DNA from: a virus
Direction: 5' to 3' (one strand)
Length of the DNA: 40,470 nucleotides
UHGV virus genome: UHGV-0078430
In this document: piece by piece, positions 1 through 40,470 of the stretch
How positions within the stretch are numbered: position 1 is the first letter of the stretch
Layout: each line of letters begins with the position of its first letter
Notes under the pieces: model-generated
Databases searched by the model: none
What the model was told of the DNA's origin: nothing
What the model saw: the letters and a program-made list of their open reading frames with translations, nothing else
Made by a program: the position numbers and the translations under genes

Positions 1-49
1 TTATAAGTTCATCTTTAAATGATAATCAATTGCATGGGAGTTTATCACC

Positions 50-1570
50 ATGAGGAGCGTAATTACATACTTGAGATTCTCATCAGCCATACAAGGCGCT
101 GAAGGTGCAGATTCAACCAGACGACAAAATGACCTGTTCAAGCAGTGGCTGAAGAAGAATAGCGATGCTCAAGTAGTAGCGTCTTTCAGTGATGAAGGTC
201 TATCCGGTTACAAAGGTAAGCATCTTACTGGTCAGTTTGGTGACATGTTAGCCCGTATTGAGTCTGGGGAGTTTCCAGAAGGTACGATTTTGCTTGTTGA
301 GAGTATCGACCGTATAGGCCGCTTAGAACACCTTGAAACAGAAGCCTTGATGAATCGCATCTTAGGCAACGGGTTAGAGATTCACACGCTACAAGATGGT
401 CTTATCTACACAAAGGATGCTTTAGCCGATGATTTAGGAATCTCAATCATCCAGCGTGTCAAAGCCTACATAGCGCATCAGGAGAGTAAGCAGAAGTCTT
501 TCCGTGTTAGCGAGAAGTGGAAACAACGTGCAAAACTTGCCCTTGCTGGTGAACAACGTTTAACAAAGATGGTTCCCGGATGGATTGACCCCGATACTCT
601 CAAACTCAATGAACACGCTGAGACTGTAAGACTGATTTTCAAGCTGCTGCTAAGTGGTGAAAGTCTGCATAACATTGCACGTCACCTTCAAAGCAACGGT
701 ATAAAGTCGTTTAGTCGCCGTAAAGATGCTAACGGGTTCAGTGTTCATTCTGTGCGTACTATCTTAAGGTCAGAGACAACGATAGGCACACTACCAGCAT
801 CACAACGTAATGACCGCCCCGCTATACCGAACTACTACGAAGCCGCCATAGACGCTGCAACGTTCAATAAAGCTCAAGAAATCCTCGATAAAAATCGTAA
901 AGGCCGTACACCTGCAAGTGATAACCCATTAACGATTAACATCTTCAAGGGATTATTCCGGTGTCAGTGTGGGGCTAGTGTCCATCCTACCGGAACAAAG
1001 AATAAGTATGCTGGGGTCTACAGGTGCAATAACCACTTAGACGGTCGCTGTGATGTTCCACCGCTGAAGCGTAAACCGTTTGATAAGTGGATGCTTGAAA
1101 ATTTTCTAGGAATGATTGACGTGGGGAATGATGGAGAAGCAGAGGGGAAGATTGCATCTCTACAGCATGAGGTTGAAATTGTCACAACCAGAATCAAGAA
1201 AGCTACCGCCCTACTTCTTGAGATGGATGATATTGATGAACTAAAAATTCAGATTAAGGAACTGAACCAGAGGCGTACAGAGCTACAGACCACGATTGAT
1301 AACATGAGGCGTAAGGCTTCACTCACTGATAAGGAACTACCCCAGCTTAAAGATATTGACCTGACAACTAAAGCGGGTCGTGTCGAGTGTCAGTTGATTT
1401 TGTCCAAACATCTAAAAGGGCTTACATTGGGTAAGGATTCGGTAATTGTAACGCTACAGAACGACACTGAAATCACCATACCTACAAACCCGTTACCGCT
1501 AAATGATGGAACATCAATATTTGAAATTGCTGAAAAAGAGCTACTAGAAATAGACGCTTATCAACTGTAA
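50..1570 (+). CDS. large serine recombinase (integrase/resolvase family)
   Basis: N-terminal YLRFSSAIQ catalytic-serine motif and ESIDRIGR motif typical of resolvase-type catalytic domain; 506 aa with Cys-rich zinc-ribbon-like block (CQCGAS...YRCNNHLDGRC) and coiled-coil C-terminus as in large serine recombinases. Confidence 0.85.
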   Translation: MRSVITYLRFSSAIQGAEGADSTRRQNDLFKQWLKKNSDAQVVASFSDEGLSGYKGKHLTGQFGDMLARIESGEFPEGTILLVESIDRIGRLEHLETEALMNRILGNGLEIHTLQDGLIYTKDALADDLGISIIQRVKAYIAHQESKQKSFRVSEKWKQRAKLALAGEQRLTKMVPGWIDPDTLKLNEHAETVRLIFKLLLSGESLHNIARHLQSNGIKSFSRRKDANGFSVHSVRTILRSETTIGTLPASQRNDRPAIPNYYEAAIDAATFNKAQEILDKNRKGRTPASDNPLTINIFKGLFRCQCGASVHPTGTKNKYAGVYRCNNHLDGRCDVPPLKRKPFDKWMLENFLGMIDVGNDGEAEGKIASLQHEVEIVTTRIKKATALLLEMDDIDELKIQIKELNQRRTELQTTIDNMRRKASLTDKELPQLKDIDLTTKAGRVECQLILSKHLKGLTLGKDSVIVTLQNDTEITIPTNPLPLNDGTSIFEIAEKELLEIDAYQL

Positions 1571-1575
1571 TTTTC

Positions 1576-1598
1576 AGGGGCTATGAAGCCCCTTTTTA
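1576..1598 (+). terminator. putative Rho-independent terminator after recombinase gene
   Basis: 7-bp stem aggggct/agcccct with 4-nt loop followed by ttttta. Confidence 0.45.
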
Positions 1599-1602
1599 TG
1601 TC

Positions 1603-2394
1603 TCAATAAGTGCCCTTCTTGTTCGGATTTACAGAAAACTTCCGTAAAGCATTACCCGACTTAAGCACCTTTGAAGCTTGCTCATTAGCTGAGGCTGTGA
1701 AGGTGCTCTCACCATTTTTAACACTAACGCTCTTAGAGCACGTTACACGGGCTTTTAGCGCTTCATCTGATAACTCACTTGCCGAATAGCTAAAAAGCTC
1801 TTTACAGGTCAGCATAGGGCTTCCAAGACTCGTTGTAGTGTTGCCAGTGTTCTTTTTACTGGTAGCACCACCATCATTCGTAGTCGCGGCTTTTCCAGTT
1901 GCAGCCGAGATATCAGTCTGCCCCACAATAGCTTTAAAGTTAATTTCCTGAAAAGTTAGCTGGATTCTTAGGCCATTTGAAATACCAACATCTTTAGAGG
2001 CTTTAAAGCTCGTGATAATGGAATCATCAATTTTAATTCCGTCTTTACAGATGACCGAAATAATCTGCTTCTGGTCACGCCAGTTTTCCAGAGTGTCGAT
2101 GAAGTTTTCTACCAGCTTATTATCTCTTGAGATAAGGATACTACCGGATTCACCAACCACAACCACACCACTAATAGTAATTGTTCTGGGTGAACGCATT
2201 ACATTATCTGTTACAGTCTGCCCTGATTGCATATTTTGAGTGGTCACCATCATAGGGCTGTCATATTCCATGTTTTCAGTTGCTGATAGTGACAAGAAAT
2301 TATCTGGTTGGCCTTGTAGATGAAAGTAAACGCCATCTTTACCAGTGTAACGAAGCTGATTAGTGTAAATCATTAAATTCTCCTTTGATTTCAA
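1603..2394 (-). CDS. hypothetical protein, possibly distal-tail (Dit)-like by position
   Basis: 263-aa ORF immediately downstream of tape-measure-like gene, Ser/Thr-rich C-terminal half; function inferred only from position. Confidence 0.4.
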
Positions 2395-2455
2395 AGGCTT
2401 AGTGTATTTTAATCATTTTTAACCAAGCCTTTGATATATAAGTGTTTTCTCTGCT

Positions 2456-2519
2456 AAGCGTGTTGTACGTAAATTCTATTTTTCAGTGTGGGTATTAGCT
2501 TTACAGATTTCACGTAGCA
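2456..2519 (-). promoter_or_regulatory. conserved upstream element, copy 1
   Basis: about 64 bp sharing blocks (tgctacgtgaaatct, atacccac, tttacgta, cacgctta on the minus strand) with a second copy at 4601-4663; lies upstream of ORF 1603-2394. Confidence 0.45.
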
Positions 2520-2530
2520 TTCGACTATTA

Positions 2531-4579
2531 TTAATCATCTTCTGGGAATGATGAACTTAATAGCGTAGCTTCTGCATATTGGTCGTAGATATTACTGCTA
2601 AAGGTCATAAAGCTGGTTTCATCTGGTTTAATGGCAACTTCACCACCAAGTGAAACTTTCACAGGCTCCTGAATACGTTTGCTCAAAGCACTAATTTCAT
2701 CTCTCAGGCTTTGGATATCCGTATTCGTTAATGCCGCATCTTGTCTCATGGTGATTAATTCTGGATGCTGGAAGTTAGCAAGATTCATAGCTGCACTACT
2801 AAACCAACCTTTAACATCGTCCATAGTGAACACTGGTTTAAGTCCAGACTCTTTAGCTAGCTCTGGTAATTTAGCTTGTGCTTCCATTCGTTCAGGTGTA
2901 GAAGCTAATCTCTCATAACCTGCATAGATAGCACTACCAGCTAATAACATATTCCCAAGATTAAACCTTGATGGTTTCCCGTTCTTTCTATTCACGTTAT
3001 CCGCTGTAGTATCAGCGACCTGACCTAATCTTGTGATAGCAGTCATAAGCCCGTAAATACTTCTGGTTACACCAACAACTTTATTCACAGCAATAACACC
3101 AGCCAAGACTTTTAAACTATTAATCAAGCCAGAACCTAAAGCATCAACTACTTTCTTTTGTTCATCGGTTAAACCACGGTAAGCTAATGTCACCTCATCA
3201 AAGAATGCTCTTACCCTGTAGCTGATATCAGTCAATGAATCCACACCACTTGACATAGAAGTCATGAGACTACCAAGAGATTCACCAAGACTTTTACCGC
3301 TTCCACCTAAACTATTTAAAAGATTGGTTAAGCTTCTTGTGAAATCTTGAAGACCATTTTCAGAACCTCTGAAGATACTATCAAGCGTGGTATTCCAAGA
3401 GTTTTTCAGGTTCCCTAGTTGTGCCTGTGTACTTTCTGAAATAGCTTTCCAGCCGCCTTTAGCGGTGATTTGTCTATTCAGTTCCTGAGTGACCTTCTGA
3501 AGAGTATCGGCAGATTTTAAAGCCCCCTTCTTCATGGCATCAAATAATTCCTGTTCAGTCTTTCCGGTTGCTTTAGCGAATACCTGAACCATACCAGGAA
3601 CAGCTTCAGCTAATTGCCCCTTAAGCTCTTCAGCCATAATCTGACCCTTACCAGCCATCTGTGATAATGCTGTCAGTGCTCGCTTAATCTCTTCTTCACT
3701 TCGACCCATTAAACGAGAATAGCCAATCATATTTCTAAAAAGTTCTTCAGAACCTTGAATACCCATAGATTCTTTAGCTGAAGCACCAAAACCAGCAAAC
3801 TGTGATTGCAGTTCAGCGATATCTAAACCCGTTGTTTGAGCTAATGACTTTGTGAAATCTTTTACTTGACCTGCATCTTTATCAAATACGAAATCAATAC
3901 TTCTTTCCGATGATGCACGTTGAAGGCCAACTTCCATTACTCGCTGATAAGCGGATAGTACAGCCTGAAAGCTGATAAATGCACCTGCTGCTCTAACCGC
4001 TGCTGAAGACAGGTTATCAAGGCTGCTAGCTGCTCTGTCACTATTAATGCTGGTGGATGTATGACCTCTGGCTTTAGCAATTGCTTCTCTGACTGAAGCG
4101 TTTAACTGAGCTAACTTCTCATTGAATTTTGAAGAATCCATTGACCCGGCTTTAGCAGATAGCCCGTAAAACTGACTCTTAATGTATTTCTCGACAATTG
4201 GGTTAAGGCCTTTTAGCTTGCTCATATTCGCTGAGTAAGCTGCTGTGATTGCTCTGTTTCCGCTAATTCGTGGCTGTCTTGGTTGTTTTGGAGGATTAAC
4301 AGTGTCATTAAATCTGGTGGTAAACTGGAAAGCTTTAGTATTTCTTGCTCTCTGTTCAATCTTGTCAAAGGCCTTATTAAACTTCCTTTCAAGTTGCCCT
4401 AAAGAACTTGTCAAATTACTATCAAGCTGTTTTGTATTAATCCTGAAACCTTTATTTAGGTTCTTTTCAATTCTTTGTGCTGACTGCAAAGCTGCCTTTT
4501 CAACTCTTTGCAGTCCCTTAATAACGTTCTCGCTGAAGCCTAGCTCAACGATAAAACTATCAACTTTAAATTGTGCCAT
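2531..4579 (-). CDS. phage tail tape-measure-like protein
   Basis: 682 aa, coiled-coil N-terminus, central region resembling tape-measure domain (GLDIAELQSQFAGFGASAKESMG ... ALSQMAGKGQIMAEELKGQLAEAVPG ... FAKATGKTEQELFDAMKKG), Gly/Ser-rich segment; assignment from recalled motif pattern. Confidence 0.6.
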   Translation of the reverse strand: MAQFKVDSFIVELGFSENVIKGLQRVEKAALQSAQRIEKNLNKGFRINTKQLDSNLTSSLGQLERKFNKAFDKIEQRARNTKAFQFTTRFNDTVNPPKQPRQPRISGNRAITAAYSANMSKLKGLNPIVEKYIKSQFYGLSAKAGSMDSSKFNEKLAQLNASVREAIAKARGHTSTSINSDRAASSLDNLSSAAVRAAGAFISFQAVLSAYQRVMEVGLQRASSERSIDFVFDKDAGQVKDFTKSLAQTTGLDIAELQSQFAGFGASAKESMGIQGSEELFRNMIGYSRLMGRSEEEIKRALTALSQMAGKGQIMAEELKGQLAEAVPGMVQVFAKATGKTEQELFDAMKKGALKSADTLQKVTQELNRQITAKGGWKAISESTQAQLGNLKNSWNTTLDSIFRGSENGLQDFTRSLTNLLNSLGGSGKSLGESLGSLMTSMSSGVDSLTDISYRVRAFFDEVTLAYRGLTDEQKKVVDALGSGLINSLKVLAGVIAVNKVVGVTRSIYGLMTAITRLGQVADTTADNVNRKNGKPSRFNLGNMLLAGSAIYAGYERLASTPERMEAQAKLPELAKESGLKPVFTMDDVKGWFSSAAMNLANFQHPELITMRQDAALTNTDIQSLRDEISALSKRIQEPVKVSLGGEVAIKPDETSFMTFSSNIYDQYAEATLLSSSFPEDD

Positions 4580-4600
4580 TGTTCATATTTCACCTCTGTT

Positions 4601-4663
4601 AAGCGTGAGCTACGTAAAAAATAATTTTTGGTGGGTATATCTGTTCAGGAGATTTCACGTAGC
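4601..4663 (-). promoter_or_regulatory. conserved upstream element, copy 2
   Basis: second copy of the 2456-2519 element, ends about 20 nt upstream of the tape-measure-like start codon; contains 7-bp inverted repeat gctacgt/acgtagc. Confidence 0.45.
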
Positions 4664-4789
4664 ACACATACAAAAAAGGGAGAAACTACCGAATAATATC
4701 GATAATCTCTCCCCGTGTTATAGATTCGATAGAACCTATCTCATACACCCAACCAATTCTATTAGATTCGATTAGAAGCTAATCTCAAA

Positions 4790-4999
4790 TTAATGCCTGA
4801 CAAGATAATGTAGTTCCGTTTCACCTATAATTTGAGCATCGGAAGGGATACGGTCGATACACCACTTTGGAATCTTGCGTGTTTTTGGTTTGCGTGAGGT
4901 GATAATTTGATGTTTGGTTTTAATTCTTAAGGCTGGCTTAGTTTGTAACTTTAAGTTTTCACAAACAGACCGGATAGTCTCTAAACGTTCTTCAAACAT
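4790..4999 (-). CDS. hypothetical small basic protein
   Basis: 69-aa ORF between two larger minus-strand genes; no recognisable motif. Confidence 0.3.
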   Translation of the reverse strand: MFEERLETIRSVCENLKLQTKPALRIKTKHQIITSRKPKTRKIPKWCIDRIPSDAQIIGETELHYLVRH

Positions 5000-5022
5000 T
5001 AATCACCTCTTTTAATTCATAA

Positions 5023-5733
5023 TTAAAGCACCTTTGAGTACTTCGTTGAAATCTTCGTTAACTGCTCAATATCGGCTTGCATAGCAATCTTCTTCTGCGT
5101 TTCATATCCACTAACAAGCTCTTTCATGCTATCAAGTTCTTTTCTAAGTTTTTGCTTTAACTTATCCAGTTTACCGGAATAATGCTTAGTCAAATTAGCT
5201 TCAGCTAACTGAAGAATCTCTTCGTCTGTCTTATCAGTCATCAGGATAAATTGACCAGAACCCCTTAATGCTTGTCTGACATCAATTAACCGGAACCCTT
5301 CAGGGATACTTTGAAGAACTTTAGGAACGTCTTCAATCGCTGTACCAAAACCATCATTAAAGTTTCCTTCATAATAGATAAACGGGTTTGACTTAATCTC
5401 GTAAGCAATATCATATTCTGAAGGTTTCGAGGTTTCTTCGAAGTTCTTAACAGCATCGTAAGCAATATCAAGTCGAATACGCTGTTCTTTTAGCCGTGGG
5501 TAATATTCACGCTCAAGCTCAAATAGTGCTTCAGTTTTGCAAACATCAGGCATCTCCTGAGGTTCAGGATACACAAAGATGGTTGTTTTTGGTGACATCT
5601 TTAGCGATTGCTCAAGCTTAATTCTTTCATCGTGTTCTTTACGCTGGATAGTGATAGCTGGATGTTCAGTCTGTGGTGACCAGTCCCCGAAGCTATCAAT
5701 CTTTCTGCCGTTAATAAATAAATCATTTGTCAT
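5023..5733 (-). CDS. hypothetical protein
   Basis: 236-aa ORF with Lys/Glu-rich coiled-coil-like C-terminus; no recognisable catalytic motif. Confidence 0.5.
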   Translation of the reverse strand: MTNDLFINGRKIDSFGDWSPQTEHPAITIQRKEHDERIKLEQSLKMSPKTTIFVYPEPQEMPDVCKTEALFELEREYYPRLKEQRIRLDIAYDAVKNFEETSKPSEYDIAYEIKSNPFIYYEGNFNDGFGTAIEDVPKVLQSIPEGFRLIDVRQALRGSGQFILMTDKTDEEILQLAEANLTKHYSGKLDKLKQKLRKELDSMKELVSGYETQKKIAMQADIEQLTKISTKYSKVL

Positions 5734-5940
5734 TATAACTTCCTCTAAGTGTGGTTATTTCTTAATAGAGCACCTTCAACGCCAATACACTTAGAAGATG
5801 ACTTAACGATTTATTAAAGATGCTCTATTAAGAAAAGCCCTAAACATAGGTTCATCCTTATCTGTGAAGGGCTTTGGAGTTTGCTTATAACGTTAACGGA
5901 GTTTCAGGAAAAACTTTCTTTAAAAGCTCTGTTTAAAAAC

Positions 5941-5973
5941 TCTTAAAGAAACGCCCTAACTCATGATTAGGGC
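5941..5973 (-). terminator. putative terminator between upstream 4-gene operon and downstream genes
   Basis: stem gccctaa/ttagggc with 7-nt loop; on the minus strand followed by gtttcttt. Confidence 0.35.
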
Positions 5974-6304
5974 AAAGCTGTAAGGGTTCAATAATGAATG
6001 ATTAAGCACTTTTTGATATATAGCCTATCTAGTGGGCTAAATAGGCCATGTAGCGAAAAGCATTGCACCTTTCAGAATGTTCGGTATAGAACATACCTCA
6101 CCAACTCAGAATATCCATCCATCCATCGGATTATTGAAAGAAAAATAAGAGAGAATTACTCTCCCATAATTAAAATTATGTCATGCTTAAGGTTATTTGT
6201 CAACAGCTTTTTAACAGATTGGTAACATTAATTCTTATTTACCGTGTTACCTACCCAGCAACCAACAAATAAACCCAAAGCTGTCCAAGCAATTATTAAG
6301 CCCA

Positions 6305-6649
6305 TTAATGCACCACCTTCGAATCCGTCACCAAAATATTGTCAGCGTACAAAATTGCTATAGCTGCCTTGAGATATCCTTCAGGGCTAACGCTGTATTT
6401 GTTCGTTTGCTCGATAACCAATCTTTTCATGTTGCTGTCTTTAATTGGTAGCATCATTCGAGGCTCGTTAAACTCCACCGACTGAATAAAGTCAGAGATG
6501 CTTTCCGCATTATCAGCCATTAACTCTAACAACTTATCAAAGTCAATGCTAACACCTACATCAGTGAAAGCCTGAATCATCATAGCGGTGTCGTTATCAA
6601 CCATAATTTGCATTGGGTAATTGTTCATTTTTAAATTCCTATAAAACAC
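6305..6649 (-). CDS. hypothetical protein
   Basis: 114-aa ORF, last gene of a co-directional 4-gene cluster; true start may be internal Met (MNNYPMQ). Confidence 0.45.
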   Translation of the reverse strand: MFYRNLKMNNYPMQIMVDNDTAMMIQAFTDVGVSIDFDKLLELMADNAESISDFIQSVEFNEPRMMLPIKDSNMKRLVIEQTNKYSVSPEGYLKAAIAILYADNILVTDSKVVH

Positions 6650-6765
6650 ATCTTAAATCTGCCAAAATAGCCATTCTGAGGCCAGTAACCATGCGGGTTA
6701 CAGAGGGAGTGAGACACCTTAGTAATAGGGTAGCTCATCTTTGAGTCTCACTCATTCTTACAGGC

Positions 6766-7152
6766 TTACACAGACGCTTTAATCTTGTAGTATTGACTGC
6801 GTGATAAACCGTATTTCTCAGAAATATAACTTTGTGATTGTCCTTTGGTGATTGCATCAATGATTAAATCTTTATCGTATCTTTTACCGTTGGCTTTGTG
6901 CTTGTCGCCACTTTTAATAGAGTTGAAATTCTCAATTAATTTAATGGCGTCTTTAAGGTCGTCTTCGTAAGCATAATCAAAACCCCTGATAAACTCGAAA
7001 TCACCATTATCTTTTTGTGCTTCAGTCCAGATATCAAATCTTGAGGCTAATTGCTGGTGGGTAAACTTGGGCTTATTGGTTTGTGTTACGTCTTTCCAGA
7101 CTTTACCGTCAAATCTTACCAAATGGTCACGATGTTTATAAAAGTCATACAT
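6766..7152 (-). CDS. hypothetical protein with C-terminal helix-turn-helix
   Basis: 128 aa; C-terminus ISEKYGLSRSQYYKIK resembles HTH of resolvase/terminase-small-subunit/transposase-type DNA-binding domains. Confidence 0.5.
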   Translation of the reverse strand: MYDFYKHRDHLVRFDGKVWKDVTQTNKPKFTHQQLASRFDIWTEAQKDNGDFEFIRGFDYAYEDDLKDAIKLIENFNSIKSGDKHKANGKRYDKDLIIDAITKGQSQSYISEKYGLSRSQYYKIKASV

Positions 7153-7430
7153 TAAACCTCCATCGCTAATTTGTGAATTTTAATGCTTAGTAACCTTGCT
7201 AAATCCAGTCCAAAAGCATTTAAAGATTTCAGATTATCAAGGTCGGCTTGCTCAATCCTGATATGGTGTCTTGCAGCCTCTAAGCGGCTATTAAGCAAAT
7301 CTTGTTCGTTAATATCACGGTTAATTGCAAGCTTCATCACTGCTGAGTGTGGCAGACCTGTAATGTTTTTGATTCGGTTCAGTTCATCAAAGGCTGTCTT
7401 TGTAACTCTGGTTAAAGTGTGTTTGCTCAT
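7152..7430 (-). CDS. hypothetical protein
   Basis: 92-aa ORF; start overlaps stop region of upstream gene and stop abuts next gene (translational coupling). Confidence 0.45.
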   Translation of the reverse strand: MSKHTLTRVTKTAFDELNRIKNITGLPHSAVMKLAINRDINEQDLLNSRLEAARHHIRIEQADLDNLKSLNAFGLDLARLLSIKIHKLAMEV

Positions 7431-7431
7431 T

Positions 7432-7989
7432 TTAAAATTCCTCTGTAACTAAATACGGGTCAAACTCGAAATCTGGTTGCTCGTTTTCCATTGGCTCAAT
7501 ATTTCCAACGGCAATATGATGCTCAACAACACCAATTAACTTTGCGCACATTACAGCAAGCAAAGCGCAATATTTATCGCTTGGTAATTCATGGCTAAGT
7601 CTGGTTGCTTGACGCTGAAGATGATTTGTCACGGTGGCTGAGTTAATTTCATCAAGACTTCGCAGTAAATAAAAAACCTTCTGGTTGTATTTCTGGTGAC
7701 CCTCGCTTCTGCAAAATCCAATAAAAATATCATCAAGCTTGCTCGGTAGTTGCGCGTAGCTGTCAAAGCTAGCCAGATAATTCTTGATGCTGTTCTTTGT
7801 TGTTTTGCGTGTTGGCATGTAACGGTTCCTCGGTGTAATTGCCCGAATTACTTCGTCAATGCCTTTGCGTTCTTTCTTGGTAAACTTGGGTAATTCGTGG
7901 CTGGTGGGGGAGTTTGTGTAAGCGTAGGAGTTGTGCTTGTTGCGTTCTCTTGATGCCTGAAGCATCGCTCTAAATTCTGCGTCTCTCAT
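7432..7989 (-). CDS. hypothetical protein
   Basis: 185-aa ORF, first gene of the 4-gene cluster; divergent promoter region upstream (7990-8112). Confidence 0.5.
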   Translation of the reverse strand: MRDAEFRAMLQASRERNKHNSYAYTNSPTSHELPKFTKKERKGIDEVIRAITPRNRYMPTRKTTKNSIKNYLASFDSYAQLPSKLDDIFIGFCRSEGHQKYNQKVFYLLRSLDEINSATVTNHLQRQATRLSHELPSDKYCALLAVMCAKLIGVVEHHIAVGNIEPMENEQPDFEFDPYLVTEEF

Positions 7990-8076
7990 TCATATTCTGA
8001 CCCTCATAAGATGTTATTATTCTGTTAACTTATATAGACAATACTAGCATTTTCAAAGACTAATGTCAAGCATTTT

Positions 8077-8106
8077 TTAACATTTTATTAACATCTGTGG
8101 TATAAT
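8077..8106 (+). promoter_or_regulatory. putative sigma70 promoter with extended -10
   Basis: TGgTATAAT at 8098-8106 with ttaaca -35-like hexamer about 17-18 bp upstream. Confidence 0.4.
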
Positions 8107-8286
8107 GGTTCTATGGGGAGAGTAAAATATAAAGGCGTGGCTATGATTTGGTCACATGGTTATTGCATTGCACACAGACCTCTTCAATCGCTCTGTAACG
8201 AGTTAAACAGCCTCTTAAGGTCAACTATAAGGTCAGGTACTTTTTTGTGTCAGAATGCGATTGAGAGCGTCTTACAAGGAAAACTA

Positions 8287-8463
8287 ATGGTAAATCTCCC
8301 TCCTGAGCTGGGGTCACCTGATGTGTGGGCTGGTGGAGGTGTGGGTCTGTTCGCAGGTCTGTTACTTCGCTACGTCCTCGTCAGGGTGCTTGTTGTCTTT
8401 AGACTGTTCGGTCGTACATGGACGCTTGACCTTAAGGATAACAACCACACAGACCCCCGTTAA
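8287..8463 (+). CDS. small hydrophobic (single-pass membrane-like) protein
   Basis: 58-aa ORF (MVNLPPELGSPDVWAGGGVGLFAGLLLRYVLVRVLVVF...) preceded by AAGGA RBS; sits in a locally GC-rich patch inside the AT-rich island, downstream of a strong promoter; both overlapping frames are open so coding status is uncertain. Confidence 0.3.
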   Translation: MVNLPPELGSPDVWAGGGVGLFAGLLLRYVLVRVLVVFRLFGRTWTLDLKDNNHTDPR

Positions 8464-8476
8464 ACTCCCTTCAAAA

Positions 8477-8515
8477 CCCCCTGTACGAGATGGTATAGGG
8501 GTATCTTTAGCATTT
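8477..8515 (+). terminator. weak terminator-like hairpin
   Basis: cccct/agggg stem with 14-nt loop followed by T-rich tatctttagcatttt. Confidence 0.25.
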
Positions 8516-8583
8516 TGTGCTATCTATTAAAAAACAGCTTGACATAACCGGAAAGCTGTATCTATCAAGTATTCACCTCTCTG

Positions 8584-8755
8584 ACAGTAATTGCTAAAAG
8601 TTCTTATTTTTCAATAAGTTGTAATTAGCCATATATAGAGAACTGACAAGCCTCTTCACAGTTAACTCTGAAACCTTAACAGTAAATTCTAAAAGTTCTT
8701 ATTTTTCAATGAGTTGTAATTAGCCAATATAAAGGACTGACAAGACCCTTCACAG
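8584..8755. repeat. tandem direct repeat, 2 copies of about 78 bp at 95-bp period
   Basis: 8584-8661 and 8679-8755 align along their length (acagtaa.t.ctaaaagttcttatttttcaat.agttgtaattagcca...gactgacaag.c.cttcacag). Confidence 0.7.
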
Positions 8756-8783
8756 AGAACTTCCTGGACTCACTAAGATACAA

Positions 8784-8990
8784 GGCGATAACCCCAGAAA
8801 GGGAGAGCCACCTTCTTAACCGACTTCTTAAACAATCTTTACAGACCCCGTTCACCAGTCTCAATATTTTTATTTCTCGCTCTTCGTTTGTTGCTCGTTT
8901 CTATTATTGAGGGGGTTTGAAAAACCTCTGTAAAATAACCCTTCCAGTAAAAAGCGAATAACCCCAGACAGGGGAAATCGCCTCTTTAAC
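8784..8990. repeat. two copies of about 36-bp element
   Basis: gcgataaccccagaaagggagagccaccttcttaac (8784-8820) and gcgaataaccccagacaggggaaatcgcctctttaac (8954-8990). Confidence 0.4.
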
Positions 8991-9021
8991 ATTCTCGTAA
9001 TCAGTGCTCTATATGAGAATT

Positions 9022-9684
9022 TTAGCCCAACCTTTGAGCAATCCTGTATGACGTGCTCAGAGGCATTCTGAGAGCATCTGCAATGCACTTAATGGGTTTG
9101 CCTTGCCTGTATAGTTTTATGAAGCTGTCGAGCGTCTCAGGTGGGTAAATGGTGGGTCTTCCTCTTAAGCCTCCTCTGTTAATGATGGTTAACGGTAATA
9201 GCGTGTCAGCACAGCAAACCATCTGCGTAATTTCATGCTTACGTGGTTCTTTTTTAAAAACAACGACTGCACTTGGAAACGGTGAACGAATAACAAGCCT
9301 GTTATGGCCTGCTGGTGGAAGGTATTTAACTGCACGATGAAGAATACGGATTTCATGGCAAAGCGGGTTTGTGAAGATGTGCTTAAGCCAGTATATGGTT
9401 TGGGGTCGGTACGGTATCAGGAATACCGCTAAATCTGCTTCAGACGCTTTTACGAGGAATGTTTTAGTGTCGCTGTATGGTGGGTTACAGAATACCTTTT
9501 CACCAACCCATGACTGATTGTGGATATCATCGGTGAACCGTGGCAACAATGCGTCATGCTCAGTTGCAGCACCATCCAGACTGAAACTAAACTCACGGTG
9601 TAAGTTCTTGAATAATAAAAATGGAGTTCTCCAGTAATCAGAACCCCCATGATGTTTCCCGATTAAAATACACTCAATTGACAT
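9022..9684 (-). CDS. phage-type DNA N6-adenine methyltransferase (Dam family) with C-terminal HTH
   Basis: FCNPPYSD catalytic motif, DGAATEHDALLPRF upstream motif typical of phage Dam-like MTases; C-terminal HTH-like tail (LSTSYRIAQRLG). Confidence 0.8.
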   Translation of the reverse strand: MSIECILIGKHHGGSDYWRTPFLLFKNLHREFSFSLDGAATEHDALLPRFTDDIHNQSWVGEKVFCNPPYSDTKTFLVKASEADLAVFLIPYRPQTIYWLKHIFTNPLCHEIRILHRAVKYLPPAGHNRLVIRSPFPSAVVVFKKEPRKHEITQMVCCADTLLPLTIINRGGLRGRPTIYPPETLDSFIKLYRQGKPIKCIADALRMPLSTSYRIAQRLG

Positions 9685-10001
9685 AAGAAATAAAAATTTT
9701 TATTGCAATCACTCTTGACAAGGTTTACTCTCTTTTAAGAGATACTTAACAGGCTTTCTAAACGGATATCCTTTCTGGGATATCTATCTCTTATCTTAAA
9801 AGTCTTTATAGATACTTTAAAGATATCTGTATTAAATCTGTACAGTAACTTTTCAGACTCTGAAAATTTTTATAAAATCGTAATAGCCCCTCTTCAAATT
9901 CCCCTTCTAAAAATCTTCGAAAATATCTATCACAGGTCTATACCTGCTAAGTACCCGCCACACCAGCTATGTGACCCCCTTTGCAGAATTTTAAAATATC
10001 T

Positions 10002-10766
10002 ATGAGGTTTATTCGATAGAGGTTGGTACAAGCCCAACTAACCGAATCAACTATTGACTTTCTTCATAGTATCTGTTAACTCCACCTCAAGAAACCTTCA
10101 TCACACTTCAAAGCATCTATCAAGAAGATTTAACCTATCAATAGCTGTAACATTTTATAGTTCTGTGAAGTCCTATCCAGTTTTCTCTGTAACAGACACA
10201 AACTTCTGTGACCTTATGTATCAATGACTTACAAGACATGCTCTCAAGGTGCTGTATAGCCTCTTATCAGCCAATACACAAAACCCTTATAAATCAGTAC
10301 TGATACATATACAGTGTGTTTTTAACATAATAGCTGTTTTACGCACTAATCGTGTTCTACATGAAATCTGTATAGATATTAAGGTGTCTGTAAGTGATTT
10401 TTTAAGAGGAACTACGAAGGAACTATGAGGTTGATTCCTAGAACTAACCGAATCAACTATAACCATCACCTCCTAACTTTCACATAGCTGATTGTTATCT
10501 CTTGCAACTGTAACGTATGGTGACCAAACATCTATATATCGTTATATAGCCCTGTATATAGCACTTTTCTAGGAGTCTGGAGAGGGACGACTAACACGAT
10601 ACAGTTTACCCTGAAAAGAGACTTCACAGATTCTTTATATATTTCAATAAGTTAGGGTAAAAAGAGACTATGCTGATACTGCATAGAATCTGTGTAAAAC
10701 TGCTTAGATACTTGGGAAAATGCCTTTAAATTGCATAGTCATAGGGGTTGGAACAAGCCCAACTAC
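10002..10766. repeat. family of three related 25-55-bp elements in an ORF-poor region
   Basis: 10002-10056 atgaggtttattcgatagaggttggtacaagcccaactaaccgaatcaactat; 10424-10460 atgaggttgattcctagaactaaccgaatcaactat; 10741-10766 ataggggttggaacaagcccaacta; core gttgg-N7-ccaac dyad. Confidence 0.5.
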
Positions 10767-11054
10767 ACCTGATATTGTCCTGTAATTAACAGGTCTCTTA
10801 GAAAACCGAATAGACTTCATTCAAGGGTCATTGAAGTCATAATCATTTCAGTAGAAAAACCAGGTCTCGATTTTAAATGCAAATAGCAATCATATTCAAT
10901 AAGGCAAGACGATCAGGATCAGTGAAAATGTCATTTTTGGCGTAATTACCCTTACTTTATGCATGGCCTTAACAAAGACATCATCTTTCCGTTGCAGATC
11001 TTCGCCCTTTCAAATAACGTACTTTACAACTTTCCCGAACAAGGAGTTGTGCCC

Positions 11055-11351
11055 GTGTTGTATGTTATTTACGCTCAAGACAAAGCTGATAGCCTCGAAA
11101 AACGCCTTTCCGTTCGTCCGGCACATTTAGCACGTTTACAGTTACTGCATGATGAAGGTCGTTTGTTGACAGCTGGTCCAATGCCAGCGGTAGACAGTAA
11201 CGATCCAGGGGCTGCGGGATTTACTGGCTCAACCGTTATTGCTGAATTTGAATCGCTGGAAGCAGCTCAGGCCTGGGCCGATGCTGACCCGTACGTAGCG
11301 GCAGGAGTCTATGAACACGTTTCAGTGAAACCATTTAAGAAAGTGTTCTAA
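11055..11351 (+). CDS. yciI: YciI-like protein
   Basis: 98-aa product from GTG start with AAGGAG RBS 8 nt upstream; sequence (RPAHLARLQ...GRLLTAGP...ADPYV..GVYE) matches my recollection of enterobacterial YciI family; the longer ORF from 10959 is probably not the real start. Confidence 0.75.
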
Positions 11352-11415
11352 TTTATTAGAAATTTGCACTTAAATCAAAAAGTTACGGACAATTCAACCA
11401 CCAATCAATAAATTA

Positions 11416-11450
11416 AAGGGCACATTAAAGTACACAATATTTGTGCCCTT
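11416..11450. terminator. hairpin between convergent yciI and invertase genes
   Basis: 9-bp stem aagggcaca/tgtgccctt with 17-nt loop, T-rich flank; weak as intrinsic terminator. Confidence 0.3.
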
Positions 11451-11469
11451 CTCTGTTTCTTTCCCGTTA

Positions 11470-12018
11470 TCAGCTAGCTGGAAACTTTTTATACAGAGTT
11501 GAGAGCCCTACTCCATACGTTTTTGATACGCTTTGTCGTGATTCACCGGTTGCCATCCGCTCCCCCATTTCCCGCCATTGCTCATCCGTGAACTTAGGCC
11601 TGCGACCACCAACTCGCCCTTTTGCCCTGGCTACGGCCAGCCCTGCTAAGGTACGTTCGCTATTAAGATCAGATTCATATTGTGCTGCGGAAAGGATGTT
11701 ACGAAAGTTATAGCGGCCGCTGGCTGTTTTGAGATCCACGCCATCGGTAATACTGCGGAAGTTGATACCCTTTTCCTGTAACTGCTGGAACATCAACAGC
11801 GCATGCAGAACGTTGCGGCCTATCCTGTCCAGCTTCCAGACCACCAGTTCATCCCCCGGCTGCATAGTGGCGATCAGCCGTTTTAGAACCGGCCGATTCG
11901 ATTTCCTCCCGCTGGCATGCTCTTCAAAAATTTTCTCACAACCCGCTGACTTGAGCGCCGTTAGTTGCAATTCAGTGTCCTGGTGGTTTGTTGATACTCG
12001 GGCATAACCGTAAATCAT
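11470..12018 (-). CDS. site-specific DNA invertase (Pin/Gin/Hin/Cin family small serine recombinase)
   Basis: MIYGYARVSTNHQ catalytic-Ser N-terminus, VVWKLDRIGR motif, C-terminal HTH (VGLSTLYKK); start trimmed to internal ATG at 12018 with AGGAG RBS 7 nt upstream. Confidence 0.9.
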   Translation of the reverse strand: MIYGYARVSTNHQDTELQLTALKSAGCEKIFEEHASGRKSNRPVLKRLIATMQPGDELVVWKLDRIGRNVLHALLMFQQLQEKGINFRSITDGVDLKTASGRYNFRNILSAAQYESDLNSERTLAGLAVARAKGRVGGRRPKFTDEQWREMGERMATGESRQSVSKTYGVGLSTLYKKFPAS

Positions 12019-12021
12019 GGG

Positions 12022-12048
12022 ATTTCTCCTGTTATGAAAACAGGAGAA
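12022..12048. other. 27-bp inverted repeat overlapping the invertase RBS
   Basis: minus strand tttctcctgtt-ttcat-aacaggagaaa, 11-bp arms with 5-bp spacer immediately upstream of the invertase start codon. Confidence 0.3.
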
Positions 12049-12077
12049 ACGGCGAAGCATCACCAGATTTTTGATGG

Positions 12078-12103
12078 TTATAAAAAAGGTTGGTTTGGGA
12101 AAC
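12078..12103. other. candidate hix/gix-like recombination site
   Basis: ttataaaaaaggttggtttgggaaac resembles my recollection of 26-bp hix/gix sites (TTATCAAAAACC..GGTTT..); only one copy found. Confidence 0.3.
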
Positions 12104-12152
12104 ACGAAGTATGAATGTAGTGCACCACATAAATTTCGAATCTTTGGCAAGC

Positions 12153-12183
12153 AAAACTGGATCACTAATAGTGATCCAGTTTT
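12153..12183. other. perfect 31-bp palindrome
   Basis: aaaactggatcact-aat-agtgatccagtttt, 14-bp arms; downstream of tail-fibre stop; terminator or protein-binding site. Confidence 0.4.
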
Positions 12184-12251
12184 AAATACCAATCGAAGGT
12201 TAAATGGTGGGCTTGTTGAGCCTAGAGCCTGTACATAAATTTTTTATTTTA

Positions 12252-14687
12252 CTATTCCATCTCGTCCATTCTCTTCATGACCATTGCGATATTCCGTCGT
12301 TGAAGCGCCGCCTCCATCACCAGAGCCTCCTCATATCGGATGCCGTATTTCTCACCGACAACGTAAGATTCAGCTATCAGCTTTTCATGCGCTGGTTCGG
12401 TCATGTTCCACAGCTCTGGTGAAACCTGTTTCCCATCGTCATCATAAACCGCTGGCACGACTTCATACACAGCAGGGACTGATTCATAAACAGCGGGAAT
12501 GGTTTCTTCTGGGTCGTAGCAAAAGAAAGCAAAACTATGAGGATCAAGGCCGTGGCGTTCAAAAGCCTCCTTGGCACGCTGAGCAATAATTCCAAAGTGC
12601 CAACGAGCACCGTCATCACCCTTGGCCTCTATCCTGTCGATAAACTGGAACTGCACGAAATCTACTTCCGCCCAGGCGTCCAGGATAATATCGGCATACG
12701 AGTCTTCCATCAGCCTGGGATCGGATACCGCCTCTGGCTCGAGGGACCCACGTGCCAGCATGACTGGACGTGATTTTTGTAGCTCATCGGATGTAACGGT
12801 GAACGCCGTCTGAGTGAATCCGCCAGCCCATATGGATGAGCTTGTCCCGACGCTATACGTGTTAGTCGCAACCGGCTGAACATTCCCGGTCACTCGAAGA
12901 GGCGAAAATACATCACTGACCGTAGCCGCAAATCGGGCTAACTCAGTACCCGGCGAATCCTCTGTAGAACCAGAATAGAGACGAACGCCGTTTTTACTGA
13001 ATATCGTGGTCGCAGATAAATCGTTAGCACCCTTTATCACGCCAATTCCAGCCTGCCAGTCCGCAGAACTGGGGCCTGTGACATCAGTGATGCTGTGCAG
13101 AGTTCCGCCCATCCGCCCGAACGGATCTGTAACGTTATCAAGATGCACCCCTCTTATCGTTATTTTACCAGTACTGCCGCCACCAGATACAAACCCTACA
13201 GGGCAATCCTTAAAAGTTACTCCACTTAACTTCGCGTATTTCCTGTTGATGATTGCGGCTCTGCTAACGTCTCTGCATACCAGCCCATTAATTACCGTAT
13301 CGTCCCCATTACCATACTCTCGGCCAGTCGATGTGCCACTGGTTGAGGCGGTGACAGATAAGCCATCTTCCGCGTTGGCTATCTGAATGTTAGAACCCCG
13401 GCAGTGCCGCTCTTCTATCCAGACGCCGTTTTTAAGTCGTCCGCCTTCATCACCGATAGCAACGATATTATTAAAATTAACAAATGGTGCCTTAATGTGC
13501 AGTCCGATTAACGTTGTGTAATCAGCACCAAACCGGTTTTGAACGACCGTTATGTCAGATACGTTTGCCCACGCACTCGATCCTCTTCCTTCTAAACTAC
13601 CAATCGGGCCTTGCTTGATACGAACACCCGCCCCAGGACAGCCAACGTCTCCAAAGTCAGAAACGTAGACATTAGATACTTTTGGCGCAATAGACATAAC
13701 ATCAACACCAGCCCAGGGGTTATTTGGCTCATCAAGCTGGCCGAAGTTAAATACGAAAATGTTATTAAGATGGAATGCGCGGCTGACAGATCCGTTATCT
13801 TTAATATCAATCCCATCAGCGCCGGTATTTTCTGACCAGTAACCATCAATAACGCACCCTTTGTAGCCGCCGTTCTGCAAACCCAGCCCATAGTGGGAGC
13901 AATTTTTAACCTTTAGGTTGTTGATGCTGAGACCCTCAATCCCCGCGCCGACCACCCCCTCTGTTTGTCTTACATAAGACGCAGACGTGAAATCTCCATG
14001 ATAGTTACCGTCAATGCAGATGTTGTGCAGACCTACACCATGAACTTTCGTAATGCCGTTTTGCAGCGGAGCCTTGGACCACTGGATAACGCCGTATGCC
14101 GAGTTGGTTGCATAAGCCTGAATGGTGGTTGAATTCCACCCCTGCCCACACAGGATTACGTTGTCGTAAGGAATGCGAAGAGCTGCAACGCGGATGGTCG
14201 CGGTCGAAGAGCTGAAATCAGACTCATCCATATGAACCTGATAAAGGCTTTTGGTGAAAACAATTCTTCCACCGCCAGCAGCGCTTAGTTCTGCTGCTTT
14301 TTGCATAATTTTATCGGCGTTAGATTTAGCGACAGTGATCGATACCAATCCACTTACAACACCAAATGATTCGGCTGTAACTTGAATACCTTCTAATCCA
14401 AGGTTTGTGGTAATCGCTGTCGCCAGCTTTGCCACCAGTCCATCAACGTCACCATCATCGAGCGCGTCCAGTTCGGCGTTCGCGATAAACTGCCCCAGTA
14501 CAGCCGCCATCGTCGACGGTTGGCGCAGCGCTTTACTGACCTGTGCGCTGGATGCTTTACCCGAGGAGAATCCTTTCTTCAGTGCGGTTAGCGTCTCCCA
14601 TTCCTCCTGCGAGGTAACATTTGCATTAGCATCTGTCGCAAACGCTTTAAAATCATTAGTTCCAGCCATTAAAGTAATCTCCCCCAT
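12252..14687 (-). CDS. tail fibre / tailspike protein with beta-helix-like central domain
   Basis: 811 aa, Gly/Asn/Val-rich repetitive central region typical of parallel beta-helix tailspikes, C-terminal tandem PAVYE repeats; last gene of tail module next to invertase. Confidence 0.7.
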   Translation of the reverse strand: MGEITLMAGTNDFKAFATDANANVTSQEEWETLTALKKGFSSGKASSAQVSKALRQPSTMAAVLGQFIANAELDALDDGDVDGLVAKLATAITTNLGLEGIQVTAESFGVVSGLVSITVAKSNADKIMQKAAELSAAGGGRIVFTKSLYQVHMDESDFSSSTATIRVAALRIPYDNVILCGQGWNSTTIQAYATNSAYGVIQWSKAPLQNGITKVHGVGLHNICIDGNYHGDFTSASYVRQTEGVVGAGIEGLSINNLKVKNCSHYGLGLQNGGYKGCVIDGYWSENTGADGIDIKDNGSVSRAFHLNNIFVFNFGQLDEPNNPWAGVDVMSIAPKVSNVYVSDFGDVGCPGAGVRIKQGPIGSLEGRGSSAWANVSDITVVQNRFGADYTTLIGLHIKAPFVNFNNIVAIGDEGGRLKNGVWIEERHCRGSNIQIANAEDGLSVTASTSGTSTGREYGNGDDTVINGLVCRDVSRAAIINRKYAKLSGVTFKDCPVGFVSGGGSTGKITIRGVHLDNVTDPFGRMGGTLHSITDVTGPSSADWQAGIGVIKGANDLSATTIFSKNGVRLYSGSTEDSPGTELARFAATVSDVFSPLRVTGNVQPVATNTYSVGTSSSIWAGGFTQTAFTVTSDELQKSRPVMLARGSLEPEAVSDPRLMEDSYADIILDAWAEVDFVQFQFIDRIEAKGDDGARWHFGIIAQRAKEAFERHGLDPHSFAFFCYDPEETIPAVYESVPAVYEVVPAVYDDDGKQVSPELWNMTEPAHEKLIAESYVVGEKYGIRYEEALVMEAALQRRNIAMVMKRMDEME

Positions 14688-15349
14688 GCGCCGTCATCAA
14701 AACCGGCGATGTATTCGTTATCCATGTCAAATCCAAAGAATTTTGTTCCTTCGGACGGTGTTTCGACCGAGGGTGTTTCAACGCCGCCAGCCCATACACC
14801 AGCAGCTTTAACGGTGAGATAACCCTGTTTGATAGCGGCTATCAGTTCGAGTGACACATCAGAAATATCAGTCTCGGGAAAAACCCAGACCGATATCGTC
14901 ATGTCCTGGTTGTCGACAATTTGCATCCTCAGGCCTGAGCCTGCAGTCGCAGCGTCAAGGATGGGAGGCAGAGAGTCGTTCCGACCGTCCCAGTTGTTGA
15001 TAGCGATTTTCGCTTTCAGAATGATGCGGTACGTCTCATCGCTTAGCGTCGTATAGCCAGAATCAGGATCATATGGCCCTTGCCAGATGCCCTGGTCATA
15101 CCCAAGCCCGTCAGTGTCCCAGCTGAAATAAACTCCGCTAATTGGCTGGCTGACTATGCGACTGCGTCCGATCCACAGACCGAGGATGTCGAGCTGTACA
15201 CCGACAGCAGTATCGATATCGAAGGCTGTTATAAGCCCTGACATAGTGCTGGACACATCAATCAGCGGGCGGGTGCTCAGATCTATATGGTCAAAAAAGA
15301 GTGGCTTGGTAGCGTGGTAGTTAGTGATCAGTTCGGTGTATTTGCTCAT
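14669..15349 (-). CDS. baseplate protein (P2 gpI / Mu gp48-like by position)
   Basis: 226 aa, between baseplate J-like gene and tail fibre gene as in P2/Mu gene order. Confidence 0.5.
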   Translation of the reverse strand: MSKYTELITNYHATKPLFFDHIDLSTRPLIDVSSTMSGLITAFDIDTAVGVQLDILGLWIGRSRIVSQPISGVYFSWDTDGLGYDQGIWQGPYDPDSGYTTLSDETYRIILKAKIAINNWDGRNDSLPPILDAATAGSGLRMQIVDNQDMTISVWVFPETDISDVSLELIAAIKQGYLTVKAAGVWAGGVETPSVETPSEGTKFFGFDMDNEYIAGFDDGAWGRLL

Positions 15350-16545
15350 GAGGTCACCGTGATACTGATATTCGCGGTGCTACAGGACGCTAAAGCATCA
15401 TAGGCAATATCAATGTTTGATGCCGATACGCTGCCAGACGACTTACCGATCAGCAGGTCGGTAATATCGTAATAGCGGGCATTCCCGCCGCTCACAACGC
15501 CGAGGTTTGCCGGGGAATAAATACGGCTCAGCAGAACGTCGTCGCCAATTGTTAGGCCATTTATATAATCGGCAACAGCCTGTTTAATCTGCTCGCCGAT
15601 TTGAGAGGTATAGCCGGTAAAAACTTTCAGGGTAATGGCTACGAAAATTGGCACATCGGTAGAGCGCGAAAAACTGATGACGTGAGGATTACCATAAGTA
15701 TCCGGCACTGTGACAGAAGTTTTACCGTAAGTTGCGGTTCCCTGCCCTTTATTCCCCCTGATGGTCTGGGCTATCTCGGTAACATCCCCTCCATCGACGA
15801 TGGCGGAAATAGAGTGTGGCGGCAGCCCGTTGCTGTCGGTTGCCCCAGTGTCGTTCTCATATAGTTTGTGACGTGTCACGCCAGCAACATTAGCGATAGC
15901 ACCGTCGACACCTTCAAACGGTGTGATCGATGGTAGCGCGACGCTTTGCCCCTGCCGAATGCGCAGCTCTGCGTCGGTTTCGGCTGGTGAACCGACAGTA
16001 GCCGCAACTGGATTGGTTACCGACACCCAACCTCGGGTCGGGGTGTTGATAGTGGTAATAGTCCCGGCCAGCGCCGCAACCGAACCGCTATTCGCACATG
16101 TGGCCGTCACCAGCACAGTACCATCAACGCCGATCGCCACACTCGCTGGAAAATTCCAGATAATGCCGTTTTTATCCCGTGCGGAGCCATTCGTGATAGT
16201 CGTGCCTGCCGTACCGGTTAACAGAAGGTCAGCAGTAGAGTTTGTCGCTACTTTTCGCGTGATCCCGTTAATTTTCACATTGCTGCTAAGCGCTGCGGCC
16301 TGCGCTGTCGTCGGTGAAAAAGAGTTGTAGATCCCGATAGCGGTGTTGTTAGCGTCATGCACGGCAAGAGCCACCAGCGCGACCATCTGCCCGTCTTTGC
16401 TGTCTGGTTCGAGGTAGGCATCACTACCGTAAATCTGCCTGAAATAGCTGGTCAGTGTATCTAGGATTGTCTGGTAATCAGGCGCACTAATCCCCTGGGC
16501 GGTTACCGTTGCCGATAGCCCCAGCGTGTCGAGGTTCAAAGCCAT
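15346..16545 (-). CDS. baseplate J-like protein
   Basis: 399 aa; position after W-like gene and before I-like gene; N-terminal region resembles baseplate J family. Confidence 0.65.
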   Translation of the reverse strand: MALNLDTLGLSATVTAQGISAPDYQTILDTLTSYFRQIYGSDAYLEPDSKDGQMVALVALAVHDANNTAIGIYNSFSPTTAQAAALSSNVKINGITRKVATNSTADLLLTGTAGTTITNGSARDKNGIIWNFPASVAIGVDGTVLVTATCANSGSVAALAGTITTINTPTRGWVSVTNPVAATVGSPAETDAELRIRQGQSVALPSITPFEGVDGAIANVAGVTRHKLYENDTGATDSNGLPPHSISAIVDGGDVTEIAQTIRGNKGQGTATYGKTSVTVPDTYGNPHVISFSRSTDVPIFVAITLKVFTGYTSQIGEQIKQAVADYINGLTIGDDVLLSRIYSPANLGVVSGGNARYYDITDLLIGKSSGSVSASNIDIAYDALASCSTANISITVTS

Positions 16546-16899
16546 TTATGCCTCGCTTGTTACAGTCGTCTGGCCGTAGATTGTGTCAATGGAGGAAGTG
16601 AAGGTGACGCGACGGCTGGTGCCGTCATAATTGGTATCGAAGGAAAGAATCGACAGAACGCCCGGTGTATCCTGTATGCGTTCGCGTATAGCCAGGATGT
16701 AGACATCTGATCGCTGCTTCCCAAGCACTGACTGAACATACGGCGTGCCTTCCGTCAGATCGAGAAACCACTGACCGCGCCACAGCTCGAAACGGGTTTT
16801 TACGGCCTGGGCGACACATTCCGGACTGTCGATAAGGAAAGTATCGTCACCCTGGCCGAAAGTGTAATCGCCTTCAGTATCTTCGCGACGGTATCGCAT
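16546..16899 (-). CDS. baseplate wedge protein (gpW / Mu gp46-like)
   Basis: 117 aa, between V-like and J-like genes. Confidence 0.55.
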   Translation of the reverse strand: MRYRREDTEGDYTFGQGDDTFLIDSPECVAQAVKTRFELWRGQWFLDLTEGTPYVQSVLGKQRSDVYILAIRERIQDTPGVLSILSFDTNYDGTSRRVTFTSSIDTIYGQTTVTSEA

Positions 16900-17639
16900 T
16901 ATTGCGGCCCTCCGGTAGTTCCCCCGCCAGTCTGTACTCCGCCATGTTTATGCGTGGCGACACTGATACCAGAAGCTGTTACGTCATTCGTTACCGTCAC
17001 CGGCCCAAGCATCGTCGCAGTACCGCCGCTTTCGCCCATTCCCTGAGACAAGTTGCCATTAATCGTTACGTTGCCGTTCAGCGTGATAGTCGGGGATGTG
17101 ATTGTCGTTCCACCTTCAGCCGTAGCTGTAAGCTGGCCCGGTGTTTTAATGGTGATGTTATGTCCTGCGGCGACTTCTACAAACGCCGCACCATCATCGG
17201 TTCGCAGCTGCGCGGCGCTGGTACTGATACCGCTGATTTTCCGTGCTTGCGACTGCGGGCCAACGATGGCGAACGCATCAGATAAGTCATGCTGGCGCGG
17301 GTCGACGGTCTCCTGAACGCCGCCGCTCTGCCACCAAAAATCGATGCAACGGTCAGCAAAAATCAGGAGGCACTCGTCGCCTTCTTTTACCGGAAAGGTC
17401 AGCGTGCAACCGCCGCCGCGCGGGAAGATGACCGGCACATCCACCAGCGGTTTTAATTCGGTGGATCCATCGCCAACAATACCGCGTAGCGCCACCTCTA
17501 CTGTGCAGGTAACAGTCTCAGGATCGAACGACTGAATGATGCCGGGCATCGCTACGCGCATCTGGGTCGACACCGAATCGGCAATGGCCTGCGCGGTCTG
17601 CTGCTCACCGCCGATCTGTGATTGAGTTGGAATTGGCAT
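16899..17639 (-). CDS. baseplate assembly protein V-like (central spike)
   Basis: 246 aa; Gly/Thr-rich C-terminal region with HKH motif (SVATHKHGG) reminiscent of spike-apex metal-binding motif; position after hub gene. Confidence 0.65.
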   Translation of the reverse strand: MPIPTQSQIGGEQQTAQAIADSVSTQMRVAMPGIIQSFDPETVTCTVEVALRGIVGDGSTELKPLVDVPVIFPRGGGCTLTFPVKEGDECLLIFADRCIDFWWQSGGVQETVDPRQHDLSDAFAIVGPQSQARKISGISTSAAQLRTDDGAAFVEVAAGHNITIKTPGQLTATAEGGTTITSPTITLNGNVTINGNLSQGMGESGGTATMLGPVTVTNDVTASGISVATHKHGGVQTGGGTTGGPQ

Positions 17640-17650
17640 AAAACCCCCAT

Positions 17651-17674
17651 AAAAAAACCAGCCGAAGCTGGTTT
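17651..17674 (-). terminator. Rho-independent terminator
   Basis: minus strand stem aaaccagc/gctggttt with 4-nt loop followed by U-run (plus-strand A7 at 17651-17657); lies just upstream of V gene. Confidence 0.45.
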
Positions 17675-17861
17675 GGTATCAATTATCTCTTAGTAACTAA
17701 GCTACATCAGTGTGAAGTAAGGCTTTTCCGCTGCAATGGCACACATTCACAAGGTGTATTAGGATATGTTTGCAACAAGTAAGCATTGAAAATCAATTTC
17801 AGCCATGAAGCCGCCATAGAGTGGACCTGCACCATCGCATTATTGACTACAGGAGTAACAA

Positions 17862-18152
17862 ATGGGATTTAGATTTCGTAAAAGAATCCGGATTGCGCCC
17901 GGACTCGCGATCAACATTAGTAAAAGCGGAGTAAGCACTTCAATTGGTGGTAAAGGTTCCACCATTAACATCGGGAAAAAAGGCGTAAAGATGACAAATG
18001 GCCTTCCCGGCACGGGGCTGTCGCATACCACTAACCTTTACTCTCCCGGGAAATCGACAGAAAAAAAACAACTTACTCATAAGCAAAAAATAATTAGAAA
18101 CATCCTGTTCGTAATTATTGTGTTTATTATAATTAAAGCTCAATATTTTTGA
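17862..18152 (+). CDS. DUF4236-like protein with C-terminal hydrophobic helix (moron)
   Basis: N-terminus MGFRFRKRIRIAPGLAINISKSGVSTSIGGKG...GLPGTGLS matches my recollection of the DUF4236 signature; opposite strand to surrounding tail genes; lower-GC local context. Confidence 0.6.
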   Translation: MGFRFRKRIRIAPGLAINISKSGVSTSIGGKGSTINIGKKGVKMTNGLPGTGLSHTTNLYSPGKSTEKKQLTHKQKIIRNILFVIIVFIIIKAQYF

Positions 18153-18157
18153 CGCAT

Positions 18158-18176
18158 GCCCGCCTATCTGGCGGGC
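18158..18176 (+). terminator. terminator hairpin between convergent moron genes
   Basis: gcccgcc-tatct-ggcgggc followed by tatttt. Confidence 0.4.
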
Positions 18177-18520
18177 TATTTTACTTTTCGGCAGTCGTAT
18201 GTTGCATACTGACGCGGCGAATCCATGCTGGCTTGCAACCACTGTGCGTTGAGAATGGCTTTGCCGTTTCGATTGATGTACTCAAGACCAACCCATCTTC
18301 CAGGCTGATCGGTAGCCATACGCCAATCCATCTTGATATTGTTATAATCGCCTTTGTTTTTCAGGAAGGTGATTTTTTGCATTTCTGGCTTTGCGCCATT
18401 GATTCTGGCTAAGCCATCATCTGCCCAATGGATTTTAAAATCACCACATTGCTGATCCGCAAAAGCGGGTGCTGATATAAGCACCGCGAACACGGTAACA
18501 GTGCAAAGTAAATGTCTCAC
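18176..18520 (-). CDS. secreted/periplasmic protein of unknown function (moron)
   Basis: 114 aa with N-terminal signal peptide (MRHLLCTVTVFAVLISAPAFA), two Cys in mature part; inserted between baseplate genes. Confidence 0.5.
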   Translation of the reverse strand: MRHLLCTVTVFAVLISAPAFADQQCGDFKIHWADDGLARINGAKPEMQKITFLKNKGDYNNIKMDWRMATDQPGRWVGLEYINRNGKAILNAQWLQASMDSPRQYATYDCRKVK

Positions 18521-18532
18521 GGCCCCACCTCA

Positions 18533-19597
18533 CTAATTCGTCGTCCCTTGCATTGCTTTCGGGCTATAAAGATCACGAGCGCCACGCGCAAAACACATCA
18601 AATCCATGTACCACGCCTGACCTCTGGTGTCGCCAGTATAGTCGATAGCTTTGACGATATAAACGCCATCCGTCGCAATGCTGGCAGCCTGTGACGTCGT
18701 GCCGGTCAGCACACGGTTGCCGTTCTCTTCTGTTTCGGTGATACGCCCGGGCGACTGTGCTATTTCGCTATTGCCGAGCGTGGCGCGGTACACCGAAGCC
18801 TGATCGAGCTGGATAAGACCATTAATACGGATGTTTGGGTTTATCAGGCACCGCACGTTTACTCCGCCGCCCATCGTTTGTTGCGGCATACCGATCAGGC
18901 CAGTATTGGCATTCAACACAATGGCTTCGTGAATATATTTATCCTCCGGCACCATCTGGACCTGACCATCCACCAGTTGCCATGTCGCTTTGCACTGCGC
19001 AGCAATATTATCCATCACGTTGCGGCTGGATGAGTAAATCGCGCGGCCACGAGGAAACACGGTATCAGGAAAATCGCCGGTAATGCCCTGTGTCACGCCG
19101 AACGCGTTGAAATCCTGCATCGTCGCCCGGTGCAGATCCGCAACGGTATAGCCAGCGGCAAGCGTGGTGATGGTAGTCGCGTAGAGGAACGCTTCGTGGT
19201 TACTGATGGCCTGAATCAGCACCCAGGAATCGGTGATGTTGTCCTTCCCGGTGACGGTGAAGCGAATATCACCGTCAAATATCAGGCCGTAGTTCTGACC
19301 GTTCACCTGCCCTACCTGGTCTGGTGAAATCTCCCGGGCGACACCAACCTGGCTCGCATCAACATCCGGCGCAATACCGTCATACCCGGCAATGATGCGA
19401 ATTTTTGCAAACTCCTGCCCCAGTATCTTGTTCGTGGTATCGGTCGAAAGGTTGTAAATTTTCACGTTTGCCACGCGCGGCCAGCGTGTATCTGCCCACT
19501 CGATCTGGAACGTGACCTTAAAATCAGACAGGGAAATACCCTGCCCGTTCTGGTCCAACAGCTGCAACTCAAAATGGCGCATCCAGTTAAGAGACAT
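18533..19597 (-). CDS. putative baseplate hub protein (Mu gp44 / P2 gpD-like by position)
   Basis: 354 aa; located between tape-measure-proximal genes and V-like gene. Confidence 0.5.
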   Translation of the reverse strand: MSLNWMRHFELQLLDQNGQGISLSDFKVTFQIEWADTRWPRVANVKIYNLSTDTTNKILGQEFAKIRIIAGYDGIAPDVDASQVGVAREISPDQVGQVNGQNYGLIFDGDIRFTVTGKDNITDSWVLIQAISNHEAFLYATTITTLAAGYTVADLHRATMQDFNAFGVTQGITGDFPDTVFPRGRAIYSSSRNVMDNIAAQCKATWQLVDGQVQMVPEDKYIHEAIVLNANTGLIGMPQQTMGGGVNVRCLINPNIRINGLIQLDQASVYRATLGNSEIAQSPGRITETEENGNRVLTGTTSQAASIATDGVYIVKAIDYTGDTRGQAWYMDLMCFARGARDLYSPKAMQGTTN

Positions 19598-19599
19598 TT

Positions 19600-19905
19600 C
19601 TACTCCTGCACGAAAATGAGGTGGCTGTATGTGCCGAGGTTGGTTTTGGTGGGCTCGTCTGGTGCGCCCTTATCGGTCGCCACCACCAGCGCACCATCAA
19701 TGCCAAGCTGTGGAAATTGTCGTAAAAGGTTCACGCCGGTCAGTAGAGGTACGCCAGAGAGAAGCGCGGCACCGCCGCTATCCATCACGTCCATAATCCA
19801 ACCAGCCGCATCGCGCCAGATGATCCTGAGCGTATACGTAGTATTGCCCAGCAAAACGCGGAACTGCTGATTGTCAGGAGAAAGCGGTATTTCGTTAAAC
19901 TGCAT
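19600..19905 (-). CDS. tail-associated protein, unknown function
   Basis: 101-aa ORF tightly packed in tail operon. Confidence 0.45.
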   Translation of the reverse strand: MQFNEIPLSPDNQQFRVLLGNTTYTLRIIWRDAAGWIMDVMDSGGAALLSGVPLLTGVNLLRQFPQLGIDGALVVATDKGAPDEPTKTNLGTYSHLIFVQE

Positions 19906-19906
19906 A

Positions 19907-20509
19907 TCATCCCCCGAATGCTGATGTAACGCTTCCGCCCAGCTGGCTCAGCAAAGATTCGTTTGGCGGTGTAGTGGATTTCGTCCCGGAATTTTGCACC
20001 GCCGATGTGCTGACGCCATCCTGCATATCTGATTTATCAGCAACGCTAACGCTCTGCGTTTGCGACATGATCACTTCACGCAGGGTAAGCGTGCAGTTCA
20101 GCACGTTCTCGCTGGTTTTGTCCGTTGTCACCTCGATGGCTCTCACCAGCATATTGCTGTACACCCGCTTCCCGGTCACCACATCGAACGGCACCCGGGA
20201 GGACTGGAGATCCAGCAGTTGCTGATAGGTCTCTTTCGGGCTCAGTCCGGCGCTGAGGCCGATTGAAGATGTATCAATGAAGTCCAGCAACGAACCGCCC
20301 CCAGCGAAGCCGCATTCCATTGTGACTTCGCTGGGGCGCTTATACGCATGATCGGCGATGAAACCCGAGGCGCTATTCGTTGTTGGCTTCTCCACCGGGT
20401 GCTCAGTAATTTCGAGCGCATCAGAATGCTTTTCGGAAACGACCACGCTGGGGATCAGCAGGCCAATTCGCCGTGATTGCTGGCGAAAAATCGCTGATAA
20501 AATATCCAT
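19907..20509 (-). CDS. tail-associated protein, unknown function
   Basis: 200-aa ORF immediately downstream of tape measure gene. Confidence 0.45.
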   Translation of the reverse strand: MDILSAIFRQQSRRIGLLIPSVVVSEKHSDALEITEHPVEKPTTNSASGFIADHAYKRPSEVTMECGFAGGGSLLDFIDTSSIGLSAGLSPKETYQQLLDLQSSRVPFDVVTGKRVYSNMLVRAIEVTTDKTSENVLNCTLTLREVIMSQTQSVSVADKSDMQDGVSTSAVQNSGTKSTTPPNESLLSQLGGSVTSAFGG

Positions 20510-22776
20510 TATCTCGGTCCTGCGGGGAGTTGCTGGGTTAACTGTGAATTCACACCCTTTTGACGGTCAACAGTCAAACGGGCAGCTTCGCGAGGATCGG
20601 AAACGCCGTGGATGTTAATGTTCGTTTCCTGCTGAATCACCGGGGCGCTGGTGGGCATATTGCTCATTACTTTCGGAATGTAATTGCGCGTTTCCTGCGG
20701 CATTAGCCCCATTCCATAACGTTGAACGTTCCCGATTCCCCAGTTATATGATGCAAGTGCTTTGCTAAGGTCTCCGCCGTTCTGCCGCAATAGCTGGCTA
20801 AGGTACTTAGCGGCTGCCTGAGCTGACTTTTCCGGGTCGAACACATCGTTACCACGCAGGCCCATGTCTCGCGCCGTGCCATCCATGAACTGGAACAGCC
20901 CCTTTGCACCCGCGCCGGACATGGCGAACTGGTTACCACCTGACTCGGTTATCGCCACACTTTTCAATAGACCAGCTGGAAGTTGATAAAGCGACTCAAG
21001 TTTATTGAACATTGGCCCCATCCAGTCGAGCAATACTTTGCCCTGGGCTGTGGCCTGTGGACGTTTGACTGATTGCGCAAACTGGGAGGGGTCACCCGAT
21101 ATATTTGGAGAGATTTCAGCAGCTCCAGCCGGGGAGAAAAATAAATTACCGATTTTGGCAATCCCGTCTGAGATTTTTTCAAGATAACCATTAGCAGCCT
21201 GCTGACGGTTTTTTATTTCATCTCTTTCATGCGGGGCAATTTCATTACTACGAACATGCTGTTCCGCCCCGGGAATGTCAGGCTGAACATTATCGCCATA
21301 AACGACGCCATTGCTTTGCGCCTGACGAATAATCTTACCTGGGCCACCATGCAGCCAATCCATCCATGCGGGCCATTCTCTTACCTCGCTAACATCTTTT
21401 CGCCCAAGGTCGGTTTTGATGCCAACCGTAGCAAGAGCATCACCAATGTTCCTTTTGGTATAGTCCAAAGATGATTTAGCACTGGCTTTTATGTTTTCAC
21501 GATCTGAAACCAGGTAACCAGCATACGCTCCCCATAATTTAAGCCATGGAGGTATCGGAAGACCGGATATTTTTGCGAATGCTCCCAATACTTTTGTTAC
21601 CCATACCCCAGCGATGAAAGTAGCCAAAATTTCCAGCGAGTTCTGCCATCCACCAACAGAATCTTTCAGCCCCAGAAGCTTATCGCGCAGCCAGAGAATT
21701 GCCTTTTTCGCCTTTTCTATTGCAGGCTCCCACTTGGACCAGTCAATCAGGCTTTTACCGCCTTCTTTCCACGTCTGATAATCGTCATAGAGTAATCCGA
21801 TCGCCAGAATCAGCGTGGTGATAATTCCAATCGGGGATTTCAGGAACGCAGAATTAAGCAGACGCCATGCGACAAGTAGAGCACCGAATATTTTCAGCAG
21901 ATTTTTACTGCCATCGTCAAGACGCTTCCACCAGTCAATGACAGAGCCAGCGCCCTGTATGAGCCGCCACGCCATTCGCGTGAAGGCGTTCGCAAGCCAG
22001 ATCACGCCTTTAATAACTCTGGTCAGCGTCTCTTCAATCTTCGGGAAGTTGTCGAGGATGCGCCGCCGCAGGCTGTCCAGCGAACCAGCAAGACCACCAG
22101 CGAGGTTTGAGCCGATCTTGTCCCGCATAATGCCGAACAGCGACGTAAGCCCGCGCATGGACGTCATGAATTTATTGGACTGCACAGCCGCCTTATCAGC
22201 GTTGAACCCAGTCTTTTGCAGCATAGACTGGTAATCGGCGGTAAAGCCATTCATGCCGCGCCGCATCGCCATCAGCGTGTTTTCATCGATGCCAAGCATC
22301 TGCGCGTATTGCTTCGCGCGGTAATACGGCATGTTGTTGAGCTTTTGCCCAACGCCAGTAAAGATGGCCGCAGTATCACGCATCTTTCCGCTGGCATCTC
22401 GGGTCTGGACACCAAGACGGTTCAGGAAGCCTTCCGCCCCCGGATTGCTACGCATGAAACCGGCCAGCCCTTCGAGGGAGGACATGGCCGACTCGGCGCT
22501 GGCACCGGTTTGCGACGCGGCATAGCCCAGCGCTTTGATGCCCTGGACGCTGGCCCCCGTCCGTTGGGATGCCCAGTAAATTTTATCCAGACCATTCGCG
22601 ATCTGGGTGGTAAATCCGACAATGCTCAGCGCTGCGCCTTCCACCACCGCGCCGACCTTCAGAACGTTTGCGGTAACGCCTTTCAGCACGGCTTCAAACT
22701 TATTAGCGCCAGCCTGATCGATATCGAATCCCAGCGAAACAAGGAAGTCTTTAATCGTATCTGCGTTACCGCTCAT
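20509..22776 (-). CDS. tail tape measure protein with C-terminal lytic transglycosylase (SLT) domain
   Basis: 755 aa; hydrophobic segments; C-terminal ITESGGNQFAMSGAGAKGLFQFMDGTA motif characteristic of SLT-type transglycosylases; preceded by chaperone gene with frameshift site. Confidence 0.75.
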   Translation of the reverse strand: MSGNADTIKDFLVSLGFDIDQAGANKFEAVLKGVTANVLKVGAVVEGAALSIVGFTTQIANGLDKIYWASQRTGASVQGIKALGYAASQTGASAESAMSSLEGLAGFMRSNPGAEGFLNRLGVQTRDASGKMRDTAAIFTGVGQKLNNMPYYRAKQYAQMLGIDENTLMAMRRGMNGFTADYQSMLQKTGFNADKAAVQSNKFMTSMRGLTSLFGIMRDKIGSNLAGGLAGSLDSLRRRILDNFPKIEETLTRVIKGVIWLANAFTRMAWRLIQGAGSVIDWWKRLDDGSKNLLKIFGALLVAWRLLNSAFLKSPIGIITTLILAIGLLYDDYQTWKEGGKSLIDWSKWEPAIEKAKKAILWLRDKLLGLKDSVGGWQNSLEILATFIAGVWVTKVLGAFAKISGLPIPPWLKLWGAYAGYLVSDRENIKASAKSSLDYTKRNIGDALATVGIKTDLGRKDVSEVREWPAWMDWLHGGPGKIIRQAQSNGVVYGDNVQPDIPGAEQHVRSNEIAPHERDEIKNRQQAANGYLEKISDGIAKIGNLFFSPAGAAEISPNISGDPSQFAQSVKRPQATAQGKVLLDWMGPMFNKLESLYQLPAGLLKSVAITESGGNQFAMSGAGAKGLFQFMDGTARDMGLRGNDVFDPEKSAQAAAKYLSQLLRQNGGDLSKALASYNWGIGNVQRYGMGLMPQETRNYIPKVMSNMPTSAPVIQQETNINIHGVSDPREAARLTVDRQKGVNSQLTQQLPAGPR

Positions 22777-22953
22777 TGGCCGCTCTCCATTTATCTACCC
22801 GGGCGTCGTTATCCTCGCGCATGTCGAGGTAGTCATTGAGAAGCGCGATACGGCAGAGGTCTACCGCACCGCTGTTAAGGTCTTTCTGGTCAATATGGAA
22901 GGCAAGCGCCGGACGAAGAATAAAGTCTTCACCGCCCGGCAGGCTGTTGAAGG

Positions 22954-23379
22954 TTATTCCGCTGGCGGGGTGGGCGTCTCGCTGGTAGGGAGTCCTTGCA
23001 AAAAATTTCCCAGCGAGTCGGCGACCACCCGCGCCACCAGTTGCAGCATGGTAAGCAGGTCGATATCGTCAAACGCCATTTCGCCATGCTGGCAGACCGG
23101 CACCCAGCCTTTCATGTGCTCGCGTGAAACAACGGAAAGACAGGGGAACAGGATAGCGTCCACGTCGCCATCACTCAGATCGGACACAGCATTGGCAATC
23201 TTTGGCAGGATGGTAGCCATCGCGCCTTCGGTGTCTTTGCTGCTGATCTTCTCCTGAACGCTCCGGAAGTCCGAAACCATCCCGGCCAGAACCGGCAACA
23301 GCTTGCGGGACACCTTCAGCTGTTCGAAAACGCTGAGCTTTGCGGTGCGATATTTCACGCCTTTAATTTCGAATTCCAT
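22954..23379 (-). CDS. tail assembly chaperone (G-like), zero-frame product
   Basis: 141-aa ORF between tube gene and tape measure gene; slippery heptamer near 3' end. Confidence 0.6.
   Translation of the reverse strand: MEFEIKGVKYRTAKLSVFEQLKVSRKLLPVLAGMVSDFRSVQEKISSKDTEGAMATILPKIANAVSDLSDGDVDAILFPCLSVVSREHMKGWVPVCQHGEMAFDDIDLLTMLQLVARVVADSLGNFLQGLPTSETPTPPAE
22999..23005 (-). other. candidate -1 programmed frameshift slippery heptamer T_TTT_TTG
   Basis: in-frame heptamer about 15 codons before chaperone stop; -1 frame is open for 77 codons ending at 22766-22768, overlapping tape-measure start. Confidence 0.5.
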
Positions 23380-23382
23380 GCG

Positions 23383-23823
23383 TTAAAACTCCCCGAGAAG
23401 CTGGTCAATCTTGCCGCAGTCGAATACCCAGGCAACGGTTCCGCCCTCTTCAGCGTTATTGAAATCAGGCTGTTTCTGGAATGCACACGAACGCGCAGTA
23501 GAAATATCACCCGATGCCGTGTTGCGAATGACGATCACGTTATTGCCCCAGGTGGCAGAGGACTGGCTTTGCGCGTTATACGCCAGAGACAGCTTTTTAT
23601 TCACCGGGGAGGTTTTGAGTAGCGTCACCGTAATGGTGCCTGACTTATCGGCGTGCAGGCTGTGCATCACCTCGCCGTCGGCACCGATGGTCATGGTGTT
23701 TTTGTTGCCGCCCATGGTCTGGGTGATACCTTCCTCAGAGTTCGCAGAACCCTGACCAAGATCGATAACGCCGGTCGGCCCGGTGAGCGACGCGGTTACA
23801 TCGAGAAAAGAATAAGTTGCCAT
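23383..23823 (-). CDS. putative tail tube protein
   Basis: 146 aa, directly downstream of sheath-like gene and upstream of chaperone; resembles DUF3277-type tube proteins from memory. Confidence 0.5.
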   Translation of the reverse strand: MATYSFLDVTASLTGPTGVIDLGQGSANSEEGITQTMGGNKNTMTIGADGEVMHSLHADKSGTITVTLLKTSPVNKKLSLAYNAQSQSSATWGNNVIVIRNTASGDISTARSCAFQKQPDFNNAEEGGTVAWVFDCGKIDQLLGEF

Positions 23824-23833
23824 TTATCGCTCC

Positions 23834-24994
23834 TTAGCGAACCACGTTGATCTGCACATCGGCGTAATGAACTGCGCCAGCCAGCTTACAAGCCACCTGG
23901 ATTAACGGCGCTTTGCGTGCTTCTCGGTCAGCCTGTGCTTGCTCGGAAAGAGGTTGCGCATACACGTAATAACCTTTTGTCAGCGTATCGCCGGAATTCA
24001 GTTGCCCGATAGGGCCACCATTCCACACGCCAGCCGCTACCAGACCGTTCGTGACGGACTGATCCATGGACTGTTCAACGTTGGAAAGCAGACGGGTCAC
24101 ACCGGCATCAGTCTGCGGAATTTTGGTGGTGCTGGTGTAAAGCAGGTTATAGAGGTTGGTCTGAACGTAGTTCTGCAACCAGTCGAGCCCGTGGCGCTCG
24201 TCGAAGAAGTCACCGTTCGCCATGACACCCTGTTGCAGGATCGCCGTGTCGTTGGCGTAGTACACGAACACGTTCGCATTCTTCGCATCCACAGCCGCCG
24301 CCTGTCCTACCGTCAGCGTTTCGTAGGTTACGCTCGGTTCCTGTTTGAATTTCAGGGTAATGGTGGTATTGCTGCCGTTGAAATTGACAGTAAACGCGCG
24401 ACCGAAAGCTGAAACCGCCGCATAAGGGCTGCTGGTGGAATATTGAATAAAGGTACGGGAATACTTACCGGCCTTTAATTTAGACGCAACATCGGTCGTC
24501 GAAGTCGTGCTGATGATCTCAGCGTCGGCTGACGTTACCCCGAAAATGCGGCTCAGGCTGGACGCTTCGATGAGTTTAGCAACCTCAATCACGTCGTCAG
24601 CATCAAGCACATCATCGCCATCAGCAACATCATCAGCGACAACCAGCCCATACCAGTTGGTATACTGCAGGCAGGCATTAACAGCTTGCACGATGGTTTC
24701 CACGCTTCCACCTTCGGAAGAGGTCAGCGTCTTCGCCCAGCGGCCAACATAAACCTGCGTCGGCTTCGGCGACTGGCTGAAGAAAACCTGCGCCGCTTCA
24801 TATTCCGGGCTGTCGACTCCGAAGTCCTCGCCAATGTCCTCAACGGACGCATAAAGGCGAACGCGCTCCTGCACCGGAATGACAGTGGAAGAACCGAGGA
24901 TCAGCAGTGCGCCGAAGTTACGACCAGTAGCCGCTTTCGGCGAGATGATCACATCAACGTTTACAACGTTGGATACAGGTAAGCCCTGCGTCAT
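23834..24994 (-). CDS. putative tail sheath protein
   Basis: 386 aa, first gene of tail module, upstream of tube-like gene; resembles DUF3383-type sheath proteins from memory. Confidence 0.5.
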
Positions 24995-24997
24995 AGT

Positions 24998-25603
24998 TTA
25001 TTCTCCAAAAAAGGTGACTGGCGCTTCCACCAGCGATTTAATGCCGTACTCGCGCACGACCTTCCGGCGCAGGCGCACCGTCATGTCGTAGCGGCGAACC
25101 CATTGCTGGTTGATAAGTTCGGGGAAAGGGGTCAGACCGGTATAGTCGCCCAGAGACAAACCAAGCGCGTTCAGCTCAGCATTGTTTTGCGGGACAGATA
25201 TGCCATCGCGAAAACGGGACGCATAAGACATACCAGCCGGGCCATAGAACGACGCCATGCACTCGAACGTTTCATGCCGCCAGAGCTGAGCGCCCTCGTC
25301 GGTCTGATTGGTGAATGCAGGGTTGTTATCAATGAGCAACCCGGTAACGCCAAACGCGCACCAGTTCGTTTCAACGGGTGGCAGTGGCGGCTGATTTTTC
25401 TGCCAGCGCGGACGAACCATTCCAGACGGCAAGCCGGAAACATTGCGCATCCACTGGCTTAGCAGCCTGTCGAGCGCTTCGTCATAATCCGGATCGCCAC
25501 TGGTTGGTATCAGCCAGCCGCGCTCTGTGCTGGTGTTATTGCTCAATGGGAGTTCCCCCATCAAACGGCAGTAATTCACAATGAGCCTGGACGAAGCCAG
25601 CAC
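24998..25603 (-). CDS. head-tail joining / neck protein, unknown family
   Basis: 201-aa ORF between head and tail modules; real start may be internal (MGELPLS). Confidence 0.4.
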   Translation of the reverse strand: MLASSRLIVNYCRLMGELPLSNNTSTERGWLIPTSGDPDYDEALDRLLSQWMRNVSGLPSGMVRPRWQKNQPPLPPVETNWCAFGVTGLLIDNNPAFTNQTDEGAQLWRHETFECMASFYGPAGMSYASRFRDGISVPQNNAELNALGLSLGDYTGLTPFPELINQQWVRRYDMTVRLRRKVVREYGIKSLVEAPVTFFGE

Positions 25604-25925
25604 CGTAAGCCGTATACGGGTCGACGAATGTCACGCGATAATCACGGTTCTGATACGTCACGATATCGGCATCACGGCCAGTCTGCCCCTGCGTCAGCCG
25701 CTCAGTTGTCACGATGAGAATCGCGCCGCTGATAACCTGCCCGGCCTGCATGCGGCGGTTTTCCAGGGAGCGGTCAACAGTAACAACCCCGGCAAACTGC
25801 GTTTTAACTTCGCTGTCGCTGCCGATCCCGTCATCGTCCACCGTTTGCGCGCGACGCGTTACCCACAGGTTGAAGTCGCAAAAATCGGGGTCAAAAAGCA
25901 CATCTGTTACATCAAGATTCGGCAT
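25536..25925 (-). CDS. head-tail connector protein, unknown family
   Basis: 129-aa ORF in neck region, overlaps neighbours. Confidence 0.4.
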   Translation of the reverse strand: MPNLDVTDVLFDPDFCDFNLWVTRRAQTVDDDGIGSDSEVKTQFAGVVTVDRSLENRRMQAGQVISGAILIVTTERLTQGQTGRDADIVTYQNRDYRVTFVDPYTAYGAGFVQAHCELLPFDGGTPIEQ

Positions 25926-26466
25926 CTTTATCCCTCACAATATGGGTAATAGCTCTGCGATATTGCCCGGTGTCGATTAGCGGTTTCACCAGATCGGTTC
26001 CAGGAGACTCACCAGCAGCGCGCCGCGCAAGTTCCTCTTTTGCCCCTTTGCGCCCACGGCGTGCGCGTGCTTCAACGGTGCTATCAGCAAGCGGTGTAAA
26101 GCCGGTAATGGTCATGTAACGCCTGACGCCATTCGCGGCCAGCATTCCGGCGCGGTTAAGCGCTCTTTCCGCACCCGCCGCATTTCCATCAAGCGCAGCC
26201 TGCGCCGCTGCTTTAAGCTGCGGCACTGTCTGTTCCTCTACCGATTTAACGCCGGGGATCAGGTGCGGGCGTGGGGGGATATTTTGCGCCGGTGAGCCGT
26301 ATTCATTGACGTAGCCGATCCCCGCATTACCAAACGGAACATCTTCACGCTCGCTGTCTTCCGAAGGGATGCCGACCAACACATCCTTTTTGGTTAGCGA
26401 CCTGAGCGCATCCAGAATGGCCTGAGCGTTATCCACCCTCGTTGTTACACCGCTTTTGAAACTCAT
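25912..26466 (-). CDS. head completion / tail terminator-like protein
   Basis: 184-aa ORF in neck region. Confidence 0.4.
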
Positions 26467-26906
26467 AGCTGGCGACCGCCTGCACCGAACATCGTGATCA
26501 GCTGATAAAATTCAGCGCCATATCGGGTGTTATTCCAGAAGCCTGCGTCAGGGTTTAGCGTCGCGCTGGTGTCATAGCTGACGCTTACCTTGTCAACGGA
26601 CTTGGAGGACTGAACACCATTGGTTGAACCGCCCGGGCCGCCAACCAGCATCGCCCGGCTATCTGCCGCCCAAAGCGTCATGTAGTGCGCAACGAACAAC
26701 TCGGCAAAATAAGGAAACAACTTTTTGCCGGTGACGTTTTCGCTCAGCAGCACATCGGCCAGATTCAGACGAAACTGGATTTGTGCTTCGGGATATTTGG
26801 CAGGGTCAGCAAACTGTGGAAAGTCGCGCCGAAAATCACTTACTGTTGGCAGGCTTTGATTCTTTGGCATCTTTCGCCCCATTACCGCCAGTCTGTGCGG
26901 CAGCAA
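26463..26906 (-). CDS. head-tail connector protein, unknown family
   Basis: 147-aa ORF; 5' end overlaps upstream ORF so start probably internal (MPKNQS). Confidence 0.4.
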
Positions 26907-27225
26907 TCTGCGCTTGCAGGCTGTCGTTCTGCTCTTGCAGCTTGAGCAGCGCTTCTTTCAGGTCGGCAATCAACTGATCTTTATCGATAATCTGCTTATC
27001 TTTGTCGGCAATCTGAGCTTGCAGGCTGTCGATAATGGGTTGCAGATCATCGGTGTCGCTAATCACGCTTTCGGAAAGCTCGGAGTGCGCCTGGGTGAAC
27101 CAGTGCGACGCGACCTCTTCCGGTACGTTATGCCGTCCCCGGCCAAACTCCCTTTTTGACTGATCGCCGAGCGTCAGCGTAAACGGGGTGTGAACATGGA
27201 TGGTAACCAGCTTTTCTTTCGCCAT
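26836..27225 (-). CDS. coiled-coil protein downstream of capsid gene
   Basis: 129 aa with Gln/Asp/Lys-rich heptad-like C-terminal half. Confidence 0.4.
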
Positions 27226-27266
27226 TTTCAGTTCCCTTCTGGCCCCTTTCGGGGCCGTTCTGGTTA

Positions 27267-28208
27267 TCAGATACCGTCCACGTAGGACAGGGTTTCTTTG
27301 TACACTGGCTCAACCGCACCGAGCTTGCCGTAGTAGGTCGCAATCTGATACAGACCGCGATACTGGACAGGAACGCTCTGCAACGGCACCAGCGGATAGC
27401 GCACGTATTTCTTGTCGTTGGTGTAGGCGATCATACGGTCTTTACCGCCAACCCCACGCCCTTTCAGCCATTTGACCGCTTTGATTTCAAGCGGAACGCC
27501 GTTCTGGTGGAAAGCGATAGTGTTCACAGCCAGATAGGTCAGCAGTGACTGGTTACCCGCTTCGGAAACCTTACGGCTCGCCAGCAGTGAATACTGCTCT
27601 GGCGGAATGCGCAGATCAGAAGGCACGATGGAATAACCGGATGCTGCCCAGGCATTAGACAGAATGCTGTTCACGCTATCGAGGATCTCGTCGTTGGTTG
27701 AGTTCGCCCAGGTCTTCGGCGCGTTGTTCAGCGTCACACCGACGAGGTTTGCCAGACCTTTCAGGCCGAGTGCGTCATCACCGATGTAAACCTGCTCGTC
27801 GTTGTCCATCTGCCATTTGAGCTGCATCCCGTCGTACTTCTGGGTATCAATCGGGCGGCCTACCTGCTGAGCAGCTGCCAGCTCTACAACGGTCCAGCCC
27901 AGTTCCATACCCCAGAGGTTCAGTGGATTGCCGTCTTTGCTGATATCCACGTTCACGCCAGCAATAGCGGTGGAGTCTTTGCCTACCCAGTTTTTACCAT
28001 TCGGATTTGCACCAGTACCCGCAGCGGCGAAGCTGGTATTCGTCCAGCTGGAAATGTCATCTGCGATAGACACGTCTTCACGCAGTTGAATATCTCGGGT
28101 CCAGGTGTACCCCACCAGAGGCAGGTTCAGCGTCTGGTCGAGTCGCTCCAGCTCCCCGATGAGAAAGGCACCAGAGCTATCAACGGTTGCCTGATCAAAA
28201 GTAATCAT
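27267..28208 (-). CDS. major capsid protein
   Basis: 313 aa, position after scaffold-like and decoration-like genes; sequence resembles DUF2184-type capsid proteins from memory. Confidence 0.6.
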   Translation of the reverse strand: MITFDQATVDSSGAFLIGELERLDQTLNLPLVGYTWTRDIQLREDVSIADDISSWTNTSFAAAGTGANPNGKNWVGKDSTAIAGVNVDISKDGNPLNLWGMELGWTVVELAAAQQVGRPIDTQKYDGMQLKWQMDNDEQVYIGDDALGLKGLANLVGVTLNNAPKTWANSTNDEILDSVNSILSNAWAASGYSIVPSDLRIPPEQYSLLASRKVSEAGNQSLLTYLAVNTIAFHQNGVPLEIKAVKWLKGRGVGGKDRMIAYTNDKKYVRYPLVPLQSVPVQYRGLYQIATYYGKLGAVEPVYKETLSYVDGI

Positions 28209-28219
28209 TCGTCTGTTCC

Positions 28220-28723
28220 TTAAATCTTCCAGGAGATTTCTGCATTGCCGTTAGCGTCACCGGCCCCTGTGAATTCGGCGTTGGTCAGCGCCACGTTTTT
28301 GCCACTGACGGACGTGGACATGAAGCCGCCCAGCGGCACTTTGATGGATTCATCAGTGGAGACGACAACGTATACCGGGTCGCCTTTTTTGATGGTGCTG
28401 GCATCAAAATCAGAACCGAGATTAACGGTCATGTAGCCACGCTTCATGGCGTCACCCGGGAAGTTCTTATCCGTCCCCACCTGGCGAACCATGTCTGGCT
28501 GCGATGTGGTCGGATACGGACGAACGTAGATCCCCTTCACCTTGTCGGCGGTGTCACCGTCCGCCAGCGGCACGAAAAAGCCGTCAGCGTCATATTTGCC
28601 AGCCAGACCATAGGCAGCGAAGGCGTTAGCGGATTTAAGGATCACCGGCTCGACGGTTAAATCCTGCGGGCGAGAGATAGCCCCGGCAATGCCAACAGGC
28701 ATCCGGTACAAATATGCAGTCAT
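28220..28723 (-). CDS. capsid-associated structural protein
   Basis: 167-aa ORF immediately upstream of major capsid gene. Confidence 0.45.
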   Translation of the reverse strand: MTAYLYRMPVGIAGAISRPQDLTVEPVILKSANAFAAYGLAGKYDADGFFVPLADGDTADKVKGIYVRPYPTTSQPDMVRQVGTDKNFPGDAMKRGYMTVNLGSDFDASTIKKGDPVYVVVSTDESIKVPLGGFMSTSVSGKNVALTNAEFTGAGDANGNAEISWKI

Positions 28724-28727
28724 TGGA

Positions 28728-29960
28728 TTATCCTTTGCGGTTAGACCAGAAGTCGGCGTTTTGTTTGTTCAGGGAAGCGATGCTGGTCATGCCCATATTT
28801 GGACGTTGTGCATCGCCCGTGGTGCTGCGGGTGTTTCGCCCTTTGGCAATCTCTGACACGGCGTTAAACGCCATATCTACCGATTGCTTGGGCAATTTGC
28901 GGATATCCGCATCACCGACAACCTGGCGAACCAGTGTTTTGTCAGCGGCAGCCAGCACATCACGTTTGAACGCGGTCGGTTTCACCTTACGGCTCAGATC
29001 GATACCCGGGACGATAACCTCGGCACGATAGGCAGAGTCACCGGTAATCGTGGTTTCCTCTTCGTCGTCCTCGCCGTCGCCGGTCGGATCTTTTTTGTCT
29101 TTTTCGTCAGGCTTATTGTCGTTATCGCCCGTCGCAGTTCCTTCGAGCTTAGCCAGCAGGGCTTTGAGCAAGGTTTTGATATCGTCCTCGCCGTCGCCGG
29201 TTGGATCTCCGCCCATTTCCGGCTTTTTGTCCGGCAATGGTTGCTGCGGTGAAAGGTTAATGTTGAGGTTAACGCCGCTCGGCAGATCCCCTTCGTCACC
29301 CGTTACCGCCGCTGGCGCAGAGTCCAGCAGTTCGTTCATGGTGTCAGCGTCACCCGTTTTGATGGCCGTGCGCATGCGGGTCCACCAGCTTTTCTTTTGA
29401 TTTGCCATTGTGTCTCTGTCTCCAATTGCACAACGATTTCCGGCTCTGCCTTTAGGGACAAGAGCCACATGGTTTCCGGTAATATCGACCTGCTCGGCTT
29501 TACCTGGCTCGGTCTGCTCGTACTCCGCGTCATAGCCGCACGACACTTCGCGCAGACCATCTTCGATAAGCTGAATGGCGCTTTCGTCTTTGACGATAAG
29601 GTCTGCCAGCATCAAATCAGACTGGTCACCAGTCCCGCGCCGCACATTCTGAAGATGCCCGACAGCAAGCTCTTTCCAGTTCTCGGGATTTACCAGCCGC
29701 ACATTCCCGTTTTCATCTTCAGGATGCAGGATCGTGATGCTCATCCCTTCGAATGAGGCGAGCGTGGCCGGATGGAATACCTGCTCAGGAGAACGCGTTA
29801 CGACTATCTCACCGAGCTTGTCGGGTTTGAGGTTTGGCAGATCGGCAGCGCCGTAGAGCTGCTTACCCGTTCGACCTATCGGCACGTCTTTACACAACAG
29901 CGAGCCGTCAGCCAGCTGATAGCGGGTTTCCCCCAGCCGGGTATTGAAAAAATATTTCAT
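28728..29960 (-). CDS. putative scaffold / prohead-core protein with acidic repeats
   Basis: 410 aa; central acidic low-complexity region with duplicated DPTGDGEDD motif; between Mu-F-like gene and capsid genes. Confidence 0.5.
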   Translation of the reverse strand: MKYFFNTRLGETRYQLADGSLLCKDVPIGRTGKQLYGAADLPNLKPDKLGEIVVTRSPEQVFHPATLASFEGMSITILHPEDENGNVRLVNPENWKELAVGHLQNVRRGTGDQSDLMLADLIVKDESAIQLIEDGLREVSCGYDAEYEQTEPGKAEQVDITGNHVALVPKGRAGNRCAIGDRDTMANQKKSWWTRMRTAIKTGDADTMNELLDSAPAAVTGDEGDLPSGVNLNINLSPQQPLPDKKPEMGGDPTGDGEDDIKTLLKALLAKLEGTATGDNDNKPDEKDKKDPTGDGEDDEEETTITGDSAYRAEVIVPGIDLSRKVKPTAFKRDVLAAADKTLVRQVVGDADIRKLPKQSVDMAFNAVSEIAKGRNTRSTTGDAQRPNMGMTSIASLNKQNADFWSNRKG

Positions 29961-29974
29961 GGTTTACCTGCGAT

Positions 29975-30748
29975 TCAGGCGAGATAAGAATGAGGGTTGG
30001 GGAAGACGATTTCTTTGTAACAGCGGCAGTTCGGCAGCTCACCAGCGTGACCGGTCATACCGTCAAGCGTTGGAGGTCGGCCCCATTCGACAAACTTACC
30101 TTCCATCTCCCGATGAGAATGCCGGACGTCGCCATCTTCGGCTGTACGCCAGATATAACCATTCGAGCCGATTGACAGCGCACGCGCCTGATCCAGCGCG
30201 CCGGTTGCGCGTCCAAGCTCGGTACGGGCGATAAGGTTCGCTCGTGAGCGTGACACGTCACCGGACGCAGCTATCTCTTTCGCGAATGGCTCAGCGCGGC
30301 CACCAGTCACAACGGCCTCGATGGCTTTGTTCTGAATGTCATACACCCGATCGGCGGCCTCAAGAGGCAGCGATTTGATGTACTTAATTTGCTCGGCGAC
30401 GATGGATTTCATCACCTGGCCTACCGGGGCGCGGTCGACCATGTTGCGTAGTTCTGCGCTGATGTTCCGGCTGTGCTGACGCCACTGCTTTTCATTCTGG
30501 CGCGCTATGTCTGCGGTGAAGTTCTCAGCAACCTTCGTCGCCCAGGGGGTGATGATTTCGCTGTAGCGCTCCAGCGCATCCATTATTTCGGTGACGCTAT
30601 CGTTTGAACCATCGTAGCGCCCATTTACGATATCCCCGACCGCCCGCGCTATCTGCCGTAGGCTCGTTCGATATCGGATCTCCGCCTGGCGACTCTGGCG
30701 GTTTGTCGCCAAGTTCGCCGATGCCTGGCGGCGCTTCGTCTTCGGCAT
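29975..30748 (-). CDS. head morphogenesis protein (Mu gpF / SPP1 gp7 family)
   Basis: C-terminal HSHREMEGKFVEWGRPP...PNCRCY motif typical of Mu-F-like minor capsid proteins; 5' 152 nt overlap the portal ORF so the start is uncertain. Confidence 0.7.
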   Translation of the reverse strand: MPKTKRRQASANLATNRQSRQAEIRYRTSLRQIARAVGDIVNGRYDGSNDSVTEIMDALERYSEIITPWATKVAENFTADIARQNEKQWRQHSRNISAELRNMVDRAPVGQVMKSIVAEQIKYIKSLPLEAADRVYDIQNKAIEAVVTGGRAEPFAKEIAASGDVSRSRANLIARTELGRATGALDQARALSIGSNGYIWRTAEDGDVRHSHREMEGKFVEWGRPPTLDGMTGHAGELPNCRCYKEIVFPNPHSYLA

Positions 30749-32066
30749 TCTCGATATCCTCGTCGGTAATGGATGCCCCGATGCCGGTGACGTCAGAGTT
30801 TTCGCGCAGGTCGGTCATCGCCGCCTTACGCGTCATCAATCCGTCGCCCAGCGCGGTACTGATCGCGTTGGTGGTGTTTACGGCCACCGTTGATCGGTCA
30901 ACGTCTGACATTTGCCATAGCGGGTTAAACTCAAACGTGAAATCGTCCGGCAGCGGCTTTCCGAGTTCCGAGCGGTGCATAATGTCCAGTATCCGGCGCA
31001 TCGGCAGCCGTAAGCGGCGCTCCTGCAATGAGCTCACCCGGTCGTAATAGTTGGCGAGGTCTGCATCACCAGTATAGAAGCCTTTCGGGGATTGACCGAA
31101 CAGGCGTACCAGCGGGATACCAACGGCACCGCTGATCTGCTCAGCAAACTGCGAAAGAATGTCATCCAGACCGCTGAAGCTGTACTGGTGGGTTTCGAAC
31201 TTATCCCGCGAGTCCATGAGCGTCATGCCTTCATTGCTCTGGAACTGGCGGATCAGGTCGATGTTCTTCAGCAGCGCCTCGAACGCCGGGCCTCCAAGCG
31301 CGATAAGCTCGCGCAACTTCTCCACGCTATAGGTACGCAGATGCGCTTTATAGACCAGCTGCGCCGCGCCGACAGTGGCGCTATCGAACGCAGTAAGCCG
31401 ATCCCAGATACGCTCTACAACCGACATTCCCCATTCGTTTTCGGTCATCTTCTGCTGGAATGGCAGCGTGACGCCATCAAAGCGGATCAGGCGGCTGTGA
31501 TGGATGCGCCAGGCCGGAATGCCCGTTGCGGTGGTCACCACGTCGTAAAACTCAGGCTTGCCGAGGTCCGGCCCCATCTCTTTAATGCGGCGTGTCAGCA
31601 CCGGGTTAATCATCCAGCGGTCGAGCGGGAGAATGCCCTTAAACTTGCCCTCGCCAATGGTTTCGAGTCGCAGCGGGGTCATTGGTGCTTGCCCCTCGAT
31701 CATGATGAAGCCGACCGCGCCGCCGTAGAGACGCGACCATTTCAGCACGTCGTTCAGCGCATCCCAGATCTGCAACTCATCCAGTTGCGCTTCGAGGGTG
31801 CCACGGTCTTTGGCGTCAATCTCCGAAGTGATGCGAATGCCCTTTCGGGTCATATCGTCCGGGATAGCGTCGACCGCTTCACCGATAACCCACGAACCGC
31901 GATATGACCATTCCACCAGCATGCGGTTGCGGCTGGTGAAGTTCGCCCGGTAGGTCGATGCTGAATGCTGGTTAGGCGTCTGCATCCCAACGCGGGCGAC
32001 GAAGTTCTCGTAGCCGTCAGCGGTGGCCTGTGCCGTTCGCTGAGAGGATTGCTTGTTTCGTGCCAT
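30597..32066 (-). CDS. portal protein
   Basis: 489 aa, immediately downstream of large terminase; acidic C-terminus; resembles DUF1073-type portals from memory. Confidence 0.7.
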   Translation of the reverse strand: MARNKQSSQRTAQATADGYENFVARVGMQTPNQHSASTYRANFTSRNRMLVEWSYRGSWVIGEAVDAIPDDMTRKGIRITSEIDAKDRGTLEAQLDELQIWDALNDVLKWSRLYGGAVGFIMIEGQAPMTPLRLETIGEGKFKGILPLDRWMINPVLTRRIKEMGPDLGKPEFYDVVTTATGIPAWRIHHSRLIRFDGVTLPFQQKMTENEWGMSVVERIWDRLTAFDSATVGAAQLVYKAHLRTYSVEKLRELIALGGPAFEALLKNIDLIRQFQSNEGMTLMDSRDKFETHQYSFSGLDDILSQFAEQISGAVGIPLVRLFGQSPKGFYTGDADLANYYDRVSSLQERRLRLPMRRILDIMHRSELGKPLPDDFTFEFNPLWQMSDVDRSTVAVNTTNAISTALGDGLMTRKAAMTDLRENSDVTGIGASITDEDIENAEDEAPPGIGELGDKPPESPGGDPISNEPTADSAGGRGYRKWALRWFKR

Positions 32067-33694
32067 CAGGCCTGTCTCCCTAGCAGCTCCCAGATGTTCA
32101 GGGCTGAATTCATTGGCGCGTAGCTGATCATCACCGAGTCGGCGAGGTTCGGCGACTTGGTGCCATCAGGCTGTTTATCAACAACGATTTTCCCCACGCC
32201 ATTAATGGAGTAGGTCGGCTGCGACAGCTCAATGATGAGTTTGTCTTTGCTCGCCATGGCGCTGCTGATTGAGATGATTTCGTCCGGGTTGTAGGCCATG
32301 CCCTCAACCACGGCGCGATAGGTGTTCTGGAAAAGCTTGCGTAGCCACCACCAGCTCTGGGCCTTGGCGTTGGCGAAGAAGTCCTTGTTCAGGCGTGCGG
32401 CCTGTCCGTTGTCCCCGCGCACCGCTTCATCGTCCGGATCAAATACCGCGCCGCTACCACGAAACGGTGTGGCGAGTATTGACGGTCGGCGCGCTGCGTA
32501 ACGCAGTTCGTTGATGGCGCGCGCATCGCCGCGAACGCCAGCACCCAGGCCGTCCTCGTCGAAGCGAAACTCTTCGAGGTTGTCCTGTTCGCAAAAGCCG
32601 AAGACCTTCTCAACAGACTGGTAAATGTCGCTGCCAACGCCGGACCATTCACGCACGTTCTCCAGGAGGAAGCCGTGACGGGTCGAAAAGGCGTTTTTGT
32701 CCCGGCCTTCGTCGGCGACGTCCATCGCGCCCAGGCGTTTGCCCGTTGGCTGGATGCCCAGCTTAATATGAGCGTCGACGGCAGCCTGTACCCAGTCGGA
32801 CGGGATCAGGACGCCTTCCGCAGATGCGCTGTAGTTCAGGTCAAGTTCCTGCGCCACCACCACCGGATTGTCGATTTTCTCGCACTCCCTGCGATACCAC
32901 TCTTCATCCTTGCGAGGATCATCCCGCCAGTGGAATGTGAATACCGGTATCTTCCCGCCGTGACGCTTCTGCGCGAACGGGTTCGCCATGCCATTAACCG
33001 AGCTCAGGTCAATACGGCAACGGGTGGTTTGCGACAGCGCCGCATCAATCAACAGAGGACGCTGGAGGAATGCAGCTTCATCCACCAGGTAGAGCGTGGT
33101 ACGGTCACCACGTCCGATATTGTCGCCAGCCTCGCCTTTGATAACCGCGCCAGTATCTGGAAACTCAACGCGCATATACGGCGCATGCTTCTTCTCGTCC
33201 CACGAACCACGAAACTCGATGGGCAGTGTTTCCACGAACTTTCGCGCCTTCCAGAACAGCGCCTTCGGGTCACCGGTGCTGTCGACGTATTCCTCTTTAC
33301 GGGAGCCGAAACCGATAACCATTTCTTTGTTGAAGAGACAAAGCGAGCAGGCCAGCCCGATCGCGGTCCAACTGAGCCCCATTTCGCGGCTCTTTTCGGT
33401 GATGCCGTTCTCCAGTCGTTCGCGCCGCTCCATGATCCAGTGAATCCACTCTTCCTGTTTCGGGAACAGCAGAAAAGGGATGGTGACCGGCAGGCCATAA
33501 TCGATGTTACGCGGGTCAGTAGTCATACCCCAGTCGATGATGAACTGTGCCGGGTTGGTGCGATAAAACTGCTTTAGCGCTGGCAGCATTTCAGGGTTCT
33601 GGCGAATGCGCTGTAAGCGCTCCATCCGCCATTCAAAAACCATCTGGTAATCAGGGTTTCTGAAATCGAATTCAAACGGGAGAGGCATGATCAC
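32066..33694 (-). CDS. terminase large subunit
   Basis: 542 aa; Walker-B-like [11 protein letters not shown]; followed by portal; preceded by small-subunit-like gene. Confidence 0.8.
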
Positions 33695-34164
33695 CCCATC
33701 ATCTTGCGGTAAATCTCTGCGGCCTGATCTGCGGTGAGGTTGGTCGTCTCGGTCTTGATCGGGCCGCCATCCTTGCCAGTGCTCTCAACCTTCAGCTTAT
33801 TGGTGTAAGCGTCGCCAACCTCTTTCGCGGCCTGTTCGATAAGCTGCGCCGTCAGGGAGAAGTTTTTCATCCCCTCGGTTTTGGTTGCCATGCGGTCAAG
33901 CACGCGGAGGCGATAGGATTTGTTCGCTATCGGAATGTCGCTGGTTTCGGTCAGGAACCGTTCGCGCGTCGCGTGGAACATCTCGATCCACTTTTTGGCG
34001 AGCGTCTTACCGCTGGCCTTCGTGGGGTCGTGAGATTCAGCCTGCTGGCGGGTAATCTTGATCCCGAATTCTTTTTGGACAGCCTCGACCACCTGCGATG
34101 GCGTGTCATAGCACGCAAGCGACTGAATGATGAAGGCTTTCACATCAGGTTTTAATGCAGCCAT
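33691..34164 (-). CDS. terminase small subunit (putative)
   Basis: 157 aa, overlaps start of large terminase (ATGA-type coupling). Confidence 0.55.
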
Positions 34165-34195
34165 AAATCACCATTCGTCTTATACAGTCCAGTAT

Positions 34196-34852
34196 TTAAG
34201 CCAGTCGCAGCATGCACGTCCCGCACGCTCTGGCAATATCGAGATGAGCAACCTCCGCTGGCTGATTCGCCGCATCAATCATTTCCTGCACGTCCCGGCT
34301 TGCACCGTAACGGCGAACCACGCCCACAAACTCTTCCACGTCATGGCCGCGCAGCTTCAGCTTTGGCTGCCCTTCCTGCGTGAACTTCGGCGCGCCAAAT
34401 TCATCTGTCGCCTGGCAGATGTGATAAAGCTCGTGCTCTATCAGCGCACAGAATTCCAGATCGGAACATTGCGAGCAGTAATCAGCGGCCAGCGTGATGA
34501 TGAACTGCGGCACCCTGCCGAACCATTCATACATCTGCTGCTCCATCCGCGCTTTCTGCCAGCCTCCAGCCCGCATTGCCACTTCTTCCGCCTGCCCCAG
34601 CACGGAACGCCCTTTCTTCTCGAAAGCGTTAGACGCCCAGAGAAAGCACAGATCCGCTTCAAGCAAATGCTGGTGGTCATGGTTGTAGAGGTCACCCTCA
34701 TCGCTCAGGATGTGCTGATTCAGCCACTCGCCAACGTCATTAGCGGGCATAATGCTGATGTACGGCTTCGGGTCAGGTGGCATCGTAAAATGCGCTGGTG
34801 GGTGTGGTCTGTTCATGAATAATTCCAGTGCTCCATTATCGAAGCCCCTCAA
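34196..34852 (-). CDS. HExxH-motif protein (putative metallopeptidase-like)
   Basis: 218-aa ORF with HELYH motif and multiple Cys; between Rha and terminase genes. Confidence 0.45.
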   Translation of the reverse strand: MRGFDNGALELFMNRPHPPAHFTMPPDPKPYISIMPANDVGEWLNQHILSDEGDLYNHDHQHLLEADLCFLWASNAFEKKGRSVLGQAEEVAMRAGGWQKARMEQQMYEWFGRVPQFIITLAADYCSQCSDLEFCALIEHELYHICQATDEFGAPKFTQEGQPKLKLRGHDVEEFVGVVRRYGASRDVQEMIDAANQPAEVAHLDIARACGTCMLRLA

Positions 34853-34876
34853 TGAAGGGCTTCTGTAATGCCGCGA

Positions 34877-35431
34877 TCAGCCAATAAGTAATTCCGGCTG
34901 CGTTACCTGCATGATGTGCTCATGTTCGAGCTCCAGGACGCGCTTCTCTTTCTTCCGCTCGTTCATCAAACGGCTTCCGATCGTGCCTTTCAGCTTTGAG
35001 CGCGTTTCTTTGATGGCGTAGCGATGCTGCAATTCTTCACCCATCGCCATGCGCCGGTTTAGCTGCTCGGCCATCCAGTTGAAGGCATTGATGTAACACT
35101 CCTTCACTGCGGCAGCTGTTTTGCCAGTGAATCCCATCACTAGCATCATGCATCCGTCGCGGGTGATGTTATACATAGGCTGAACATCGCCATTTTTATC
35201 AATGAAATCAATGGGCGCAAAATTGCGCTGGGTGAAGTCATCGGAGCATTTCAGGTTACGTATGGCACGCAAAACGTCTTTGTGTCGCTTGCCAAAGTAA
35301 TCCGCCACCTTGAGTGATGTGGTGATTATCTTGTTGTCGAGGGTCGTGACCATTTCGCGGAAGTCGAAGGCCGGAATAACTGACGGATTATTCATAGCGT
35401 CTTTACCTTTTAGAAAGTGAGCCTGTCTCAC
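34877..35431 (-). CDS. phage regulatory protein Rha
   Basis: N-terminal TSLKVADYFGKRHKDVLRAIRNL matches Rha-family signature; start probably internal Met (MNNPS). Confidence 0.75.
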   Translation of the reverse strand: MRQAHFLKGKDAMNNPSVIPAFDFREMVTTLDNKIITTSLKVADYFGKRHKDVLRAIRNLKCSDDFTQRNFAPIDFIDKNGDVQPMYNITRDGCMMLVMGFTGKTAAAVKECYINAFNWMAEQLNRRMAMGEELQHRYAIKETRSKLKGTIGSRLMNERKKEKRVLELEHEHIMQVTQPELLIG

Positions 35432-35538
35432 AGAAAAGCCGCCCGAGAGAGGTCGCCACCTATAACGGCATTTCTCAGGCTCGCTTACTGAAAGGCTCTC
35501 GTTAATATGCGCGTGAGATGCGCGTTTACTGCGGACAT

Positions 35539-35561
35539 AAAAAAGCCCCGCATCGCGAGGC
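35539..35561 (-). terminator. Rho-independent terminator after lysis cassette
   Basis: minus strand gcctcgc-gat-gcggggc followed by U6. Confidence 0.45.
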
Positions 35562-35593
35562 TCATTAAATTGACTTTGTGATTTGCAAAAAAA

Positions 35594-36061
35594 TTATTTC
35601 AGGCATTGCGTCCTGATGTATTCCTGCAGGTAGTTAACCTGCGCGGTTATCCTGTCGATTCCACTTCGGAGACGGTAATAATTGAGTTCAGCATCTGCTG
35701 TAAGTCTTGGGCTTTCTCCATCGCCCATGCTGCTGGCTCCGGTCGTTGACTTTGCACAGGTGGCGGCGACTTGCAGCCGCTTACGGCCAGCAATGACATC
35801 GCTATGCAGACGCTCAATGGTTTCTTTCGCATCAGCCAGTTCTCCGGTGTATTTGGCATCCAGTGCAGCGACATCACGCTGGCGGGTCTGCATGTCTTTA
35901 ATGGTGGCGGTCGCCAGGAGGAGTTTCTCAGTGGCCTTATCGCGCTGGTCTCTGTAAGTGATGGCGTTGTCGCGGTAGTGGTTCACGAAGAAAGCCAGTG
36001 CGCCGATTAACGCCAGCACCAGCAACTGCAGCCAGTAACGCTTAACCAGTGCGCTAATCAT
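35594..36061 (-). CDS. i-spanin (Rz-like)
   Basis: 155 aa, N-terminal TM helix, coiled-coil periplasmic domain; downstream of endolysin; contains embedded lipoprotein ORF. Confidence 0.75.
35647..35832 (-). CDS. o-spanin (Rz1-like lipoprotein) embedded in Rz
   Basis: 61-aa product [20 protein letters not shown]... with lipobox and Pro-rich mature part, entirely within the Rz gene in another frame. Confidence 0.7.
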
Positions 36062-36534
36062 GACAGGAACAGAGCTCGCTCTGCCTCCCGCCGACGTGTC
36101 AGCCCATTCAGCACCTTCCCACCAGCTTTATTCCAGCGCAGGAACTCATCGGCTGCACCAGCGTAATCTCCGGCGTTGAGTTTTCGCAGGAGAGTCGATG
36201 TCGACAATGACCGCGCACCGAGGTTATACGTGAACGACACCAGGGCATCGAACTGGCCTTGTGTCAGCTTCACCCTGACAACTTTCAGCACGTCATTCTC
36301 ATAACCAACAAGCCCTGTTTTCAGAAGCCTGTCAGCGGTTTGCTGGTCGATAGTCATACCGCGCTTTACTGGCTTTCCGTCAACCGGATGGGTCCAGCCA
36401 TAGCCGATGGTCCACGGCGCATCTCCCGTTCCGGGGTCGGGGTAAGCAGTCAGCCGACAACCTTCAAATTTTTTTATCAGAGCAATTCCGTCAGGACTGG
36501 TTTGCATCGTCAACTCCCGCCTTTTTTGCTGCAA
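36058..36534 (-). CDS. endolysin (GH24 lysozyme-like)
   Basis: [20 protein letters not shown]...WTIGYGWT motif typical of T4-lysozyme-like muramidases; true start may be internal Met (MQTSPDG). Confidence 0.85.
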
Positions 36535-36814
36535 GTTTTTTAATCAGATTGCCGATCGAATCGGTGCCGATGTATCCAATAAAGACGCTGGCTATGTAGG
36601 CGAGGTTGCTGCTCAGGCCGATAAAGTCCAGAAGGTCACGAACGAACCAGGCAATCATCGCGCACATCAGCGCATCAATTAGCGTTTTTGTTACCGCGCC
36701 GCCGTTATAGCGACCACGCAGATACGCCATGATAAAAGCCAGCATTGCACCAATACCCTGCTCCTTGGCGGCAAGTAGCGCAGCGATGAAATCTTGTTTG
36801 TATGGCATTTTCAT
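36491..36814 (-). CDS. class I holin (lambda S-like) with dual-start motif
   Basis: 107-aa product from MKM start, closely matches my recollection of lambda S ([27 protein letters not shown]...[21 protein letters not shown]); ORF trimmed from 36934. Confidence 0.85.
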
Positions 36815-36922
36815 AGGCCTCACCTCCGATTTTCCGGATGGTGCTGTGTGTGTTTGTAGGGGAAAGGCCGTCAGACTCTGATTGCTACATGGCATCTGAA
36901 AATGATATCTGCGGCCTGCAAT

Positions 36923-36946
36923 AAAAAAGCCCACGGCGCGGTGGGC
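36923..36946 (-). terminator. Rho-independent terminator
   Basis: minus strand gcccac-cgcgcc-gtgggc followed by U6. Confidence 0.45.
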
Positions 36947-36996
36947 AATAGAGGGTAGTGCGTTGAGCTTTTGCTCTTATGGTCCTGGTAGGTATT

Positions 36997-37071
36997 TGGC
37001 GGGACAGGAAGGATTCGAACCTTCGACCAATCGGTTAACAGCCGATCTCACAACCTCTGTGCTTCTGACCC
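36997..37071 (-). tRNA. tRNA-Asn-like (anticodon GUU), possibly phage-borne or degenerate
   Basis: manual cloverleaf: acceptor GGGTCAG/CTGTCCC (one T-T mismatch), D-arm with GG, anticodon stem ATCGG/CCGAT with loop CTGTTAA, T-arm GAAGG-TTCGAAT-CCTTC, encoded CCA. Confidence 0.45.
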
Positions 37072-37078
37072 TGAATGC

Positions 37079-37105
37079 AAAAAGCCCCTGCATTTCTGCA
37101 AGGGC
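37079..37105 (-). terminator. tR'-like terminator downstream of Q-position gene
   Basis: minus strand gcccttgca-gaaa-tgcaggggc followed by U5. Confidence 0.45.
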
Positions 37106-37189
37106 TTAAATGTGGTTCACACCGCTCCGCGCAAGGCATCTCCGCTGGTGGGTAAGCTCTTTCGCCTTTGACGTCCGAGCATATCTGAA

Positions 37190-37873
37190 TTATGCAGTTT
37201 CAAAACTCGTTTTCAAGTCTTTTTCGCAAGTTTTTGCATTTTCGAAGCCAAATTCATCTTTTAACGTGAAGAAGACAGCAGAATTAAACAACTCAATACA
37301 CCAGCGCACGCGGTCAATACATTGCTTTTCGGTCAGAAACGGCGCGTAGTAATATTGCATCCACCGTGCCATGTCATTAATGGTTTTCCTCCAGGTGTAA
37401 TAGTCCTTCCCTATCTCATACACGGGATTCCCCGGCTTGAAGGACTTCAGGATGATAGCCTCCATGAATGCAGCTTCCTCTTGATCCCCGGCGTTGCCGA
37501 TCAGGTCAGAAAGTGATTTCTTCGGCCAGATGATGGCTTTAGCCTGCTCAAACAACGCATCTCCGGTATAGCCAATTTTACGCAGACCAGACAGTACGGT
37601 AGCGATCCGCTCCTGCTGTTCGCCAGTCCAGCCGGTCAATATCATTGACCACATACCACCGCCACCTGAAAGGTGTTCTATTCCGCTGCCTCCATACATG
37701 CCGCCCCAGTGGTTCAGCAACGAACGAACCCAACGGCTTTGCGATGGTGTCAGTCGGCGGTATTTCCCCAGGTAAGATCTGCGTGGTGCTGCTGCCAGCG
37801 TCACCCAGGCGTTTTGCGGGTTGGTACGCTCAACAGACGCTTTCTGGTAATTGTTAATATCGGTGCGTGTCAT
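37190..37873 (-). CDS. putative late-gene regulator (antiterminator Q position)
   Basis: 227-aa product from ATG overlapping rusA stop (ATGA); located between rusA and tR'-like terminator/lysis genes as Q is in lambdoid phages; family not recognised by sequence. Confidence 0.45.
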   Translation of the reverse strand: MTRTDINNYQKASVERTNPQNAWVTLAAAPRRSYLGKYRRLTPSQSRWVRSLLNHWGGMYGGSGIEHLSGGGGMWSMILTGWTGEQQERIATVLSGLRKIGYTGDALFEQAKAIIWPKKSLSDLIGNAGDQEEAAFMEAIILKSFKPGNPVYEIGKDYYTWRKTINDMARWMQYYYAPFLTEKQCIDRVRWCIELFNSAVFFTLKDEFGFENAKTCEKDLKTSFETA

Positions 37874-38229
37874 TGTCCGTTCTCCCGAATGATGATCTGG
37901 CCTTTCTCGCCCCATAGCTTTGTAATGCGACAATCCCAGACACTGGAATCATCATCAAACAGGGCATCCATCAGTGCTTTAAGCATGTTGTCGCAGTCTG
38001 GTTTTGACTGGTGCGGCTTGCCGTTGAGCTGTTCACGCTTCTTTTTTCTCCAGCTCGGAGGCATTGGCATAACGAAGGTGATATGCGCGCCGGACTCAGG
38101 GAGATTGATTTTGCGCAGACGTGCTTCATCGCAGAATGCGCGGTAACGCATGACCGCAGGCCGTGTTTTCCATTTGTCGGCGCGGGTCATACGGGGCTTG
38201 CCGATCGGCGTGATGTCGTAAATTTTCAT
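37870..38229 (-). CDS. rusA: Holliday junction resolvase RusA
   Basis: 119-aa product MKIYDITPIGKPRMTRADKW...DCDNMLKALMDAL matches RusA family from memory; ORF trimmed from 38376. Confidence 0.8.
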   Translation of the reverse strand: MKIYDITPIGKPRMTRADKWKTRPAVMRYRAFCDEARLRKINLPESGAHITFVMPMPPSWRKKKREQLNGKPHQSKPDCDNMLKALMDALFDDDSSVWDCRITKLWGEKGQIIIRENGQ

Positions 38230-38525
38230 GCTGGCACCACCAGCCCAAGGCGGGCTATCTGGATAACGGTCAGAACGATAGCGCGGTCCATCAGCTGGCG
38301 GCGTTCGTCTCGCGATAGCTTGCTGCCGTTGTCGATGCTGTCGTGGCAGCAAACGCAAATCGCCGCCGTGGCGCAATCATCGGCTTTCAGGCCCATGCCT
38401 TTGCCTTCATTGCGATGCGCTACCTGTGTCCCCCACGAACCGCATAACACGCACTGCTCGATCTGCCCGACAGCGGCGAGCCATTTTTTGCTGCGGTAGG
38501 TTTTCTGACTGGGGTTATTTCGCAT
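38226..38525 (-). CDS. Cys-rich nin-region protein (YbcO/DUF1364-like)
   Basis: about 99 aa with CVLCGS...CVCCH cysteine clusters; position between ninB and rusA as ybcO in DLP12-type prophages. Confidence 0.5.
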   Translation of the reverse strand: MRNNPSQKTYRSKKWLAAVGQIEQCVLCGSWGTQVAHRNEGKGMGLKADDCATAAICVCCHDSIDNGSKLSRDERRQLMDRAIVLTVIQIARLGLVVPA

Positions 38526-38967
38526 TGCTGTTCCCCCAGCGCTTTGCCCACTCGATTTCATTGCGGGATTGTTCGCTGAATGTGACGCCCTGCTGGGTGC
38601 CGAACCAGTAAATCGCCTCGATGACCTCTACCATCTGGGGAATGGTCATTTTGCTGGTGCGCTGGCCGAACATCACGACGCCGCCATCAAGCCCGGGGGC
38701 CATTCGCTGTTCCTGCTTTTTGGTCTTCGCCACCAGCGCGGTGATGAGGTCTTTCCAGTCGTCGGAATCGTATTTATTGCCGAACCAGAGAACCTGGTCG
38801 GAAAGATCTTTCAGTAGCGGCCACATCTTGCGATTTTGAATAGCGGTGCGCGTCGACTCTTTGACGTCGAGTATCAGCGGGCGCTTACTGTCGACTGGCA
38901 ACTGACGAATGTAGTTGATAGCGTTCTGCTTAACGCTTTCGTTAACGAGGTGGAATTGTTGGCTCAC
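38515..38967 (-). CDS. ninB: recombination protein NinB (Orf family)
   Basis: 150 aa; QNAINYIRQLP...QNRKMWPLLKDLSDQVLWFG...GQRTSKM...EWAKRWG matches my recollection of lambda NinB; GTG start. Confidence 0.8.
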   Translation of the reverse strand: MSQQFHLVNESVKQNAINYIRQLPVDSKRPLILDVKESTRTAIQNRKMWPLLKDLSDQVLWFGNKYDSDDWKDLITALVAKTKKQEQRMAPGLDGGVVMFGQRTSKMTIPQMVEVIEAIYWFGTQQGVTFSEQSRNEIEWAKRWGNSNAK

Positions 38968-39156
38968 GCGTCACCCCCGAAGAGGTTAAGCGACAGATAC
39001 GACAAATCGCTGACGTCGGATAACGTCAGGCGAATGTGTTTAAGCTGGTGGTGCTGCGCCATGGTGTTCTCCGTGGCGCGAATGTCCGGGTGTCAGTTGT
39101 TCAGGCTGACAGGGATATTATGGATGGGCATTGTGGCAAAAGCAATTTAACGCCGA

Positions 39157-39179
39157 CAAAAAAAGCCTCCGAAGAGGCT
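39157..39179 (-). terminator. Rho-independent terminator
   Basis: minus strand stem agcctc/gaggct with 4-nt loop followed by U-run (plus-strand A7). Confidence 0.45.
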
Positions 39180-39196
39180 TGTATGTTATTGATTAC

Positions 39197-39214
39197 ATTG
39201 TGACATGTCACAAT
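39197..39214. other. perfect 18-bp palindrome overlapping stop codon
   Basis: attgtgaca/tgtcacaat; candidate operator or protein-binding site. Confidence 0.4.
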
Positions 39215-39546
39215 GCTAATTTAGTTTCATGCCAGCCACGCGTAACCCAGCATTTCGAATCACCGTCGCACGGACACGACTTAACCGGCAGCGCATCTCC
39301 GCATTTACCGCAGCGGTTCGCGCTGATTGACTTAATGCGACCACGAACGCGGGCATCGTCCTGGCGGATCAGCATCGCGACGTATTCGCTCATTTCATAC
39401 GGCGCTCGCCCCGGGCGGCGTGATGCACAATTGCGCTCCAGCATCTCCAGTTCCTGCGTATCAAGCATGAGCTCAAATTTACGACCACCAGCAGCAGCTT
39501 GCCGGGCTCGCTGGGCGGCTTTGCGTTCAGCGGCAGATTTAGCCAT
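39208..39546 (-). CDS. hypothetical protein with C-terminal Cys cluster
   Basis: 113-aa product from ATG overlapping upstream stop (CATGGCTAA); CGKCG...CPCDGDSKC suggests zinc binding. Confidence 0.5.
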   Translation of the reverse strand: MAKSAAERKAAQRARQAAAGGRKFELMLDTQELEMLERNCASRRPGRAPYEMSEYVAMLIRQDDARVRGRIKSISANRCGKCGDALPVKSCPCDGDSKCWVTRGWHETKLAL

Positions 39547-40456
39547 GACCGGACTCCTGAATAGCGGCACGACAGGCTTGTTCAACATGTGTGCGTACCA
39601 TTTCCCGGCAATCTTCCGCATTGTCGGCATAAGTTGCCATAATTCCATTTACTGCTGCGCTGATCACAGAATCAGGCACTGTCTGCGGCGCTGGCTTAAG
39701 ATGCTGGCGCGGCTCTCCGTCCTTCGGCTCCGGCCACTGGCGCGCCATGTTCACTTTCAGCTTTTCTTCCATCGCAGCTGTGATTTCACCGTCACTGATA
39801 CCGGCGCGCCGCTGGGCGTCCCATAACAGGAACTGCATGTCAGCCCACTCGCTGAGGTCGTCAGGTTCTGCGGCAGCTTCCAGCGCCTCTTTCGACAGGT
39901 GTTTAAGCGGGCCAACGGGACCAACATCGCCGAAAGTCTTATCTGACCATTCAGCGTGTTCACGGCGAACCTGTTCGCGCTTACTTACAGGTTGGCTACC
40001 CTGAAGCATGGCGGCGTGGCAGGCATCCTCAACGTTCTTCACTGCATCTGCGCAGTAGTTATAGCGATTGCATTCCACTAACTTCTGCTTGAGATTTTCA
40101 ATTGCTTGCGCGACATCAGCCTGTATTGGCGGAACGGCTGTCTGCTGCTCTCGAACGTCATTAGTCGCTATCGGTTCTGCTGCCAACTGACTGGCATATT
40201 TGTTAATGGTAACGATAAGCTCTTGCTCGGCCTCATCCAGACAATCACCGATACCTCGTCTGTCGCCGTCGAAATGATCGAAGTCTGTGCGAATTCTGGC
40301 GACTTTACGGATTGCTGATAACACCTCATCAGGAATCACCGGAGAGTTGCCACCCTGAACAGTAGGCATATCCGGACCTTTGCGAATCGCCCTGGCAAGA
40401 TCGATTGGGTCATCGTACAACCAGTCACCTGTTTGCGGATGATTGGCTTCTGCCAA
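39539..40456 (-). CDS. nin-region protein, possibly MazG/DUF550-like NTP pyrophosphohydrolase
   Basis: 305 aa; C-terminal region (EALEAAAEPDDLSEWADMQFLLWDA) resembles MazG-like all-alpha NTPase motifs; low certainty. Confidence 0.4.
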   Translation of the reverse strand: MAEANHPQTGDWLYDDPIDLARAIRKGPDMPTVQGGNSPVIPDEVLSAIRKVARIRTDFDHFDGDRRGIGDCLDEAEQELIVTINKYASQLAAEPIATNDVREQQTAVPPIQADVAQAIENLKQKLVECNRYNYCADAVKNVEDACHAAMLQGSQPVSKREQVRREHAEWSDKTFGDVGPVGPLKHLSKEALEAAAEPDDLSEWADMQFLLWDAQRRAGISDGEITAAMEEKLKVNMARQWPEPKDGEPRQHLKPAPQTVPDSVISAAVNGIMATYADNAEDCREMVRTHVEQACRAAIQESGHG

Positions 40457-40470
40457 TTGTGCAGCCCACT

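Follow-up and report, generated by a model that had tools for sequence, protein, structure and literature searches.

A putative three-site inversion module bracketing the tailspike gene of an Omnitron-like prophage

The serine DNA invertase encoded in the window (the whole stretch of viral DNA analysed, 40,470 nucleotides) probably belongs to a three-site inversion module, in which the invertible DNA is the 3′ part of the tailspike gene itself. It would be a variant of the Mu G and P1 C systems, one-sided and with three sites, and most likely acts as an ON/OFF switch of the spike. The C-terminal 88% of the tailspike and a 106-bp mini-segment sit between three crossover sites, here called P, M and D. 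In the sense of the spike (minus strand), the order of elements is N-terminal anchor, D, segment A, M, mini-segment B, P and invertase, and the features were placed as follows.

11330–11346, no strand assigned: phi80-type att core, the prophage/chromosome junction, located through the attP core and IHF site annotated in phi80
11470–12018, minus: serine DNA invertase gene, 182 aa, beginning MIYGYARVST, catalytic Ser9 (Pfam and alignments)
12022–12050, minus: hairpin over the ribosome-binding site (RBS), 12-bp stem and 5-nt loop (RNA fold)
12074–12238, plus: frame that would be joined to the anchor after P x D inversion, ending in NLGLGNTKYECSAPHKFRIFGKQNWITNSDPVLNTNRRLNGGLVEPRACT and a stop codon; no Pfam match
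12078–12103, plus: site P (invertase-proximal), TTATAAAAAAGG TT GGTTTGGGAAAC (half-site matrix and sister prophages)
12092–12197, no strand assigned: mini-segment B, about 106 bp from the P core to the M core, with 100% identity across 14 related loci
12153–12183, both strands: perfect 31-bp palindrome, fold z −8.4 and −6.7, terminator-like on both strands
12184–12209, plus: quasi-site M, AAATACCAATCG AA GGTTAAATGGTG (B-inversion breakpoints in relatives)
12210–14387, minus: segment A, spike residues ~99–811 plus 42 bp of 3′ flank
12252–14687, minus: tailspike gene, 811 aa from ATG 14687 (ORF list)
14388–14413, plus: site D (distal, within the spike gene), ACCTTCTAATCC AA GGTTTGTGGTAA (homology to the G3/10 distal site)
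14414–14687, minus: constant N-terminal anchor of the spike (shared N-terminus)

The invertase gene had been described in a first-pass annotation as a canonical small serine invertase lying directly after the tail-fibre gene, and this description was borne out: the 182-aa product matches Resolvase (3.6e-39) and HTH_7 (1.5e-9) in Pfam, and its top solved structure is Gin (PDB 3uj3, E 1.4e-56). Full-length alignment with Gin (51% identity) revealed that Ser9, the DRxGR motif and STLYKK are conserved, the last being a recognition-helix motif common to the window's enzyme, Gin and the P2-like enzymes. The helix-turn-helix is C-terminal, with GLSTLYKKFPAS as the last residues. A mechanically listed ORF of 240 aa was found to be the same gene with an upstream TTG extension. 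The window's enzyme is identical to phi80 PinL over 172 aa and is free of PinL's truncation; the invertase gene of Escherichia coli G3/10 is nucleotide-identical to it, and that of the P2-like locus L005 encodes a protein 52% identical. The inverted repeat over the RBS, also reported at first pass, is real: it forms a 12-bp stem and is named IR3 in the phi80 annotation, and the fold of 12005–12075 reaches −23.1 kcal/mol (z −3.8). The Shine-Dalgarno sequence AGGAGA (12024–12029) is buried in this hairpin, and the start codon is the ATG at 12016–12018. The hairpin probably throttles translation, keeping invertase levels low.

Invertases of the Din family act with Fis and a recombinational enhancer, which comprises two Fis sites, spaced by about 48 bp, in the 5′ portion of the invertase gene. 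In a crude scan, with a motif too degenerate to be decisive, a pair of Fis-like G...C 15-mers was seen at nt 22 and nt 71 of both gin and the L005 invertase gene; by the same scan, the window's gene keeps the first element (GTATCAACAAACCAC), and the second, 49 bp downstream, is not conserved.

The yciI gene lies at 11055–11351 (plus strand) with the att core at its 3′ end, and because the phi80-type att block adjoins yciI, the prophage extends rightward from about 11333. The att core, IHF site, invertase and proximal site are, up to position 12100, 94.7–99.7% identical to phi80, HK225, mEp237 and mEpX1. By its structural genes the phage is a temperate myovirus, and these genes are 96.7% identical over 90% to Citrobacter phage Omnitron; the neighbours of the spike are DUF2612 and baseplate J genes, the late region is Omnitron-like, and the phage is not P2-like. 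The same invertase and proximal site were found in 69 complete E. coli genomes, and in those of the 69 that were examined, the invertase locus adjoins yciI. The G3/10 prophage carries a textbook 1.87-kb segment with two fibre C-termini and two assembly genes, bounded by TTATAAAAAAGG TT GGTTTGGGAGAA and TTCTCCCAAACC AA GGTTTGTGGTAA. The family normally has, between outer half-sites that the window shares, a segment with two fibres and two chaperones, and in the window a 2.3-kb cassette stands in its place. Homology to the 69 E. coli prophages and the phi80-type phages ends at 12100, and family homology resumes at 14395–14400; the interval 12101–14394 was absent, at 85% identity or more, from 5,426 complete E. 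coli genomes.

The spike itself was called from ATG 14687 in the ORF list, although a start at ATG 14669, where start codon and DUF2612 stop overlap in TAATG, is more likely and gives 805 aa; the 805-aa form is also the one called by NCBI (WP_202132010.1). Its N-terminal ~94 aa are common to more than 1,000 short fibre proteins of the window's prophage family. Segment A codes for the receptor-binding/enzymatic body and for an S74 intramolecular chaperone domain (12546–12695; Peptidase_S74, Pfam 6.1e-10), and the absence of a separate assembly gene is explained by this built-in chaperone. The C-terminal 30% of the protein is ~41% identical to K5-lyase-type tailspikes, and the spike is probably a depolymerase. 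The gap between the spike stop and the invertase, given earlier as about 230 bp without an alternative fibre C-terminus or chaperone gene, measures 233 bp (12019–12251) and indeed holds neither a chaperone gene nor a second fibre C-terminus. A promoter and terminator scan of these 233 bp gave matches no more numerous than in shuffled sequence.

Crossover sites were sought with a half-site matrix trained solely on Mu gix and on the outer halves of two P2-like prophages. The hix/gix-like site proposed at first pass ranked 1 of 40,445 positions in the window, with 16.3 bits (a top score reached in 1 of 20 shuffles). It is the proximal site of the sister prophages, and agrees with that of G3/10 in position and in sequence except for 2 inner-half bases. 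It is not a lone site, as had been thought, and an invertible segment does exist: M and D are both present, and P is inverted relative to each of them (core TT versus AA on the same strand). In the same matrix scan D, in inverted orientation to P, stands at rank 4. The inner half of D is weak (1.7 bits) and its total score lies within the range of the top scores from shuffled sequence, so that the case for D is built on where it lies, on its core and on its orientation. The outer half and core of D are identical to those of the G3/10 distal site at homologous codons, and on the minus strand D encodes I-T-T-N-L-G-L-E-G (codons ...TTNLGL|EG). The window thus retains both outer halves and cores of the canonical segment (12078–12091 and 14400–14413), and P and D form the pair of inverted 26-bp sites, sharing a 2-bp core around a segment, that marks the Din family. 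Since the partner site persists 2.3 kb away within the spike, the C-terminal 717 codons of the spike would constitute the invertible segment.

Site M, 42 bp past the spike stop codon, is of a different kind. It ranks 621 in the matrix scan, both its halves score negative, and it could not be recognised from sequence alone; its location was set by the exact B breakpoints that distinguish L005 and L024 from L015 and L016. In the common orientation M has two poor halves; the derived sites have one good half each. Site M looks like a chance quasi-site. Outside the module, no further site with a good score and a TT/AA core was found in the 40-kb window, the next best having GG or TC cores. Distant partner sites in the neighbouring element (1–10820) were also considered and rejected, as no site there has a matching core.

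The cassette between these sites is not confined to the window's family. Spike residues 95–811 are 100% identical in P2-type fibres of 989, 1000 and 1017 aa and in an 859-aa fibre that bears a fourth kind of N-terminus, and all fibres that share the spike body are joined at (N/Y)LGL|EGIQ. More distant relatives of the body (55–88% identity) have the same module start boundary without this motif. At the DNA level, the shared 2.3-kb unit consists of the spike body, the stop codon, 42 bp, M and B, and it is identical in 15 loci on five DNA backbones. In these 15 loci the ends of the cassette coincide exactly with the two core dinucleotides, and the outer half-sites vary by backbone. Counted beyond the window's own, at least five further phage backbones contain the cassette at 100% identity. 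At the P end, merely one or two bases past the core are shared between backbones, which makes ordinary homologous recombination an unlikely route; the finding that all junctions fall at core dinucleotides points to exchange by the invertases themselves, at two inverted sites. The simplest reading is that the cassette moved by exchange at the crossover sites. Mini-segment B was also considered as a remnant of a second fibre gene, an idea that found no support, since other cassettes beside the same invertase share only the inner half-site. An exact-pattern scan with a cassette-interior pattern gave no match in metagenome and genome collections, and in a viral collection that pattern and the palindrome matched the window's own contig only; these exact-pattern results make the collections uninformative on the frequency of the cassette.

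Comparison of the loci that carry the identical cassette revealed three arrangements: parental, B flipped, and A + B flipped. On one P2-like backbone, the orientation of B in L005 and L024 is opposite to that in L015 and L016 (2 versus 2 loci); the breakpoints coincide exactly with the cores of P and M, and this backbone carries an intact 193-aa invertase. On another P2-like backbone the entire A + B unit (2.3 kb) is inverted in two prophages, L017 and L019. There, the spike body meets the invertase through TTCCGGAAAACG TT GGATTAGAAGGT, and the fibre N-terminus enters the 48-aa tail through GTTTCCCAAACC AA GGTTTTGGAGAA, giving a product of 251 aa; the inner half of D that recombined there is the same as in the window. 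Because the invertase of L017 and L019 is frameshifted, their arrangement is locked OFF. To the disadvantage of a regulated switch, the frameshift together with the locked segment looks like decay and not like regulation. A 322-aa fusion predicted beforehand for the inverted L005 backbone found an exact match in the protein collection (P0227), and the same 48-aa tail is thus fused to P2-type N-termini in both L019 and P0227. A protein search with a 50-aa tail peptide returned no candidates, although the peptide occurs in called genes, and this result does not indicate absence. The invertases of the inverted relatives are only ~52–55% identical to the window's. Closer to the window, a homologous collar half-cassette has opposite orientations in G3/10 and in PSJ-22, LR-33 and TOK-001, all four of which have the window's exact invertase. 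Natural orientation variants were thus seen for the identical cassette on P2-like backbones only, and for the collar half-cassette beside the window's invertase.

Truncated spike proteins of 659, 684 and 481 aa were also evaluated as signs of inversion, and the proposal that all of them reflect inverted loci was rejected: L017 and L019 are truly inverted, and the others are not. The L018 locus is uninverted, with a junction sequence identical to that of the window, so that its 659-aa protein is a shorter gene call; L020 and L024 are likewise uninverted despite short gene calls.

In the Gin/Hin-type reaction, dimers of the serine recombinase act on two 26-bp sites, make 2-bp staggered cuts, and exchange strands by a 180-degree rotation of subunits. 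By analogy, invertase dimers would bind P and D, or P and M, assisted by Fis and the enhancer, and would cut at the TT/AA cores before rotation. Recombination of P with M would flip B alone, and this flip of a hairpin element would probably be without consequence; the expected recombinant junctions are TTATAAAAAAGGTTCGATTGGTATTT and GTTTCCCAAACCAAGGTTAAATGGTG. Recombination of P with D would flip A and B together, with TTATAAAAAAGGTTGGATTAGAAGGT and GTTTCCCAAACCAAGGTTTGTGGTAA as the expected junctions, and would cut the spike body off from the anchor and the start codon, leaving the anchor with only a 48-aa tail; the system would therefore be an ON/OFF switch and not a choice between two fibres. 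The sites, the replacement of the family's segment by the cassette, and both kinds of inversion in relatives can be read directly from the DNA. Activity of the invertase in this prophage is suggested by its intact gene and by the relatives, and we infer a biological role for the OFF state here. An OFF state that gives spike-less virions has no obvious benefit.

A broader version of this proposal would regard the crossover sites as portable joints for recombinase-mediated cassette exchange, through which one spike passed, without alteration, among several P2-like phages and an Omnitron-like myovirus, the cassette as a programmed ON/OFF switch that yields a fraction of spike-less virions, and B as the shortest known invertible segment; taken as a whole, this version is tentative and rather doubtful. 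At ~106 bp, B would be, to our knowledge, the shortest invertible segment of this recombinase family, near the DNA-looping limit between sites.

The main competitor, which we consider unlikely, holds that the locus is a recombination scar with a passenger invertase: the sites would be left from the arrival of the cassette, inversion would be absent, rare or without a role, and the invertase would persist only by travelling with the attachment-site module. Several observations fit such a history. The weak inner half of D and the very weak M, the distal Fis-like element that is not conserved (in the crude scan) and the burial of the RBS in a hairpin all speak for it, as does the sharing of the invertase and att module as a block with lambdoid phages, among which the phi80 copy is truncated and lies beside fibre pseudogene fragments. 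In the window's own family, moreover, all six loci (the window, L003, L018 and L021–L023; at least 11 contigs represented) are spike-ON with a single B orientation, and the five inverted-state proteins predicted for this family were absent from a collection of 15 billion proteins. Carriers of this prophage among isolates and metagenomes include GCA_011319015.1, GCA_053738675.1, GCA_009798305.1, ERZ19693777 and JGI 3300045988. The weight of the uniform family is limited by the L005 backbone, where one inverted product (P0227, one contig) stands against roughly 38 contigs with uninverted fibres; at such a ratio, 0 of ~11 in the window's family is no argument against activity. Against the scar, furthermore, the gene is intact, identical copies of it adjoin ordinary segments whose orientation varies from strain to strain, and the same inner half-sites have been recombined in P2-like backbones.

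Two further readings concern where the invertase acts. The working switch might be the 106-bp mini-segment only, with P x M inversion tuning read-through or invertase expression and D inert. The flipping of B (2 versus 2 loci) on a backbone whose invertase is intact, the strong hairpin inside B, and the position of B immediately upstream of the invertase would agree with this. However, the hairpin is a perfect palindrome that a flip would barely alter, the strand of B facing the invertase yielded no credible promoter, M has two negative-scoring halves and resembles a quasi-site that arose by chance, no B variant occurs in the window's family, and the large P x D inversion is documented too; a switch of this kind is thus quite improbable. 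Alternatively, the invertase might act in trans, on sites elsewhere in the window or in further prophages of its host. Functional substitution among Gin, Cin, Pin and Hin is known, E. coli strains often carry several such segments, and thousands of related cassettes were found, all of which would favour action in trans. Yet no good-scoring site with a TT/AA core lies outside the module in the 40-kb window, and such action would add to the local module and not replace it; we regard it as very remote. The earlier suggestion of an invertase acting on distant sites accordingly finds no convincing TT/AA-core partner in the window-wide matrix scan. Of the other earlier suggestion, a degenerate or minimal inversion switch, "minimal" holds for the ~106-bp B, which occurs in both orientations in relatives, and "degenerate" finds no support, because the enzyme has its full length and is the same as in sister two-fibre prophages. 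The three-site module around the spike remains the preferred reading.

If so, the findings bear on how fibre inversion is understood. So far, inversion of tail fibres has been viewed as selecting one of two host ranges, and here a single large tailspike is bracketed, so that the outcome would be a receptor-binding protein that is either present or absent. The occurrence of an identical cassette in unrelated phages, cut at 2-bp cores, provides unusually clean evidence for joints at which receptor-binding modules are traded. There are consequences for the prediction of host range from prophage sequence, for annotation, as inverted states give "partial" or truncated fibre proteins in databases, and for phage engineering through cassette exchange. 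Literature searches turned up neither a one-sided ON/OFF cassette for a spike nor a case in which different backbones share an identical cassette joined at the cores.

The module resembles the G segment of Mu with Gin, the C segment of P1 with Cin and the P segment of e14 with Pin in several respects. A small serine invertase adjoins the segment, in each of the inverted 26-bp sites two 12-bp half-sites flank a 2-bp core, the distal site falls within the fibre gene where the constant N-terminus gives way to the variable C-terminus, and the length of the segment is usual (2.3 kb in the window). In contrast to these systems, the window has one C-terminus, and inversion would give a spike or a 48-aa stub in place of fibre A or fibre B; it also has no tail-fibre assembly gene, and it has a third site. 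The two alternative fibre C-termini, each with a chaperone, that are typical of the Din family are thus not found. The core is TT/AA, whereas that of gix, read directly from the Mu sites for comparison, is TC/GA; the hix core is TT/AA, as in the window.

There is also a likeness to the sister prophages. The window shares with G3/10, PSJ-22, LR-33, TOK-001 and Omnitron the invertase (WP_000639140.1), the outer half-sites, the fibre N-terminus, the DUF2612/baseplate J genes and the integration site, and it differs from the yciI sister prophages in that these have a 1.8–1.9-kb segment with gp53-like and collar C-termini and two assembly genes, where the window has its 2.3-kb spike cassette. The phi80 system, with a PinL of 172 aa that has lost the end of its DNA-binding helix, and with fibre pseudogene fragments after pinL, is truly degenerate. 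The window, by comparison, has a full-length invertase of 182 aa, a kept partner outer half and core, and an intact spike ORF, and does not belong with such orphan systems; in addition, phi80, HK225, mEp237 and mEpX1 are lambdoid siphoviruses, and the window's phage is a myovirus.

In the Min system of p15B, according to Sandmeier, Iida and Arber, a single fibre region reportedly holds more than two crossover sites, and P, M and D match this kind of system, with three crossover sites and three of the possible arrangements observed among relatives. The same authors are said to have described Cin quasi-sites (cixQ), secondary sites that match poorly but have the same core dinucleotide and are nonetheless used, and crossover sites as joints for the exchange of fibre modules between phages. 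Compared with Min, the window has three sites and not six, one of its segments is ~106 bp, and its payload is a single large enzymatic spike. Programmed fibre inversions beside DUF2612 and P2 gpI genes are known from bulk surveys (PMC9881135), and a preprint on hyper-variability hotspots reports that a DNA invertase is often found at the P2 tail-fibre locus, with adjacent genes inverted (10.1101/2024.10.15.618418). L005, L015–L017, L019 and L024 are P2-like fibre loci of this kind, and they carry the window's identical cassette.

The reading frame that would follow from the fibre N-terminus after inversion (window 12092-12238, plus strand) is open across the mini-segment between the cores of crossover sites P and M, and it is also open when the mini-segment is reversed. 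The two orientations encode 48-residue tails that share a common TAA stop. This open frame could be due to chance, or it could be the trace of past or present coding. Some relatives (proteins P0097 and P0105) have a Cys codon where the spike gene otherwise has its TAG stop (...EMEC). The spike is then 17 residues longer (CKIKNLCTGSRLNKPTI), and its new end falls within the outer half of site M.

A protein from another E. coli genome (P0132, 121 residues in total, encoded on a 274-kb contig) has the same constant N-terminus, followed by an unrelated 27-residue tail fused after NLGL. This fusion of the N-terminus to a short tail suggests that the prophage family of the window may contain additional one-sided or OFF-state cassettes. 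The invertible segment of the sister prophage G3/10 has a 97% identical match at ~1.47 Mb, which lies on one strand in strain EC12 (hit H148) and on the opposite strand in EC15 and EC18 (H149 and H150). These strains look related, and the opposite strands probably reflect live inversion at another prophage.

Two P2-like backbones (L013/L014 and L020) hold the cassette without any invertase gene. Just beyond the P core, the sole remnant is a relic outer half-site (CCTTTGAAAGAA, CGATTAAGAGAA), in these regions:

L013 and L014, 6164-6200: relic region
L020, after 7203: relic region

Past the half-site, L013 and L014 have a GC-rich inverted repeat with its T-run, after which the sheath gene begins. 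The next called gene in L020 is gpU.

On the 5′ side of yciI, the window carries a second phage-like element of low GC content (1-10820; 37-44%), in the yciI-adjoining position that is directly occupied by tonB in K-12-like strains. The element includes:

50-1570: large serine recombinase, 506 residues
Dit-like protein
tape-measure protein
9022-9684: fusion protein of a Dam methylase and a resolvase-type HTH

Among the 5,426 complete genomes of E. coli, only 7 match the element over 80% or more of its length. L022, a locus from the window's own family, carries it with 100% identity. Within the prophage itself, a tRNA-Asn(GTT) gene (36997-37071) adjoins the lysis region.

In L017 and L019, the invertase gene (4174-4711) has a frameshift near codon 100 and the spike segment is inverted, so that the prophage is locked with its spike disconnected. 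PinL of phi80 (L001, 4168-4686) matches the window invertase (11470-12018) at 100% over 172 residues, but ends 10 residues short, and lacks the ...STLYKKFPAS of the DNA-binding helix. The window copy is the full-length version of the phi80 pinL-type gene.

Follow-up and report, generated by a model that had tools for sequence, protein, structure and literature searches.

The window analysed here, a 40,470-nucleotide stretch of virus genome UHGV-0078430, carries part of a prophage lying in the 3' end of yciI (Table 1). The first-pass annotation had set the left limit at 11470; the true boundary is the att core, a 17-bp direct repeat whose second copy stands at the integrase end of a prophage in E. 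coli TOK-001, and in the empty site the identical core is followed by a TGA stop. The right end had been placed near 40456, but the ORF at 39539 stays open to the window edge, inside the nin region, and goes on in TOK-001, where PGAP calls its counterpart as pseudogene pieces. What is visible is the late half; the genes for immunity, replication and integrase fall beyond the window. All genes named in that annotation were found between 11470 and 40470 on the minus strand, each with PHROG or Pfam support except for a few small ORFs of unassigned function. The description as a mosaic temperate phage that couples a contractile tail to lambdoid late control and lysis genes was borne out by the gene families. 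On the lambdoid side these include the nin genes, a gene at the Q position, a promoter and terminator upstream of S, the S-R-Rz/Rz1 genes and a phi80-like Rha region, with the Rz-Rha DNA 97.7% identical to phage phi80. The Q assignment is a candidate one, from a single PHROG family and position; no Pfam, NCBIfam or PDB match was found for this protein. The Q-like antiterminator would let transcription from the promoter at the 3' end of its own gene pass the terminators into S-R-Rz/Rz1.

Table 1. Features at the locus from left to right, with strand and supporting evidence.
Feature	Coordinates	Strand	Evidence
att core ATTTAAGAAAGTGTTCT, left prophage junction	11333-11349	.	last codons of yciI
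Gin/Pin-type serine DNA invertase, 182 aa, intact	11470-12018	-	phrog_125 E=3e-75; PF00239 + PF02796
gix-like crossover site A	12078-12103	.	TTATAAAAAAGG TT GGTTTGGGAAAC
24-nt palindrome in A-C piece, terminator-like in both directions	12144-12192	.	repeat search, inverted pair
gix-like site C, degenerate	12184-12209	.	AAATACCAATCG AA GGTTAAATGGTG
Tail fibre/tailspike, 811-aa ORF	12252-14687	-	PF13884
gix-like site B, inside fibre gene (codons ~92-100)	14388-14413	.	ACCTTCTAATCC AA GGTTTGTGGTAA
DUF2612 baseplate protein, gpI position	14669-15349	-	PF11041 E=1.5e-46; 82% to SEN34
Baseplate J/gp47-family wedge protein	15346-16545	-	PF04865, phrog_6; PDB relatives 9zd7, 7kh1 gp16, Pam3 gp22
gp25/W-like wedge protein	16546-16899	-	phrog_120 E=1e-35
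Central spike, V position	16899-17639	-	PF18352 N-domain + PF18946 GpV Apex
DUF4236 moron, opposite strand to neighbours	17862-18152	+	PGAP name in TOK-001
Conserved tail-module protein	18176-18520	-	phrog_3443
Baseplate hub	18533-19597	-	phrog_196 E=2e-83; weak PF22759 E217_GP41
Baseplate plug	19600-19905	-	PF22479 Pam3_gp18 E=1e-24
Dit-like tail protein	19907-20509	-	PF21821 E=7e-31
Tape measure protein, 755 aa, SLT lytic transglycosylase domain	20509-22776	-	phrog_2276 E=7e-220; PF01464
Tail assembly chaperone (22954-23379) and its -1 frameshift extension	22766-23379	-	PF21822, phrog_1688
Tail tube	23383-23823	-	PF11681 KPP10_Orf10 E=2e-59; Pam3 tube 8hdr E=4e-10
Contractile tail sheath	23834-24994	-	PF11863 DUF3383 E=5e-104, phrog_205
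Five neck/connector and head-completion genes (24998-25546, 25536-25925, 25912-26466, 26463-26870, 26836-27225)	24998-27225	-	75-97% to SEN34; phrog_1973, 939, 222 (Neck1), 302, 2619
Major capsid protein	27267-28208	-	PF09950 E=7e-82, phrog_264; Pam3 capsid 8hdt E=3e-18
Head structural/cement protein	28220-28723	-	phrog_563; PGAP 'structural cement protein Gp24'
DUF2213 head maturation protease/scaffold candidate	28728-29960	-	PF09979; phrog_1961, phrog_12864
Mu-F/SPP1-gp7-like minor head protein	29975-30583	-	PF04233 E=7e-18, phrog_324
Portal protein	30597-32066	-	PF06381 E=1.5e-104, phrog_146
Terminase large subunit	32066-33688	-	phrog_2 E=2e-31; 95% to SEN34 TerL
DUF2280 small terminase candidate	33691-34164	-	phrog_546; PGAP DUF2280
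Putative metallopeptidase	34196-34816	-	phrog_513
Rha-family regulator	34877-35395	-	phrog_518 E=1e-76
Rz i-spanin	35594-36061	-	phrog_13; 52% to lambda Rz
Rz1 o-spanin, embedded in Rz	35647-35829	-	ORF with lipobox LAVSGC
Endolysin (lysozyme)	36058-36507	-	phrog_7 E=2e-68
Holin S, lambda-family	36491-36814	-	phrog_126; 81% to lambda S (tblastn)
Late control region	36929-37216	-	consensus matches only
Second terminator, late control region	36946-36929	-	consensus match only
tRNA-Asn, late control region	36997-37071	-	
Terminator, late control region	37107-37082	-	consensus match only
Promoter-like site, late control region	37216-37189	-	consensus match only
Q-like antiterminator candidate	37190-37873	-	phrog_753 E=1e-57
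nin-region genes RusA, DUF1364, NinB	37870-38967	-	
RusA	37870-38229	-	phrog_140
DUF1364 protein	38226-38525	-	phrog_131
NinB	38515-38967	-	phrog_72; 37% identical to lambda NinB
Small regulator-like protein	39208-39546	-	phrog_536
3' part of long ORF, dATP/dGTP pyrophosphohydrolase domain, cut at window edge	39539-40470	-	PF04447

The predicted head genes, including the Mu-F-like protein, were present, as was every listed part of a contractile tail (sheath, tube, SLT tape measure, hub, V, W, J, I-like protein, fibre and invertase). The sheath matched the 7kh1 sheath (E=2.5e-35) and that of Pam3 (E=2.7e-26), and for the module as a whole the closest solved structures come from cyanophage Pam3 and from the set 7kh1/7kjk/7kmx. 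Together the genes from portal to fibre would specify a head in which a DUF1073-type portal is combined with a PF09950 capsid; the contractile tail they encode would be a simple one of the Pam3/XM1/PBSX type. The gp25/W-like wedge protein gave no Pfam match. The invertase starts at MIYGYARVS, the listed ORF (11470-12192) being too long at its 5' end, and is 51% identical to Mu Gin and 100% to the TOK-001 copy by tblastn.

All 38 proteins were compared by tblastn with SEN34, Omnitron, 606R2, Mu, P2 and lambda. On protein sequence the structural module belongs to the SEN34/Omnitron/vB_EcoM-606R2 group, with 48-97% identity to its counterpart in Salmonella phage SEN34 (genus Brunovirus; 'temperate 26' lambda-like cluster). 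Citrobacter phage Omnitron (CP115737), entered in the database as a circular phage genome of 41.9 kb, shared 96.8% DNA identity over 81% of the query; no paper found shows its particles. The TOK-001 prophage (NZ_AP018395) shared 99.4% DNA identity over 26 kb, occupies the same yciI site and carries a full lambda-like early region with integrase, CI/Cro/CII and replication genes. Outside the fibre cassette DNA identity is about 97% to Omnitron and 99.4% to TOK-001. Gene order, invertase and site A are as in the window in both relatives, but TOK-001 has a 1.8-kb invertible A-B segment that holds two alternative tips along with two assembly chaperones, while Omnitron, also different from the window in the A-B interval, has no DUF4236 moron and a partly different tape measure. 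The moron had no tblastn match in Omnitron, SEN34 or 606R2.

The relatives' invertible two-tip fibre segment was replaced exactly between two gix-like sites by a single tip of ~2.2-2.3 kb. Identity to TOK-001 and Omnitron stops within site A, and identity to TOK-001 restarts at the central AA of site B, where identity to the P2-like prophage L009 begins. Over 2218 bp the window matches the fibre tip gene at the gpH position of a true P2-like prophage at 99.9% identity, and the tip was 100% identical in protein to P0001. Site A has the 12+2+12 layout of Mu gix sites and occurs once in the window, with 0 copies expected by chance. The 112-bp A-C piece (~100 bp) is reversed in L009, and the inner half-sites of C and A are exchanged between the window and L009, which is the expected product of inversion at the central dinucleotides. 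The crossover intervals of 7 and 11 nt, central dinucleotides included, fit invertase catalysis or short-homology recombination alike. The gix-like sites would be where the resident invertase normally flips the two-tip segment, and the tip would have come in as a cassette from a P2-like prophage in the very recent past, recombining at these sites; we infer that the enzyme catalysing the exchange was the invertase itself. Neither an assembly chaperone nor an ORF for an alternative tip was found in the fibre region, so that the intact invertase is left with no alternative tip to switch to.

The fibre, 805 aa if started at ATG 14669 as PGAP does in TOK-001, consists of a SEN34-type anchor (~95 aa), a beta-helix and an S74 self-chaperone. 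AF2 pLDDT was mostly >80 over residues 100-545, and Foldseek of the model returned beta-helix enzymes, the Sf6, HK620, CBA120 and K5A tailspikes and the 3gw6 chaperone. The ~716 residues after the anchor are, judging from the model, a beta-helix tailspike, probably a polysaccharide depolymerase. The receptor-binding protein is a chimera in which the new tip would have to assemble on the SEN34-type baseplate anchor, and the C-terminal S74 chaperone would be self-cleaving.

The late region had been described as intact, and this was confirmed, with no internal stop in any gene. Alignments to the TOK-001 prophage span ~100% of every structural gene, and such coverage holds for nearly all of these genes in Omnitron and for most in SEN34; tape measure, fibre and TerS are the mosaic exceptions. 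The tail-chaperone frameshift signal (G GGA AAT at 23011-23005) was intact by frame analysis, as was the open -1 extension, which ends at 22766 at the tape-measure start; Rz1 and the tR'-type terminators are kept as well. These observations bear on whether the locus is a defective or cryptic remnant that has kept its late genes without excision, replication or infectious particles, which we consider unlikely. All 30+ late genes are open, full length and 99-100% identical in protein to TOK-001, and 97-100% to Omnitron except for hyp114-tape measure (72-96%), the fibre tip and the DUF4236 moron; neither the frameshift signal nor Rz1 has been lost, and TOK-001 retains its integrase, CI/Cro/CII and replication genes. 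Such a remnant would be consistent with three nin/early genes that PGAP calls incomplete in the near-identical TOK-001 copy, and with a swap that left the invertase without a second tip; an A x B inversion would yield a tipless 144-aa fibre. Only the late half is inside the window, which would also fit a remnant; this copy is a candidate complete prophage.

The first-pass annotation had also assigned the morphogenesis genes to Mu/P2, which would make the prophage a lambda x Mu/P2 hybrid. This reading is very improbable, as Mu/P2 family membership of the module was not supported by the tblastn and Pfam comparisons. None of the 38 proteins matched a P2 gene, and Mu matches were limited to Gin, half of the lysozyme and marginal matches for J (to Mu gp47, 27% across 43% of the protein, E=3e-6) and TerL (E=6e-4); the Mu sheath, tube, capsid, portal, protease, hub, V and W gave no match. 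The Pfam families of sheath (DUF3383), tube (KPP10_Orf10), I-position protein, plug (Pam3_gp18), hub (E217_gp41), capsid (PF09950) and portal (PF06381) are unlike those of Mu and P2, and a true P2-like prophage, compared through the Pfam families precomputed for its contig, carries Phage_sheath_1, Phage_tube, Phage_base_V, GPW_gp25, Tail_P2_I, GPD and Phage_cap_P2. All that the prophage has in common with Mu/P2 is the Mu-F/SPP1-gp7 domain, Baseplate_J, the GpV Apex motif and the invertase, and the first two of these occur in a wide range of tailed phages. Of the proposed Mu/P2 gene order the Mu half held, the tail being collinear with Mu from sheath to gin, while in P2 V-W-J-I-H-G come before FI-FII. 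A tailocin or other headless contractile-tail particle, to which the kinship with PBSX/XkdK-type simple tails used by some tailocins might point, has almost no likelihood, being contradicted by a full head and packaging set (TerS, TerL, portal, Mu-F-like protein, protease/scaffold, cement, capsid, neck) and by nearest relatives that are genome-carrying phages.

Together these data make it highly likely that the locus is the late half of a temperate, presumably inducible SEN34/Omnitron-type phage, running from ~11,333 to the right edge in the 3' end of yciI, with a recently tip-swapped chimeric fibre. The prophage kind is ordinary and already described for E. coli, combining lambda-style control and lysis with a SEN34/Pam3-type contractile tail. 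Its sole unusual feature is the fibre tip recently exchanged for the tailspike of a P2-like prophage, and this replacement of a two-tip segment by a single tip is new in its details.

Among known systems, SEN34 is mitomycin-C inducible and plaque-forming, with a contractile tail by EM and lambda-like regulation genes (PMC5261728), and TEM shows a myovirus in the case of E. coli phage 923, which has vB_EcoM-683R1 and SEN34 as its closest neighbours (PMC12945033). SEN34 shares the lambda-like regulation, nin, Q and S-R-Rz, and its module is collinear (DUF1073 portal, Mu-F-like, DUF2213, PF09950 capsid, DUF3383 sheath, Baseplate_J, DUF2612). However, only ~61% of the visible half has similar DNA in SEN34 (at 65-85%), which falls short of the 70% that PMC12945033 gives as genus threshold, and SEN34 differs in TerS (only 15% coverage), nin genes, Q type and fibre and has no invertase. 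The likeness to lambda and phi80 lies in NinB, holin S, Rz, the embedded Rz1 and a terminator placed after the Q-position gene. In place of lambda R the prophage has a lysozyme as endolysin, the Q-like protein lacks a Pfam Q family match, and no lambda head or tail gene was detectable among the 38 proteins by tblastn. As in the Mu G segment/Gin system (also P1 Cin, e14 Pin and Salmonella Hin), a serine invertase follows closely on the fibre gene, the crossover sites share an AACC-NN-GGTT core and the fibre's constant/variable boundary carries one site in-frame. Unlike those systems, the window has one tip and no assembly chaperone, the inner half of site B is degenerate and inversion would truncate the fibre. 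With beta-helix tailspikes bearing an endosialidase-type chaperone (K1F 3gw6; Sf6, HK620, CBA120, K5A-lyase) the fibre shares PF13884 and a right-handed beta-helix core, sequence identity to any solved tailspike being confined to the C-terminal region. The modular N-terminal anchors of these homologues (PF12571, PF18668, PF09008, PF03906) are traded between phage types; a point of difference is that the module in the window would sit on a contractile-tail baseplate.

The window fell into three parts, a low-GC island, yciI and a run of minus-strand prophage genes, with a GC content of 0.40 in the island as compared to 0.54 in the run. PHROG and Pfam scans recovered in this run every gene listed in the first-pass annotation. 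A 240-aa ORF was rejected as the invertase because its 5' end is over-extended and the true start is internal. When ten poorly named proteins (the Q-like, metallopeptidase-like, TerS, TerL and W-like proteins and others) were scanned against NCBIfam, only a sub-threshold neck-terminator match was obtained. The 206-aa protein beside the TerS candidate was called a putative metallopeptidase by PGAP and a transposase (phrog_513) by PHROG. The central-spike gene is separated from the next tail gene by a DUF4236 gene on the opposite strand, which is present in the prophage that E. coli TOK-001 carries at the same yciI site (TOK-001 below) and absent from phages Omnitron, SEN34 and 606R2; from this distribution it looks like a moron.

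Features of the window, ordered by position where coordinates are given
Feature	Coordinates	Strand	Remarks
Island	1 to ~10,832		separate, ~11 kb
Large serine integrase	50-1570		island
Dit-like tail protein	1603-2394		island
Tape measure	2531-4579		island
Dam-like methyltransferase with HTH	9022-9684		island
Native tonB promoter region	~10,833-11,050
yciI	~11,055-11,351
att core	11333-11349		17-bp direct repeat ATTTAAGAAAGTGTTCT, last codons of yciI
Serine invertase	11470-12018	-	182 aa; resolvase and HTH_7 domains; tail end of run
Site A	12078-12103		26-bp, gix-like; complete
Cassette	12104-14400		GC 0.48
Palindrome	12144-12192		24 nt, near-perfect
Site C	12184-12209		gix-like; degenerate
Site B	14388-14413		gix-like; outer half and central AA kept, inner half poor
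Fibre		-	811 aa; tail end of run, next to invertase
Baseplate genes after fibre		-	DUF2612, Baseplate_J, gp25-like wedge, GpV Apex spike, hub, Pam3_gp18-type plug, Dit-like
DUF4236 gene	17862-18152	+
Tail genes, next		-	755-aa tape measure with SLT domain, chaperone, tube (KPP10_Orf10/DUF3277), sheath (DUF3383)
Slippery heptamer	23011-23005		G GGA AAT, canonical -1, in tail chaperone
Head genes		-	five neck genes, PF09950 capsid, cement protein, DUF2213
Head and packaging genes, continued		-	Mu-F-like protein (PF04233), PF06381 portal, TerL, DUF2280 TerS candidate
TerS candidate	within 33691-34816	-	DUF2280
Genes further right		-	metallopeptidase-like gene, Rha, Rz with embedded Rz1, lysozyme, lambda-family holin
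Strong terminator	36946-36929		consensus match only
tRNA-Asn (GTT)	36997-37071	-
Strong terminator	37107-37082		consensus match only
Promoter-like site	37216-37189		overlaps 3' end of Q-like gene; consensus match only
Genes beyond holin		-	tRNA-Asn, Q-like protein (phrog_753), RusA, DUF1364, NinB
Long right-edge ORF	39539-40470	-	dATP/dGTP pyrophosphohydrolase domain

The late region had been described as apparently intact, and inspection for frameshifts and truncations agreed with this. No gene contained an internal stop and nearly all genes aligned full-length to their relatives. The tail chaperone carries a slippery heptamer followed by a -1 frame that is open for ~84 codons and ends at the tape-measure start codon, an arrangement conserved in the tail assembly genes of phages. 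The ORF at the right edge was considered as a frameshifted gene or pseudogene, and its counterpart in TOK-001 is indeed marked by PGAP as pseudogene pieces; this was rejected as the frame is open to the window end and continues in TOK-001, so that the ORF is cut by the edge. PHROG matches to this ORF suggest a fusion of parts of two gene families. The boundaries needed revision. The att core was defined by comparing the empty site in a relative (L002) with the opposite end of this prophage as found in TOK-001, and it places the left junction ~120-135 bp outside the proposed start at 11470. Integration restores the yciI terminus, with the stop codon changed from TGA to TAA. The proposed right end was simply the window edge, and the prophage does not end there: its TOK-001 counterpart extends further through replication genes (O/P-type), CII/Cro/CI-type regulators, recombination genes and a tyrosine integrase adjoining kch to a total of ~42 kb, and these functions lie outside the window.

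The island on the tonB side encodes six ORFs without a PHROG or Pfam match, and no capsid, portal or terminase was found in it. In L002 a 12-bp direct repeat, CAAGGGTCATTG, stands on either side of the island. As this repeat contains the tonB start codon, the island separates the tonB coding sequence from its native promoter region, which now lies next to yciI. Only 6 of 5,426 complete E. coli genomes covered at least 80% of the island.

The control and lysis genes were lambdoid as proposed, with nin genes, a Q-like protein, an S-R-Rz/Rz1 cassette and a phi80-like Rz-Rha stretch (97.7% identical to phi80). By tblastn against lambda, identity was 81% for the holin, 52% for Rz and 37% for NinB. 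The nin-type region (NinB, DUF1364, RusA) is followed by the Q-like gene and then by S and the rest of the holin-endolysin-Rz/Rz1 cassette. The Q-like gene is a candidate Q antiterminator from its PHROG assignment; no match to the protein was found in Pfam, NCBIfam or a PDB sequence search. A tRNA-Asn gene lies between the Q-like gene and the holin, flanked by the two terminator-like hairpins. By analogy with lambdoid biology, the order promoter, terminator, tRNA-Asn, terminator and holin would be a pR'/tR' layout of the classic kind: RNA polymerase modified by Q would read through the terminators into S-R-Rz/Rz1. The morphogenesis genes follow downstream with the same orientation.

The first-pass annotation had labelled the morphogenesis genes Mu/P2-like, and as a statement of ancestry this label did not hold. 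All 38 proteins were compared by tblastn with the genomes of Mu, P2, lambda, SEN34, Omnitron and 606R2. None matched P2; homologues of the FI sheath, FII tube, gpD, gpU, gpV, gpW, gpI, gpN capsid and gpQ portal were all missing from the matches, and at the Pfam level P2 and the window had only Baseplate_J and the Apex motif in common. Against Mu, Gin (51%) and half of the lysozyme matched, J (E=3e-6, 27% over 43% of its length) and TerL did so only marginally, and nothing else did. The portal, DUF2213 protein and capsid (PF06381, PF09979 and PF09950) did not match the Mu portal, protease/scaffold gpI or capsid gpT by tblastn, nor did the sheath (DUF3383) and tube (KPP10_Orf10) match Mu L and M. 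The sheath, tube, I-position protein, hub, capsid and portal all belong to Pfam families other than those of Mu and P2, whereas a true P2-like prophage carries Phage_sheath_1, Phage_tube, Phage_base_V, GPW_gp25, Tail_P2_I, GPD and Phage_cap_P2. The Mu-F-like head protein was recognized at the family level (PF04233, E=7e-18) but had no tblastn match to Mu gp30 itself. The claim of a Mu/P2 tail order stood for Mu only. From sheath to invertase the genes follow the order of Mu gp39 to gp53 (sheath, tube, chaperone, tape measure, hub, V, W, J, I, fibre, invertase), but in P2 the V-W-J-I-H-G operon is separate from and precedes FI-FII-E-T-U-D. A Mu-like transposable phage was rejected because Mu-type head genes are missing and both an integrase and an att core are present in the relative. 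A tailocin was rejected because head and packaging genes are present.

The nearest relatives lie elsewhere. By megablast, Omnitron, a Citrobacter phage, was 96.8% identical over 81% of the query, and further matches were vB_EcoM-606R2 and related E. coli phages, Hafnia phage yong1 and Salmonella phage SEN34; most Omnitron genes were 96-100% identical by tblastn. The TOK-001 region was 99.4% identical, and at the level of sequence this prophage copy is nearly identical to deposited sequences. SEN34 has a collinear homologous head-tail module from TerL to DUF2612 with 48-97% protein identity, except for one small unnamed tail ORF (37%) and the tape measure, which aligned over 47% of its length. 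The TerS candidate was unrelated to SEN34 TerS (15% coverage), yet TerL was 95% identical, so the gene for packaging specificity has been exchanged within this phage group. The nearest solved structures by sequence were cyanophage Pam3 and the 7kh1/7kjk/7kmx set, which we take to be Vibrio phage XM1; a chain labelled "Baseplate protein gp47", possibly from Mu, came up in the J list with no better than E=5e-6. The genus limit of at least 70% intergenomic nucleotide similarity to SEN34 was missed, as ~61% of the visible half aligned at 65-85%, and a related E. coli phage had an intergenomic similarity to SEN34 of 31.3 (PMC12945033). SEN34 (Brunovirus) shares the architecture of this prophage. 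It is mitomycin-C inducible and plaque-forming, has a contractile tail by electron microscopy and carries lambda-like regulation and replication genes, and was assigned by its authors to "temperate 26", a new lambda-like cluster (PMC5261728). TEM also showed a myovirus in the case of an induced E. coli phage of urinary origin whose nearest relatives are vB_EcoM-683R1 and SEN34 (PMC12945033). No descriptive paper on Omnitron or the vB_EcoM-6xxR phages was found, the only useful mention being a table entry in PMC12945033. Gene families and relatives thus agree on a lambdoid and contractile-tail mosaic, as the first-pass annotation had it, and the data on SEN34 and the urinary phage make this mosaic an already established phage type. 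The prophage is essentially a recombinant variant of this known, experimentally characterized type. In genome annotation, contractile-tail prophages with a V/W/J-type baseplate are commonly mislabelled "Mu/P2-like", although they belong to a separate lineage of SEN34/Pam3/XM1 type.

The recombinant part is the fibre tip. The window and TOK-001 were 100% identical from yciI through the invertase, diverged inside site A and became identical again at the central AA of site B, at fibre codon ~95. Omnitron and the window broke at the same two places. All of the sites have the 12+2+12 layout of Mu gix sites. The corresponding stretch of TOK-001 is 1.8 kb long and encodes two alternative tips and two assembly chaperones, whereas the window has a single 2.3-kb tip. 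We conclude that an invertible two-tip segment was replaced recently by a fixed tailspike tip. GC content of the cassette was lower than the 0.54 of the rest of the prophage, consistent with recent import. The ~100-bp piece between sites A and C contains a palindrome whose stem is followed by T-runs on both strands, so that it could act as a terminator whichever way the piece is oriented.

The fibre C-terminus carries a Peptidase_S74 chaperone domain (PF13884), matching the endosialidase intramolecular chaperone 3gw6 at E=1e-15. An AlphaFold (AF2) model built on a 32-sequence alignment was confident over residues 100-545, and Foldseek matched it with probability 1.0 to AlgE4 and to the tailspikes of Sf6, HK620, CBA120 TSP3 and K5A lyase. 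The core is accordingly modelled as a right-handed parallel beta-helix, predicted to be receptor-binding or enzymatic and likened to polysaccharide enzymes.

Although the cassette had no near match in the 5,426 complete E. coli genomes, the 716 residues that it encodes recur at 100% identity in 989-aa E. coli proteins with a P2-type anchor, where they form the C-terminal part. One of these is the gpH-position protein of a true P2-like prophage, again with an invertase directly after it. At the DNA level, 2218 bp starting in site B were 99.9% identical to the P2-like prophage. The adjoining 112 bp lie there in the opposite orientation with the half-sites swapped between sites A and C, which is exactly what is predicted for inversion at the central dinucleotides. 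Homologues of the tip (51-88% identity) were found behind other anchors, PF12571, PF18668, PF09008 (P22-type) and PF03906 (T7-type). The exact chimeric junction had no match in the genome contigs collection and one in IMG/VR, IMGVR_UViG_3300045988_002995 (29,224 bp), which starts exactly at the att core and showed, in the part compared, 100% identity to window 11333-19436. Its length fits a span from 11333 to slightly beyond the end of the window. This contig very probably derives from the source of the window itself and is therefore no independent evidence. With a little short of even confidence, we propose that the phage's own Gin-type invertase took the tip from a P2-like prophage residing in the same cell, by acting intermolecularly at gix sites, and that beyond their role in an inversion switch these sites serve as docking points at which unrelated phages with contractile tails exchange receptor-binding cassettes horizontally.

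No substantial plus-strand ORF for a second tip was found in the cassette, and simulated inversion between sites A and B resulted in a 144-aa truncated protein without a tip. We therefore conclude that the invertase, although intact, now has nothing to switch productively in cis. A Pin-type invertase of one prophage can act in trans on others (PMC12529663), and by analogy such action may be one possible reason for retention of the invertase. The recency of the swap is another possible reason.

If capture by the invertase is correct, the product would be a lambdoid myovirus with a putative depolymerase tailspike and an "orphan" invertase, maybe acting in trans on other prophage segments. The fibre locus is a clean natural case of a receptor-binding cassette moving between a P2-like phage and a lambdoid myovirus at invertase crossover sites, with junctions at base-pair resolution and 99.9% identity to the donor type, and bears on predicting and engineering phage host range. 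The principle was reportedly proposed in the early 1990s by Sandmeier, Iida and Arber and by Haggard-Ljungquist and co-workers for the fibre genes of Mu, P1, P2 and e14, and the fibre-cassette exchange at gix sites neatly illustrates this long-proposed mechanism and is not a new one.

Follow-up and report, generated by a model that had tools for sequence, protein, structure and literature searches.

The tail gene at 12252..14687 of this E. coli prophage encodes, as the best overall explanation of the data, a self-chaperoned tailspike whose C-terminal PAVYE repeats belong to a chaperone domain that is probably cleaved off and whose cassette replaces the usual invertible segment of the prophage type; we assign this reading a probability of about 80%. 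The window, i.e. the whole stretch of DNA analysed (40,470 nt), carries the open reading frame as the original prediction gave it. The protein is a further example of the well-understood beta-helix tailspike with a self-cleaving chaperone, and the gene product would be the precursor of a trimeric spike made of three parts. The features of the gene are:

12252..14687, complement strand: tailspike precursor ORF, 811 aa, 86.6 kDa
14400..14687, complement strand: N-terminal baseplate-anchor module, aa 1-96, predicted helical
13068..14390, complement strand: right-handed parallel beta-helix domain, aa ~100-540 (AlphaFold2 and Foldseek)
12792..13067, complement strand: C-terminal stalk region, aa 541-632, of low confidence in the monomer model
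12255..12791, complement strand: C-terminal intramolecular chaperone (Peptidase_S74 / ICA) domain, aa 633-811
12774..12791, complement strand: predicted autocleavage centre S633-D-E-L-Q-K638 (family alignment and 3gw6)

The true start is probably the second ATG (14669, Met7). This codon overlaps the stop of the upstream DUF2612 gene (TAATG), has GGGGGAG ahead of it and serves as annotated start in a related E. coli prophage. The 96-residue N-terminal module would plug the spike into the baseplate of the myovirus-like prophage and belongs specifically to the backbone of the resident prophage. Fourteen complete E. coli genomes carry it at 99-100% identity, with similarity ending at nucleotides 288-298 of the gene, and a megablast search of 5,426 complete E. 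coli genomes gave matches confined to the first ~290 nt, which correspond to the anchor.

The beta-helix body

The original prediction had read the central region as a Gly/Asn-rich repetitive core consistent with a parallel beta-helix, depolymerase-like domain. Structure prediction bears out the fold. The AlphaFold2 model of aa ~100-540 is a confident right-handed parallel beta-helix, all-beta apart from an N-terminal capping helix at aa 116-135, with block pLDDT values mostly of 85-97. The composition of aa 97-600 agrees in part, since glycine is enriched (13.5%) and asparagine just mildly raised (6.5%). At E <= 0.001 Foldseek retrieved 102 matches in PDB and 178 in BFVD, and most of those listed at the top are enzymes or tailspikes with a beta-helix. 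They include the A-modules of the mannuronan C5-epimerases AlgE4 and AlgE6 (2PYG, 5LW3), an alginate epimerase/lyase (8JA4) and the Sf6, HK620 and CBA120 TSP3 tailspikes, with probability 1.00, E 7e-10 to 1e-5 and a TM-score of at most 0.67 on the target, as well as the K5A lyase and polygalacturonases. AlgE4 and AlgE6 are the best matches overall and the K5-type lyase is the top viral one. The fold is common to all of these proteins, whereas sequence identity to the structural matches is only 9-15% and no catalytic motif match was found with AlgE4/AlgE6, 8JA4, Sf6, HK620 or CBA120 TSP3.

The search against glycoside hydrolase and pectate lyase families that had been proposed along with the fold found none for the beta-helix. 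Pfam gave 0 families for aa 97-632 at E values up to 10, the Beta_helix and Pectate_lyase_3 models not being reached, and no NCBIfam family matched the domain. The family link is only indirect: the domain shares 28% identity with a protein (P0042) that itself matches Pectate_lyase_3 (PF12708). A tblastn search of 50,697 phage genomes with the beta-helix gave one weak 85-residue match in a Vibrio phage and nothing else, and blastn matches to phages were limited to the S74 core of K5-lyase-type spikes. Several positions of the domain are nearly invariant (Gly291, Asp293, Ile294, Asp296, Arg302 and Asn308), and D293, D296, R302, R355 and R367 remain so even among relatives only 19-26% identical. 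These five residues did not map onto any known active site.

As far as the fold goes, an enzymatic tailspike is thus supported, and the activity itself is inferred: the beta-helix would most likely bind and degrade or modify a polysaccharide of the host surface. A binding-only receptor domain or an enzyme other than a depolymerase (for example an epimerase or a deacetylase) is a less likely reading, worth roughly one chance in four. It agrees with the lack of a curated glycoside hydrolase or lyase family match, with the C5-epimerases as closest structures and with catalytic residues that could not be assigned. However, the succession of anchor, beta-helix and S74 chaperone is the architecture of the K5 lyase/endosialidase class, a K5-type lyase heads the viral fold matches, and the conserved set combines acidic and basic residues that persist at very low identity. 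Since the presumed enzymatic domain is without a characterised relative, it may have a new glycan specificity, directed at E. coli and enterobacteria related to it.

The chaperone domain and its predicted autocleavage

The C-terminal domain matches Peptidase_S74 (PF13884; 39.7 bits against a cut-off of 22, aa 665-714) and PHROG tail-spike C-terminal families (down to 7e-51). Profile comparison retrieves 9vvr, 3gw6, 3gud, 7y5s, 6eu4 and 4uw8 at E values from 3e-62 to 7e-19, and the sequence-level matches thus include the solved chaperone domains 9vvr, 3gw6, 3gud and 4uw8. With the model of the domain, Foldseek returned solely 3gw6, 4uw8 and 3gud_B at E <= 0.001, 3gud_A being next at 1.8e-3; the low TM-scores (0.3-0.58) result from modelling a monomer. 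The models place strands at aa 722-783 and a C-terminal helix at 784-809, and thus reproduce the chaperone fold. A word-indexed search with the domain gave 25 proteins, mostly short or fragments, and the family statistics reported here come from an exhaustive search of representatives.

The family alignment shows no variation at S633, D634 and K638. In the profile alignment, Ser633 and Lys638 face position 911 and K916 of the endosialidase endoNF (3gw6 has A911, i.e. the S911A mutant), and the released 3gud chain starts at the equivalent SDERHK. The stalk region ends in a family-conserved WAGGFTQTAFTVT motif directly before this site. Both the Ser-Lys dyad and the beta-hairpin tentacle of such chaperone domains have been described (PMC8326128). 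Cleavage between Thr632 and Ser633 is predicted to yield a 66-kDa mature spike and a 20.5-kDa chaperone. The chaperone domain would drive trimerisation, after which the Ser633/Lys638 dyad would cut it off.

A C-terminal Peptidase_S74 domain is likewise found in the K1F endosialidase endoNF (3GW6), the K5 lyase KflA/ElmA (2X3H), gp12 of phi29/GA-1 (3GUD) and the L-shaped fibre pb1 of T5 (4UW8), where it has a Ser-x4-Lys dyad and a beta-hairpin tentacle and ends in a coiled-coil helix (PMC8326128). In these proteins, as in the window spike, a separate assembly chaperone gene is unneeded, and among the window ORFs no tail-fibre assembly gene lies beside the spike. The K5 lyase also has the same order of domains, with the chaperone after a beta-helix enzyme domain. 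The window spike differs from these four proteins by a catalytic domain unrelated in sequence, by a tentacle linker of 52 aa with three PAVYE heptads, by an insertion of ~20 aa after the cleavage site in its sub-lineage (aa ~641-662) and by an anchor of the temperate myovirus-like prophage type.

The PAVYE repeats

The three tandem PAVYE repeats reported near the C-terminus are present, with a unit of 7 codons (21 nt) and not of 6 as had been stated:

12438..12500, complement strand: three heptad repeats (I/V)PAVY(E/D)x, aa 730-750
12480-12500, complement strand: repeat 1, IPAVYES, aa 730-736
12459-12479, complement strand: repeat 2, VPAVYEV, aa 737-743
12438-12458, complement strand: repeat 3, VPAVYDD, aa 744-750

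The pattern is far beyond chance, a 3-mer occurring three times at period 7 in 3 of 20,000 shuffles of the protein. The repeats lie downstream of the Ser633/Lys638 dyad, inside the Peptidase_S74 domain, and align to the stretch of endoNF between the last core helix and the C-terminal helix. Predicted strands at 733-737 and 740-744 pair with 759-764 and 767-772 (block pLDDT 88-95), so that the repeats are predicted to make up the ascending arm of the chaperone's beta-hairpin tentacle, in a geometry taken from monomer models although the functional protein is an intertwined trimer. Each heptad would be a structural rung consisting of a Pro-Ala kink and a five-residue strand, which suggests a chaperone tentacle built from heptad rungs. 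Because they are C-terminal to the autocleavage serine, the repeats should be absent from the mature spike; they would leave with the cleaved chaperone, neither varying by slippage nor contacting the receptor.

The repeats had been proposed to be slippage-prone and to mediate variation in fibre length. Three in-frame tandem units do exist, and distant family members carry one, two or three copies of the motif in linkers of 20-135 aa. However, the units share just 13-15 of 21 nt (62-71%), with a longest exact run of 8 nt, and are too diverged for slippage. Their differences are mostly synonymous (CCC/CCT/CCA, GCT/GCT/GCG), and Tandem Repeats Finder reported no repeat between 12200 and 14700 at a minimum score of 30. 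The copy-number comparison across relatives points the same way. All 21 relatives with the long linker type (64-100% overall identity) have a linker of 52 aa; 19 of them keep three copies and the other two a single degenerate one. As the tract moreover sits in a removable domain, a slippage-prone tract altering the length of the tail fibre is largely refuted and we regard it as scarcely credible. The triplet looks instead like a fixed, anciently duplicated feature of one chaperone-domain sub-lineage, and the spread of copy number in distant members looks like ancient duplication, not ongoing slippage. In family representatives, anchor-to-anchor lengths cluster at 51-52, 66, 81 and 95 residues, i.e. 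in steps of ~14-15, among the 150 best matches only and with a minor peak at 74-75 off this step. Assigning the repeats to a discarded chaperone corrects a tempting misreading of them as a variable tip.

An exchangeable cassette bounded by crossover sites

The spike body, the chaperone domain and a 104-bp mini-segment together form a 2.3-kb cassette bounded by crossover sites and adjoined by a DNA invertase gene. Comparative breakpoints define the three sites:

12085..14406, complement strand: exchangeable 2.3-kb cassette (spike body, chaperone domain and 104-bp mini-segment)
14388..14413, complement strand: site S0', 26-bp Din-type (gix/pix-like), TTACCACAAACC TT GGATTAGAAGGT, core TT at 14401-14400
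12184..12209, complement strand: site X, CACCATTTAACC TT CGATTGGTATTT, core at 12197-12196
12078..12103, complement strand: site Y, GTTTCCCAAACC AA CCTTTTTTATAA, core at 12091-12090
12092..12195: 104-bp mini invertible segment between X and Y
11470..12018, complement strand: Gin/Pin-type serine DNA invertase, 182 aa from MIYGYARVST

The invertase has Resolvase and HTH_7 domains, matches the PHROG DNA invertase family (3e-75) and aligns over its full length with Mu Gin (3uj3, E 1.4e-56). A listed 240-aa ORF starting at TTG is an artefact of upstream read-through. The crossover sites match published pix/mix sites. S0' lies inside coding sequence (codons for TTNLGLEG) and is the left boundary of the cassette; Y is Pin/Min-like, adjoins the invertase and is the right boundary; X is a hybrid of two poor half-sites at the left end of the mini-segment. 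When compared by hand with the published table, the left half of Y agrees with pix at 10 of 12 positions and the inner half of S0' at 7 of 12, which is weak. Scanning the whole window with the loose motif AAACCNNGGTTT (at most 2 mismatches) is useless for finding sites because it gave 20 matches against 18.3 expected, i.e. no enrichment.

This organization recalls the G/Gin, C/Cin, P/Pin and Min systems of Mu, P1, e14 and p15B. A Gin-like invertase adjoins the fibre gene, and 26-bp 12-2-12 sites with an AA core are present, one of them within the fibre coding sequence at the junction of constant and variable parts. The complete classical Din-family arrangement is seen in a sister prophage of E. 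coli G3/10: at the place of the cassette, this member of the resident prophage type (L001) carries a classical invertible segment with two fibre tips and two Tfa assembly chaperones. In contrast to the four known systems, the window locus has a single occupant, the self-chaperoned tailspike, without alternative tip or Tfa genes; its large segment was never seen flipped, the flipping part being a 104-bp hairpin remnant; and its identical cassette also sits in two P2-like backbones.

The carriers of the cassette are thus the yciI-integrated myovirus-like prophage of the window and two P2-like phages. Window positions 12085-14406 differ from one of these (L012), a P2-like phage without invertase, by 1 mismatch in 2322 bp (99.96% identity), and positions 12189-14406 are 99.9% identical over 2218 bp to the P2-like prophage L002. 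Three different N-terminal anchors are joined at a common AA(A/T)CTTGG core, and the sequence shared at the junctions amounts to 9-11 bp only. The exact chimera of the window is on record in a single metagenome contig. Mis-assembly was considered and rejected, given that the overlaps at the junctions are so short, that frame and site structure are kept and that independent assemblies follow an equal junction logic. The cassette would have taken the place of the invertible segment usual in this prophage type, retargeting the phage in one step, and the context would be a clean natural example of host-range retargeting by exchange of an entire, self-sufficient receptor-binding cassette at invertase crossover sites. 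Such exchange among backbones helps to understand prophage mosaicism and offers a template for engineered swappable tailspikes.

How the cassette moved can be read in two ways, neither reaching an even chance. Ordinary recombination, whether homologous or mediated by microhomology, at short conserved coding motifs is quite plausible, with the invertase sites being incidental: the L012 carrier lacks an invertase, the stretches shared at the junctions are as short as given above, and phages without such sites carry the same spike body behind N-termini of the P22, T7 and CBA120 types. Din invertases, moreover, strongly prefer intramolecular inversion. Against this, in three independent backbones each end of the cassette lies no more than 5-6 nt from the 2-bp core of a recognisable 12-2-12 site, and the anchor similarity in the 14 E. 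coli genomes stops at most 10 nt after the S0' core. Moreover, such sites do recombine in nature, since in one prophage type the mini-segment is found in both orientations, state 1 at four loci and state 2 at two, with breakpoints at the cores. These observations lead us to propose, tentatively, that Din-family invertases or recombination targeted to crossover cores moved the spike-chaperone cassette, as a self-contained determinant of receptor specificity, between unrelated tails, and that the 104-bp segment still flips. On this view the invertase would have taken part in the transfer.

The same sites raise the question of whether inversion of the entire 2.3-kb stretch from S0' to Y still occurs, which would make the tailspike phase-variable (ON, or truncated OFF). 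The flanking sites S0' (core TT) and Y (core AA) are inverted relative to each other, an intact Gin-like invertase gene adjoins, and nearby sites are active in related prophages. This is nevertheless improbable. Each of the 11 loci read has the ON orientation, and the inner half-site of S0' is the poor one noted above. Searches of IMG/VR and JGI metagenome contigs with the flipped junction TGAATACCTTCTAATCCAAS gave only the unflipped source contig and seven unrelated chance matches, and a search of 5.8 billion protein clusters returned no protein with either of the fusion tails predicted for the flipped state.

The mini-segment carries a palindrome (12144-12192) that makes a hairpin with a 15-bp stem between A and T runs, and for this reason looks like a terminator in either orientation. 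RNA folding flags the hairpin (z = -6.3), which a simple terminator scan missed through its loop rule. The mini-segment may also act as a lock, one of its orientations putting both good half-sites in a single site. If it does flip, 104 bp would be unusually short for a segment inverted by an enhancer-dependent serine invertase.

The tailspike gene and its setting

The tailspike ORF (12252..14687, minus strand, 811 aa) is confirmed as the last gene of a baseplate operon (Baseplate_J, DUF2612/wedge, tailspike) in a prophage integrated next to yciI/tonB of Escherichia coli. There are two candidate starts, 14687 and a second ATG at 14669 (Met7). Met7 is more likely the true start, since it is supported by a TAATG overlap with the DUF2612 stop, by an upstream Shine-Dalgarno-like GGGGGAG and by its use as the RefSeq start in L001, the sister prophage carried by E. 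coli G3/10. Only one metagenome contig on record (JGI 3300045988, also in IMG/VR) has exactly this 811-aa chimera.

The protein is composed of three modules: an anchor (aa 1-96), a central domain (aa ~100-540) and a chaperone domain (aa 633-811). The anchor matches phage tail-fibre N-terminal families, and its DNA is 99-100% identical to the matching fibre part in 14 complete E. coli genomes, where similarity ends at gene nt 288-298.

A second phage-like element of low GC content (39.7%) occupies window positions 1-10800, on the opposite side of yciI from this prophage, and includes:

50-1570, large serine recombinase
1603-2394, Dit-like tail protein
2531-4579, tape measure protein
9022-9684, Dam-type orphan methyltransferase with HTH

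For most E. coli genomes the match to the window starts only at ~10821, and there tonB is annotated next to yciI.

The beta-helix domain

AlphaFold2 predicts a capping helix followed by an all-beta domain for aa ~100-540 (block pLDDT mostly 85-97). Foldseek searches of the PDB with this domain retrieved the A-modules of the mannuronan C5-epimerases AlgE6 and AlgE4 (E 7e-10 to 2e-8), as well as alginate epimerase/lyase, the Sf6, HK620, CBA120-TSP3 and P22 tailspikes, K5A lyase and polygalacturonases. Among viral models a K5-type lyase is the best match, ahead of "pectate lyase superfamily" and S74-containing spikes. The model and these matches together confirm the beta-helix of the original prediction. 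The fold also favours the enzymatic tailspike proposed with it, whose activity and substrate we can only infer. Searched alone against curated families, the domain reached no Pfam or NCBIfam model, and it has essentially no relative among 50,697 phage genomes. A metagenomic protein bearing a Pectate_lyase_3 match shares 28% identity with the domain, and Gly291, Asp293, Ile294, Asp296, Arg302 and Asn308 are nearly invariant in relatives down to 19-26% identity. The protein is a new addition to the self-chaperoned beta-helix tailspikes, a well-known class, and its catalytic domain is uncharacterised; what it adds lies in its context, the cassette exchange described below.

The chaperone domain and the PAVYE repeats

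Residues 633-811 form a Peptidase_S74 intramolecular chaperone domain (PF13884, 39.7 bits), homologous to the solved domains of the endoNF endosialidase (3gw6), gp12 (3gud), T5 pb1 (4uw8) and tail spike 9vvr. All 14 diverse members of the family, once aligned, share Ser633, Asp634 and Lys638; in the profile built from this alignment Ser633 falls on endoNF residue 911 (Ala in the crystallised S911A mutant) and Lys638 corresponds to Lys916. S911 and K916 constitute the published Ser-Lys dyad of endoNF (PMC8326128), and the released gp12 chaperone chain starts exactly at SDERHK, the equivalent of the Ser633 position. Conservation of the dyad and alignment with endoNF and gp12 therefore predict cleavage between Thr632 and Ser633, which would yield a 66-kDa mature chain and a 20.5-kDa chaperone. 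Among the ORFs of the window no tail-fibre assembly gene lies beside the spike, as expected for a self-chaperoned protein. Right after the predicted cleavage site is an insertion of ~20 residues, VMLARGSLEPEAVSDPRLMEDSY (aa ~641-662, window ~12702-12767), confined to one sub-lineage of S74 chaperone domains; in most family members, which do not carry it, K-T-x-P runs straight into the (I/L)xDAxLDAW helix.

The chaperone domain also carries three tandem repeats:

12480-12500, minus strand, heptad 1, IPAVYES (aa 730-736)
12459-12479, minus strand, heptad 2, VPAVYEV (aa 737-743)
12438-12458, minus strand, heptad 3, VPAVYDD (aa 744-750)

The three copies are present as described originally, but the unit is 7 codons rather than 6. 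Chance does not account for the pattern: even one 3-mer occurring three times at period 7 was obtained in only 3 of 20,000 shuffles. The repeats sit ~100 residues C-terminal of the cleavage serine, in the stretch that leads from the last core helix to the C-terminal one; in endoNF this stretch is a long antiparallel "tentacle" packing against the stalk (PMC8326128). In both models Pro-Ala kinks lead into short predicted strands (VYESV, 733-737; VYEVV, 740-744); the chain then turns at DDDGK and comes back as strands 759-764 and 767-772, with a block pLDDT of 88-95 in the model of the domain.

These repeats had been proposed to be slippage-prone and to mediate length variation, which the data do not support. 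The units share 13-15 of 21 nt, with a longest common run of 8 nt and mostly synonymous differences, and TRF reported nothing in the region. Twenty-one clusters at 64-100% overall identity have a linker of 52 aa; 19 of them score three copies and two a single degenerate copy. Distant members have one copy (e.g. VPAVIDEETG, IPAVFDDDG) or degenerate doublets, with linkers of 20 to 135 aa. Since they lie past the predicted cleavage site, in the part to be discarded, and 19 of the 21 clusters keep three copies, the repeats are not a slippage tract of the mature fibre and represent an old, fixed structural duplication. Across 103 representatives the distance from the HFG..AQ anchor to the G..YGIRY anchor clusters at 51-52, 66, 81 (the present tailspike) and 95 residues; these steps of ~14-15 are consistent with one added rung of ~7 residues per arm, although a smaller peak at 74-75 falls outside this series.

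A specificity cassette exchanged at crossover cores

The elements of the region are:

12085-14406, cassette (spike body, chaperone domain and 104-bp segment)
14401-14400, core of crossover site S0'
12197-12196, core of crossover site X
12092-12195, 104-bp segment between the spike stop codon and the invertase, bounded by X and Y
12091-12090, core of crossover site Y
11470-12018, Gin-like serine invertase

The invertase gene follows the tailspike gene and matches Mu Gin over its full length (E 1.4e-56). Its start is almost certainly ATG 12018 (MIYGYARVST), because the Mu Gin alignment begins there at residue 1. A mechanical 240-aa TTG ORF (11470-12192, minus strand) runs from within the 104-bp segment into this gene; the part of it ahead of ATG 12018 is probably an artefact of read-through.

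Different phage backbones have exchanged, at the cores of invertase crossover sites, a receptor-specificity cassette that is complete and self-sufficient; this is a variant of the classical invertible tail-fibre systems. L001, whose flanks are 95-100% identical to the window, carries in the same interval a classical invertible segment with two opposed fibre tips and two assembly-chaperone genes. In the window 12085-14406 stands in its place, with a GC content of 48.2% against 54.0% for the remaining prophage. Part of a P2-like prophage with its own invertase (L002 and relatives) matches this cassette at 99.9% identity, and a P2-like phage that lacks an invertase (L012) matches it at 99.96% (one mismatch in 2322 bp). 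The three backbones supply three different N-terminal anchors to an identical body, with the junction ...AA(A/T)C TT GGATTAGAAGGT..., and diverge past the right end, ...GTTTCCCAAACC AA C.... Both junctions show the 12-2-12 form of Din-family crossover sites; examples of such sites are pixR (TTCTCCCAAACC AA CGTTTATGAAAA) and mix (PMC3241671 Table 3), as well as the repeats of e14 (PMC12529663). The same spike body (51-88% identity) also follows N-termini of the P22 head-binding, T7, CBA120 and tail-collar types, which marks it as a module that has been shuffled widely. None of 5,426 complete E. coli genomes contains the cassette; its P2-like version (P0001) turns up in 28 indexed blocks of the assembly collection.

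L001 (NZ_CP060075.1, locus 7254-9408) occupies the same chromosomal site as the window's prophage. Its annotation gives both tail-fibre assembly genes as frameshifted pseudogenes, and its crossover sites agree with the P-segment repeats of e14 in 15-16 of 16 positions. In L012 (ENA ERZ28605738 scaffold_70, 3001-6300) the identical cassette lies directly upstream of the sheath gene, without a gene G-type assembly chaperone or invertase, and the Y core (GTTTCCCAAACC AA CCTTTGAAAG) nonetheless marks its right boundary.

Inversion of the 104-bp segment

The 2.3-kb S0'-Y segment is flipped in none of the 11 loci read; neither its flipped DNA junction, in IMG/VR or JGI contigs, nor the predicted fusion proteins were found. 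The 104-bp segment, very small compared with the segments that enhancer-dependent invertases of the Gin/Pin type invert, occurs in both orientations among P2-like prophages otherwise ~99% identical (one in L002, L015, L016 and L018, the other in L014 and L017), with breakpoints exactly on the TT and AA cores. The X and Y sites therefore recombine in nature. The invertase itself may have catalysed the cassette transfer (probability roughly 0.35 to 0.6, depending on framing), the main rival being recombination based on microhomology. The second orientation state is carried by the window, L012 and L013; in the window one flanking site has both good half-sites and the other both poor ones. The 104-bp segment carries a hairpin whose stem is 15 bp long (RNA fold z = -6.3).

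Follow-up and report, generated by a model that had tools for sequence, protein, structure and literature searches.

Late-gene control in phage lambda runs through Q, pR' and tR'. Several phages encode exported exclusion proteins beside their tail genes, among them Llp of T5, Cor of phi80, T1 and N15, and Sp of T4; these proteins, like Ltp, block the receptor or the penetration step, either for a superinfecting phage or for progeny that meet cell debris. The HK97 gene for gp15, an exclusion moron, reportedly lies between the tail chaperone and tape-measure genes. Ltp itself is an exported exclusion protein encoded beside the tail genes of Streptococcus phage TP-J34 (PMC3952083). Phage morons are defined for HK97 and HK022 (Juhala et al. 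2000; reviewed in PMC3594210), and gp15 is named as an HK97 moron (Cumby et al. 2012, cited in PMC10884400). Antiviral and accessory genes cluster at hotspots in P2-like phages and their P4 satellites (Rousset et al. 2022, PMC9122126), and the Z/fun hotspot of P2 adjoins a baseplate gene (bioRxiv 10.1101/2024.10.15.618418). A moron or hotspot in a prophage late operon is an already known kind of thing.

We analyze here a window of 40,470 nucleotides from an E. coli prophage, UHGV virus genome UHGV-0078430, and concentrate on an interval of lower GC content between a hub-like gene and the spike gene V. Comparison with related prophages suggests, with reasonable confidence, that this interval is one occupied state of a conserved accessory-gene slot in the baseplate operon.

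The interval between the hub-like gene and V

The tail and baseplate genes of the prophage lie on the minus strand, in the order tape-measure, Dit-like, Pam3-gp18-like plug, hub-like, the interval at issue, V, W (the sheath initiator), J, I and tailspike. Genes were assigned from family matches and from the RefSeq annotation of the E. coli TOK-001 prophage, which is identical over the 3.2 kb compared (16500-19700). The hub-like protein matches phrog_196 'baseplate hub' (E 2.4e-83) and Pfam E217_GP41 (E 4e-6), and the V protein matches TIGR01644 phage_P2_V, the phi92-spike N-terminal domain and the Apex motif. The phage family would, as part of our preferred explanation, consist of lambdoid-regulated Enterobacterales prophages with contractile tails and a baseplate of the E217/Pam3 type. 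The features of the region are the following:

22776..20509, minus strand: tape-measure gene with an SLT domain, assigned by family match
18533..19597, minus strand: hub-like gene (354 aa), conserved left flank of the slot
17651-18520, both strands: lower-GC interval between the hub-like gene and V, with the four elements below and the 5' region of one of them
18176..18520, minus strand: gene for an exported 114-aa protein (phrog_3443), GTG start, co-oriented with the operon
18158-18176, plus strand: GC-rich hairpin GCCCGCC-TATCT-GGCGGGC, followed by TATTTTACTT on the plus strand
17862-18152, plus strand: DUF4236 gene (96 aa), antisense to the baseplate operon, the slot cargo in this prophage
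17675..17861, plus strand: 5' region of the DUF4236 gene, with a ribosome-binding site and a -10-like block
17651..17674, minus strand: predicted backbone intrinsic terminator, AAACCAGC-TTCG-GCTGGTTT followed by TTTT, right border of the slot
16899..17639, minus strand: spike gene V (246 aa), conserved right flank of the slot

GC content in the interval is 0.39-0.46 versus 0.53-0.57 in the flanks, with the DUF4236 gene at 0.39 against 0.53-0.57 in its neighbours; GC3 values are 0.39 (DUF4236) and 0.47 (114-aa gene) versus 0.56-0.64 for the flanking baseplate genes. All of the elements named in a preliminary description of this DNA are borne out, at the coordinates given there: the lower-GC interval between the hub-like gene and V, the plus-strand DUF4236-like protein with a C-terminal hydrophobic helix, the convergent minus-strand signal-peptide gene (the 114-aa ORF, 18520..18176), the hairpin between the two genes, and the minus-strand terminator just upstream of V (17674..17651). 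The comparisons indicate that these elements are more than chance: each of the two ORFs is retained as an ORF in different genera, and the terminator covaries. Two further minus-strand ORFs were judged spurious: one of 100 aa (17940..18242) that overlaps the DUF4236 gene in antisense, and one of 42 aa (17707..17835) that is absent from shorter intergenic regions, e.g., those of Klebsiella and Hafnia.

The 3.2-kb stretch from hub to W matches 54 complete E. coli genomes, only 23 of which cover at least 80% of it. The remaining E. coli matches differ exactly between the hub gene and V, and at this site RefSeq annotates DUF4236, Phd/Doc, a 'STY1065/STY2022 family phage-derived protein' and various hypotheticals. 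We gathered 86 loci via the 114-aa protein and, to avoid circularity, 80 further loci via V, 74 of which also contain hub; in all related loci the hub-like gene lies upstream of the slot. Across 158 loci, the region downstream of the first gene comprises 111 distinct sequences, which fall into about 50 clusters without mutual similarity. Seven loci have an empty slot, with only 56-65 nt after the first gene, corresponding to the terminator and the ribosome-binding site. The commonest cargo is the antisense DUF4236 cassette (33 of the 158 loci); the other loci carry one of about 49 other cargo clusters or nothing, and DUF4236 is missing from about 80% of relatives.

The cargo includes Phd/Doc (by RefSeq annotation), an EACC1-domain protein, a P22-type antirepressor domain, recurrent two-gene modules with a weak HEPN signal, and several secreted or membrane proteins. 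PADLOC returned only weak matches on the cargo (HEPN_IX, E 0.006; SngB, E 0.003), and most of it falls in PHROGs of unknown function and is without a recognised defence domain. Because relatives differ at the site and some are empty there, we regard it, in agreement with the preliminary description, as a site of accessory-gene insertion inside the baseplate operon. With conserved flanks around highly variable content, the slot exemplifies well a phage moron hotspot of a fairly ordinary sort. An insertion of the transposon or IS type was considered and rejected, as flanking inverted repeats and target duplications were not found.

The exported protein and the terminator at the slot borders

The 114-aa gene begins 13 nt past the hub stop codon, and its Shine-Dalgarno sequence, GAGGTG, sits between that stop and the gene start. 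The encoded protein has a typical signal peptide (MRHLLCTVTVFAVLISAPAFA, then cleavage before DQQ), and a search for an operon-strand terminator belonging to the gene itself found none. A homologue 63-96% identical follows hub in four E. coli variants and in Citrobacter phage Omnitron, with different cargo beyond it in each. Among the 74 V-derived loci with hub, 66 carry the homologue, whatever cargo follows, and in the remaining eight an unrelated exported protein takes its place: a lipoprotein of 233-374 aa with a lipobox, or a signal-peptide protein of 84 aa or 158 aa. All 123 distinct hub-to-V regions open with an ORF for a signal-peptide or lipobox protein, recognised by a hydrophobic signal-like segment. 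In one group of loci the barrel domain forms the C-terminus of a 296-aa lipoprotein.

The sequence of the exported protein is far less constant than its position. Over the 33 loci with DUF4236 it is 65-100% identical, with V at 53-100% and hub at 93-100%. The exported protein evolves much faster than hub and V; in one locus (L093), for instance, it is 65% identical versus 98% for hub and 100% for V. Neither variable presence nor an independent transcription unit, the marks of a moron, is seen for the 114-aa gene, although its composition is nonetheless atypical (GC3 0.47). We interpret the gene from its distribution as a positional constant of the backbone, lying outside the variable insert.

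The 114-aa protein is predicted to be a periplasmic beta-barrel. A profile search of 1.84 billion representative proteins returned 56 relatives, all from one small family and all without Pfam domains. Searches of solved structures gave no specific match, by sequence or by fold, to either the 114-aa protein or the DUF4236 protein, and the PADLOC defence models matched neither. By analogy with T5 Llp, Cor and T4 Sp, the envelope is the probable site of action of the barrel, whose target would be the receptor or the tail-tip penetration step. Since it is exported, the protein cannot take part in tail assembly in the cytoplasm and is unlikely to belong to the virion.

At the other border, the terminator directly abuts the ribosome-binding site of V (GGGGG, 17644-17648), with no room for a promoter between the terminator and V. 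A hairpin with a T-run precedes the V ribosome-binding site in 164 of 164 loci in which the V start is present, empty slots included. Aligning 38 distinct versions gives 97.7% paired cells, and three of the seven stem pairs show compensatory changes, e.g., CCCGC/GCGGG, CCAGC/GCTGG and GCCGC/GCGGC. None of 500 shuffles matches this pairing, and controls in which the alignment was slid drop to 31-65% paired. The Klebsiella version of the hairpin is without a clear T-run. The pattern argues for a conserved backbone structure outside the insert, and the preliminary description, which had counted the terminator as part of the insert, has to be corrected on this point.

The DUF4236 cassette and its possible roles

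The DUF4236 ORF matches Pfam PF14020 over residues 3-55 (E 1.8e-20; 73.6 bits, with a gathering cut-off of 27), and RefSeq names the identical protein 'DUF4236 domain-containing protein'. Its ribosome-binding site, AGGAG, is at 17851-17855. Further upstream, a -10-like TAGAGT (17817-17822) falls within a block that an upstream alignment shows to be shared with one 85%-identical cassette; a promoter scan found no plus-strand sigma-70 consensus promoter upstream of the gene at a threshold of at least 9/12 matches. Positions 17640-17710 are common to a locus with different cargo. A candidate small RNA upstream of the gene was rejected: the match to isrK (23.4 bits) is below the gathering threshold of 50 and consists mostly of the terminator hairpin, and we took it as chance. 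Downstream, the hairpin at 18158-18176 folds with -16.7 kcal/mol (z -4.3; 0 of 200 shuffles fold as well), is without a U-tract on the minus strand, and overlaps the stop codon of the 114-aa gene with its last base. Its sequence, with a T-rich tail after the stem on the plus strand, is that expected of an intrinsic terminator that ends DUF4236 transcription.

The DUF4236 protein is 96-100% identical across its 33 loci, where it is paired with at least four alleles of the 114-aa gene (65-100% identity) as well as with the lipoprotein-fused form. These pairings appear to be the signature of a module shuffled among phage backbones, and in sequence comparisons the cassette behaves as an exchangeable, compositionally foreign, antisense unit with its own terminator. 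Variable presence at one position among close relatives, an own terminator and distinct base composition are features of a moron. Where the preliminary description had proposed a moron of two genes, the term holds for the DUF4236 cassette; the signal-peptide gene, co-oriented with the operon and provided with a Shine-Dalgarno sequence of its own, occurs in 66 of 74 relatives and belongs to the backbone together with the terminator before V.

In an alignment of 36 DUF4236 members, with 13 invariant columns, about 58 N-terminal residues form a conserved part that is basic and glycine-rich, and a variable linker joins it to a hydrophobic helix at the C-terminus. The AF2 model consists of a six-strand beta meander and a helix at residues 73-95, and has no specific fold match. 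The protein is thus predicted to be a tail-anchored membrane protein with a C-terminal transmembrane helix. In Vibrio and Photobacterium, relatives carry SH3 domains beyond the helix, as would suit an N-in, C-out topology. A literature search on DUF4236, PF14020 and STY1065 yielded nothing relevant.

Genomic context offers a first handle on the family. The four sampled homologues with 51-85% identity come from Klebsiella, Hafnia and two metagenomic contigs, and every one occupies the same slot in the same antisense orientation. A homologue with 44% identity from Pseudomonas syringae B728a is encoded between K and J of a lambda-like tail, and in a different long-tailed phage a further homologue separates the tail assembly chaperone gene from the tape-measure gene, so that DUF4236 recurs in tail-tip, tape-measure or baseplate clusters, in the operons of three tail types that are unrelated to one another. 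Of nine distant homologues sampled, five are in non-phage settings, chromosomal or plasmid/ICE, which shows that the family is not confined to tails. The simplest reading is that DUF4236 is an accessory membrane protein of mobile elements. The recurrence in three tail types, with one homologue in the chaperone/tape-measure position, points to a role like that of HK97 gp15, and by this analogy the protein is probably an inner-membrane entry-exclusion factor expressed in the lysogen.

A further step, which we offer tentatively, is that the exported protein and DUF4236 together form a self-exclusion module, with two layers of superinfection exclusion (one in the periplasm or outer membrane, one in the inner membrane) directed at the penetration machinery encoded by the flanking genes. 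If so, this would explain why the genes are retained inside the baseplate operon and their co-diversification with tape-measure, hub and spike. DUF4236 would then represent a new, widespread group of entry blockers linked to the tail operons of contractile, lambda-like and other long-tailed phages, and the conserved terminator would be a built-in insulator through which any lysogen-expressed cargo could be plugged into a late operon.

The main rival to entry exclusion is that DUF4236 is a membrane-active toxin, an abortive-infection effector, or half of a toxin-antitoxin-like or holin-like module, which kills or arrests the cell upon superinfection. A small, tail-anchored membrane protein would suit such a role, the slot also carries Phd/Doc, EACC1 and HEPN-like pairs, and other members of the family are found in plasmid/ICE and chromosomal islands. 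However, DUF4236 is here a single gene without a partner and without a PADLOC match, and its recurrence in clusters of tail genes fits an entry-directed role better. We consider the toxin reading unlikely, though it deserves to be kept in mind.

It is less probable still that one or both genes encode components of tail assembly or infection, with the barrel serving periplasmic penetration or release and DUF4236 acting as an assembly or injection cofactor. The invariable position of an exported protein as the first after hub (123 of 123 regions) speaks for this, as do the DUF4236 homologues of 51-85% identity, whose constant slot and orientation across genera suggest a long-term linkage to the tail module. 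The preliminary description had held that conservation of the genes as structural tail components would count against a moron; for the signal-peptide gene such conservation is in part what we find, yet its product is exported and, as stated, unlikely to be in the virion. More generally, Sec export or membrane anchoring is incompatible with tail assembly in the cytoplasm, and both proteins are unlikely virion parts because they are predicted to be extracytoplasmic or membrane-bound. The eight relatives that swap the barrel for unrelated exported proteins also argue against a tail component, as does DUF4236 itself, which is antisense and in most relatives replaced by unrelated cargo or nothing.

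Joint arrival of the two genes, as one moron splitting a contiguous hub-V operon, is largely refuted and has very little probability left. The GC3 of both genes is below that of their neighbours, and the genes are adjacent and convergent with a common hairpin; however, the 114-aa gene accompanies about 50 other types of cargo and is also there when the slot is empty, DUF4236 occurs with several alleles of the 114-aa gene and a lipoprotein-fused form, and the 114-aa gene is positioned within the operon for translation. These variable pairings and the operon placement indicate separate histories. Equally improbable is a functionless cassette, hitch-hiking or decaying and kept by linkage: the consensus scan found no promoter and the literature searched held nothing relevant, but the ORF is intact with a strong ribosome-binding site, and its conservation (96-100% identity in 33 loci, 44-85% across genera, 13 invariant columns) indicates purifying selection.

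Late transcription and comparison with known systems

An accessory slot closed by a terminator inside a late operon raises the matter of how the genes beyond it are transcribed. The features that bear on this lie upstream in the operon:

37873..37190, minus strand: Q-like antiterminator gene (227 aa), phrog_753
37216..37189, minus strand: pR'-like promoter, 10/12 consensus matches
37107..37082, minus strand: tR'-like terminator with an 11-bp stem

The Q-like protein matches phrog_753 'anti-termination protein Q-like' (E 1.1e-57); among the families searched the match is to PHROG only, with no match to a Pfam Q family. Past the Q-like gene the order is promoter, terminator, tRNA-Asn, a second terminator, holin/lysozyme/Rz, a further terminator and the structural genes, the additional operon-strand terminators being at 36946 and 35563. 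The lysis and structural genes are all downstream of the Q-like gene, on the same strand. This gene content and layout make Q-type read-through of the terminator before V plausible in lytic growth, as the preliminary description had supposed.

We propose the following course of events. The slot is framed by two backbone constants, the exported-protein gene after hub and the terminator abutting the V ribosome-binding site, with unrelated cargo modules swapped among phages in between; in this prophage the cargo consists of one antisense DUF4236 cassette, which brings its own ribosome-binding site and terminator. Transcription in the lysogen would start at cargo promoters only. The plus-strand hairpin would halt the DUF4236 transcript before it enters the hub operon in antisense, and the backbone terminator would keep operon-strand transcription of cargo out of V, W, J and the fibre genes. 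The DUF4236 protein, made in the lysogen and located in the inner membrane, would, like HK97 gp15, block entry of the incoming phage genome. Once the prophage is induced, the Q-like protein would modify polymerase, which would then run from the pR'-like promoter past every terminator, the one before V included. Since this late transcription would be antisense across DUF4236, the gene would be expected to be off. We judge this combination of a slot in the late operon with the proposed mechanism and functions to be the best explanation as a whole, and somewhat favoured over its alternatives taken together. Such a terminator-as-insulator layout would be one way in which a late structural operon can tolerate inserts expressed in the lysogen.

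Compared with the Q/pR'/tR' system of lambda, the prophage likewise has a Q-like gene, a promoter-like site, a strong terminator and one long same-strand late operon with terminators; it differs in that its Q-like protein is recognised through a PHROG family alone and its layout is read from sequence.

The DUF4236 cassette resembles the HK97 morons as an extra gene in a late tail operon that is patchy among relatives, of odd composition and equipped with its own terminator. Like HK97 gp15, its product is a small protein that an accessory gene in the tail operon encodes and that is predicted (for DUF4236, from sequence) to reside in the inner membrane, and one DUF4236 homologue occupies the chaperone/tape-measure position reported for gp15. 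In contrast to gp15, the cassette is antisense to the operon, and no consensus promoter was found for it.

The 114-aa protein shares with Llp, Cor, Sp and Ltp the features of export and of a gene located beside tail genes; it has a signal peptide, and its own neighbours are tail-tip genes. It also follows their logic, being made with the baseplate genes, lipoprotein-fused or replaced in some relatives, and fast-diverging. In contrast to them, it belongs to a tiny family of 56 representatives and is without a sequence or specific fold match; membership in the Llp, Cor, Sp or Ltp families was considered and is unsupported, as no sequence or fold relationship connects them.

The closest parallel to the slot as a whole is with the hotspots of P2 and P4, which likewise have conserved flanks, variable cargo that includes toxin-antitoxin or defence-like modules, and a site among tail genes. 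The present slot is in another phage lineage and at another site, from hub to spike V in a baseplate of the E217/Pam3 type. It also differs in being inside a co-transcribed operon, closed by a conserved terminator and always opened by an exported protein, and in that most of its cargo is without a recognised defence domain. Our search of the literature found neither this slot nor its covarying terminator border, its invariably exported first gene or the association of DUF4236 with tail operons. As the slot is cleanly bounded, by hub and the exported-protein gene on the left and by the covarying terminator and V ribosome-binding site on the right, it is easy to query, and the roughly 50 mostly uncharacterised cargo types in the sampled loci could be mined for exclusion and defence genes, as the P2 and P4 hotspots were. 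Current concepts of morons and hotspots are left unchanged by this locus and are extended to a new phage lineage.

A recurrent two-gene cargo

Between the gene for the exported protein, the first after the hub gene, and the spike gene V, a two-gene cargo recurs among the loci compared with the window (L025, L026, L051, L054, L087, L091, L154, L171 and L009, the last represented only by its phrog_17809 member). The pair consists of a protein of ~243-273 aa (phrog_17809) and one of ~123-140 aa (phrog_5176), the latter giving a weak HEPN_IX signal; several diverged versions of the pair are found in this slot. We regard phrog_17809 and phrog_5176 as a candidate toxin-antitoxin or defence pair.

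Borders of the variable slot

In three loci with antisense cargo (L077, L090 and L023), a second terminator-like hairpin, CCCGC...GCGGG followed by a T-run, lies 3' of the exported-protein gene, at the start of the cargo, which therefore has similar hairpins on both sides. Recombination between such hairpins could allow cassettes to be exchanged. A Klebsiella relative (L173, 4683-4730) also has the hairpin before V, but on the operon strand no clear T-run follows it; the terminator function may not hold universally beyond the E. coli, Citrobacter and Serratia loci sampled. The Rfam model of isrK, a prophage small RNA, is matched over its full length in the window (17652-17734, minus strand), but below threshold, at 23.4 bits (E 0.003-0.017) against a gathering score of 50; as the terminator hairpin supplies most of this score, the match is probably due to chance.

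In L073 and L075, part of the hub C-terminus is duplicated within the slot, and after it comes a second, diverged paralogue of the exported barrel protein, an arrangement that suggests duplication or recombination at the left border. In L076-L087 (e.g., L076, 3398-4288), the barrel domain of the 114-aa protein forms the C-terminus of a 296-aa lipoprotein, and in L080-L082 a glycine replaces the lipobox cysteine (LLSGG vs LLSGC).

Receptor binding and late control

The tailspike encoded in the window (12252-14687, minus strand) is 811 aa long and includes a Peptidase_S74 chaperone domain. In its place, the otherwise near-identical prophage of E. coli strain TOK-001 (L092, 25802-28537) carries genes for a short tail fibre, for fibre assembly and for an invertase. 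The two prophages differ by a receptor-binding-protein exchange downstream of the same baseplate.

The late control region of the window has a lambda-like layout:

37082-37873, minus strand: Q-like gene, pR'-like promoter and tR'-like terminator
36997-37071: tRNA-Asn gene
36929-36946; 35543-35563: two further terminators on the operon strand

The tRNA-Asn gene lies within the late leader, and the two further terminators lie around the lysis genes.

DUF4236 in relatives and in other tail operons

In one metagenomic relative (L189), DUF4236 is preceded on its own, antisense strand by an extra 137-aa gene (1050-1463), the two forming a two-gene antisense cassette. Homologues 44-46% identical to DUF4236 also reside in tail operons of unrelated long-tailed phages (L178-L180, from P. 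syringae B728a, CP000075, and relatives; L184/L185). In one case the neighbours are the tail assembly chaperone and a tape-measure gene encoding 1886 aa; in another they are K (NlpC/P60) and J of a lambda-like tail.

Follow-up and report, generated by a model that had tools for sequence, protein, structure and literature searches.

The tail assembly chaperone gene of UHGV-0078430 is followed, before the tape measure gene, by a second open reading frame that overlaps it in the -1 frame, and the question that this locus raises is whether the two are separate genes or are joined by a programmed -1 frameshift into one extended chaperone. We refer to the whole stretch of DNA that was analysed, 40,470 nucleotides, as the window. 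Reading in the direction of the genes, the order is sheath, tube, chaperone, -1 ORF and tape measure, with a family match for each. The sheath gene (DUF3383; 23834-24994) lies upstream of a tail tube gene of 146 aa (23383..23823, minus strand), which matches Pfam PF11681 KPP10_Orf10/DUF3277 (E 1.9e-59) and stands directly upstream of the chaperone. The chaperone ORF itself, the G-like or TAC-N partner, occupies the 0 frame at 22954..23379 on the minus strand, encodes 141 aa ending in SLGNFLQGLPTSETPTPPAE before its stop, and matches PF21822 Phage_TAC_15 with an E value of 3.6e-32 and 112 bits against a gathering cut-off of 22. The tape measure gene (20509..22776, minus strand; 755 aa) matches phrog_2276 (E 7e-220) and carries a C-terminal lytic transglycosylase domain (PF01464 SLT, residues 589-689, E 1.2e-24). 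Two overlapping ORFs between the tube and tape measure genes are the layout of the G/GT type.

The slippery tract at the end of the chaperone domain is the 13-nt G_GGA_AAT_TTT_TTG (22999..23011, minus strand), in which three overlapping heptamers share one phase and sit 14-16 codons ahead of the chaperone stop. The core heptamer, T_TTT_TTG (22999..23005, read 5' to 3' as 23005-22999 on the minus strand), is in X_XXY_YYZ phase in the recomputed translation, its first T being the third base of the Asn125 codon; its TTG is chaperone codon 127, after which come 14 sense codons and the 0-frame stop. The 13-mer spells G-N-F-L with four minority codons, for which codon usage alone gives a joint probability of 0.0015. 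The earlier note named the core heptamer; G_GGA_AAT (23011-23005) and A_AAT_TTT (23008-23002), which overlap it in phase on the minus strand, are absent from that note. Two further candidates in the window were rejected: AAAGGGT at 20560, an in-phase heptamer with a long -1 ORF, merely runs into the next gene, and AAAAAAG at 29096, also in phase and with a long -1 ORF, sits in a spurious ORF nested inside a real 410-aa gene (28728-29960).

Starting at the G of TTG, the -1 frame (22766..22999, minus strand) reads ARTPYQRD...KWRAANER for 77 sense codons and closes with a TAA at 22768-22766, forming a T-like or TAC-C extension that would bring the predicted fusion of chaperone and extension to 204 aa. 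This stop overlaps the tape measure ATG (22776-22774); the local sequence across 22766..22776 on the minus strand is AATGAGCGGTAA, and an ATGA-type stop/start overlap is also found in most relatives. The earlier note had placed T_TTT_TTG at 22999-23005 of the minus strand, in the correct frame and about 15 codons before the chaperone stop, had read the -1 frame by hand as open for 77 codons with a stop at 22766-22768 overlapping the tape measure start, and had likened the whole to the G/GT-type chaperone arrangement upstream of tape measure genes. Recomputation reproduced the heptamer and its frame exactly to the base and found no earlier stop in the -1 frame, and gene order, protein families, conservation and the lack of a start codon all agree with the G/GT comparison.

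The C-terminal end of the extension is a DUF6889 domain (PF21829), covering residues 165-200 of the predicted fusion (22781..22888, minus strand) with an E value of 1e-10 and 41.6 bits against a curated cut-off of 23.9. The extension also matches phrog_4364 (E 2e-17) over residues 151-204 of the predicted fusion. An NCBIfam scan of the predicted fusion returned no family and a PDB sequence search with it nothing relevant, and an AF2 model of the extension alone (pLDDT 57) was too poor for use.

For comparison across relatives, 86 loci were analysed, with 83 relatives entering the codon-position diversity and 71 non-redundant ones the conservation of short segments. A scan of viral contigs gave near-identical loci only, which were left out of the statistics, and the diversity was taken from a scan of genome contigs. 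The relatives have a mean pairwise nucleotide identity of 63% (n=83), the lowest being 53%. At this divergence an in-phase T_TTT_TTN is present in 85/86 loci and the exact 13-mer G_GGA_AAT_TTT_TTG in 67/86, and among the 71 non-redundant loci no other 13-nt segment of the locus is as well conserved as the 13-mer (76-82% exact, versus a median of 8.5% for the others). Third-position diversity across the four codons of the tract is 0.18, 0, 0 and 0.18, versus ~0.57 elsewhere. T_TTT_TTN is kept where Ser, Gly or Asp stands in place of Asn125 and both other heptamers are lost, and GGGAAA is kept at synonymous sites in ~85% of relatives. The conservation of the slip site exceeds that imposed by the encoded amino acids, as is characteristic of the G/GT type. 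One relative (L143) counts against the frameshift reading, as its T-run is interrupted (GGGAAATATTTTG) and its -1 ORF is nevertheless intact.

The substitution pattern shows where the constrained frame changes. Past the 0-frame stop, diversity at the three -1 codon positions is 0.288/0.250/0.566 across the 83 relatives, and in the 15-codon overlap zone it is 0.373/0.284/0.538 in the same set; the chaperone gene in its own frame gives 0.323/0.210/0.571. Within the overlap zone, the 0-frame tail beyond the slip site, which is predicted to be disordered, has no coding pattern. Since the third -1 position is the most variable one already in the overlap zone, the constrained frame changes at the slip site rather than at the chaperone stop. 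The extension is genuinely protein-coding.

The earlier note had also proposed a search for a downstream stimulatory structure, and here folding, RNAalifold and Rfam detected none. RNAalifold on 47 diverse sequences gave -0.3 kcal/mol with 2 invariant pairs and no covarying pairs, single-sequence folds of 59 and 112 nt gave z-scores of -0.91 and +0.47, and an Rfam E-value scan of 22600-23400 returned no match; by reading, there is no Shine-Dalgarno-like GGAG, GAGG or AGGA 6-17 nt upstream of the slip site. By these results the site falls outside the stimulator-dependent (dnaX / IS3 type) class of -1 frameshifts. Because no stimulatory element was detected, the frameshift efficiency may be low. 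An E. coli reporter study (PMC4066793) placed the U_UUG tetramer only 1.8- to 3.6-fold above background and has motifs ending in U_UU.G missing from its high-efficiency list, while H_HH.U_UU.Y motifs, A_AAU_UUU included, are among its efficient ones.

Could the open -1 frame and its heptamer be coincidental features of an intergenic spacer from which nothing is expressed? The length of the ORF is weak evidence on this point and by itself only mildly unusual, as the -1 frame is open for at least 77 codons at 5.9% of positions in this window (ORFs of at least 100 aa; median 10). However, the extension matches curated families and shows a coding substitution pattern, its length is held at 75-82 codons in 83/86 loci with identities down to 53%, and the slip site is extremely conserved. 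Chance is untenable because of the family matches and the comparative data, and we assign this explanation almost no probability. Another proposal is already embodied in public annotation, namely that the -1 ORF is a separate small 'DUF6889 family protein' gene with its own start or with re-initiation after the chaperone stop. Stand-alone ORFs are called here by PGAP and other pipelines and are so annotated in RefSeq and several GenBank records, and the alignment column of fusion residue 181 is ATG in 65/83 relatives. In the window, however, that column is CTC (Leu), and a start at residue 181 would omit ~50 conserved residues under purifying selection. No start codon is conserved at any alignment column of the extension in the 83 relatives, the -1 frame of the window has no ATG, GTG or TTG from the slip site to 22851, and neither a promoter-like site nor a terminator was found on the minus strand of the chaperone-tape measure gap. 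The annotated starts are moreover non-homologous. In the RefSeq record of an identical E. coli sequence, the 186-nt 'gap' that separates the chaperone from the tape measure gene carries a 27-aa DUF6889 ORF that starts at ATC, and other records place orphan 'DUF6889' ORFs of 42-75 aa there, some of them labelled 'lytic transglycosylase'. Re-initiation after the 0-frame stop fails to account for the pattern because -1 selection already acts upstream of that stop, and we regard a separate gene as highly improbable.

A different route to the same biology would be transcriptional slippage, in which RNA polymerase adds an extra U on the T6 run and a minority of mRNAs, fusing the chaperone and DUF6889 frames, are translated normally into a protein reading ...GNFFAR.... 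Consistent with this, it is the T-run (T6 or T7), and not one particular heptamer, that is invariant in the relatives, a ribosomal stimulator was not found, and a genomic T7 variant (L169 / P0004) has just such a fusion as a single ORF. To go by its title, Vladimirov et al. 2022, which PMC12846349 cites, is said to suggest a non-frameshifting mechanism for T4-like chaperone genes, which we counted for transcriptional slippage. However, the upstream synonymous positions (CTG GGA AAT, giving GGGAAA) are also conserved, with a third-position diversity of 0.14-0.18 versus ~0.57; this fits extra ribosomal heptamers, and polymerase slippage would not need GGGAAA. The T6 run is also short: bacterial RNA polymerase usually slips efficiently only on runs of ~9 or more A or T. 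The identical site in P2 is, in addition, recorded as a translational frameshift. Taken together, these points make transcriptional slippage an unlikely source of the fusion, though less so than a separate gene.

We therefore return to the ribosome: it is quite likely, judging from the sequence and its relatives, that the window contains a G/GT-type (TAC-N/TAC-NC) programmed -1 frameshift in the tail chaperone of an E. coli myovirus-type prophage, with a predicted fusion product. Most ribosomes would translate 23379-22954 and release the 141-aa chaperone, while a minority would shift one base backwards on the U-run within G_GGA_AAU_UUU_UUG (23011-22999), read 77 more codons in the -1 frame and end at 22768-22766. 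The predicted 204-aa product would consist of the chaperone domain, a linker and the C-terminal DUF6889 domain. A slip on U_UUU_UUG would lead to ...GNFL-AR... with VVADSLGNFLAR as the junction tryptic peptide, and a slip on A_AAU_UUU or G_GGA_AAU to ...GNFF-AR... with VVADSLGNFFAR, a junction that would also be expected from P-site-only slippage or from a U7 transcript. We infer the production of the fusion, the ribosomal nature of the slip and the choice of heptamer. If the system resembles lambda G/GT and P2 E/E+E', the N-terminal domain common to both products would coat the tape measure protein, whose gene follows directly, and the less abundant C-terminal domain would bring in the tube protein. 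The relative amounts of the short and long chaperone would then be set by the rate of frameshifting, and neither form would be expected in the virion.

As a tentative extension of this mechanism, which we consider possible but doubtful, the 13-nt tract may be a compound slip site, in which three heptamers lead into the same -1 frame and their summed low efficiencies set the ratio of short to long product without an RNA stimulator, or RNA-polymerase slippage on T6 may supply part of the signal. If true, this could explain why GGGAAA is kept in ~85% of relatives though T_TTT_TTN suffices in the rest.

The main value of the analysis is correct annotation: the orphan DUF6889 ORFs should all become one joined CDS. 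Pfam DUF6889 would thereby be assigned a role, as the C-terminal (T-like) domain of a tail chaperone extended by frameshifting, in Enterobacterales myovirus-type prophages of a widespread group. The site is very probably real but ordinary, in the textbook arrangement of lambda and P2, which makes this an annotation fix rather than a discovery, and the understanding of frameshifting and of tail assembly is unchanged. What would be added is a family, unrelated in sequence to that of P2, that uses the same T_TTT_TTG without a stimulator.

The comparison with P2 E/E+E' rests on several shared features. P2 is likewise an E. coli contractile-tail phage with the order sheath, tube, chaperone, -1 ORF and tape measure, and its identical T_TTT_TTG stands at the end of the chaperone domain with no downstream hairpin. 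P2 reads GTC GGT TTT TTG, and some relatives of the window read CTG GGC GGT TTT TTG. A short conserved domain of 37-40 aa forms the C-terminus of each extension, and in both systems the -1 stop overlaps the tape measure ATG (AATGAGTAA in P2, AATGAGCGGTAA in the window). The P2 frameshift reportedly has an efficiency of roughly 10%. The proteins, in contrast, belong to different Pfam families (Phage_TAC_7 and Phage_P2_GpE in P2, Phage_TAC_15 and DUF6889 in the window), the chaperone domain has 127 aa in the window versus 85 in P2 and the extension 77 aa versus 57, and P2 is without the two extra overlapping heptamers that GGGAAA before the T-run gives the window. Homology between P2 E+E' and the window protein was not detected by blastp (E = 2) or by hhalign, for which a single P2 sequence served as the profile (probability 0.6%). 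The P2 frameshift was shown experimentally (Christie et al. 2002; Xu, Hendrix & Duda 2004, as cited in PMC3091744), whereas that of the window is predicted from sequence. The window system would thus work like P2 E/E+E' while not being a demonstrable member of its family.

Lambda G/GT (Levin, Hendrix & Casjens 1993; Xu et al. 2013, 2014, as summarised in PMC5009743) is the source of the division of labour proposed above, with the tape measure as partner of the shared domain and the tube protein as partner of the extension (PMC5009743), and the binding assignments suggested for the window would follow that model. The lambda heptamer G_GGA_AAG is one base apart from the G_GGA_AAT of the window. 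Lambda is, however, a siphovirus; AAG, the efficient E. coli A-site codon, closes its slip site, which has no T-run, and its G/GT protein families are unrelated in sequence to those of the window. The Pakpunavirus / Vandenendeviridae TAC-N/TAC-NC genes (Pseudomonas phage Adele) are those of myoviruses, like the window, but of another phage family and host; there, a conserved poly-T GTTTTT near the TAC-N 3' end together with an always-open -1 frame was argued to support a -1 frameshift, and annotations routinely give the downstream ORF, wrongly, as a hypothetical gene of its own (PMC12846349).

Klebsiella phage Mulock offers a true homologue of the pair (CPT_Mulock_014/015, GenBank MN098327) at ~66% nucleotide identity; its 13-mer (GGGAAATTTTTTG) is identical, and its -1 ORF likewise ends on the start of the tape measure gene. 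It differs from the window in its host and its diverged sequence, and its frameshift annotation is a prediction that goes unmentioned in the genome paper. In GenBank the Mulock pair is a single joined CDS named 'tape measure chaperone frameshift product', so a homologous frameshift is already annotated there and the one described here is not new as a kind.

The minus strand of this E. coli prophage carries, in order, the tail sheath (23834-24994, DUF3383), the tail tube (23383-23823, KPP10_Orf10/DUF3277), a 141-aa ORF (22954-23379), the 755-aa tape measure protein (20509-22776), and then baseplate genes (Dit-like, Pam3_gp18-like and hub). Profile matches to PF21822 Phage_TAC_15 (E 3.6e-32) and phrog_1688 (E 2.2e-53) assign the 141-aa ORF as a tail assembly chaperone. 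E. coli TOK-001 carries an exact copy of this region (100% identity), and Citrobacter phage Omnitron matches it at 98.7%. At its C-terminal end the tape measure has an SLT lytic transglycosylase domain (residues 589-689), which is probably why small neighbouring ORFs are mislabelled 'lytic transglycosylase'. Two antisense ORFs of 207 aa (22216-22839, plus strand) and 120 aa (22895-23257, plus strand) face the tape measure start and the chaperone gene, and are taken to be by-products of coding-strand composition.

The earlier note had proposed a -1 frameshift at the heptamer T_TTT_TTG (23005-22999, minus strand), about 15 codons before the chaperone stop, and its coordinates all agree with the recomputed translation. 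The first T is the third base of the Asn125 codon, such that the 0 frame reads AA[T TTT TTG], the phase needed for a tandem -1 slip, and 14 sense codons follow the heptamer. Computational retranslation likewise leaves the -1 frame open for the 77 sense codons previously counted by hand, from the G of TTG (ARTPYQRDAHPASGITFNSLPGGEDFILRPALAFHIDQKDLNSGAVDLCRIALLNDYLDMREDNDARVDKWRAANER) to a TAA at 22768-22766, within the tape measure gene, whose start codon begins at 22776. Unseen in that first reading, two more in-phase heptamers overlap this one, G_GGA_AAT (23011-23005, minus strand) and A_AAT_TTT (23008-23002, minus strand), giving the complete tract G_GGA_AAT_TTT_TTG. The length of the -1 ORF by itself is weak evidence; at least 77 open codons are found at 5.9% of -1 frame positions in this window's ORFs of at least 100 aa. 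A heptamer scan also returned an in-phase A_AAA_AAG at 29096 with a -1 frame open for 120 codons, which is not a frameshift candidate: the ORF holding it (28994-29299, minus strand) is spurious, nested in a real 410-aa gene (28728-29960).

Seven diverged phages (Klebsiella, Hafnia, Yersinia, Escherichia, Salmonella and 'Elizabethkingia') were collected and 79 loci added from bacterial assemblies, one genome per species across Enterobacterales; the comparison set comprised 86 loci, window included, and window-conservation statistics used 71 non-redundant sequences that were on average 63% identical pairwise. Across these alignments the slip site is conserved as nucleotide sequence. Of the 86 loci, 85 carry an in-phase T_TTT_TTN at the homologous codons; N is G in most of them, T in nine and A in a single locus. 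The exact 13-mer GGGAAATTTTTTG is present in 67/86. Over the tract, 76-82% of the non-redundant sequences match the consensus exactly, versus a median of 8.5% (95th percentile 22.5%) for other 13-nt windows. Third-position diversity across GGA AAT TTT TTG is 0.18/0/0/0.18 versus about 0.57 elsewhere, and the phage's structural genes use each of these four codons in a minority of cases (11%, 35%, 38% and 10%), with a joint probability from codon usage of 0.0015. In loci with Ser, Gly or Asp at position 125 instead of Asn, both upstream heptamers are lost while T_TTT_TTG is kept, and the heptamer originally proposed is therefore the invariant core.

The sole locus lacking T_TTT_TTN, L143 from Salmonella enterica s1 (CP191473.1; GGGAAATATTTTG), has its T-run interrupted by a Phe to Ile change and retains only G_GGA_AAT, with the -1 ORF intact; either G_GGA_AAT alone suffices there, or the prophage is defective. 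Another locus, L169 (Logan SRR23924998, 1895-1910: GGGAAATTTTTTTG), has a genomic T7 in place of T6, which makes the chaperone and DUF6889 parts a single 213-aa ORF (GNFFAYTPY; protein P0004, whose 90%-identity cluster has 16 member sequences). The T7 may be a real mutation that leaves only the fusion, or an assembly error in the homopolymer.

The -1 ORF itself is predicted to encode a conserved protein. DUF6889 (PF21829) scores 41.6 bits (cut-off 23.9; E 1e-10) over residues 165-200 of the predicted 204-aa fusion, and phrog_4364 matches residues 151-204 (E 2e-17). The extension after the slip site spans 75-82 codons in 83/86 loci, and in most loci its stop overlaps the tape measure start. The three length exceptions are L111 (Enterobacter sp. 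R1) and L158 (an Arsenophonus MAG), with premature -1 stops after 37 and 9 codons, and L146 (Izhakiella australiensis), where the stop is lost and the frame continues for 256 codons into another gene; in L153 (Apirhabdus) the chaperone ORF is broken. All four are probably decaying prophages.

If the extension were instead translated by re-initiation after the chaperone stop, the constrained frame would not be expected to switch at the slip site, whereas frameshifting predicts that it does. Past the 0-frame stop, nucleotide diversity by codon position in the -1 frame is 0.288/0.250/0.566, which mirrors the chaperone gene read in its own frame (0.323/0.210/0.571). The 15 codons where the two frames overlap give 0.373/0.284/0.538, indicating that the -1 frame is constrained there and the 0-frame tail is not, and therefore that the constrained frame switches at the slip site rather than at the stop codon. 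In line with an unconstrained tail, an AF2 chaperone model (pLDDT 81) has its last helix stopping at residue 128, with residues 129-141 disordered. In the alignment, ATG, GTG or TTG is not conserved at any column of the extension. The most frequent start-codon column has ATG in 65/83 relatives; the window reads CTC at that column, and starting there would omit about 50 conserved residues. No promoter-like site was found in the region. The database proteins that carry DUF6889 are orphan ORFs, 42-75 aa long, whose starts are not homologous, and several of them are misnamed 'lytic transglycosylase'. In the 100% identical sequence of the TOK-001 chromosome, RefSeq/PGAP annotates a separate 27-aa 'DUF6889 family protein' (WP_371831623.1; 22766-22849, minus strand; 2052-2135 in locus L001) whose first codon is ATC. 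These stand-alone ORFs look like artefacts of leaving the frameshift unmodelled.

A frameshift-type fusion is very probably made at the T-run, and we hold with lower confidence that the event would be ribosomal rather than transcriptional. That GGGAAA is retained even at its synonymous positions speaks for ribosomal heptamers, but by sequence alone RNA polymerase slippage on T6 could also make the shift. In an E. coli reporter study, H_HH.U_UU.Y motifs, A_AAU_UUU included, were among the efficient ones, and the U_UUG tetramer was only 1.8- to 3.6-fold over background (PMC4066793); P2 uses U_UUU_UUG all the same. A slip on U_UUU_UUG would yield ...GNFL-ARTP..., while an upstream-heptamer slip, a P-site-only slip or a U7 transcript would yield ...GNFF-ARTP.... 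The downstream stimulatory structure that the earlier note suggested looking for was not found by single folds of 59 and 112 nt (z-scores +0.47 and -0.91), by RNAalifold on 47 sequences <85% identical (-0.3 kcal/mol, two invariant pairs) or in Rfam, and no canonical Shine-Dalgarno-like motif was seen by reading 6-17 nt upstream. Since the P2 E/E+E' site is also reported without a hairpin (PMC3091744), a missing stimulator is no argument against frameshifting.

In practice, the annotation needs correcting and DUF6889 gains a functional label. P2 (NC_001895) has its annotated -1 site, GTC GGT TTT TTG, where the chaperone domain ends, and there the stop of E+E' and the start of gene T overlap (AATGAGTAA), with a corresponding overlap in the window (AATGAGCGGTAA). 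P2 E+E' joins Phage_TAC_7 to a 37-aa C-terminal Phage_P2_GpE domain, and the window protein joins Phage_TAC_15 to a 40-aa C-terminal DUF6889 domain in a parallel architecture. Homology to P2 E+E' was not detected by blastp (E = 2) or by hhalign (probability 0.6%) with a single P2 sequence as profile. The window's system would work like P2 E/E+E' but is not a demonstrable member of that family. A 2025 paper on Pakpunavirus (PMC12846349) argues for a poly-T site in the chaperone genes by the same kind of comparison. A true homologue with the identical 13-mer is found in Klebsiella phage Mulock; its database entry already joins the two parts in a CDS named 'tape measure chaperone frameshift product', on which the Mulock genome paper is silent. 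The conserved G/GT-type arrangement put forward originally is borne out by everything that could be computed, and the site is best read as a chaperone frameshift of the standard G/GT type, one that had already been predicted in a homologue.

Follow-up and report, generated by a model that had tools for sequence, protein, structure and literature searches.

Here, we identify a gene in the late gene string of Citrobacter phage Omnitron as one half of a two-gene cassette, in which a putative metallopeptidase of the PF18894 family is encoded just upstream of a DUF2280 protein that we infer to be a modular small terminase (TerS). The window, i.e., the whole stretch of 40,470 nt that was analysed (UHGV-0078430), is 100% identical to the Omnitron genome (CP115737.1), and that record is unannotated. 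Judged by its sequence, the Omnitron protein is a typical PF18894 member; membership in this already catalogued family was known, and what is new here is the fixed cassette with a modular TerS and the junction element around the TerS start. We consider it an even call that the gene encodes a late PF18894 zincin-type hydrolase acting with packaging initiation by DUF2280-type TerS. Taken by its parts, the protein is likely a metal-dependent, zincin-like enzyme, and a tie of its function to packaging has as much for it as against it.

The longest open reading frame (ORF) at this locus (34196-34852, minus strand) begins at a TTG and comprises 218 aa. Because this TTG sits in a hairpin (GAAGCCC-N9-GGGCTTC, 34841-34863) and because the first 12 residues of the 218-aa ORF have no equivalent in homologs, which are 206-216 aa long with the N-terminus M..RPxPP, we chose the ATG at 34816 as the probable start of the metallopeptidase gene, giving a protein of 206 aa. 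The gene order on the minus strand is holin, lysozyme, Rz, Rha, metallopeptidase gene, DUF2280, TerL and portal:

36491-36934, minus strand: holin, in the late gene string
36058-36534, minus strand: lysozyme, in the late gene string
35594-36061, minus strand: Rz, in the late gene string
34877-35431, minus strand: Rha-family regulator (PF09669; Pfam and PHROG matches), the upstream neighbour and not a conserved partner (85 upstream-neighbour clusters across loci)
34817-34852, minus strand: additional 12 codons from the TTG start, judged untranslated (no counterpart in homologs; TTG within the hairpin)
34196-34816, minus strand: PF18894 'putative phage metallopeptidase' coding sequence, 206 aa, ATG at 34816, stop codon TAA at 34196-34198 (from homolog lengths and N-termini)
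34165-34195, minus strand: 31-nt junction between the metallopeptidase and DUF2280 genes, with direct repeats DR1 and DR2 and a Shine-Dalgarno sequence
33691-34164, minus strand: DUF2280 protein, 157 aa, inferred TerS (domain match, synteny, matching of tail and TerL)
32066-33694, minus strand: large terminase (TerL), 542 aa, with a 4-nt overlap over the DUF2280 stop and 96% identity with the TerL annotated in vB_EcoM-606R2
30597-32066, minus strand: portal, downstream of TerL

No promoter-like site was found directly upstream of the metallopeptidase gene. As a late gene, it would be co-transcribed with the lysis and packaging genes. A 231-aa ORF on the opposite strand (34127-34822) is a mirror of the metallopeptidase gene and was rejected as unsupported.

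The 206-aa protein is acidic (pI 5.2) and has a mass of 23.4 kDa. The initial annotation had described a Cys-rich protein with a single HELYH motif between Rha and the packaging genes. The position holds, with Rha upstream and DUF2280, TerL and portal downstream, and so does the motif: HELYH (residues 128-132, nt 34421-34435) occurs once and is the only HExxH in the window's 30 likely genes, with ~0.0016 expected per protein of equal size and composition. The Cys content is indeed high (7 of 206 residues, 3.4%, versus 0.68% for the window's other genes); however, because only C198, C201 and C123 are conserved in 76 homologs, it is, on the evidence of the alignment, mostly a lineage trait.

The protein matches PF18894 (PhageMetallopep) over profile positions 2-134 of 134 with 147.1 bits against a gathering cut-off of 23.7 (E 4e-43), and all 76 aligned homologs match this family as well. 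It also matches PHROG 513 (E 9e-97), which carries the label 'transposase'. An NCBIfam search with the protein gave no match, and none of the PADLOC models matched at E up to 0.01. The family comprises 903 clusters when grouped at 50% identity and 3468 when grouped at 90%; its gene is present in 144 cultured phage genomes, chiefly of Acinetobacter, Pseudomonas, Klebsiella, Vibrio and Burkholderia, and near-identical proteins in NCBI and UniRef are already named 'putative metallopeptidase'. In the searchable literature, we found no functional study of PF18894 or DUF2280, only passing annotations.

Across the 76 representatives of the conservation alignment, which are 33-53% identical to the query, H128, E129, H132, H158, G171, C198 and G199 are invariant. 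Conservation is at least 90% for H48 (97%), H50 (95%), L51 (96%), W60, W86, T108, L130, D159 and E161 (both at least 95%) and F163 (at least 92%). Among the Cys residues, C198 is present in 100% of the homologs, C201 in 88%, C123 in 70%, C114 and C117 in ~20%, and C57 and C134 in 3%. The conserved motifs are:

34664-34678, minus strand: DHQHL, residues 47-51, possible second metal site or substrate site (conservation of H48, H50 and L51)
34421-34435, minus strand: HELYH (H128 E129 L130 Y131 H132), proposed zinc-binding and catalytic motif (H, E and H invariant; at the end of predicted helix 119-131)
34328-34348, minus strand: GHDVEEF, residues 157-163, with H158 as candidate third zinc ligand (H158 invariant; D159, E161 and F163 at least 92%)
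34214-34225, minus strand: C-terminal CGTC, possible structural zinc ligands or 'cysteine switch'-like autoinhibitory tail (C198 and G199 invariant, C201 88%)

The pattern HExxH-x25-H(D)xE, together with the N-terminal DHxH and the C-terminal CGxC, agrees with a zincin site built from three His, the predicted ligands being H128, H132 and the distal H158, and E129 would be the general base. The conserved extras may form another metal site or a Cys tail with a regulatory role. An N-terminal extension is found in 36 of 150 family representatives; it gives weak helix-turn-helix (HTH) matches (HTH_Tnp_1, E 0.005-0.012) and no significant Pfam domain, and for this quarter or so of the family it hints at proximity to DNA. 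The Omnitron protein is without the HTH extension, and one HTH-extended relative still precedes DUF2280 and a TerL of the Terminase_3 type.

The initial annotation had suggested a zinc metallopeptidase-like factor and had proposed structure prediction as a check for a metalloprotease fold. We built an AlphaFold2 model with the 76-sequence alignment, and this model is confident (pLDDT 93.8, pTM 0.86). In it, strands in residues 56-78 form a small sheet, after which come a helix (85-99), a further strand (105-110) and another helix (119-131) with HExxH at its end, with pLDDT >95; the CGTC tail is modelled less confidently (pLDDT 84, then 54). The placement of the HExxH helix after a strand of a mixed sheet corresponds, in the model, to the local arrangement of zincins. 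Yet the model did not confirm a metalloprotease fold: a Foldseek search of the PDB gave nothing significant (best E 0.7), with selecase, Ste24, HtpX and Dcp scattered in the noise, and PDB sequence searches with the single protein and with the 76-sequence profile gave no relevant match. Among viral models, all significant Foldseek matches were PF18894 proteins; SprT-like and 'zincin' proteins followed at E 0.2-1.3. The SprT-like Pfam model (PF10263) was touched weakly by 4 of the 76 members (best E 0.012) and DUF5700 by 2 of the 76; the Omnitron protein itself did not match PF10263 at E up to 10, and hhalign against Escherichia coli SprT/YggI gave 4% probability over 37 columns that cover only the strand and the HExxH helix. 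Thus, the suggestion of a zinc metallopeptidase-like protein gains from the PF18894 match and the invariant H128, E129, H132 and H158, but finds no relative among solved metalloproteases. In terms of conserved residues, a zincin-like active site is well supported. Because no solved protease matches the confident model significantly, we regard the zincin fold as plausible rather than demonstrated.

Several observations tie the metallopeptidase gene to its downstream neighbour. A DUF2280 gene lies downstream of it in 157 of 164 loci. In the close loci, this gene follows at ~31 nt in every case (84 of 84); among the distant IMG/VR loci, it is downstream in 73 of 80, in 59 of them within 50 nt and in 14 with inserted genes, which include homing HNH endonucleases, peptide deformylase and PAPS reductase. 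The remaining 7 of the 80 distant loci have the metallopeptidase gene without DUF2280, and in those with downstream room, the gene lies beside another TerS-like gene (DUF5681 or GGKRxGAGRK-type) and TerL. Three annotated phages of different hosts, Pseudomonas JBD44, Pectobacterium ZF40 and Acinetobacter Acba_13, all have the order metallopeptidase gene, DUF2280 (~155-aa protein), TerL, although their TerLs come from different Pfam families. Counts of metallopeptidase and DUF2280 genes in cultured phages agree by host genus (Acinetobacter 62/62, Pseudomonas 44/44, Vibrio 8/8, Burkholderia 7/7), and the two co-occur at nearly 1:1 across phages of Gamma-, Beta- and Alphaproteobacteria, a taxonomic breadth based on IMG/VR loci and phage records. 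By contrast, 181 Salinibacter phages have DUF2280 and lack the metallopeptidase gene and, therefore, a DUF2280-type TerS can function without it.

The two genes also diverge together. Over 154 loci, pairwise identities of the metallopeptidase correlate with those of DUF2280 with rho 0.75 and with those of TerL with rho 0.22. For pairs at least 90% identical in the metallopeptidase, TerL identity is below 35% in 46%, whereas DUF2280 is never below 56%. The metallopeptidase and DUF2280 each form 1 cluster, TerL forms 18, and the upstream neighbours of the metallopeptidase gene form 85. For these comparisons, TerLs were grouped at ≥35% identity and by pairwise correlations, and single-linkage at E <1e-5 merged nearly all TerLs. 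The co-divergence, together with the turnover of TerL and of the upstream neighbours, thus makes the metallopeptidase gene plus DUF2280 the unit of inheritance. Co-divergence could arise from tight linkage alone. As read from the compared loci, recombination breakpoints lie within the TerS gene before its tail and just upstream of the metallopeptidase gene, almost never between the two.

The DUF2280 gene overlaps the TerL gene by 4 nt, the C-terminal tail of its product tracks the type of TerL, and this tail is common to a TerS of the Terminase_2 type; because of these three properties and of its predicted helical architecture, we infer that the DUF2280 protein is a modular TerS with a tail matched to the TerL type. 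Among proteins with N-domains that are 85-100% identical, the last 35 aa are 97% identical when the TerL is the same and 23% identical when it differs. In the DUF2280 model (pLDDT 71.6), three long helices come after three short ones; the top Foldseek matches of this model, the small terminases of G20c and P74-26, are not significant, and a DUF2280 profile search of the PDB gave chance matches only. Escherichia phage vB_EcoM-606R2 is informative in this regard. Its TerL is 96% identical to that of Omnitron, its TerS is of the Terminase_2 type and has only the C-terminal 39 aa in common with the Omnitron DUF2280 protein, and its TerS gene directly follows Rz with no metallopeptidase gene between. 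From this comparison, the metallopeptidase gene appears to travel with the N-terminal, DNA-recognition part of the DUF2280 TerS, and not with TerL or the capsid genes.

The start of the TerS gene is embedded in a co-varying, RNA-like element:

34187-34193, minus strand: DR1, ACTGGAC, direct repeat in the junction
34177-34183, minus strand: DR2, ATAAGAC, direct repeat in the junction, degenerate in Omnitron
34168-34172, minus strand: Shine-Dalgarno GGTGA, in the 3' part of the junction
34074-34080, minus strand: IR, GTCCAAA, the junction repeats in inverted form, at nt 85-91 (codons 29-31) of the DUF2280 gene

Across lineages, a pair of direct repeats, 7-10 nt long and with a period of 10 (11 in Pseudomonas), begins 1-5 nt past the stop codon. 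The sequence of these repeats varies by lineage, and the inverted copy at nt 83-91 of DUF2280, ~95 nt downstream, varies in step; the co-varying changes in the inverted copy include a synonymous Val change (GTC to GTA) and a Gln to His change. The reverse complement of the IR 7-mer occurs twice upstream at a spacing of 9-12 nt in 25 of 87 distinct loci, against 0.2 expected. In a 31-sequence alignment, DR1:IR is 78.6% and DR2:IR 83.5% paired, compared to 31-50% for a slid partner; each pairing has 24-25 cells changed on both sides, a number reached by 0 of 500 shuffles. RNAalifold recovers DR1:IR unaided. For Omnitron, a 135-nt RNA folds with −42.2 kcal/mol (z = −3.1) and the closing stem UGGAC:GUCCA, and this fold pairs the Shine-Dalgarno GGUGA with codons 11-14 of TerS. 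The Shine-Dalgarno helix is 84.7% paired in the alignment with one U-A/C-G swap, a value that is inflated because the structure was taken from an aligned sequence. No Rfam family matches the element.

TerS translation thus appears to be repressed by an RNA fold with a closing stem that begins right after the metallopeptidase stop codon. If this repression is real, synthesis of TerS would be coupled to that of the upstream gene product: on terminating there, a ribosome would cover DR1, IR would switch to DR2, and TerS translation would be opened. At two loci (L156 and L160), the element remains with the DUF2280 gene despite inserted genes. Therefore, the element belongs to terS, and any coupling is to the upstream ORF rather than to the metallopeptidase protein specifically. 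Alternatively, the three repeat copies may be TerS-binding boxes of the packaging site, i.e., act as DNA and not as RNA.

Altogether, we picture the gene product as a soluble, acidic, ~23-kDa metal-binding PF18894 enzyme, a zincin-type hydrolase and most likely a peptidase, that would act at or together with packaging initiation by the DUF2280 TerS. Its target might be TerS or a further protein bound at the packaging site, to be processed or regulated, or it might remove proteins from DNA that is about to be packaged. As a more specific version, we put forward tentatively, and with less confidence than the general one, that the PF18894 protein is a hitherto unrecognised accessory of a packaging-system class that is widespread among phages, a zinc protease-like partner that DUF2280-TerS would need to initiate packaging. 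An RNA switch would keep its amount in fixed proportion to that of TerS: a ribosome that terminates on the metallopeptidase gene would release the ribosome-binding site of TerS.

The initial annotation had suggested that the protein could be a factor in host takeover or anti-defence, or an unrelated accessory gene. A protease that cleaves a host immunity or housekeeping protein is conceivable, since proteases are plausible counter-defence tools and the slot upstream of the terminase genes takes HNH endonucleases, peptide deformylase or PAPS reductase in some relatives. However, the gene comes behind the lysis genes within the late string, the protein has no PADLOC match, and the distribution is not patchy, with a single family in essentially all proteobacterial DUF2280 phages. 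Moreover, the gene co-diverges with TerS and, as in 606R2, is gone when the TerS type changes even though TerL stays 96% identical. Its fixed pairing with one type of TerS argues for a packaging-linked role and against anti-defence, and we therefore consider an action on host defences improbable. Similarly, the idea of an unrelated accessory gene is unsupported because the gene behaves as a conserved core gene tied to TerS. The adjacent Rha gene in Omnitron raises the question of a repressor-cleaving protease that partners with Rha in the lysis-lysogeny decision, and the HExxH proteases ImmA/IrrE come paired with regulators (PMC6868357). However, Peptidase_M78 matched 0 of the 76 members, Rha is not conserved as a neighbour (85 upstream clusters), and the gene is among late genes, leaving this explanation with very little probability.

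Two further readings concern the link to TerS. In one, the protein is not a peptidase but a metal-dependent nucleic-acid enzyme or a DNA-binding terminase accessory with a part in cutting or recognising the packaging site. Nucleases are known with a zincin-like fold, as in YbeY. The gene occupies the slot of the HNH endonuclease of other phages, e.g., phi1026b, about a quarter of the representatives carry the HTH-like N-terminal extension, and the linkage is to the DNA-recognition domain of TerS. Against this, HExxH with an invariant Glu is a peptidase signature, no nuclease family resembles the protein in Pfam, Foldseek or PDB profile searches, the protein is acidic, and the Omnitron protein lacks the HTH extension; we think it rather doubtful that this reading is correct. 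In the other, the gene is unrelated to packaging and is held in place by tight linkage and by a need of TerS for a translated upstream ORF. This would agree with a junction element that keeps to the DUF2280 gene even with other ORFs in between, with Salinibacter phages that manage without the metallopeptidase gene, and with the fact that linkage can give correlated divergence. However, linkage over 31 nt fails to explain why breakpoints flank the pair and almost never separate it, and the near 1:1 co-occurrence across phages of three proteobacterial classes is left unexplained, so this reading, too, seems unlikely. Finally, a transposase, as in the PHROG 513 label, many GenBank records and several phage records labelled alike, has next to no probability: the protein has no transposase catalytic domain. 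We rejected this reading on domain content; the HTH_Tnp_1-like extension of some members, from which the labels probably stem, is absent from the Omnitron protein. Among all these readings, we prefer that of a PF18894 hydrolase acting with packaging initiation by DUF2280 TerS.

PF18894 proteins number in the thousands and are spread over temperate phages that infect Enterobacterales, Pseudomonas, Acinetobacter, Vibrio and Burkholderia, and in the searchable literature no protease-like accessory factor of a terminase is described. If the cassette link is functional, it would add a component to the textbook packaging machine and would be relevant to how pac sites are chosen and to generalized transduction in hosts of clinical importance. 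In addition, the analysis corrects the widespread 'transposase' annotation (PHROG 513), which is probably wrong, and assigns DUF2280 as a modular small terminase.

Compared to known systems, the Omnitron protein does not differ from PF18894/PHROG 513, which it matches over its full length with the same motifs and length. For known anti-phage defence and abortive-infection proteases, e.g., Lit, there was no PADLOC match for the Omnitron protein. Like ImmA/IrrE (COG2856, Peptidase_M78), it is a predicted HExxH metallopeptidase of a mobile element encoded next to a regulator; however, it has no M78 match, the conserved PF18894 neighbour is TerS and not an Xre- or Rha-type regulator, and the gene is late. 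SprT/Spartan/Wss1 proteins are similarly small, single-domain HExxH enzymes with a downstream His as the third ligand (predicted to be H158 here), and the PF18894 gene is genetically tied to a DNA-handling machine. By contrast, there is no significant sequence or structure match to these proteins, and PF18894 has the spacing HExxH-x25-H together with an extra conserved DHxH and the C-terminal CGTC.

The HNH endonuclease of HK97-like cos phages (gp74-type) is also a small metal-dependent accessory encoded with the terminase, and in phi1026b it occupies the same slot immediately upstream of TerS. The analogy is one of position only: fold and motif are unrelated, and PF18894 is partnered with a specific TerS family and has no nuclease signature. 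Burkholderia phi1026b had itself been suspected of carrying a PF18894 gene beside its cos site, where the HNH endonuclease was found instead. Long-range RNA pairing with translational coupling is classical in RNA phages and ribosomal-protein operons; at the Omnitron junction, the predicted fold also hides the TerS ribosome-binding site. Repeated TerS-binding boxes are known from pac and cos sites, i.e., pacL and pacR of SPP1 and the R sites of lambda cosB, and the junction described here resembles such sites in having two direct repeats one helical turn apart together with a co-varying inverted copy.

DUF2280 is a small terminase (TerS) of modular build: its C-terminal tail tracks the type of large terminase (TerL), with 97% tail identity where TerL is the same versus 23% where it differs. 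This tail is common to the DUF2280 protein and the Terminase_2 TerS of Escherichia phage vB_EcoM-606R2 (64% over 39 aa), and the TerL of that phage is 96% identical to the TerL of Citrobacter phage Omnitron.

Window 33691-34164 (-): DUF2280 gene
Window 33691-33810 (-): C-terminal tail of DUF2280, last ~39 codons
Locus L170 (vB_EcoM-606R2) 2048-2620: Terminase_2 TerS

The 542-aa large terminase of the window (32066-33694, -) had no Pfam terminase match at E values up to 0.001, and an annotated TerL is 96% identical to it; it belongs to a TerL lineage with poor Pfam coverage.

The junction between the metallopeptidase and DUF2280 genes contains a repeat-bearing element that is also present in loci L010-L083, L109, L156 and L160.

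Window 34065-34199 (-): junction element
Window 34187-34193 (-): DR1, tandem direct repeat
Window 34177-34183 (-): DR2, tandem direct repeat
Window 34074-34080 (-): IR, inverted repeat copy

The two direct repeats, with a period of 10, lie immediately 3' of the metallopeptidase stop codon, while their inverted copy occupies codons 28-31 of the DUF2280 gene. DR and IR co-vary between lineages (25 of 87 loci versus 0.2 expected); both-side changes in the DR/IR pairings amounted to 24-25 cells, a value reached in 0 of 500 shuffles. In the predicted RNA fold of the junction (z = -3.1), the TerS Shine-Dalgarno sequence would be sequestered. The element had no match in Rfam; it may act as a switch for translational coupling or, alternatively, represent a set of TerS-binding (pac) boxes.

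In 14 distant loci, the metallopeptidase and DUF2280 genes are separated by inserted genes, for the most part encoding homing endonucleases or metabolic "moron" functions, including HNH_3+NUMOD4 (L108, L136 and L160), peptide deformylase (L121/L122) and a PAPS-reductase-like gene (L117). In Salinibacter ruber, 181 phages, e.g., phage 4_20 (OR896284.1; locus L084 2932-3980), have the DUF2280 gene (33% identity) and lack the metallopeptidase; the gene upstream encodes a hydrophobic 172-aa protein without a Pfam match.

Among 150 metallopeptidase family representatives, about a quarter (36) have an N-terminal extension of 55-118 aa, e.g., P0130, P0133, P0137, P0147, P0164, P0176 and P0244, none of which is from the window. 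The extensions have the pattern Y[ST]xx[DE]K...G...A...V....L..W in common and give weak HTH_Tnp_1/BrkDBD/MerR matches. They are probably helix-turn-helix fusions, and the "transposase" annotations of the family likely stem from this helix-turn-helix-like extension.

The Rha stop codon and the start of the metallopeptidase gene flank a 7-bp hairpin that lacks a T-run; the TTG opening the longest metallopeptidase ORF falls within it. An opposite-strand ORF mirroring the metallopeptidase gene found no support as a gene.

Window 34841-34863: hairpin GAAGCCC-N9-GGGCTTC
Window 34127-34822 (+): 231-aa ORF

Further features precede the holin gene.

Window 37216-37189 (-): promoter-like site TTGAAA-16-CATAAT
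Window 37107-37082 (-): strong terminator-like hairpin
Window 36997-37071 (-): tRNA-Asn
Window 36946-36929 (-): second terminator-like hairpin

The promoter-like site and the end of a 247-aa ORF overlap; this ORF had no Pfam match. Across 36929-37216 (-), this site is followed by the strong hairpin, tRNA-Asn, the second hairpin and then the holin gene, an arrangement similar to that of a late promoter and its antitermination region.

Follow-up and report, generated by a model that had tools for sequence, protein, structure and literature searches.

The tRNA-Asn(GUU) gene situated between the Q-position gene and the holin gene of this phage genome is very probably a genuine and functional phage-encoded gene and, judged from its sequence, constitutes one half of a module of tR'-type terminator and tRNA in the leader of a lambdoid late operon. 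This reading is adopted because ARAGORN and Rfam both call the gene, because its MFE fold resembles a cloverleaf and because the paired positions covary among relatives. Directly observed are the gene and its fold, along with its conservation and the fixed linkage to a terminator. A 451-bp query enclosing the tRNA shows 100% identity with Citrobacter phage Omnitron (CP115737), whose name is used in the following for the phage and for its variant of the tRNA. The exact tRNA sequence is already annotated in RefSeq, so that the gene call as such adds little, and the tRNA is an ordinary, known component of lambdoid late operons.

Identity and fold of the tRNA gene

In the window, i.e., the whole stretch of 40,470 nucleotides (40.5 kb) that was analysed, ARAGORN detects exactly one tRNA, namely tRNA-Asn(GUU), and Rfam aligns it in full length (model positions 1-71) to RF00005 with 55.4 bits (E = 2e-9), well above the gathering score of 29. 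The original prediction had proposed a 75-nt tRNA-Asn with the anticodon GUU, a canonical T-arm and an encoded CCA, and had named tRNA predictors as a means of checking it; both programs bear it out. All parts of the unit comprising the Q-position gene, the terminators, the tRNA and the holin gene are read on the minus strand (Table 1).

Table 1. Coordinates of the tRNA-Asn gene and of the neighboring late-operon features in the window
Feature	Position	Strand	Basis or remarks
Q-position gene, putative late antiterminator	37190..37873	minus	227 aa from the RefSeq ATG; longest ORF starts at 37933
PR'-like late promoter with ~35 nt of initially transcribed sequence	37156..37224	minus	candidate Q-loading (qut-like) region
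Terminator 1 (tR'-like)	37077..37107; stem-loop 37107..37082	minus	terminator scan
tRNA-Asn(GUU)	36997..37071	minus	75 nt, CCA encoded, G73, U4•U69, G10•A25, A8 for U8
Terminator 2	36919..36946; stem-loop 36946..36929	minus	terminator scan
Lambda-family holin S	36491..36814	minus	PF05106, E = 8.6e-30; first gene of the lysis cassette
Lysozyme	36534..36058	minus	PF00959, E = 2.1e-47
Rz spanin	36061..35594	minus	PF03245, E = 5.5e-39

The RNA reads GGGUCAGAAGCACAGAGGUUGUGAGAUCGGCUGUUAACCGAUUGGUCGAAGGUUCGAAUCCUUCCUGUCCCGCCA and displays a series of canonical elements, comprising the T-arm GGUUCGAAUCC, G18G19, the G15:C48 pair, A14, the discriminator G73 and the encoded CCA. Two pairs of the cloverleaf are mismatched; the acceptor stem has U4•U69 and the D stem G10•A25, precisely the one acceptor and one D-stem mismatch that had been pointed out beforehand. 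Moreover, position 8, which is a nearly universal U in tRNAs, is occupied by A, and position 21 by U instead of A, both throughout the whole close family. Either G10•A25 or A8 could impair folding or modification, a point against the functional reading.

The MFE fold approximates the cloverleaf in that the acceptor, anticodon and T stems match the Rfam model, and the D stem adopts an alternative register. The stability of this fold is not better than that of shuffled sequence (z = -0.59), as is usual for tRNAs. E. coli asnT has the same anticodon loop, CUGUUAA, and the encoded CCA of the phage tRNA follows G73. The identity set of E. coli AsnRS consists of the anticodon G34-U35-U36 and the discriminator G73, and both the GUU anticodon and G73 appear intact in the phage tRNA. 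A comparison with the tRNA-Asn of the host, likewise suggested at the outset, was carried out against E. coli asnT and reveals the same anticodon loop along with differences at positions 39 and 41, which are taken up below.

A permissive Rfam scan of positions 36700-37400 yields no other RNA family, its one sub-threshold match being a chance hit of 19 bits against a gathering score of 68. A remnant of a second tRNA behind the Asn gene was considered as well, and neither ARAGORN nor Rfam detects one in the window.

The late-operon leader and its terminators

On the transcribed strand the genes are ordered NinB, a YbcO/DUF968-like gene, RusA and the Q-position gene, followed by the lysis genes. 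The Q-position protein (227-247 aa) matches PHROG 753, 'anti-termination protein Q-like', with E = 1.5e-57, and has no sequence match in Pfam, NCBIfam or the PDB; it is just this match and the position of the gene that point to a putative antiterminator activity. The holin gene features a lambda-like MKM dual start and a ribosome-binding site, GGAGGUG, at 36826-36820. The proposed neighbors of the tRNA, a Q-position gene upstream and a holin gene downstream, are thus recovered by the matches to PHROG 753 and PF05106, respectively. A PR'-like promoter overlaps the end of the Q-like gene, with a -35 element TTGAAA at 37216-37211, a 16-nt spacer and a -10 element CATAAT at 37194-37189, and is the sole sigma-70-like site found by a promoter scan of positions 36000-38500. 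The block from this promoter into the initially transcribed sequence hardly differs between Omnitron and Klebsiella phage Chronis, despite Q-position proteins that are only 71% identical (gp65 in Chronis) and an unalignable spacer downstream. A nearly invariant promoter block next to a diverged Q protein is the pattern that would be expected of a cognate PR'/qut unit. The order of Q-like gene, promoter, terminators and holin gene is that of a standard lambdoid late-operon leader.

Both terminators that had been claimed to bracket the tRNA, one of them tR'-like, are recovered as hairpins by the terminator scan. Terminator 1 comprises an 11-bp GC-rich hairpin, AAGCCCUUGCAG-AAAU-GCAGGGGCUU, succeeded by UUUUUG, and ends 10 nt before the 5' end of the tRNA. 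Terminator 2 comprises a 6-pair hairpin, GCCCAC-CGCGCC-GUGGGC, followed by UUUUUUAUU, with UUUUUU directly after the hairpin, and is situated 50 nt past the tRNA and about 105 nt ahead of the holin start.

The coupling of the first hairpin to the tRNA is strict. A GC-rich hairpin with a T-run ending about 10-12 nt before the tRNA is present in 94 of the 94 family copies that come with enough upstream flank, among which 58 distinct upstream 50-mers occur. The stems of terminator 1 covary across these copies, and the U-tract and the spacing are kept. Downstream of the tRNA-Asn, at least one terminator-like hairpin is found within 700 nt in 86 of 90 family loci. The homology between phages begins at the hairpin of terminator 1, and the terminator-tRNA unit is found behind Q-position proteins of four types that cannot be aligned with one another, with different lysis cassettes coming after it. 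The tR'-type terminator and the tRNA hence constitute a conserved and portable two-part module.

No promoter of its own can be assigned to the tRNA, since none lies in the 10 nt that separate terminator 1 from the tRNA and the PR'-like site is the only one nearby. With a gap of 10-12 nt devoid of a promoter, the only way for polymerase to get to the tRNA would therefore lead through terminator 1. The source of the tRNA-Asn would consequently be either the Q-modified late transcript or RNA from basal read-through, out of which RNase P and 3' trimming would cut it. In phage L, where tRNA-Asn(GUU) and tRNA-Leu(UAA) reside in the late operon and the Asn gene lies 46 bp past the start of the late mRNA, the authors left open whether the tRNAs are cut out of the late message or transcribed from a promoter of their own (PMC8022706). 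The fixed terminator-tRNA coupling in 94 of 94 copies bears on this question and favors excision of the tRNA from a read-through transcript.

The same constancy of spacing might suggest that the tRNA acts as an element of RNA processing or stability, i.e., as a cleavage signal for RNase P or RNase E by which the leader with its terminator is separated from the late mRNA, with decoding being incidental. Such a role would account for the fixed distance of 10-12 nt from the terminator as well as for the location of the tRNA, which is always at the 5' extreme of the late transcript and before the lysis genes. It is nevertheless very improbable, given that the anticodon loop, GUU, G73 and the encoded CCA are strictly conserved, none of which is needed by a cleavage signal, that the partner tRNAs, which differ in identity, come and go, and that the same operon runs without any tRNA in lambda and P22 (PMC8022706).

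For the module as a gene-bearing leader, the following course of events is envisaged, in which we infer the Q-dependent late expression, the processing and the charging of the tRNA. RNA polymerase would start from the PR'-like promoter, which overlaps the Q-like gene at its end, and, without Q, would stop at terminator 1 to yield a leader RNA of about 105 nt. Once modified by the Q-like protein, polymerase would read through terminator 1, the tRNA and then terminator 2 and go on to transcribe the genes of the holin, the endolysin, the spanin and the virion. Subsequently, RNase P would generate the 5' end of the tRNA, and its 3' end would merely have to be trimmed to the encoded CCA. The host AsnRS would then charge the tRNA, which retains GUU, G73 and an anticodon loop identical to that of the host, and the charged tRNA-Asn would decode AAC and AAU late in infection.

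Relatives, distribution and the question of decay

Phage-borne tRNAs at the position between Q and holin had been described by the original prediction as known in lambdoid phages, and this is the case: the arrangement is already on record for phages 21, Sf6 and L. The GenBank record of Sf6 lists PR', qut, tR', tRNA-Asn, tRNA-Thr and the holin, each marked 'similar to phage 21'. In HK446, a lambda-like PR' and tR' are followed by a pair of Asn and Thr tRNAs within 3 nt, both of which are found by ARAGORN and neither of which is annotated in the record. Hence, phages 21, Sf6 and HK446 share with Omnitron the order Q, PR'/qut, tR', tRNA-Asn(GUU) and holin. At the level of the tRNA itself, the likeness of the Sf6 and HK446 genes to that of Omnitron encompasses the acceptor stem GGGUCAG/CUGUCCC including U4•U69, the G73-CCA end, the anticodon loop with C39, and GGCUGUUAACC, whereas the D arm, the anticodon stem, the variable loop and the T stem have diverged. 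Furthermore, the Sf6 type possesses U8 where the Omnitron family has A8 together with U21, and Omnitron lacks the Thr partner and carries the additional G10•A25 mismatch. Sf6 is absent from the top blastn matches of the Omnitron tRNA region. The Omnitron tRNA-Asn thus appears to represent a sister lineage of the phage 21/Sf6 tRNA-Asn, set apart by A8/U21 and by different arms.

Phage L, as far as its published description goes, has an Asn(GUU) gene at the same place and differs in the partner, which is Leu(UAA) (PMC8022706). Among annotated genomes, the tRNA is recorded as tRNA-Asn in Klebsiella phages Chronis, GZ7 and others, and the same tRNA is present without annotation in coliphage HK639. 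All annotated cases exhibit the succession of Q-type gene, hairpin, tRNA-Asn, optional further tRNAs and lysis genes. Stx-phages of the 933W type carry the tRNA genes ileZ-argN-argO between Q/PR' and stx, and these likewise lie downstream of tR' in the Q-antiterminated late transcript of lambdoid prophages. In contrast to Asn, which is no rare-codon case, the Stx-phage tRNAs serve the rare codons AUA and AGA/AGG, for which codon compensation is accepted.

Among 5,426 complete E. coli genomes, a blastn search finds the family tRNA in 79, each of which has a single, chromosomal copy that PGAP annotates as tRNA-Asn; in the four E. coli loci that were inspected, it sits in the late region of a prophage. 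A pattern scan of species-representative genomes retrieves it in 15 genomes from nine genera of Enterobacterales, including Serratia, Klebsiella, Enterobacter, Cedecea, Apirhabdus, Atlantibacter, Lelliottia and Citrobacter. In IMG/VR, at least 120 contigs match a looser tRNA-Asn pattern, and family copies are present in part of these contigs. The tRNA and the upstream hairpin co-occur in about 100 other phage and prophage loci, and owing to this recurrence the arrangement is not a matter of chance. Of the 101 copies of the family, 75 share a single consensus sequence and seven are identical to the Omnitron variant. The partner tRNAs that accompany these 101 copies are Thr(UGU) (38 copies), Arg(UCU) (31), Gly(UCC) (12), Phe (two) and Met(CAU) (one).

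Across the 5,426 E. coli genomes, the blastn search never matched the host asn genes with the phage tRNA and returned prophage copies only. The idea of a host-derived copy or an att site was therefore discarded, as the matches are confined to prophage copies, one per genome, and never touch the chromosomal asn genes. More generally, tRNA genes are common integration sites, inter-phage homology starts at the terminator, and an Asn/Met chimera in E. coli 730V1 attests to recombination between cassette tRNAs, all of which would suit a function of the gene as a recombination or integration target, be it an att-like site or a mosaic junction. Such a function is nonetheless hardly credible: the gene is of full length, lies far from the expected integrase/att region and is unlike any host tRNA-Asn that could provide attB, and its structural covariation reflects selection on the RNA fold and not on the DNA alone. 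Elements inserted at a defined position of the tRNA with duplicated 3' halves were not seen in the approximately 100 loci.

The two stem mismatches had led to the proposal of either a divergent phage tRNA or a decaying copy. If the gene were decaying, it would be a non-functional relic, passively carried between Q and the lysis genes, in which the mismatches and A8 testify to lost function. In line with this, the Omnitron tRNA-Asn combines two stem mismatches with A8, and its Rfam score of 55.4 bits falls below the 62.7 bits of its closest relative, the L119 type, the 63.9 bits of the family consensus and the 72.6 bits of E. coli asnT. In addition, damaged copies do exist within the family. 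In the 730V1 chimera, Asn and Met sequences are joined in the shared T-arm, with two new acceptor mismatches and an A73 discriminator, and two family loci are devoid of an encoded CCA. These truly damaged copies, with a chimeric 3' end or CCA loss, look unlike the Omnitron variant.

The comparison of relatives nevertheless renders decay unlikely. When the cloverleaf is laid on 23 distinct relatives, 95% of the cells are paired and 11 of the 21 pairs have changed on both sides; none of 500 shuffles scored as high, and slid controls pair at 41-49%. The acceptor mismatch at 4:69 is U•U throughout the close family and U:G, C:G or U:A in sister lineages, and the acceptor stem GGGUCAG/CUGUCCC with the same U•U recurs in the otherwise divergent tRNA-Asn of Sf6 and HK446. 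As it is fixed in the family and shared with Sf6 and HK446, U4•U69 is, on this comparison, an old and retained family trait. The pair 10:25, on the other hand, is G:C in 22 of the 23 sequences and G•A in the Omnitron lineage only. The nearest relative, the L119 type, differs from the Omnitron tRNA by a single base at position 25, and the D-stem mismatch hence goes back to a single derived change from C25 to A, which is also the only unpaired change relative to this relative. The cost of G10•A25 amounts to about 7 bits in comparison with the closest relative. At 27:43, Omnitron has A:U where the consensus has U:A, a compensatory swap.

Seven loci, which come from E. coli, Apirhabdus and IMG/VR contigs and represent different host genera, carry the Omnitron variant at 100% identity. 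The upstream 1.3-1.5 kb of these loci are 89.7-99.9% identical, and the downstream sequence has been replaced in two of them. Had the tRNA diverged as far as the upstream flank, its 75 nt should show about eight substitutions; they show none. Moreover, the identity elements are intact, as are, among the bases for tertiary contacts, G18G19, T54-Psi55-C56 and G15:C48, with A in place of U at position 8. Since U4•U69 is family-wide, the G10•A25 variant conserved, the change at 27:43 compensatory and the identity elements intact, the evidence favors a maintained, divergent phage tRNA over a relic. Of the two options initially offered, divergence accordingly stands, and decay is unsupported, the mismatch-bearing variant being unchanged in seven loci with diverged flanks.

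Possible benefits of a phage-encoded tRNA-Asn

A maintained tRNA of this kind would supply the phage with tRNA-Asn independently of the host's own. The benefit may lie in a simple boost of the tRNA or in a substitute that escapes tRNA-cleaving nucleases, the latter being slightly favored.

Plain translational supplementation, in which more tRNA-Asn serves the late burst of structural proteins with no relation to defence, is a quite plausible explanation that falls short of being probable. It is the classical view and is also suggested by the authors of the phage L study, in which 24 of the 25 Asn codons of the major capsid gene are AAC (PMC8022706). In its favor, the Arg(UCU) partner occurs in 31 loci, and AGA and AGG account for 23% of the Arg codons in the window ORFs. 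Furthermore, Asn and Thr make up 4.6% and 6.7% of the residues encoded by these ORFs, a slight excess over the respective averages of about 3.9% and 5.4% in E. coli. On the contrary, Asn codons are not rare, E. coli possesses four tRNA-Asn genes, and one tRNA reads both Asn codons, so that codon bias is no driver. Supplementation also leaves unexplained why the phage copy is so unlike that of the host, given the lack of blastn similarity to the asn genes, and why the cassette is enriched for the tRNase targets Asn(GUU), Thr(UGU) and Gly(UCC). As to rare-codon compensation for Asn in particular, it was rejected on the grounds that the AAC fraction of 0.59 and the Asn content of 4.6% are unremarkable and both codons are read by one tRNA.

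The second kind of benefit takes up the differences from the host at positions 39 and 41. Positions 36-41 read UAAUCC in E. coli asnT, UAACCG in Omnitron, UAAGUU in the tRNA-Asn of T5, and UAAGCU or UAAGCG in the Thr partners of the cassette; Omnitron thus departs from asnT by U39 to C and C41 to G. The PARIS nuclease AriB acts on E. coli tRNA-Asn(GUU) next to a U36AAU39 motif, cutting it between positions 40 and 41, and in tRNA-Lys the exchange U39A abolishes and A41C reduces AriB cleavage (PMC12409363). Variants of tRNA-Lys, tRNA-Thr and tRNA-Asn from T5 with substitutions near the cleavage site rescue infection; tRNA-Asn is only a secondary target of AriB, and tRNA-Lys and tRNA-Thr are needed for full rescue (PMC12409363). 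The targets of the P2 OLD tRNase include Thr(UGU) and Gly(UCC), and the Thr(UGU) of HK446, which occupies the same cassette position, is OLD-resistant and rescues sensitive phages (preprint 10.64898/2026.07.10.737580). A minor Thr variant of the cassette differs from this HK446 tRNA-Thr by one base. For the anticodon nuclease HepS, the reported targets do not comprise Asn(GUU), and HepS supports only the general idea of late-triggered tRNases (PMC13043305).

Because positions 39 and 41 differ from the host and because the cassette partners Thr(UGU) and Gly(UCC) are known tRNase targets, it is plausible, though less than probable, that the terminator-tRNA module, with or without these partners, acts as a portable counter-defence cassette of temperate lambdoid phages. 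It would provide, restricted to the late, Q-antiterminated phase, substitute tRNAs that cannot be cut by the TOPRIM tRNases PARIS AriB and P2 OLD or by late-triggered anticodon nucleases, and the Omnitron tRNA-Asn with C39 and G41 would be insensitive to AriB. Several points count against this proposal: the PARIS determinants were mapped in tRNA-Lys and not in tRNA-Asn, G31:C39 is a frequent pair among tRNAs at large, neither a tRNA-Lys nor a tRNA-Thr is present in Omnitron, and the Arg(UCU) partner fits codon compensation better. We infer any counter-defence role, and the difference from the host at positions 39 and 41 is a suggestive but weak pointer and a mildly novel lead.

With the tRNAs of T5 and the Thr(UGU) of the HK446/T4/T5-like type, the Omnitron tRNA-Asn shares both the membership in a nuclease-target anticodon class and changes at or near the site between positions 40 and 41. 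Unlike T5, a virulent phage with a large tRNA array and own promoters, Omnitron is a temperate phage with a single tRNA behind a terminator, and its nuclease resistance is a prediction. With this proviso, the repertoire of the cassette shares Asn(GUU), Thr(UGU) and Gly(UCC) with the targets of the recently characterized tRNases PARIS and OLD, and counter-defence thereby offers a testable hypothesis as to why temperate phages may carry one or two apparently unnecessary tRNAs.

Bases at positions 8 and 21

Usually, tRNAs carry U8 and A21. The close tRNA-Asn family and its Aeromonas-phage relatives feature A8 together with U21 throughout, while in more distant relatives U8 goes with A21; since this pattern tracks lineage, the paired change does not demonstrate independent covariation. 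A8/U21 may represent a swapped 8-14-21 tertiary arrangement or, in line with the MFE fold, a D stem of five base pairs that includes A14:U21.

Features of the window and of related loci
Feature	Location	Strand	Remark
Q-position protein gene	window 37190-37933	(-)	PHROG 753 (Q-like) match only
tRNA positions 8 and 21	window 37064 and 37052	(-)	
tRNA-Asn copy with tRNA-Met(CAU)-type 3' end	L007 2005-2079		E. coli O19:H7 730V1, NZ_CP061764
tRNA-Gly(UCC)-like sequence	L001 ~2585-2665		phage HK639; downstream of unannotated tRNA-Asn
sRNA STnc100	L001 ~2922-3127		phage HK639; Rfam 52.6 bits vs gathering score 47
tRNA region	L148 5098-5253		phage HK446, NC_019714

Composite and missing tRNAs in the cassettes

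In the tRNA-Asn copy of E. coli 730V1, the 3' end (…CCUUCACGGCCCACCA) is the same as that of a tRNA-Met(CAU), which follows tRNA-Asn in another locus. This chimera looks like the outcome of deletion or recombination across the T-arms common to the two cassette tRNAs. It contains two acceptor mismatches as well as an A73 discriminator, and its PGAP annotation covers 67 nt only. In the Gly-like sequence of HK639, the 5' half matches the cassette tRNA-Gly, while the 3' half matches E. coli glyT. ARAGORN did not call a tRNA in this sequence. Farther downstream, yet upstream of the lysis genes, HK639 harbors STnc100.

Among related cassettes, 31 possess a tRNA-Arg(UCU) adjoining tRNA-Asn. Omnitron is devoid of this tRNA, despite AGA and AGG together accounting for ~23% of Arg codons in long ORFs across the window, which were picked mechanically and include some spurious frames. 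This share is well above the E. coli level. For HK446, the RefSeq record features no annotated tRNA in the tabulated region; a 2026 OLD preprint describes the phage as encoding one tRNA (10.64898/2026.07.10.737580).

The Q-position protein

Four types of Q-position protein, which are mutually unalignable (Omnitron/Chronis, HK639, GZ7/730V1 and EM18/FDA433), precede the same terminator-tRNA module. Sequence searches of Pfam, NCBIfam and PDB with the protein of the window returned no match, and an identical E. coli protein is termed 'hypothetical' in RefSeq. The Q-position protein of the window may belong to a structurally uncharacterised family of antiterminators.
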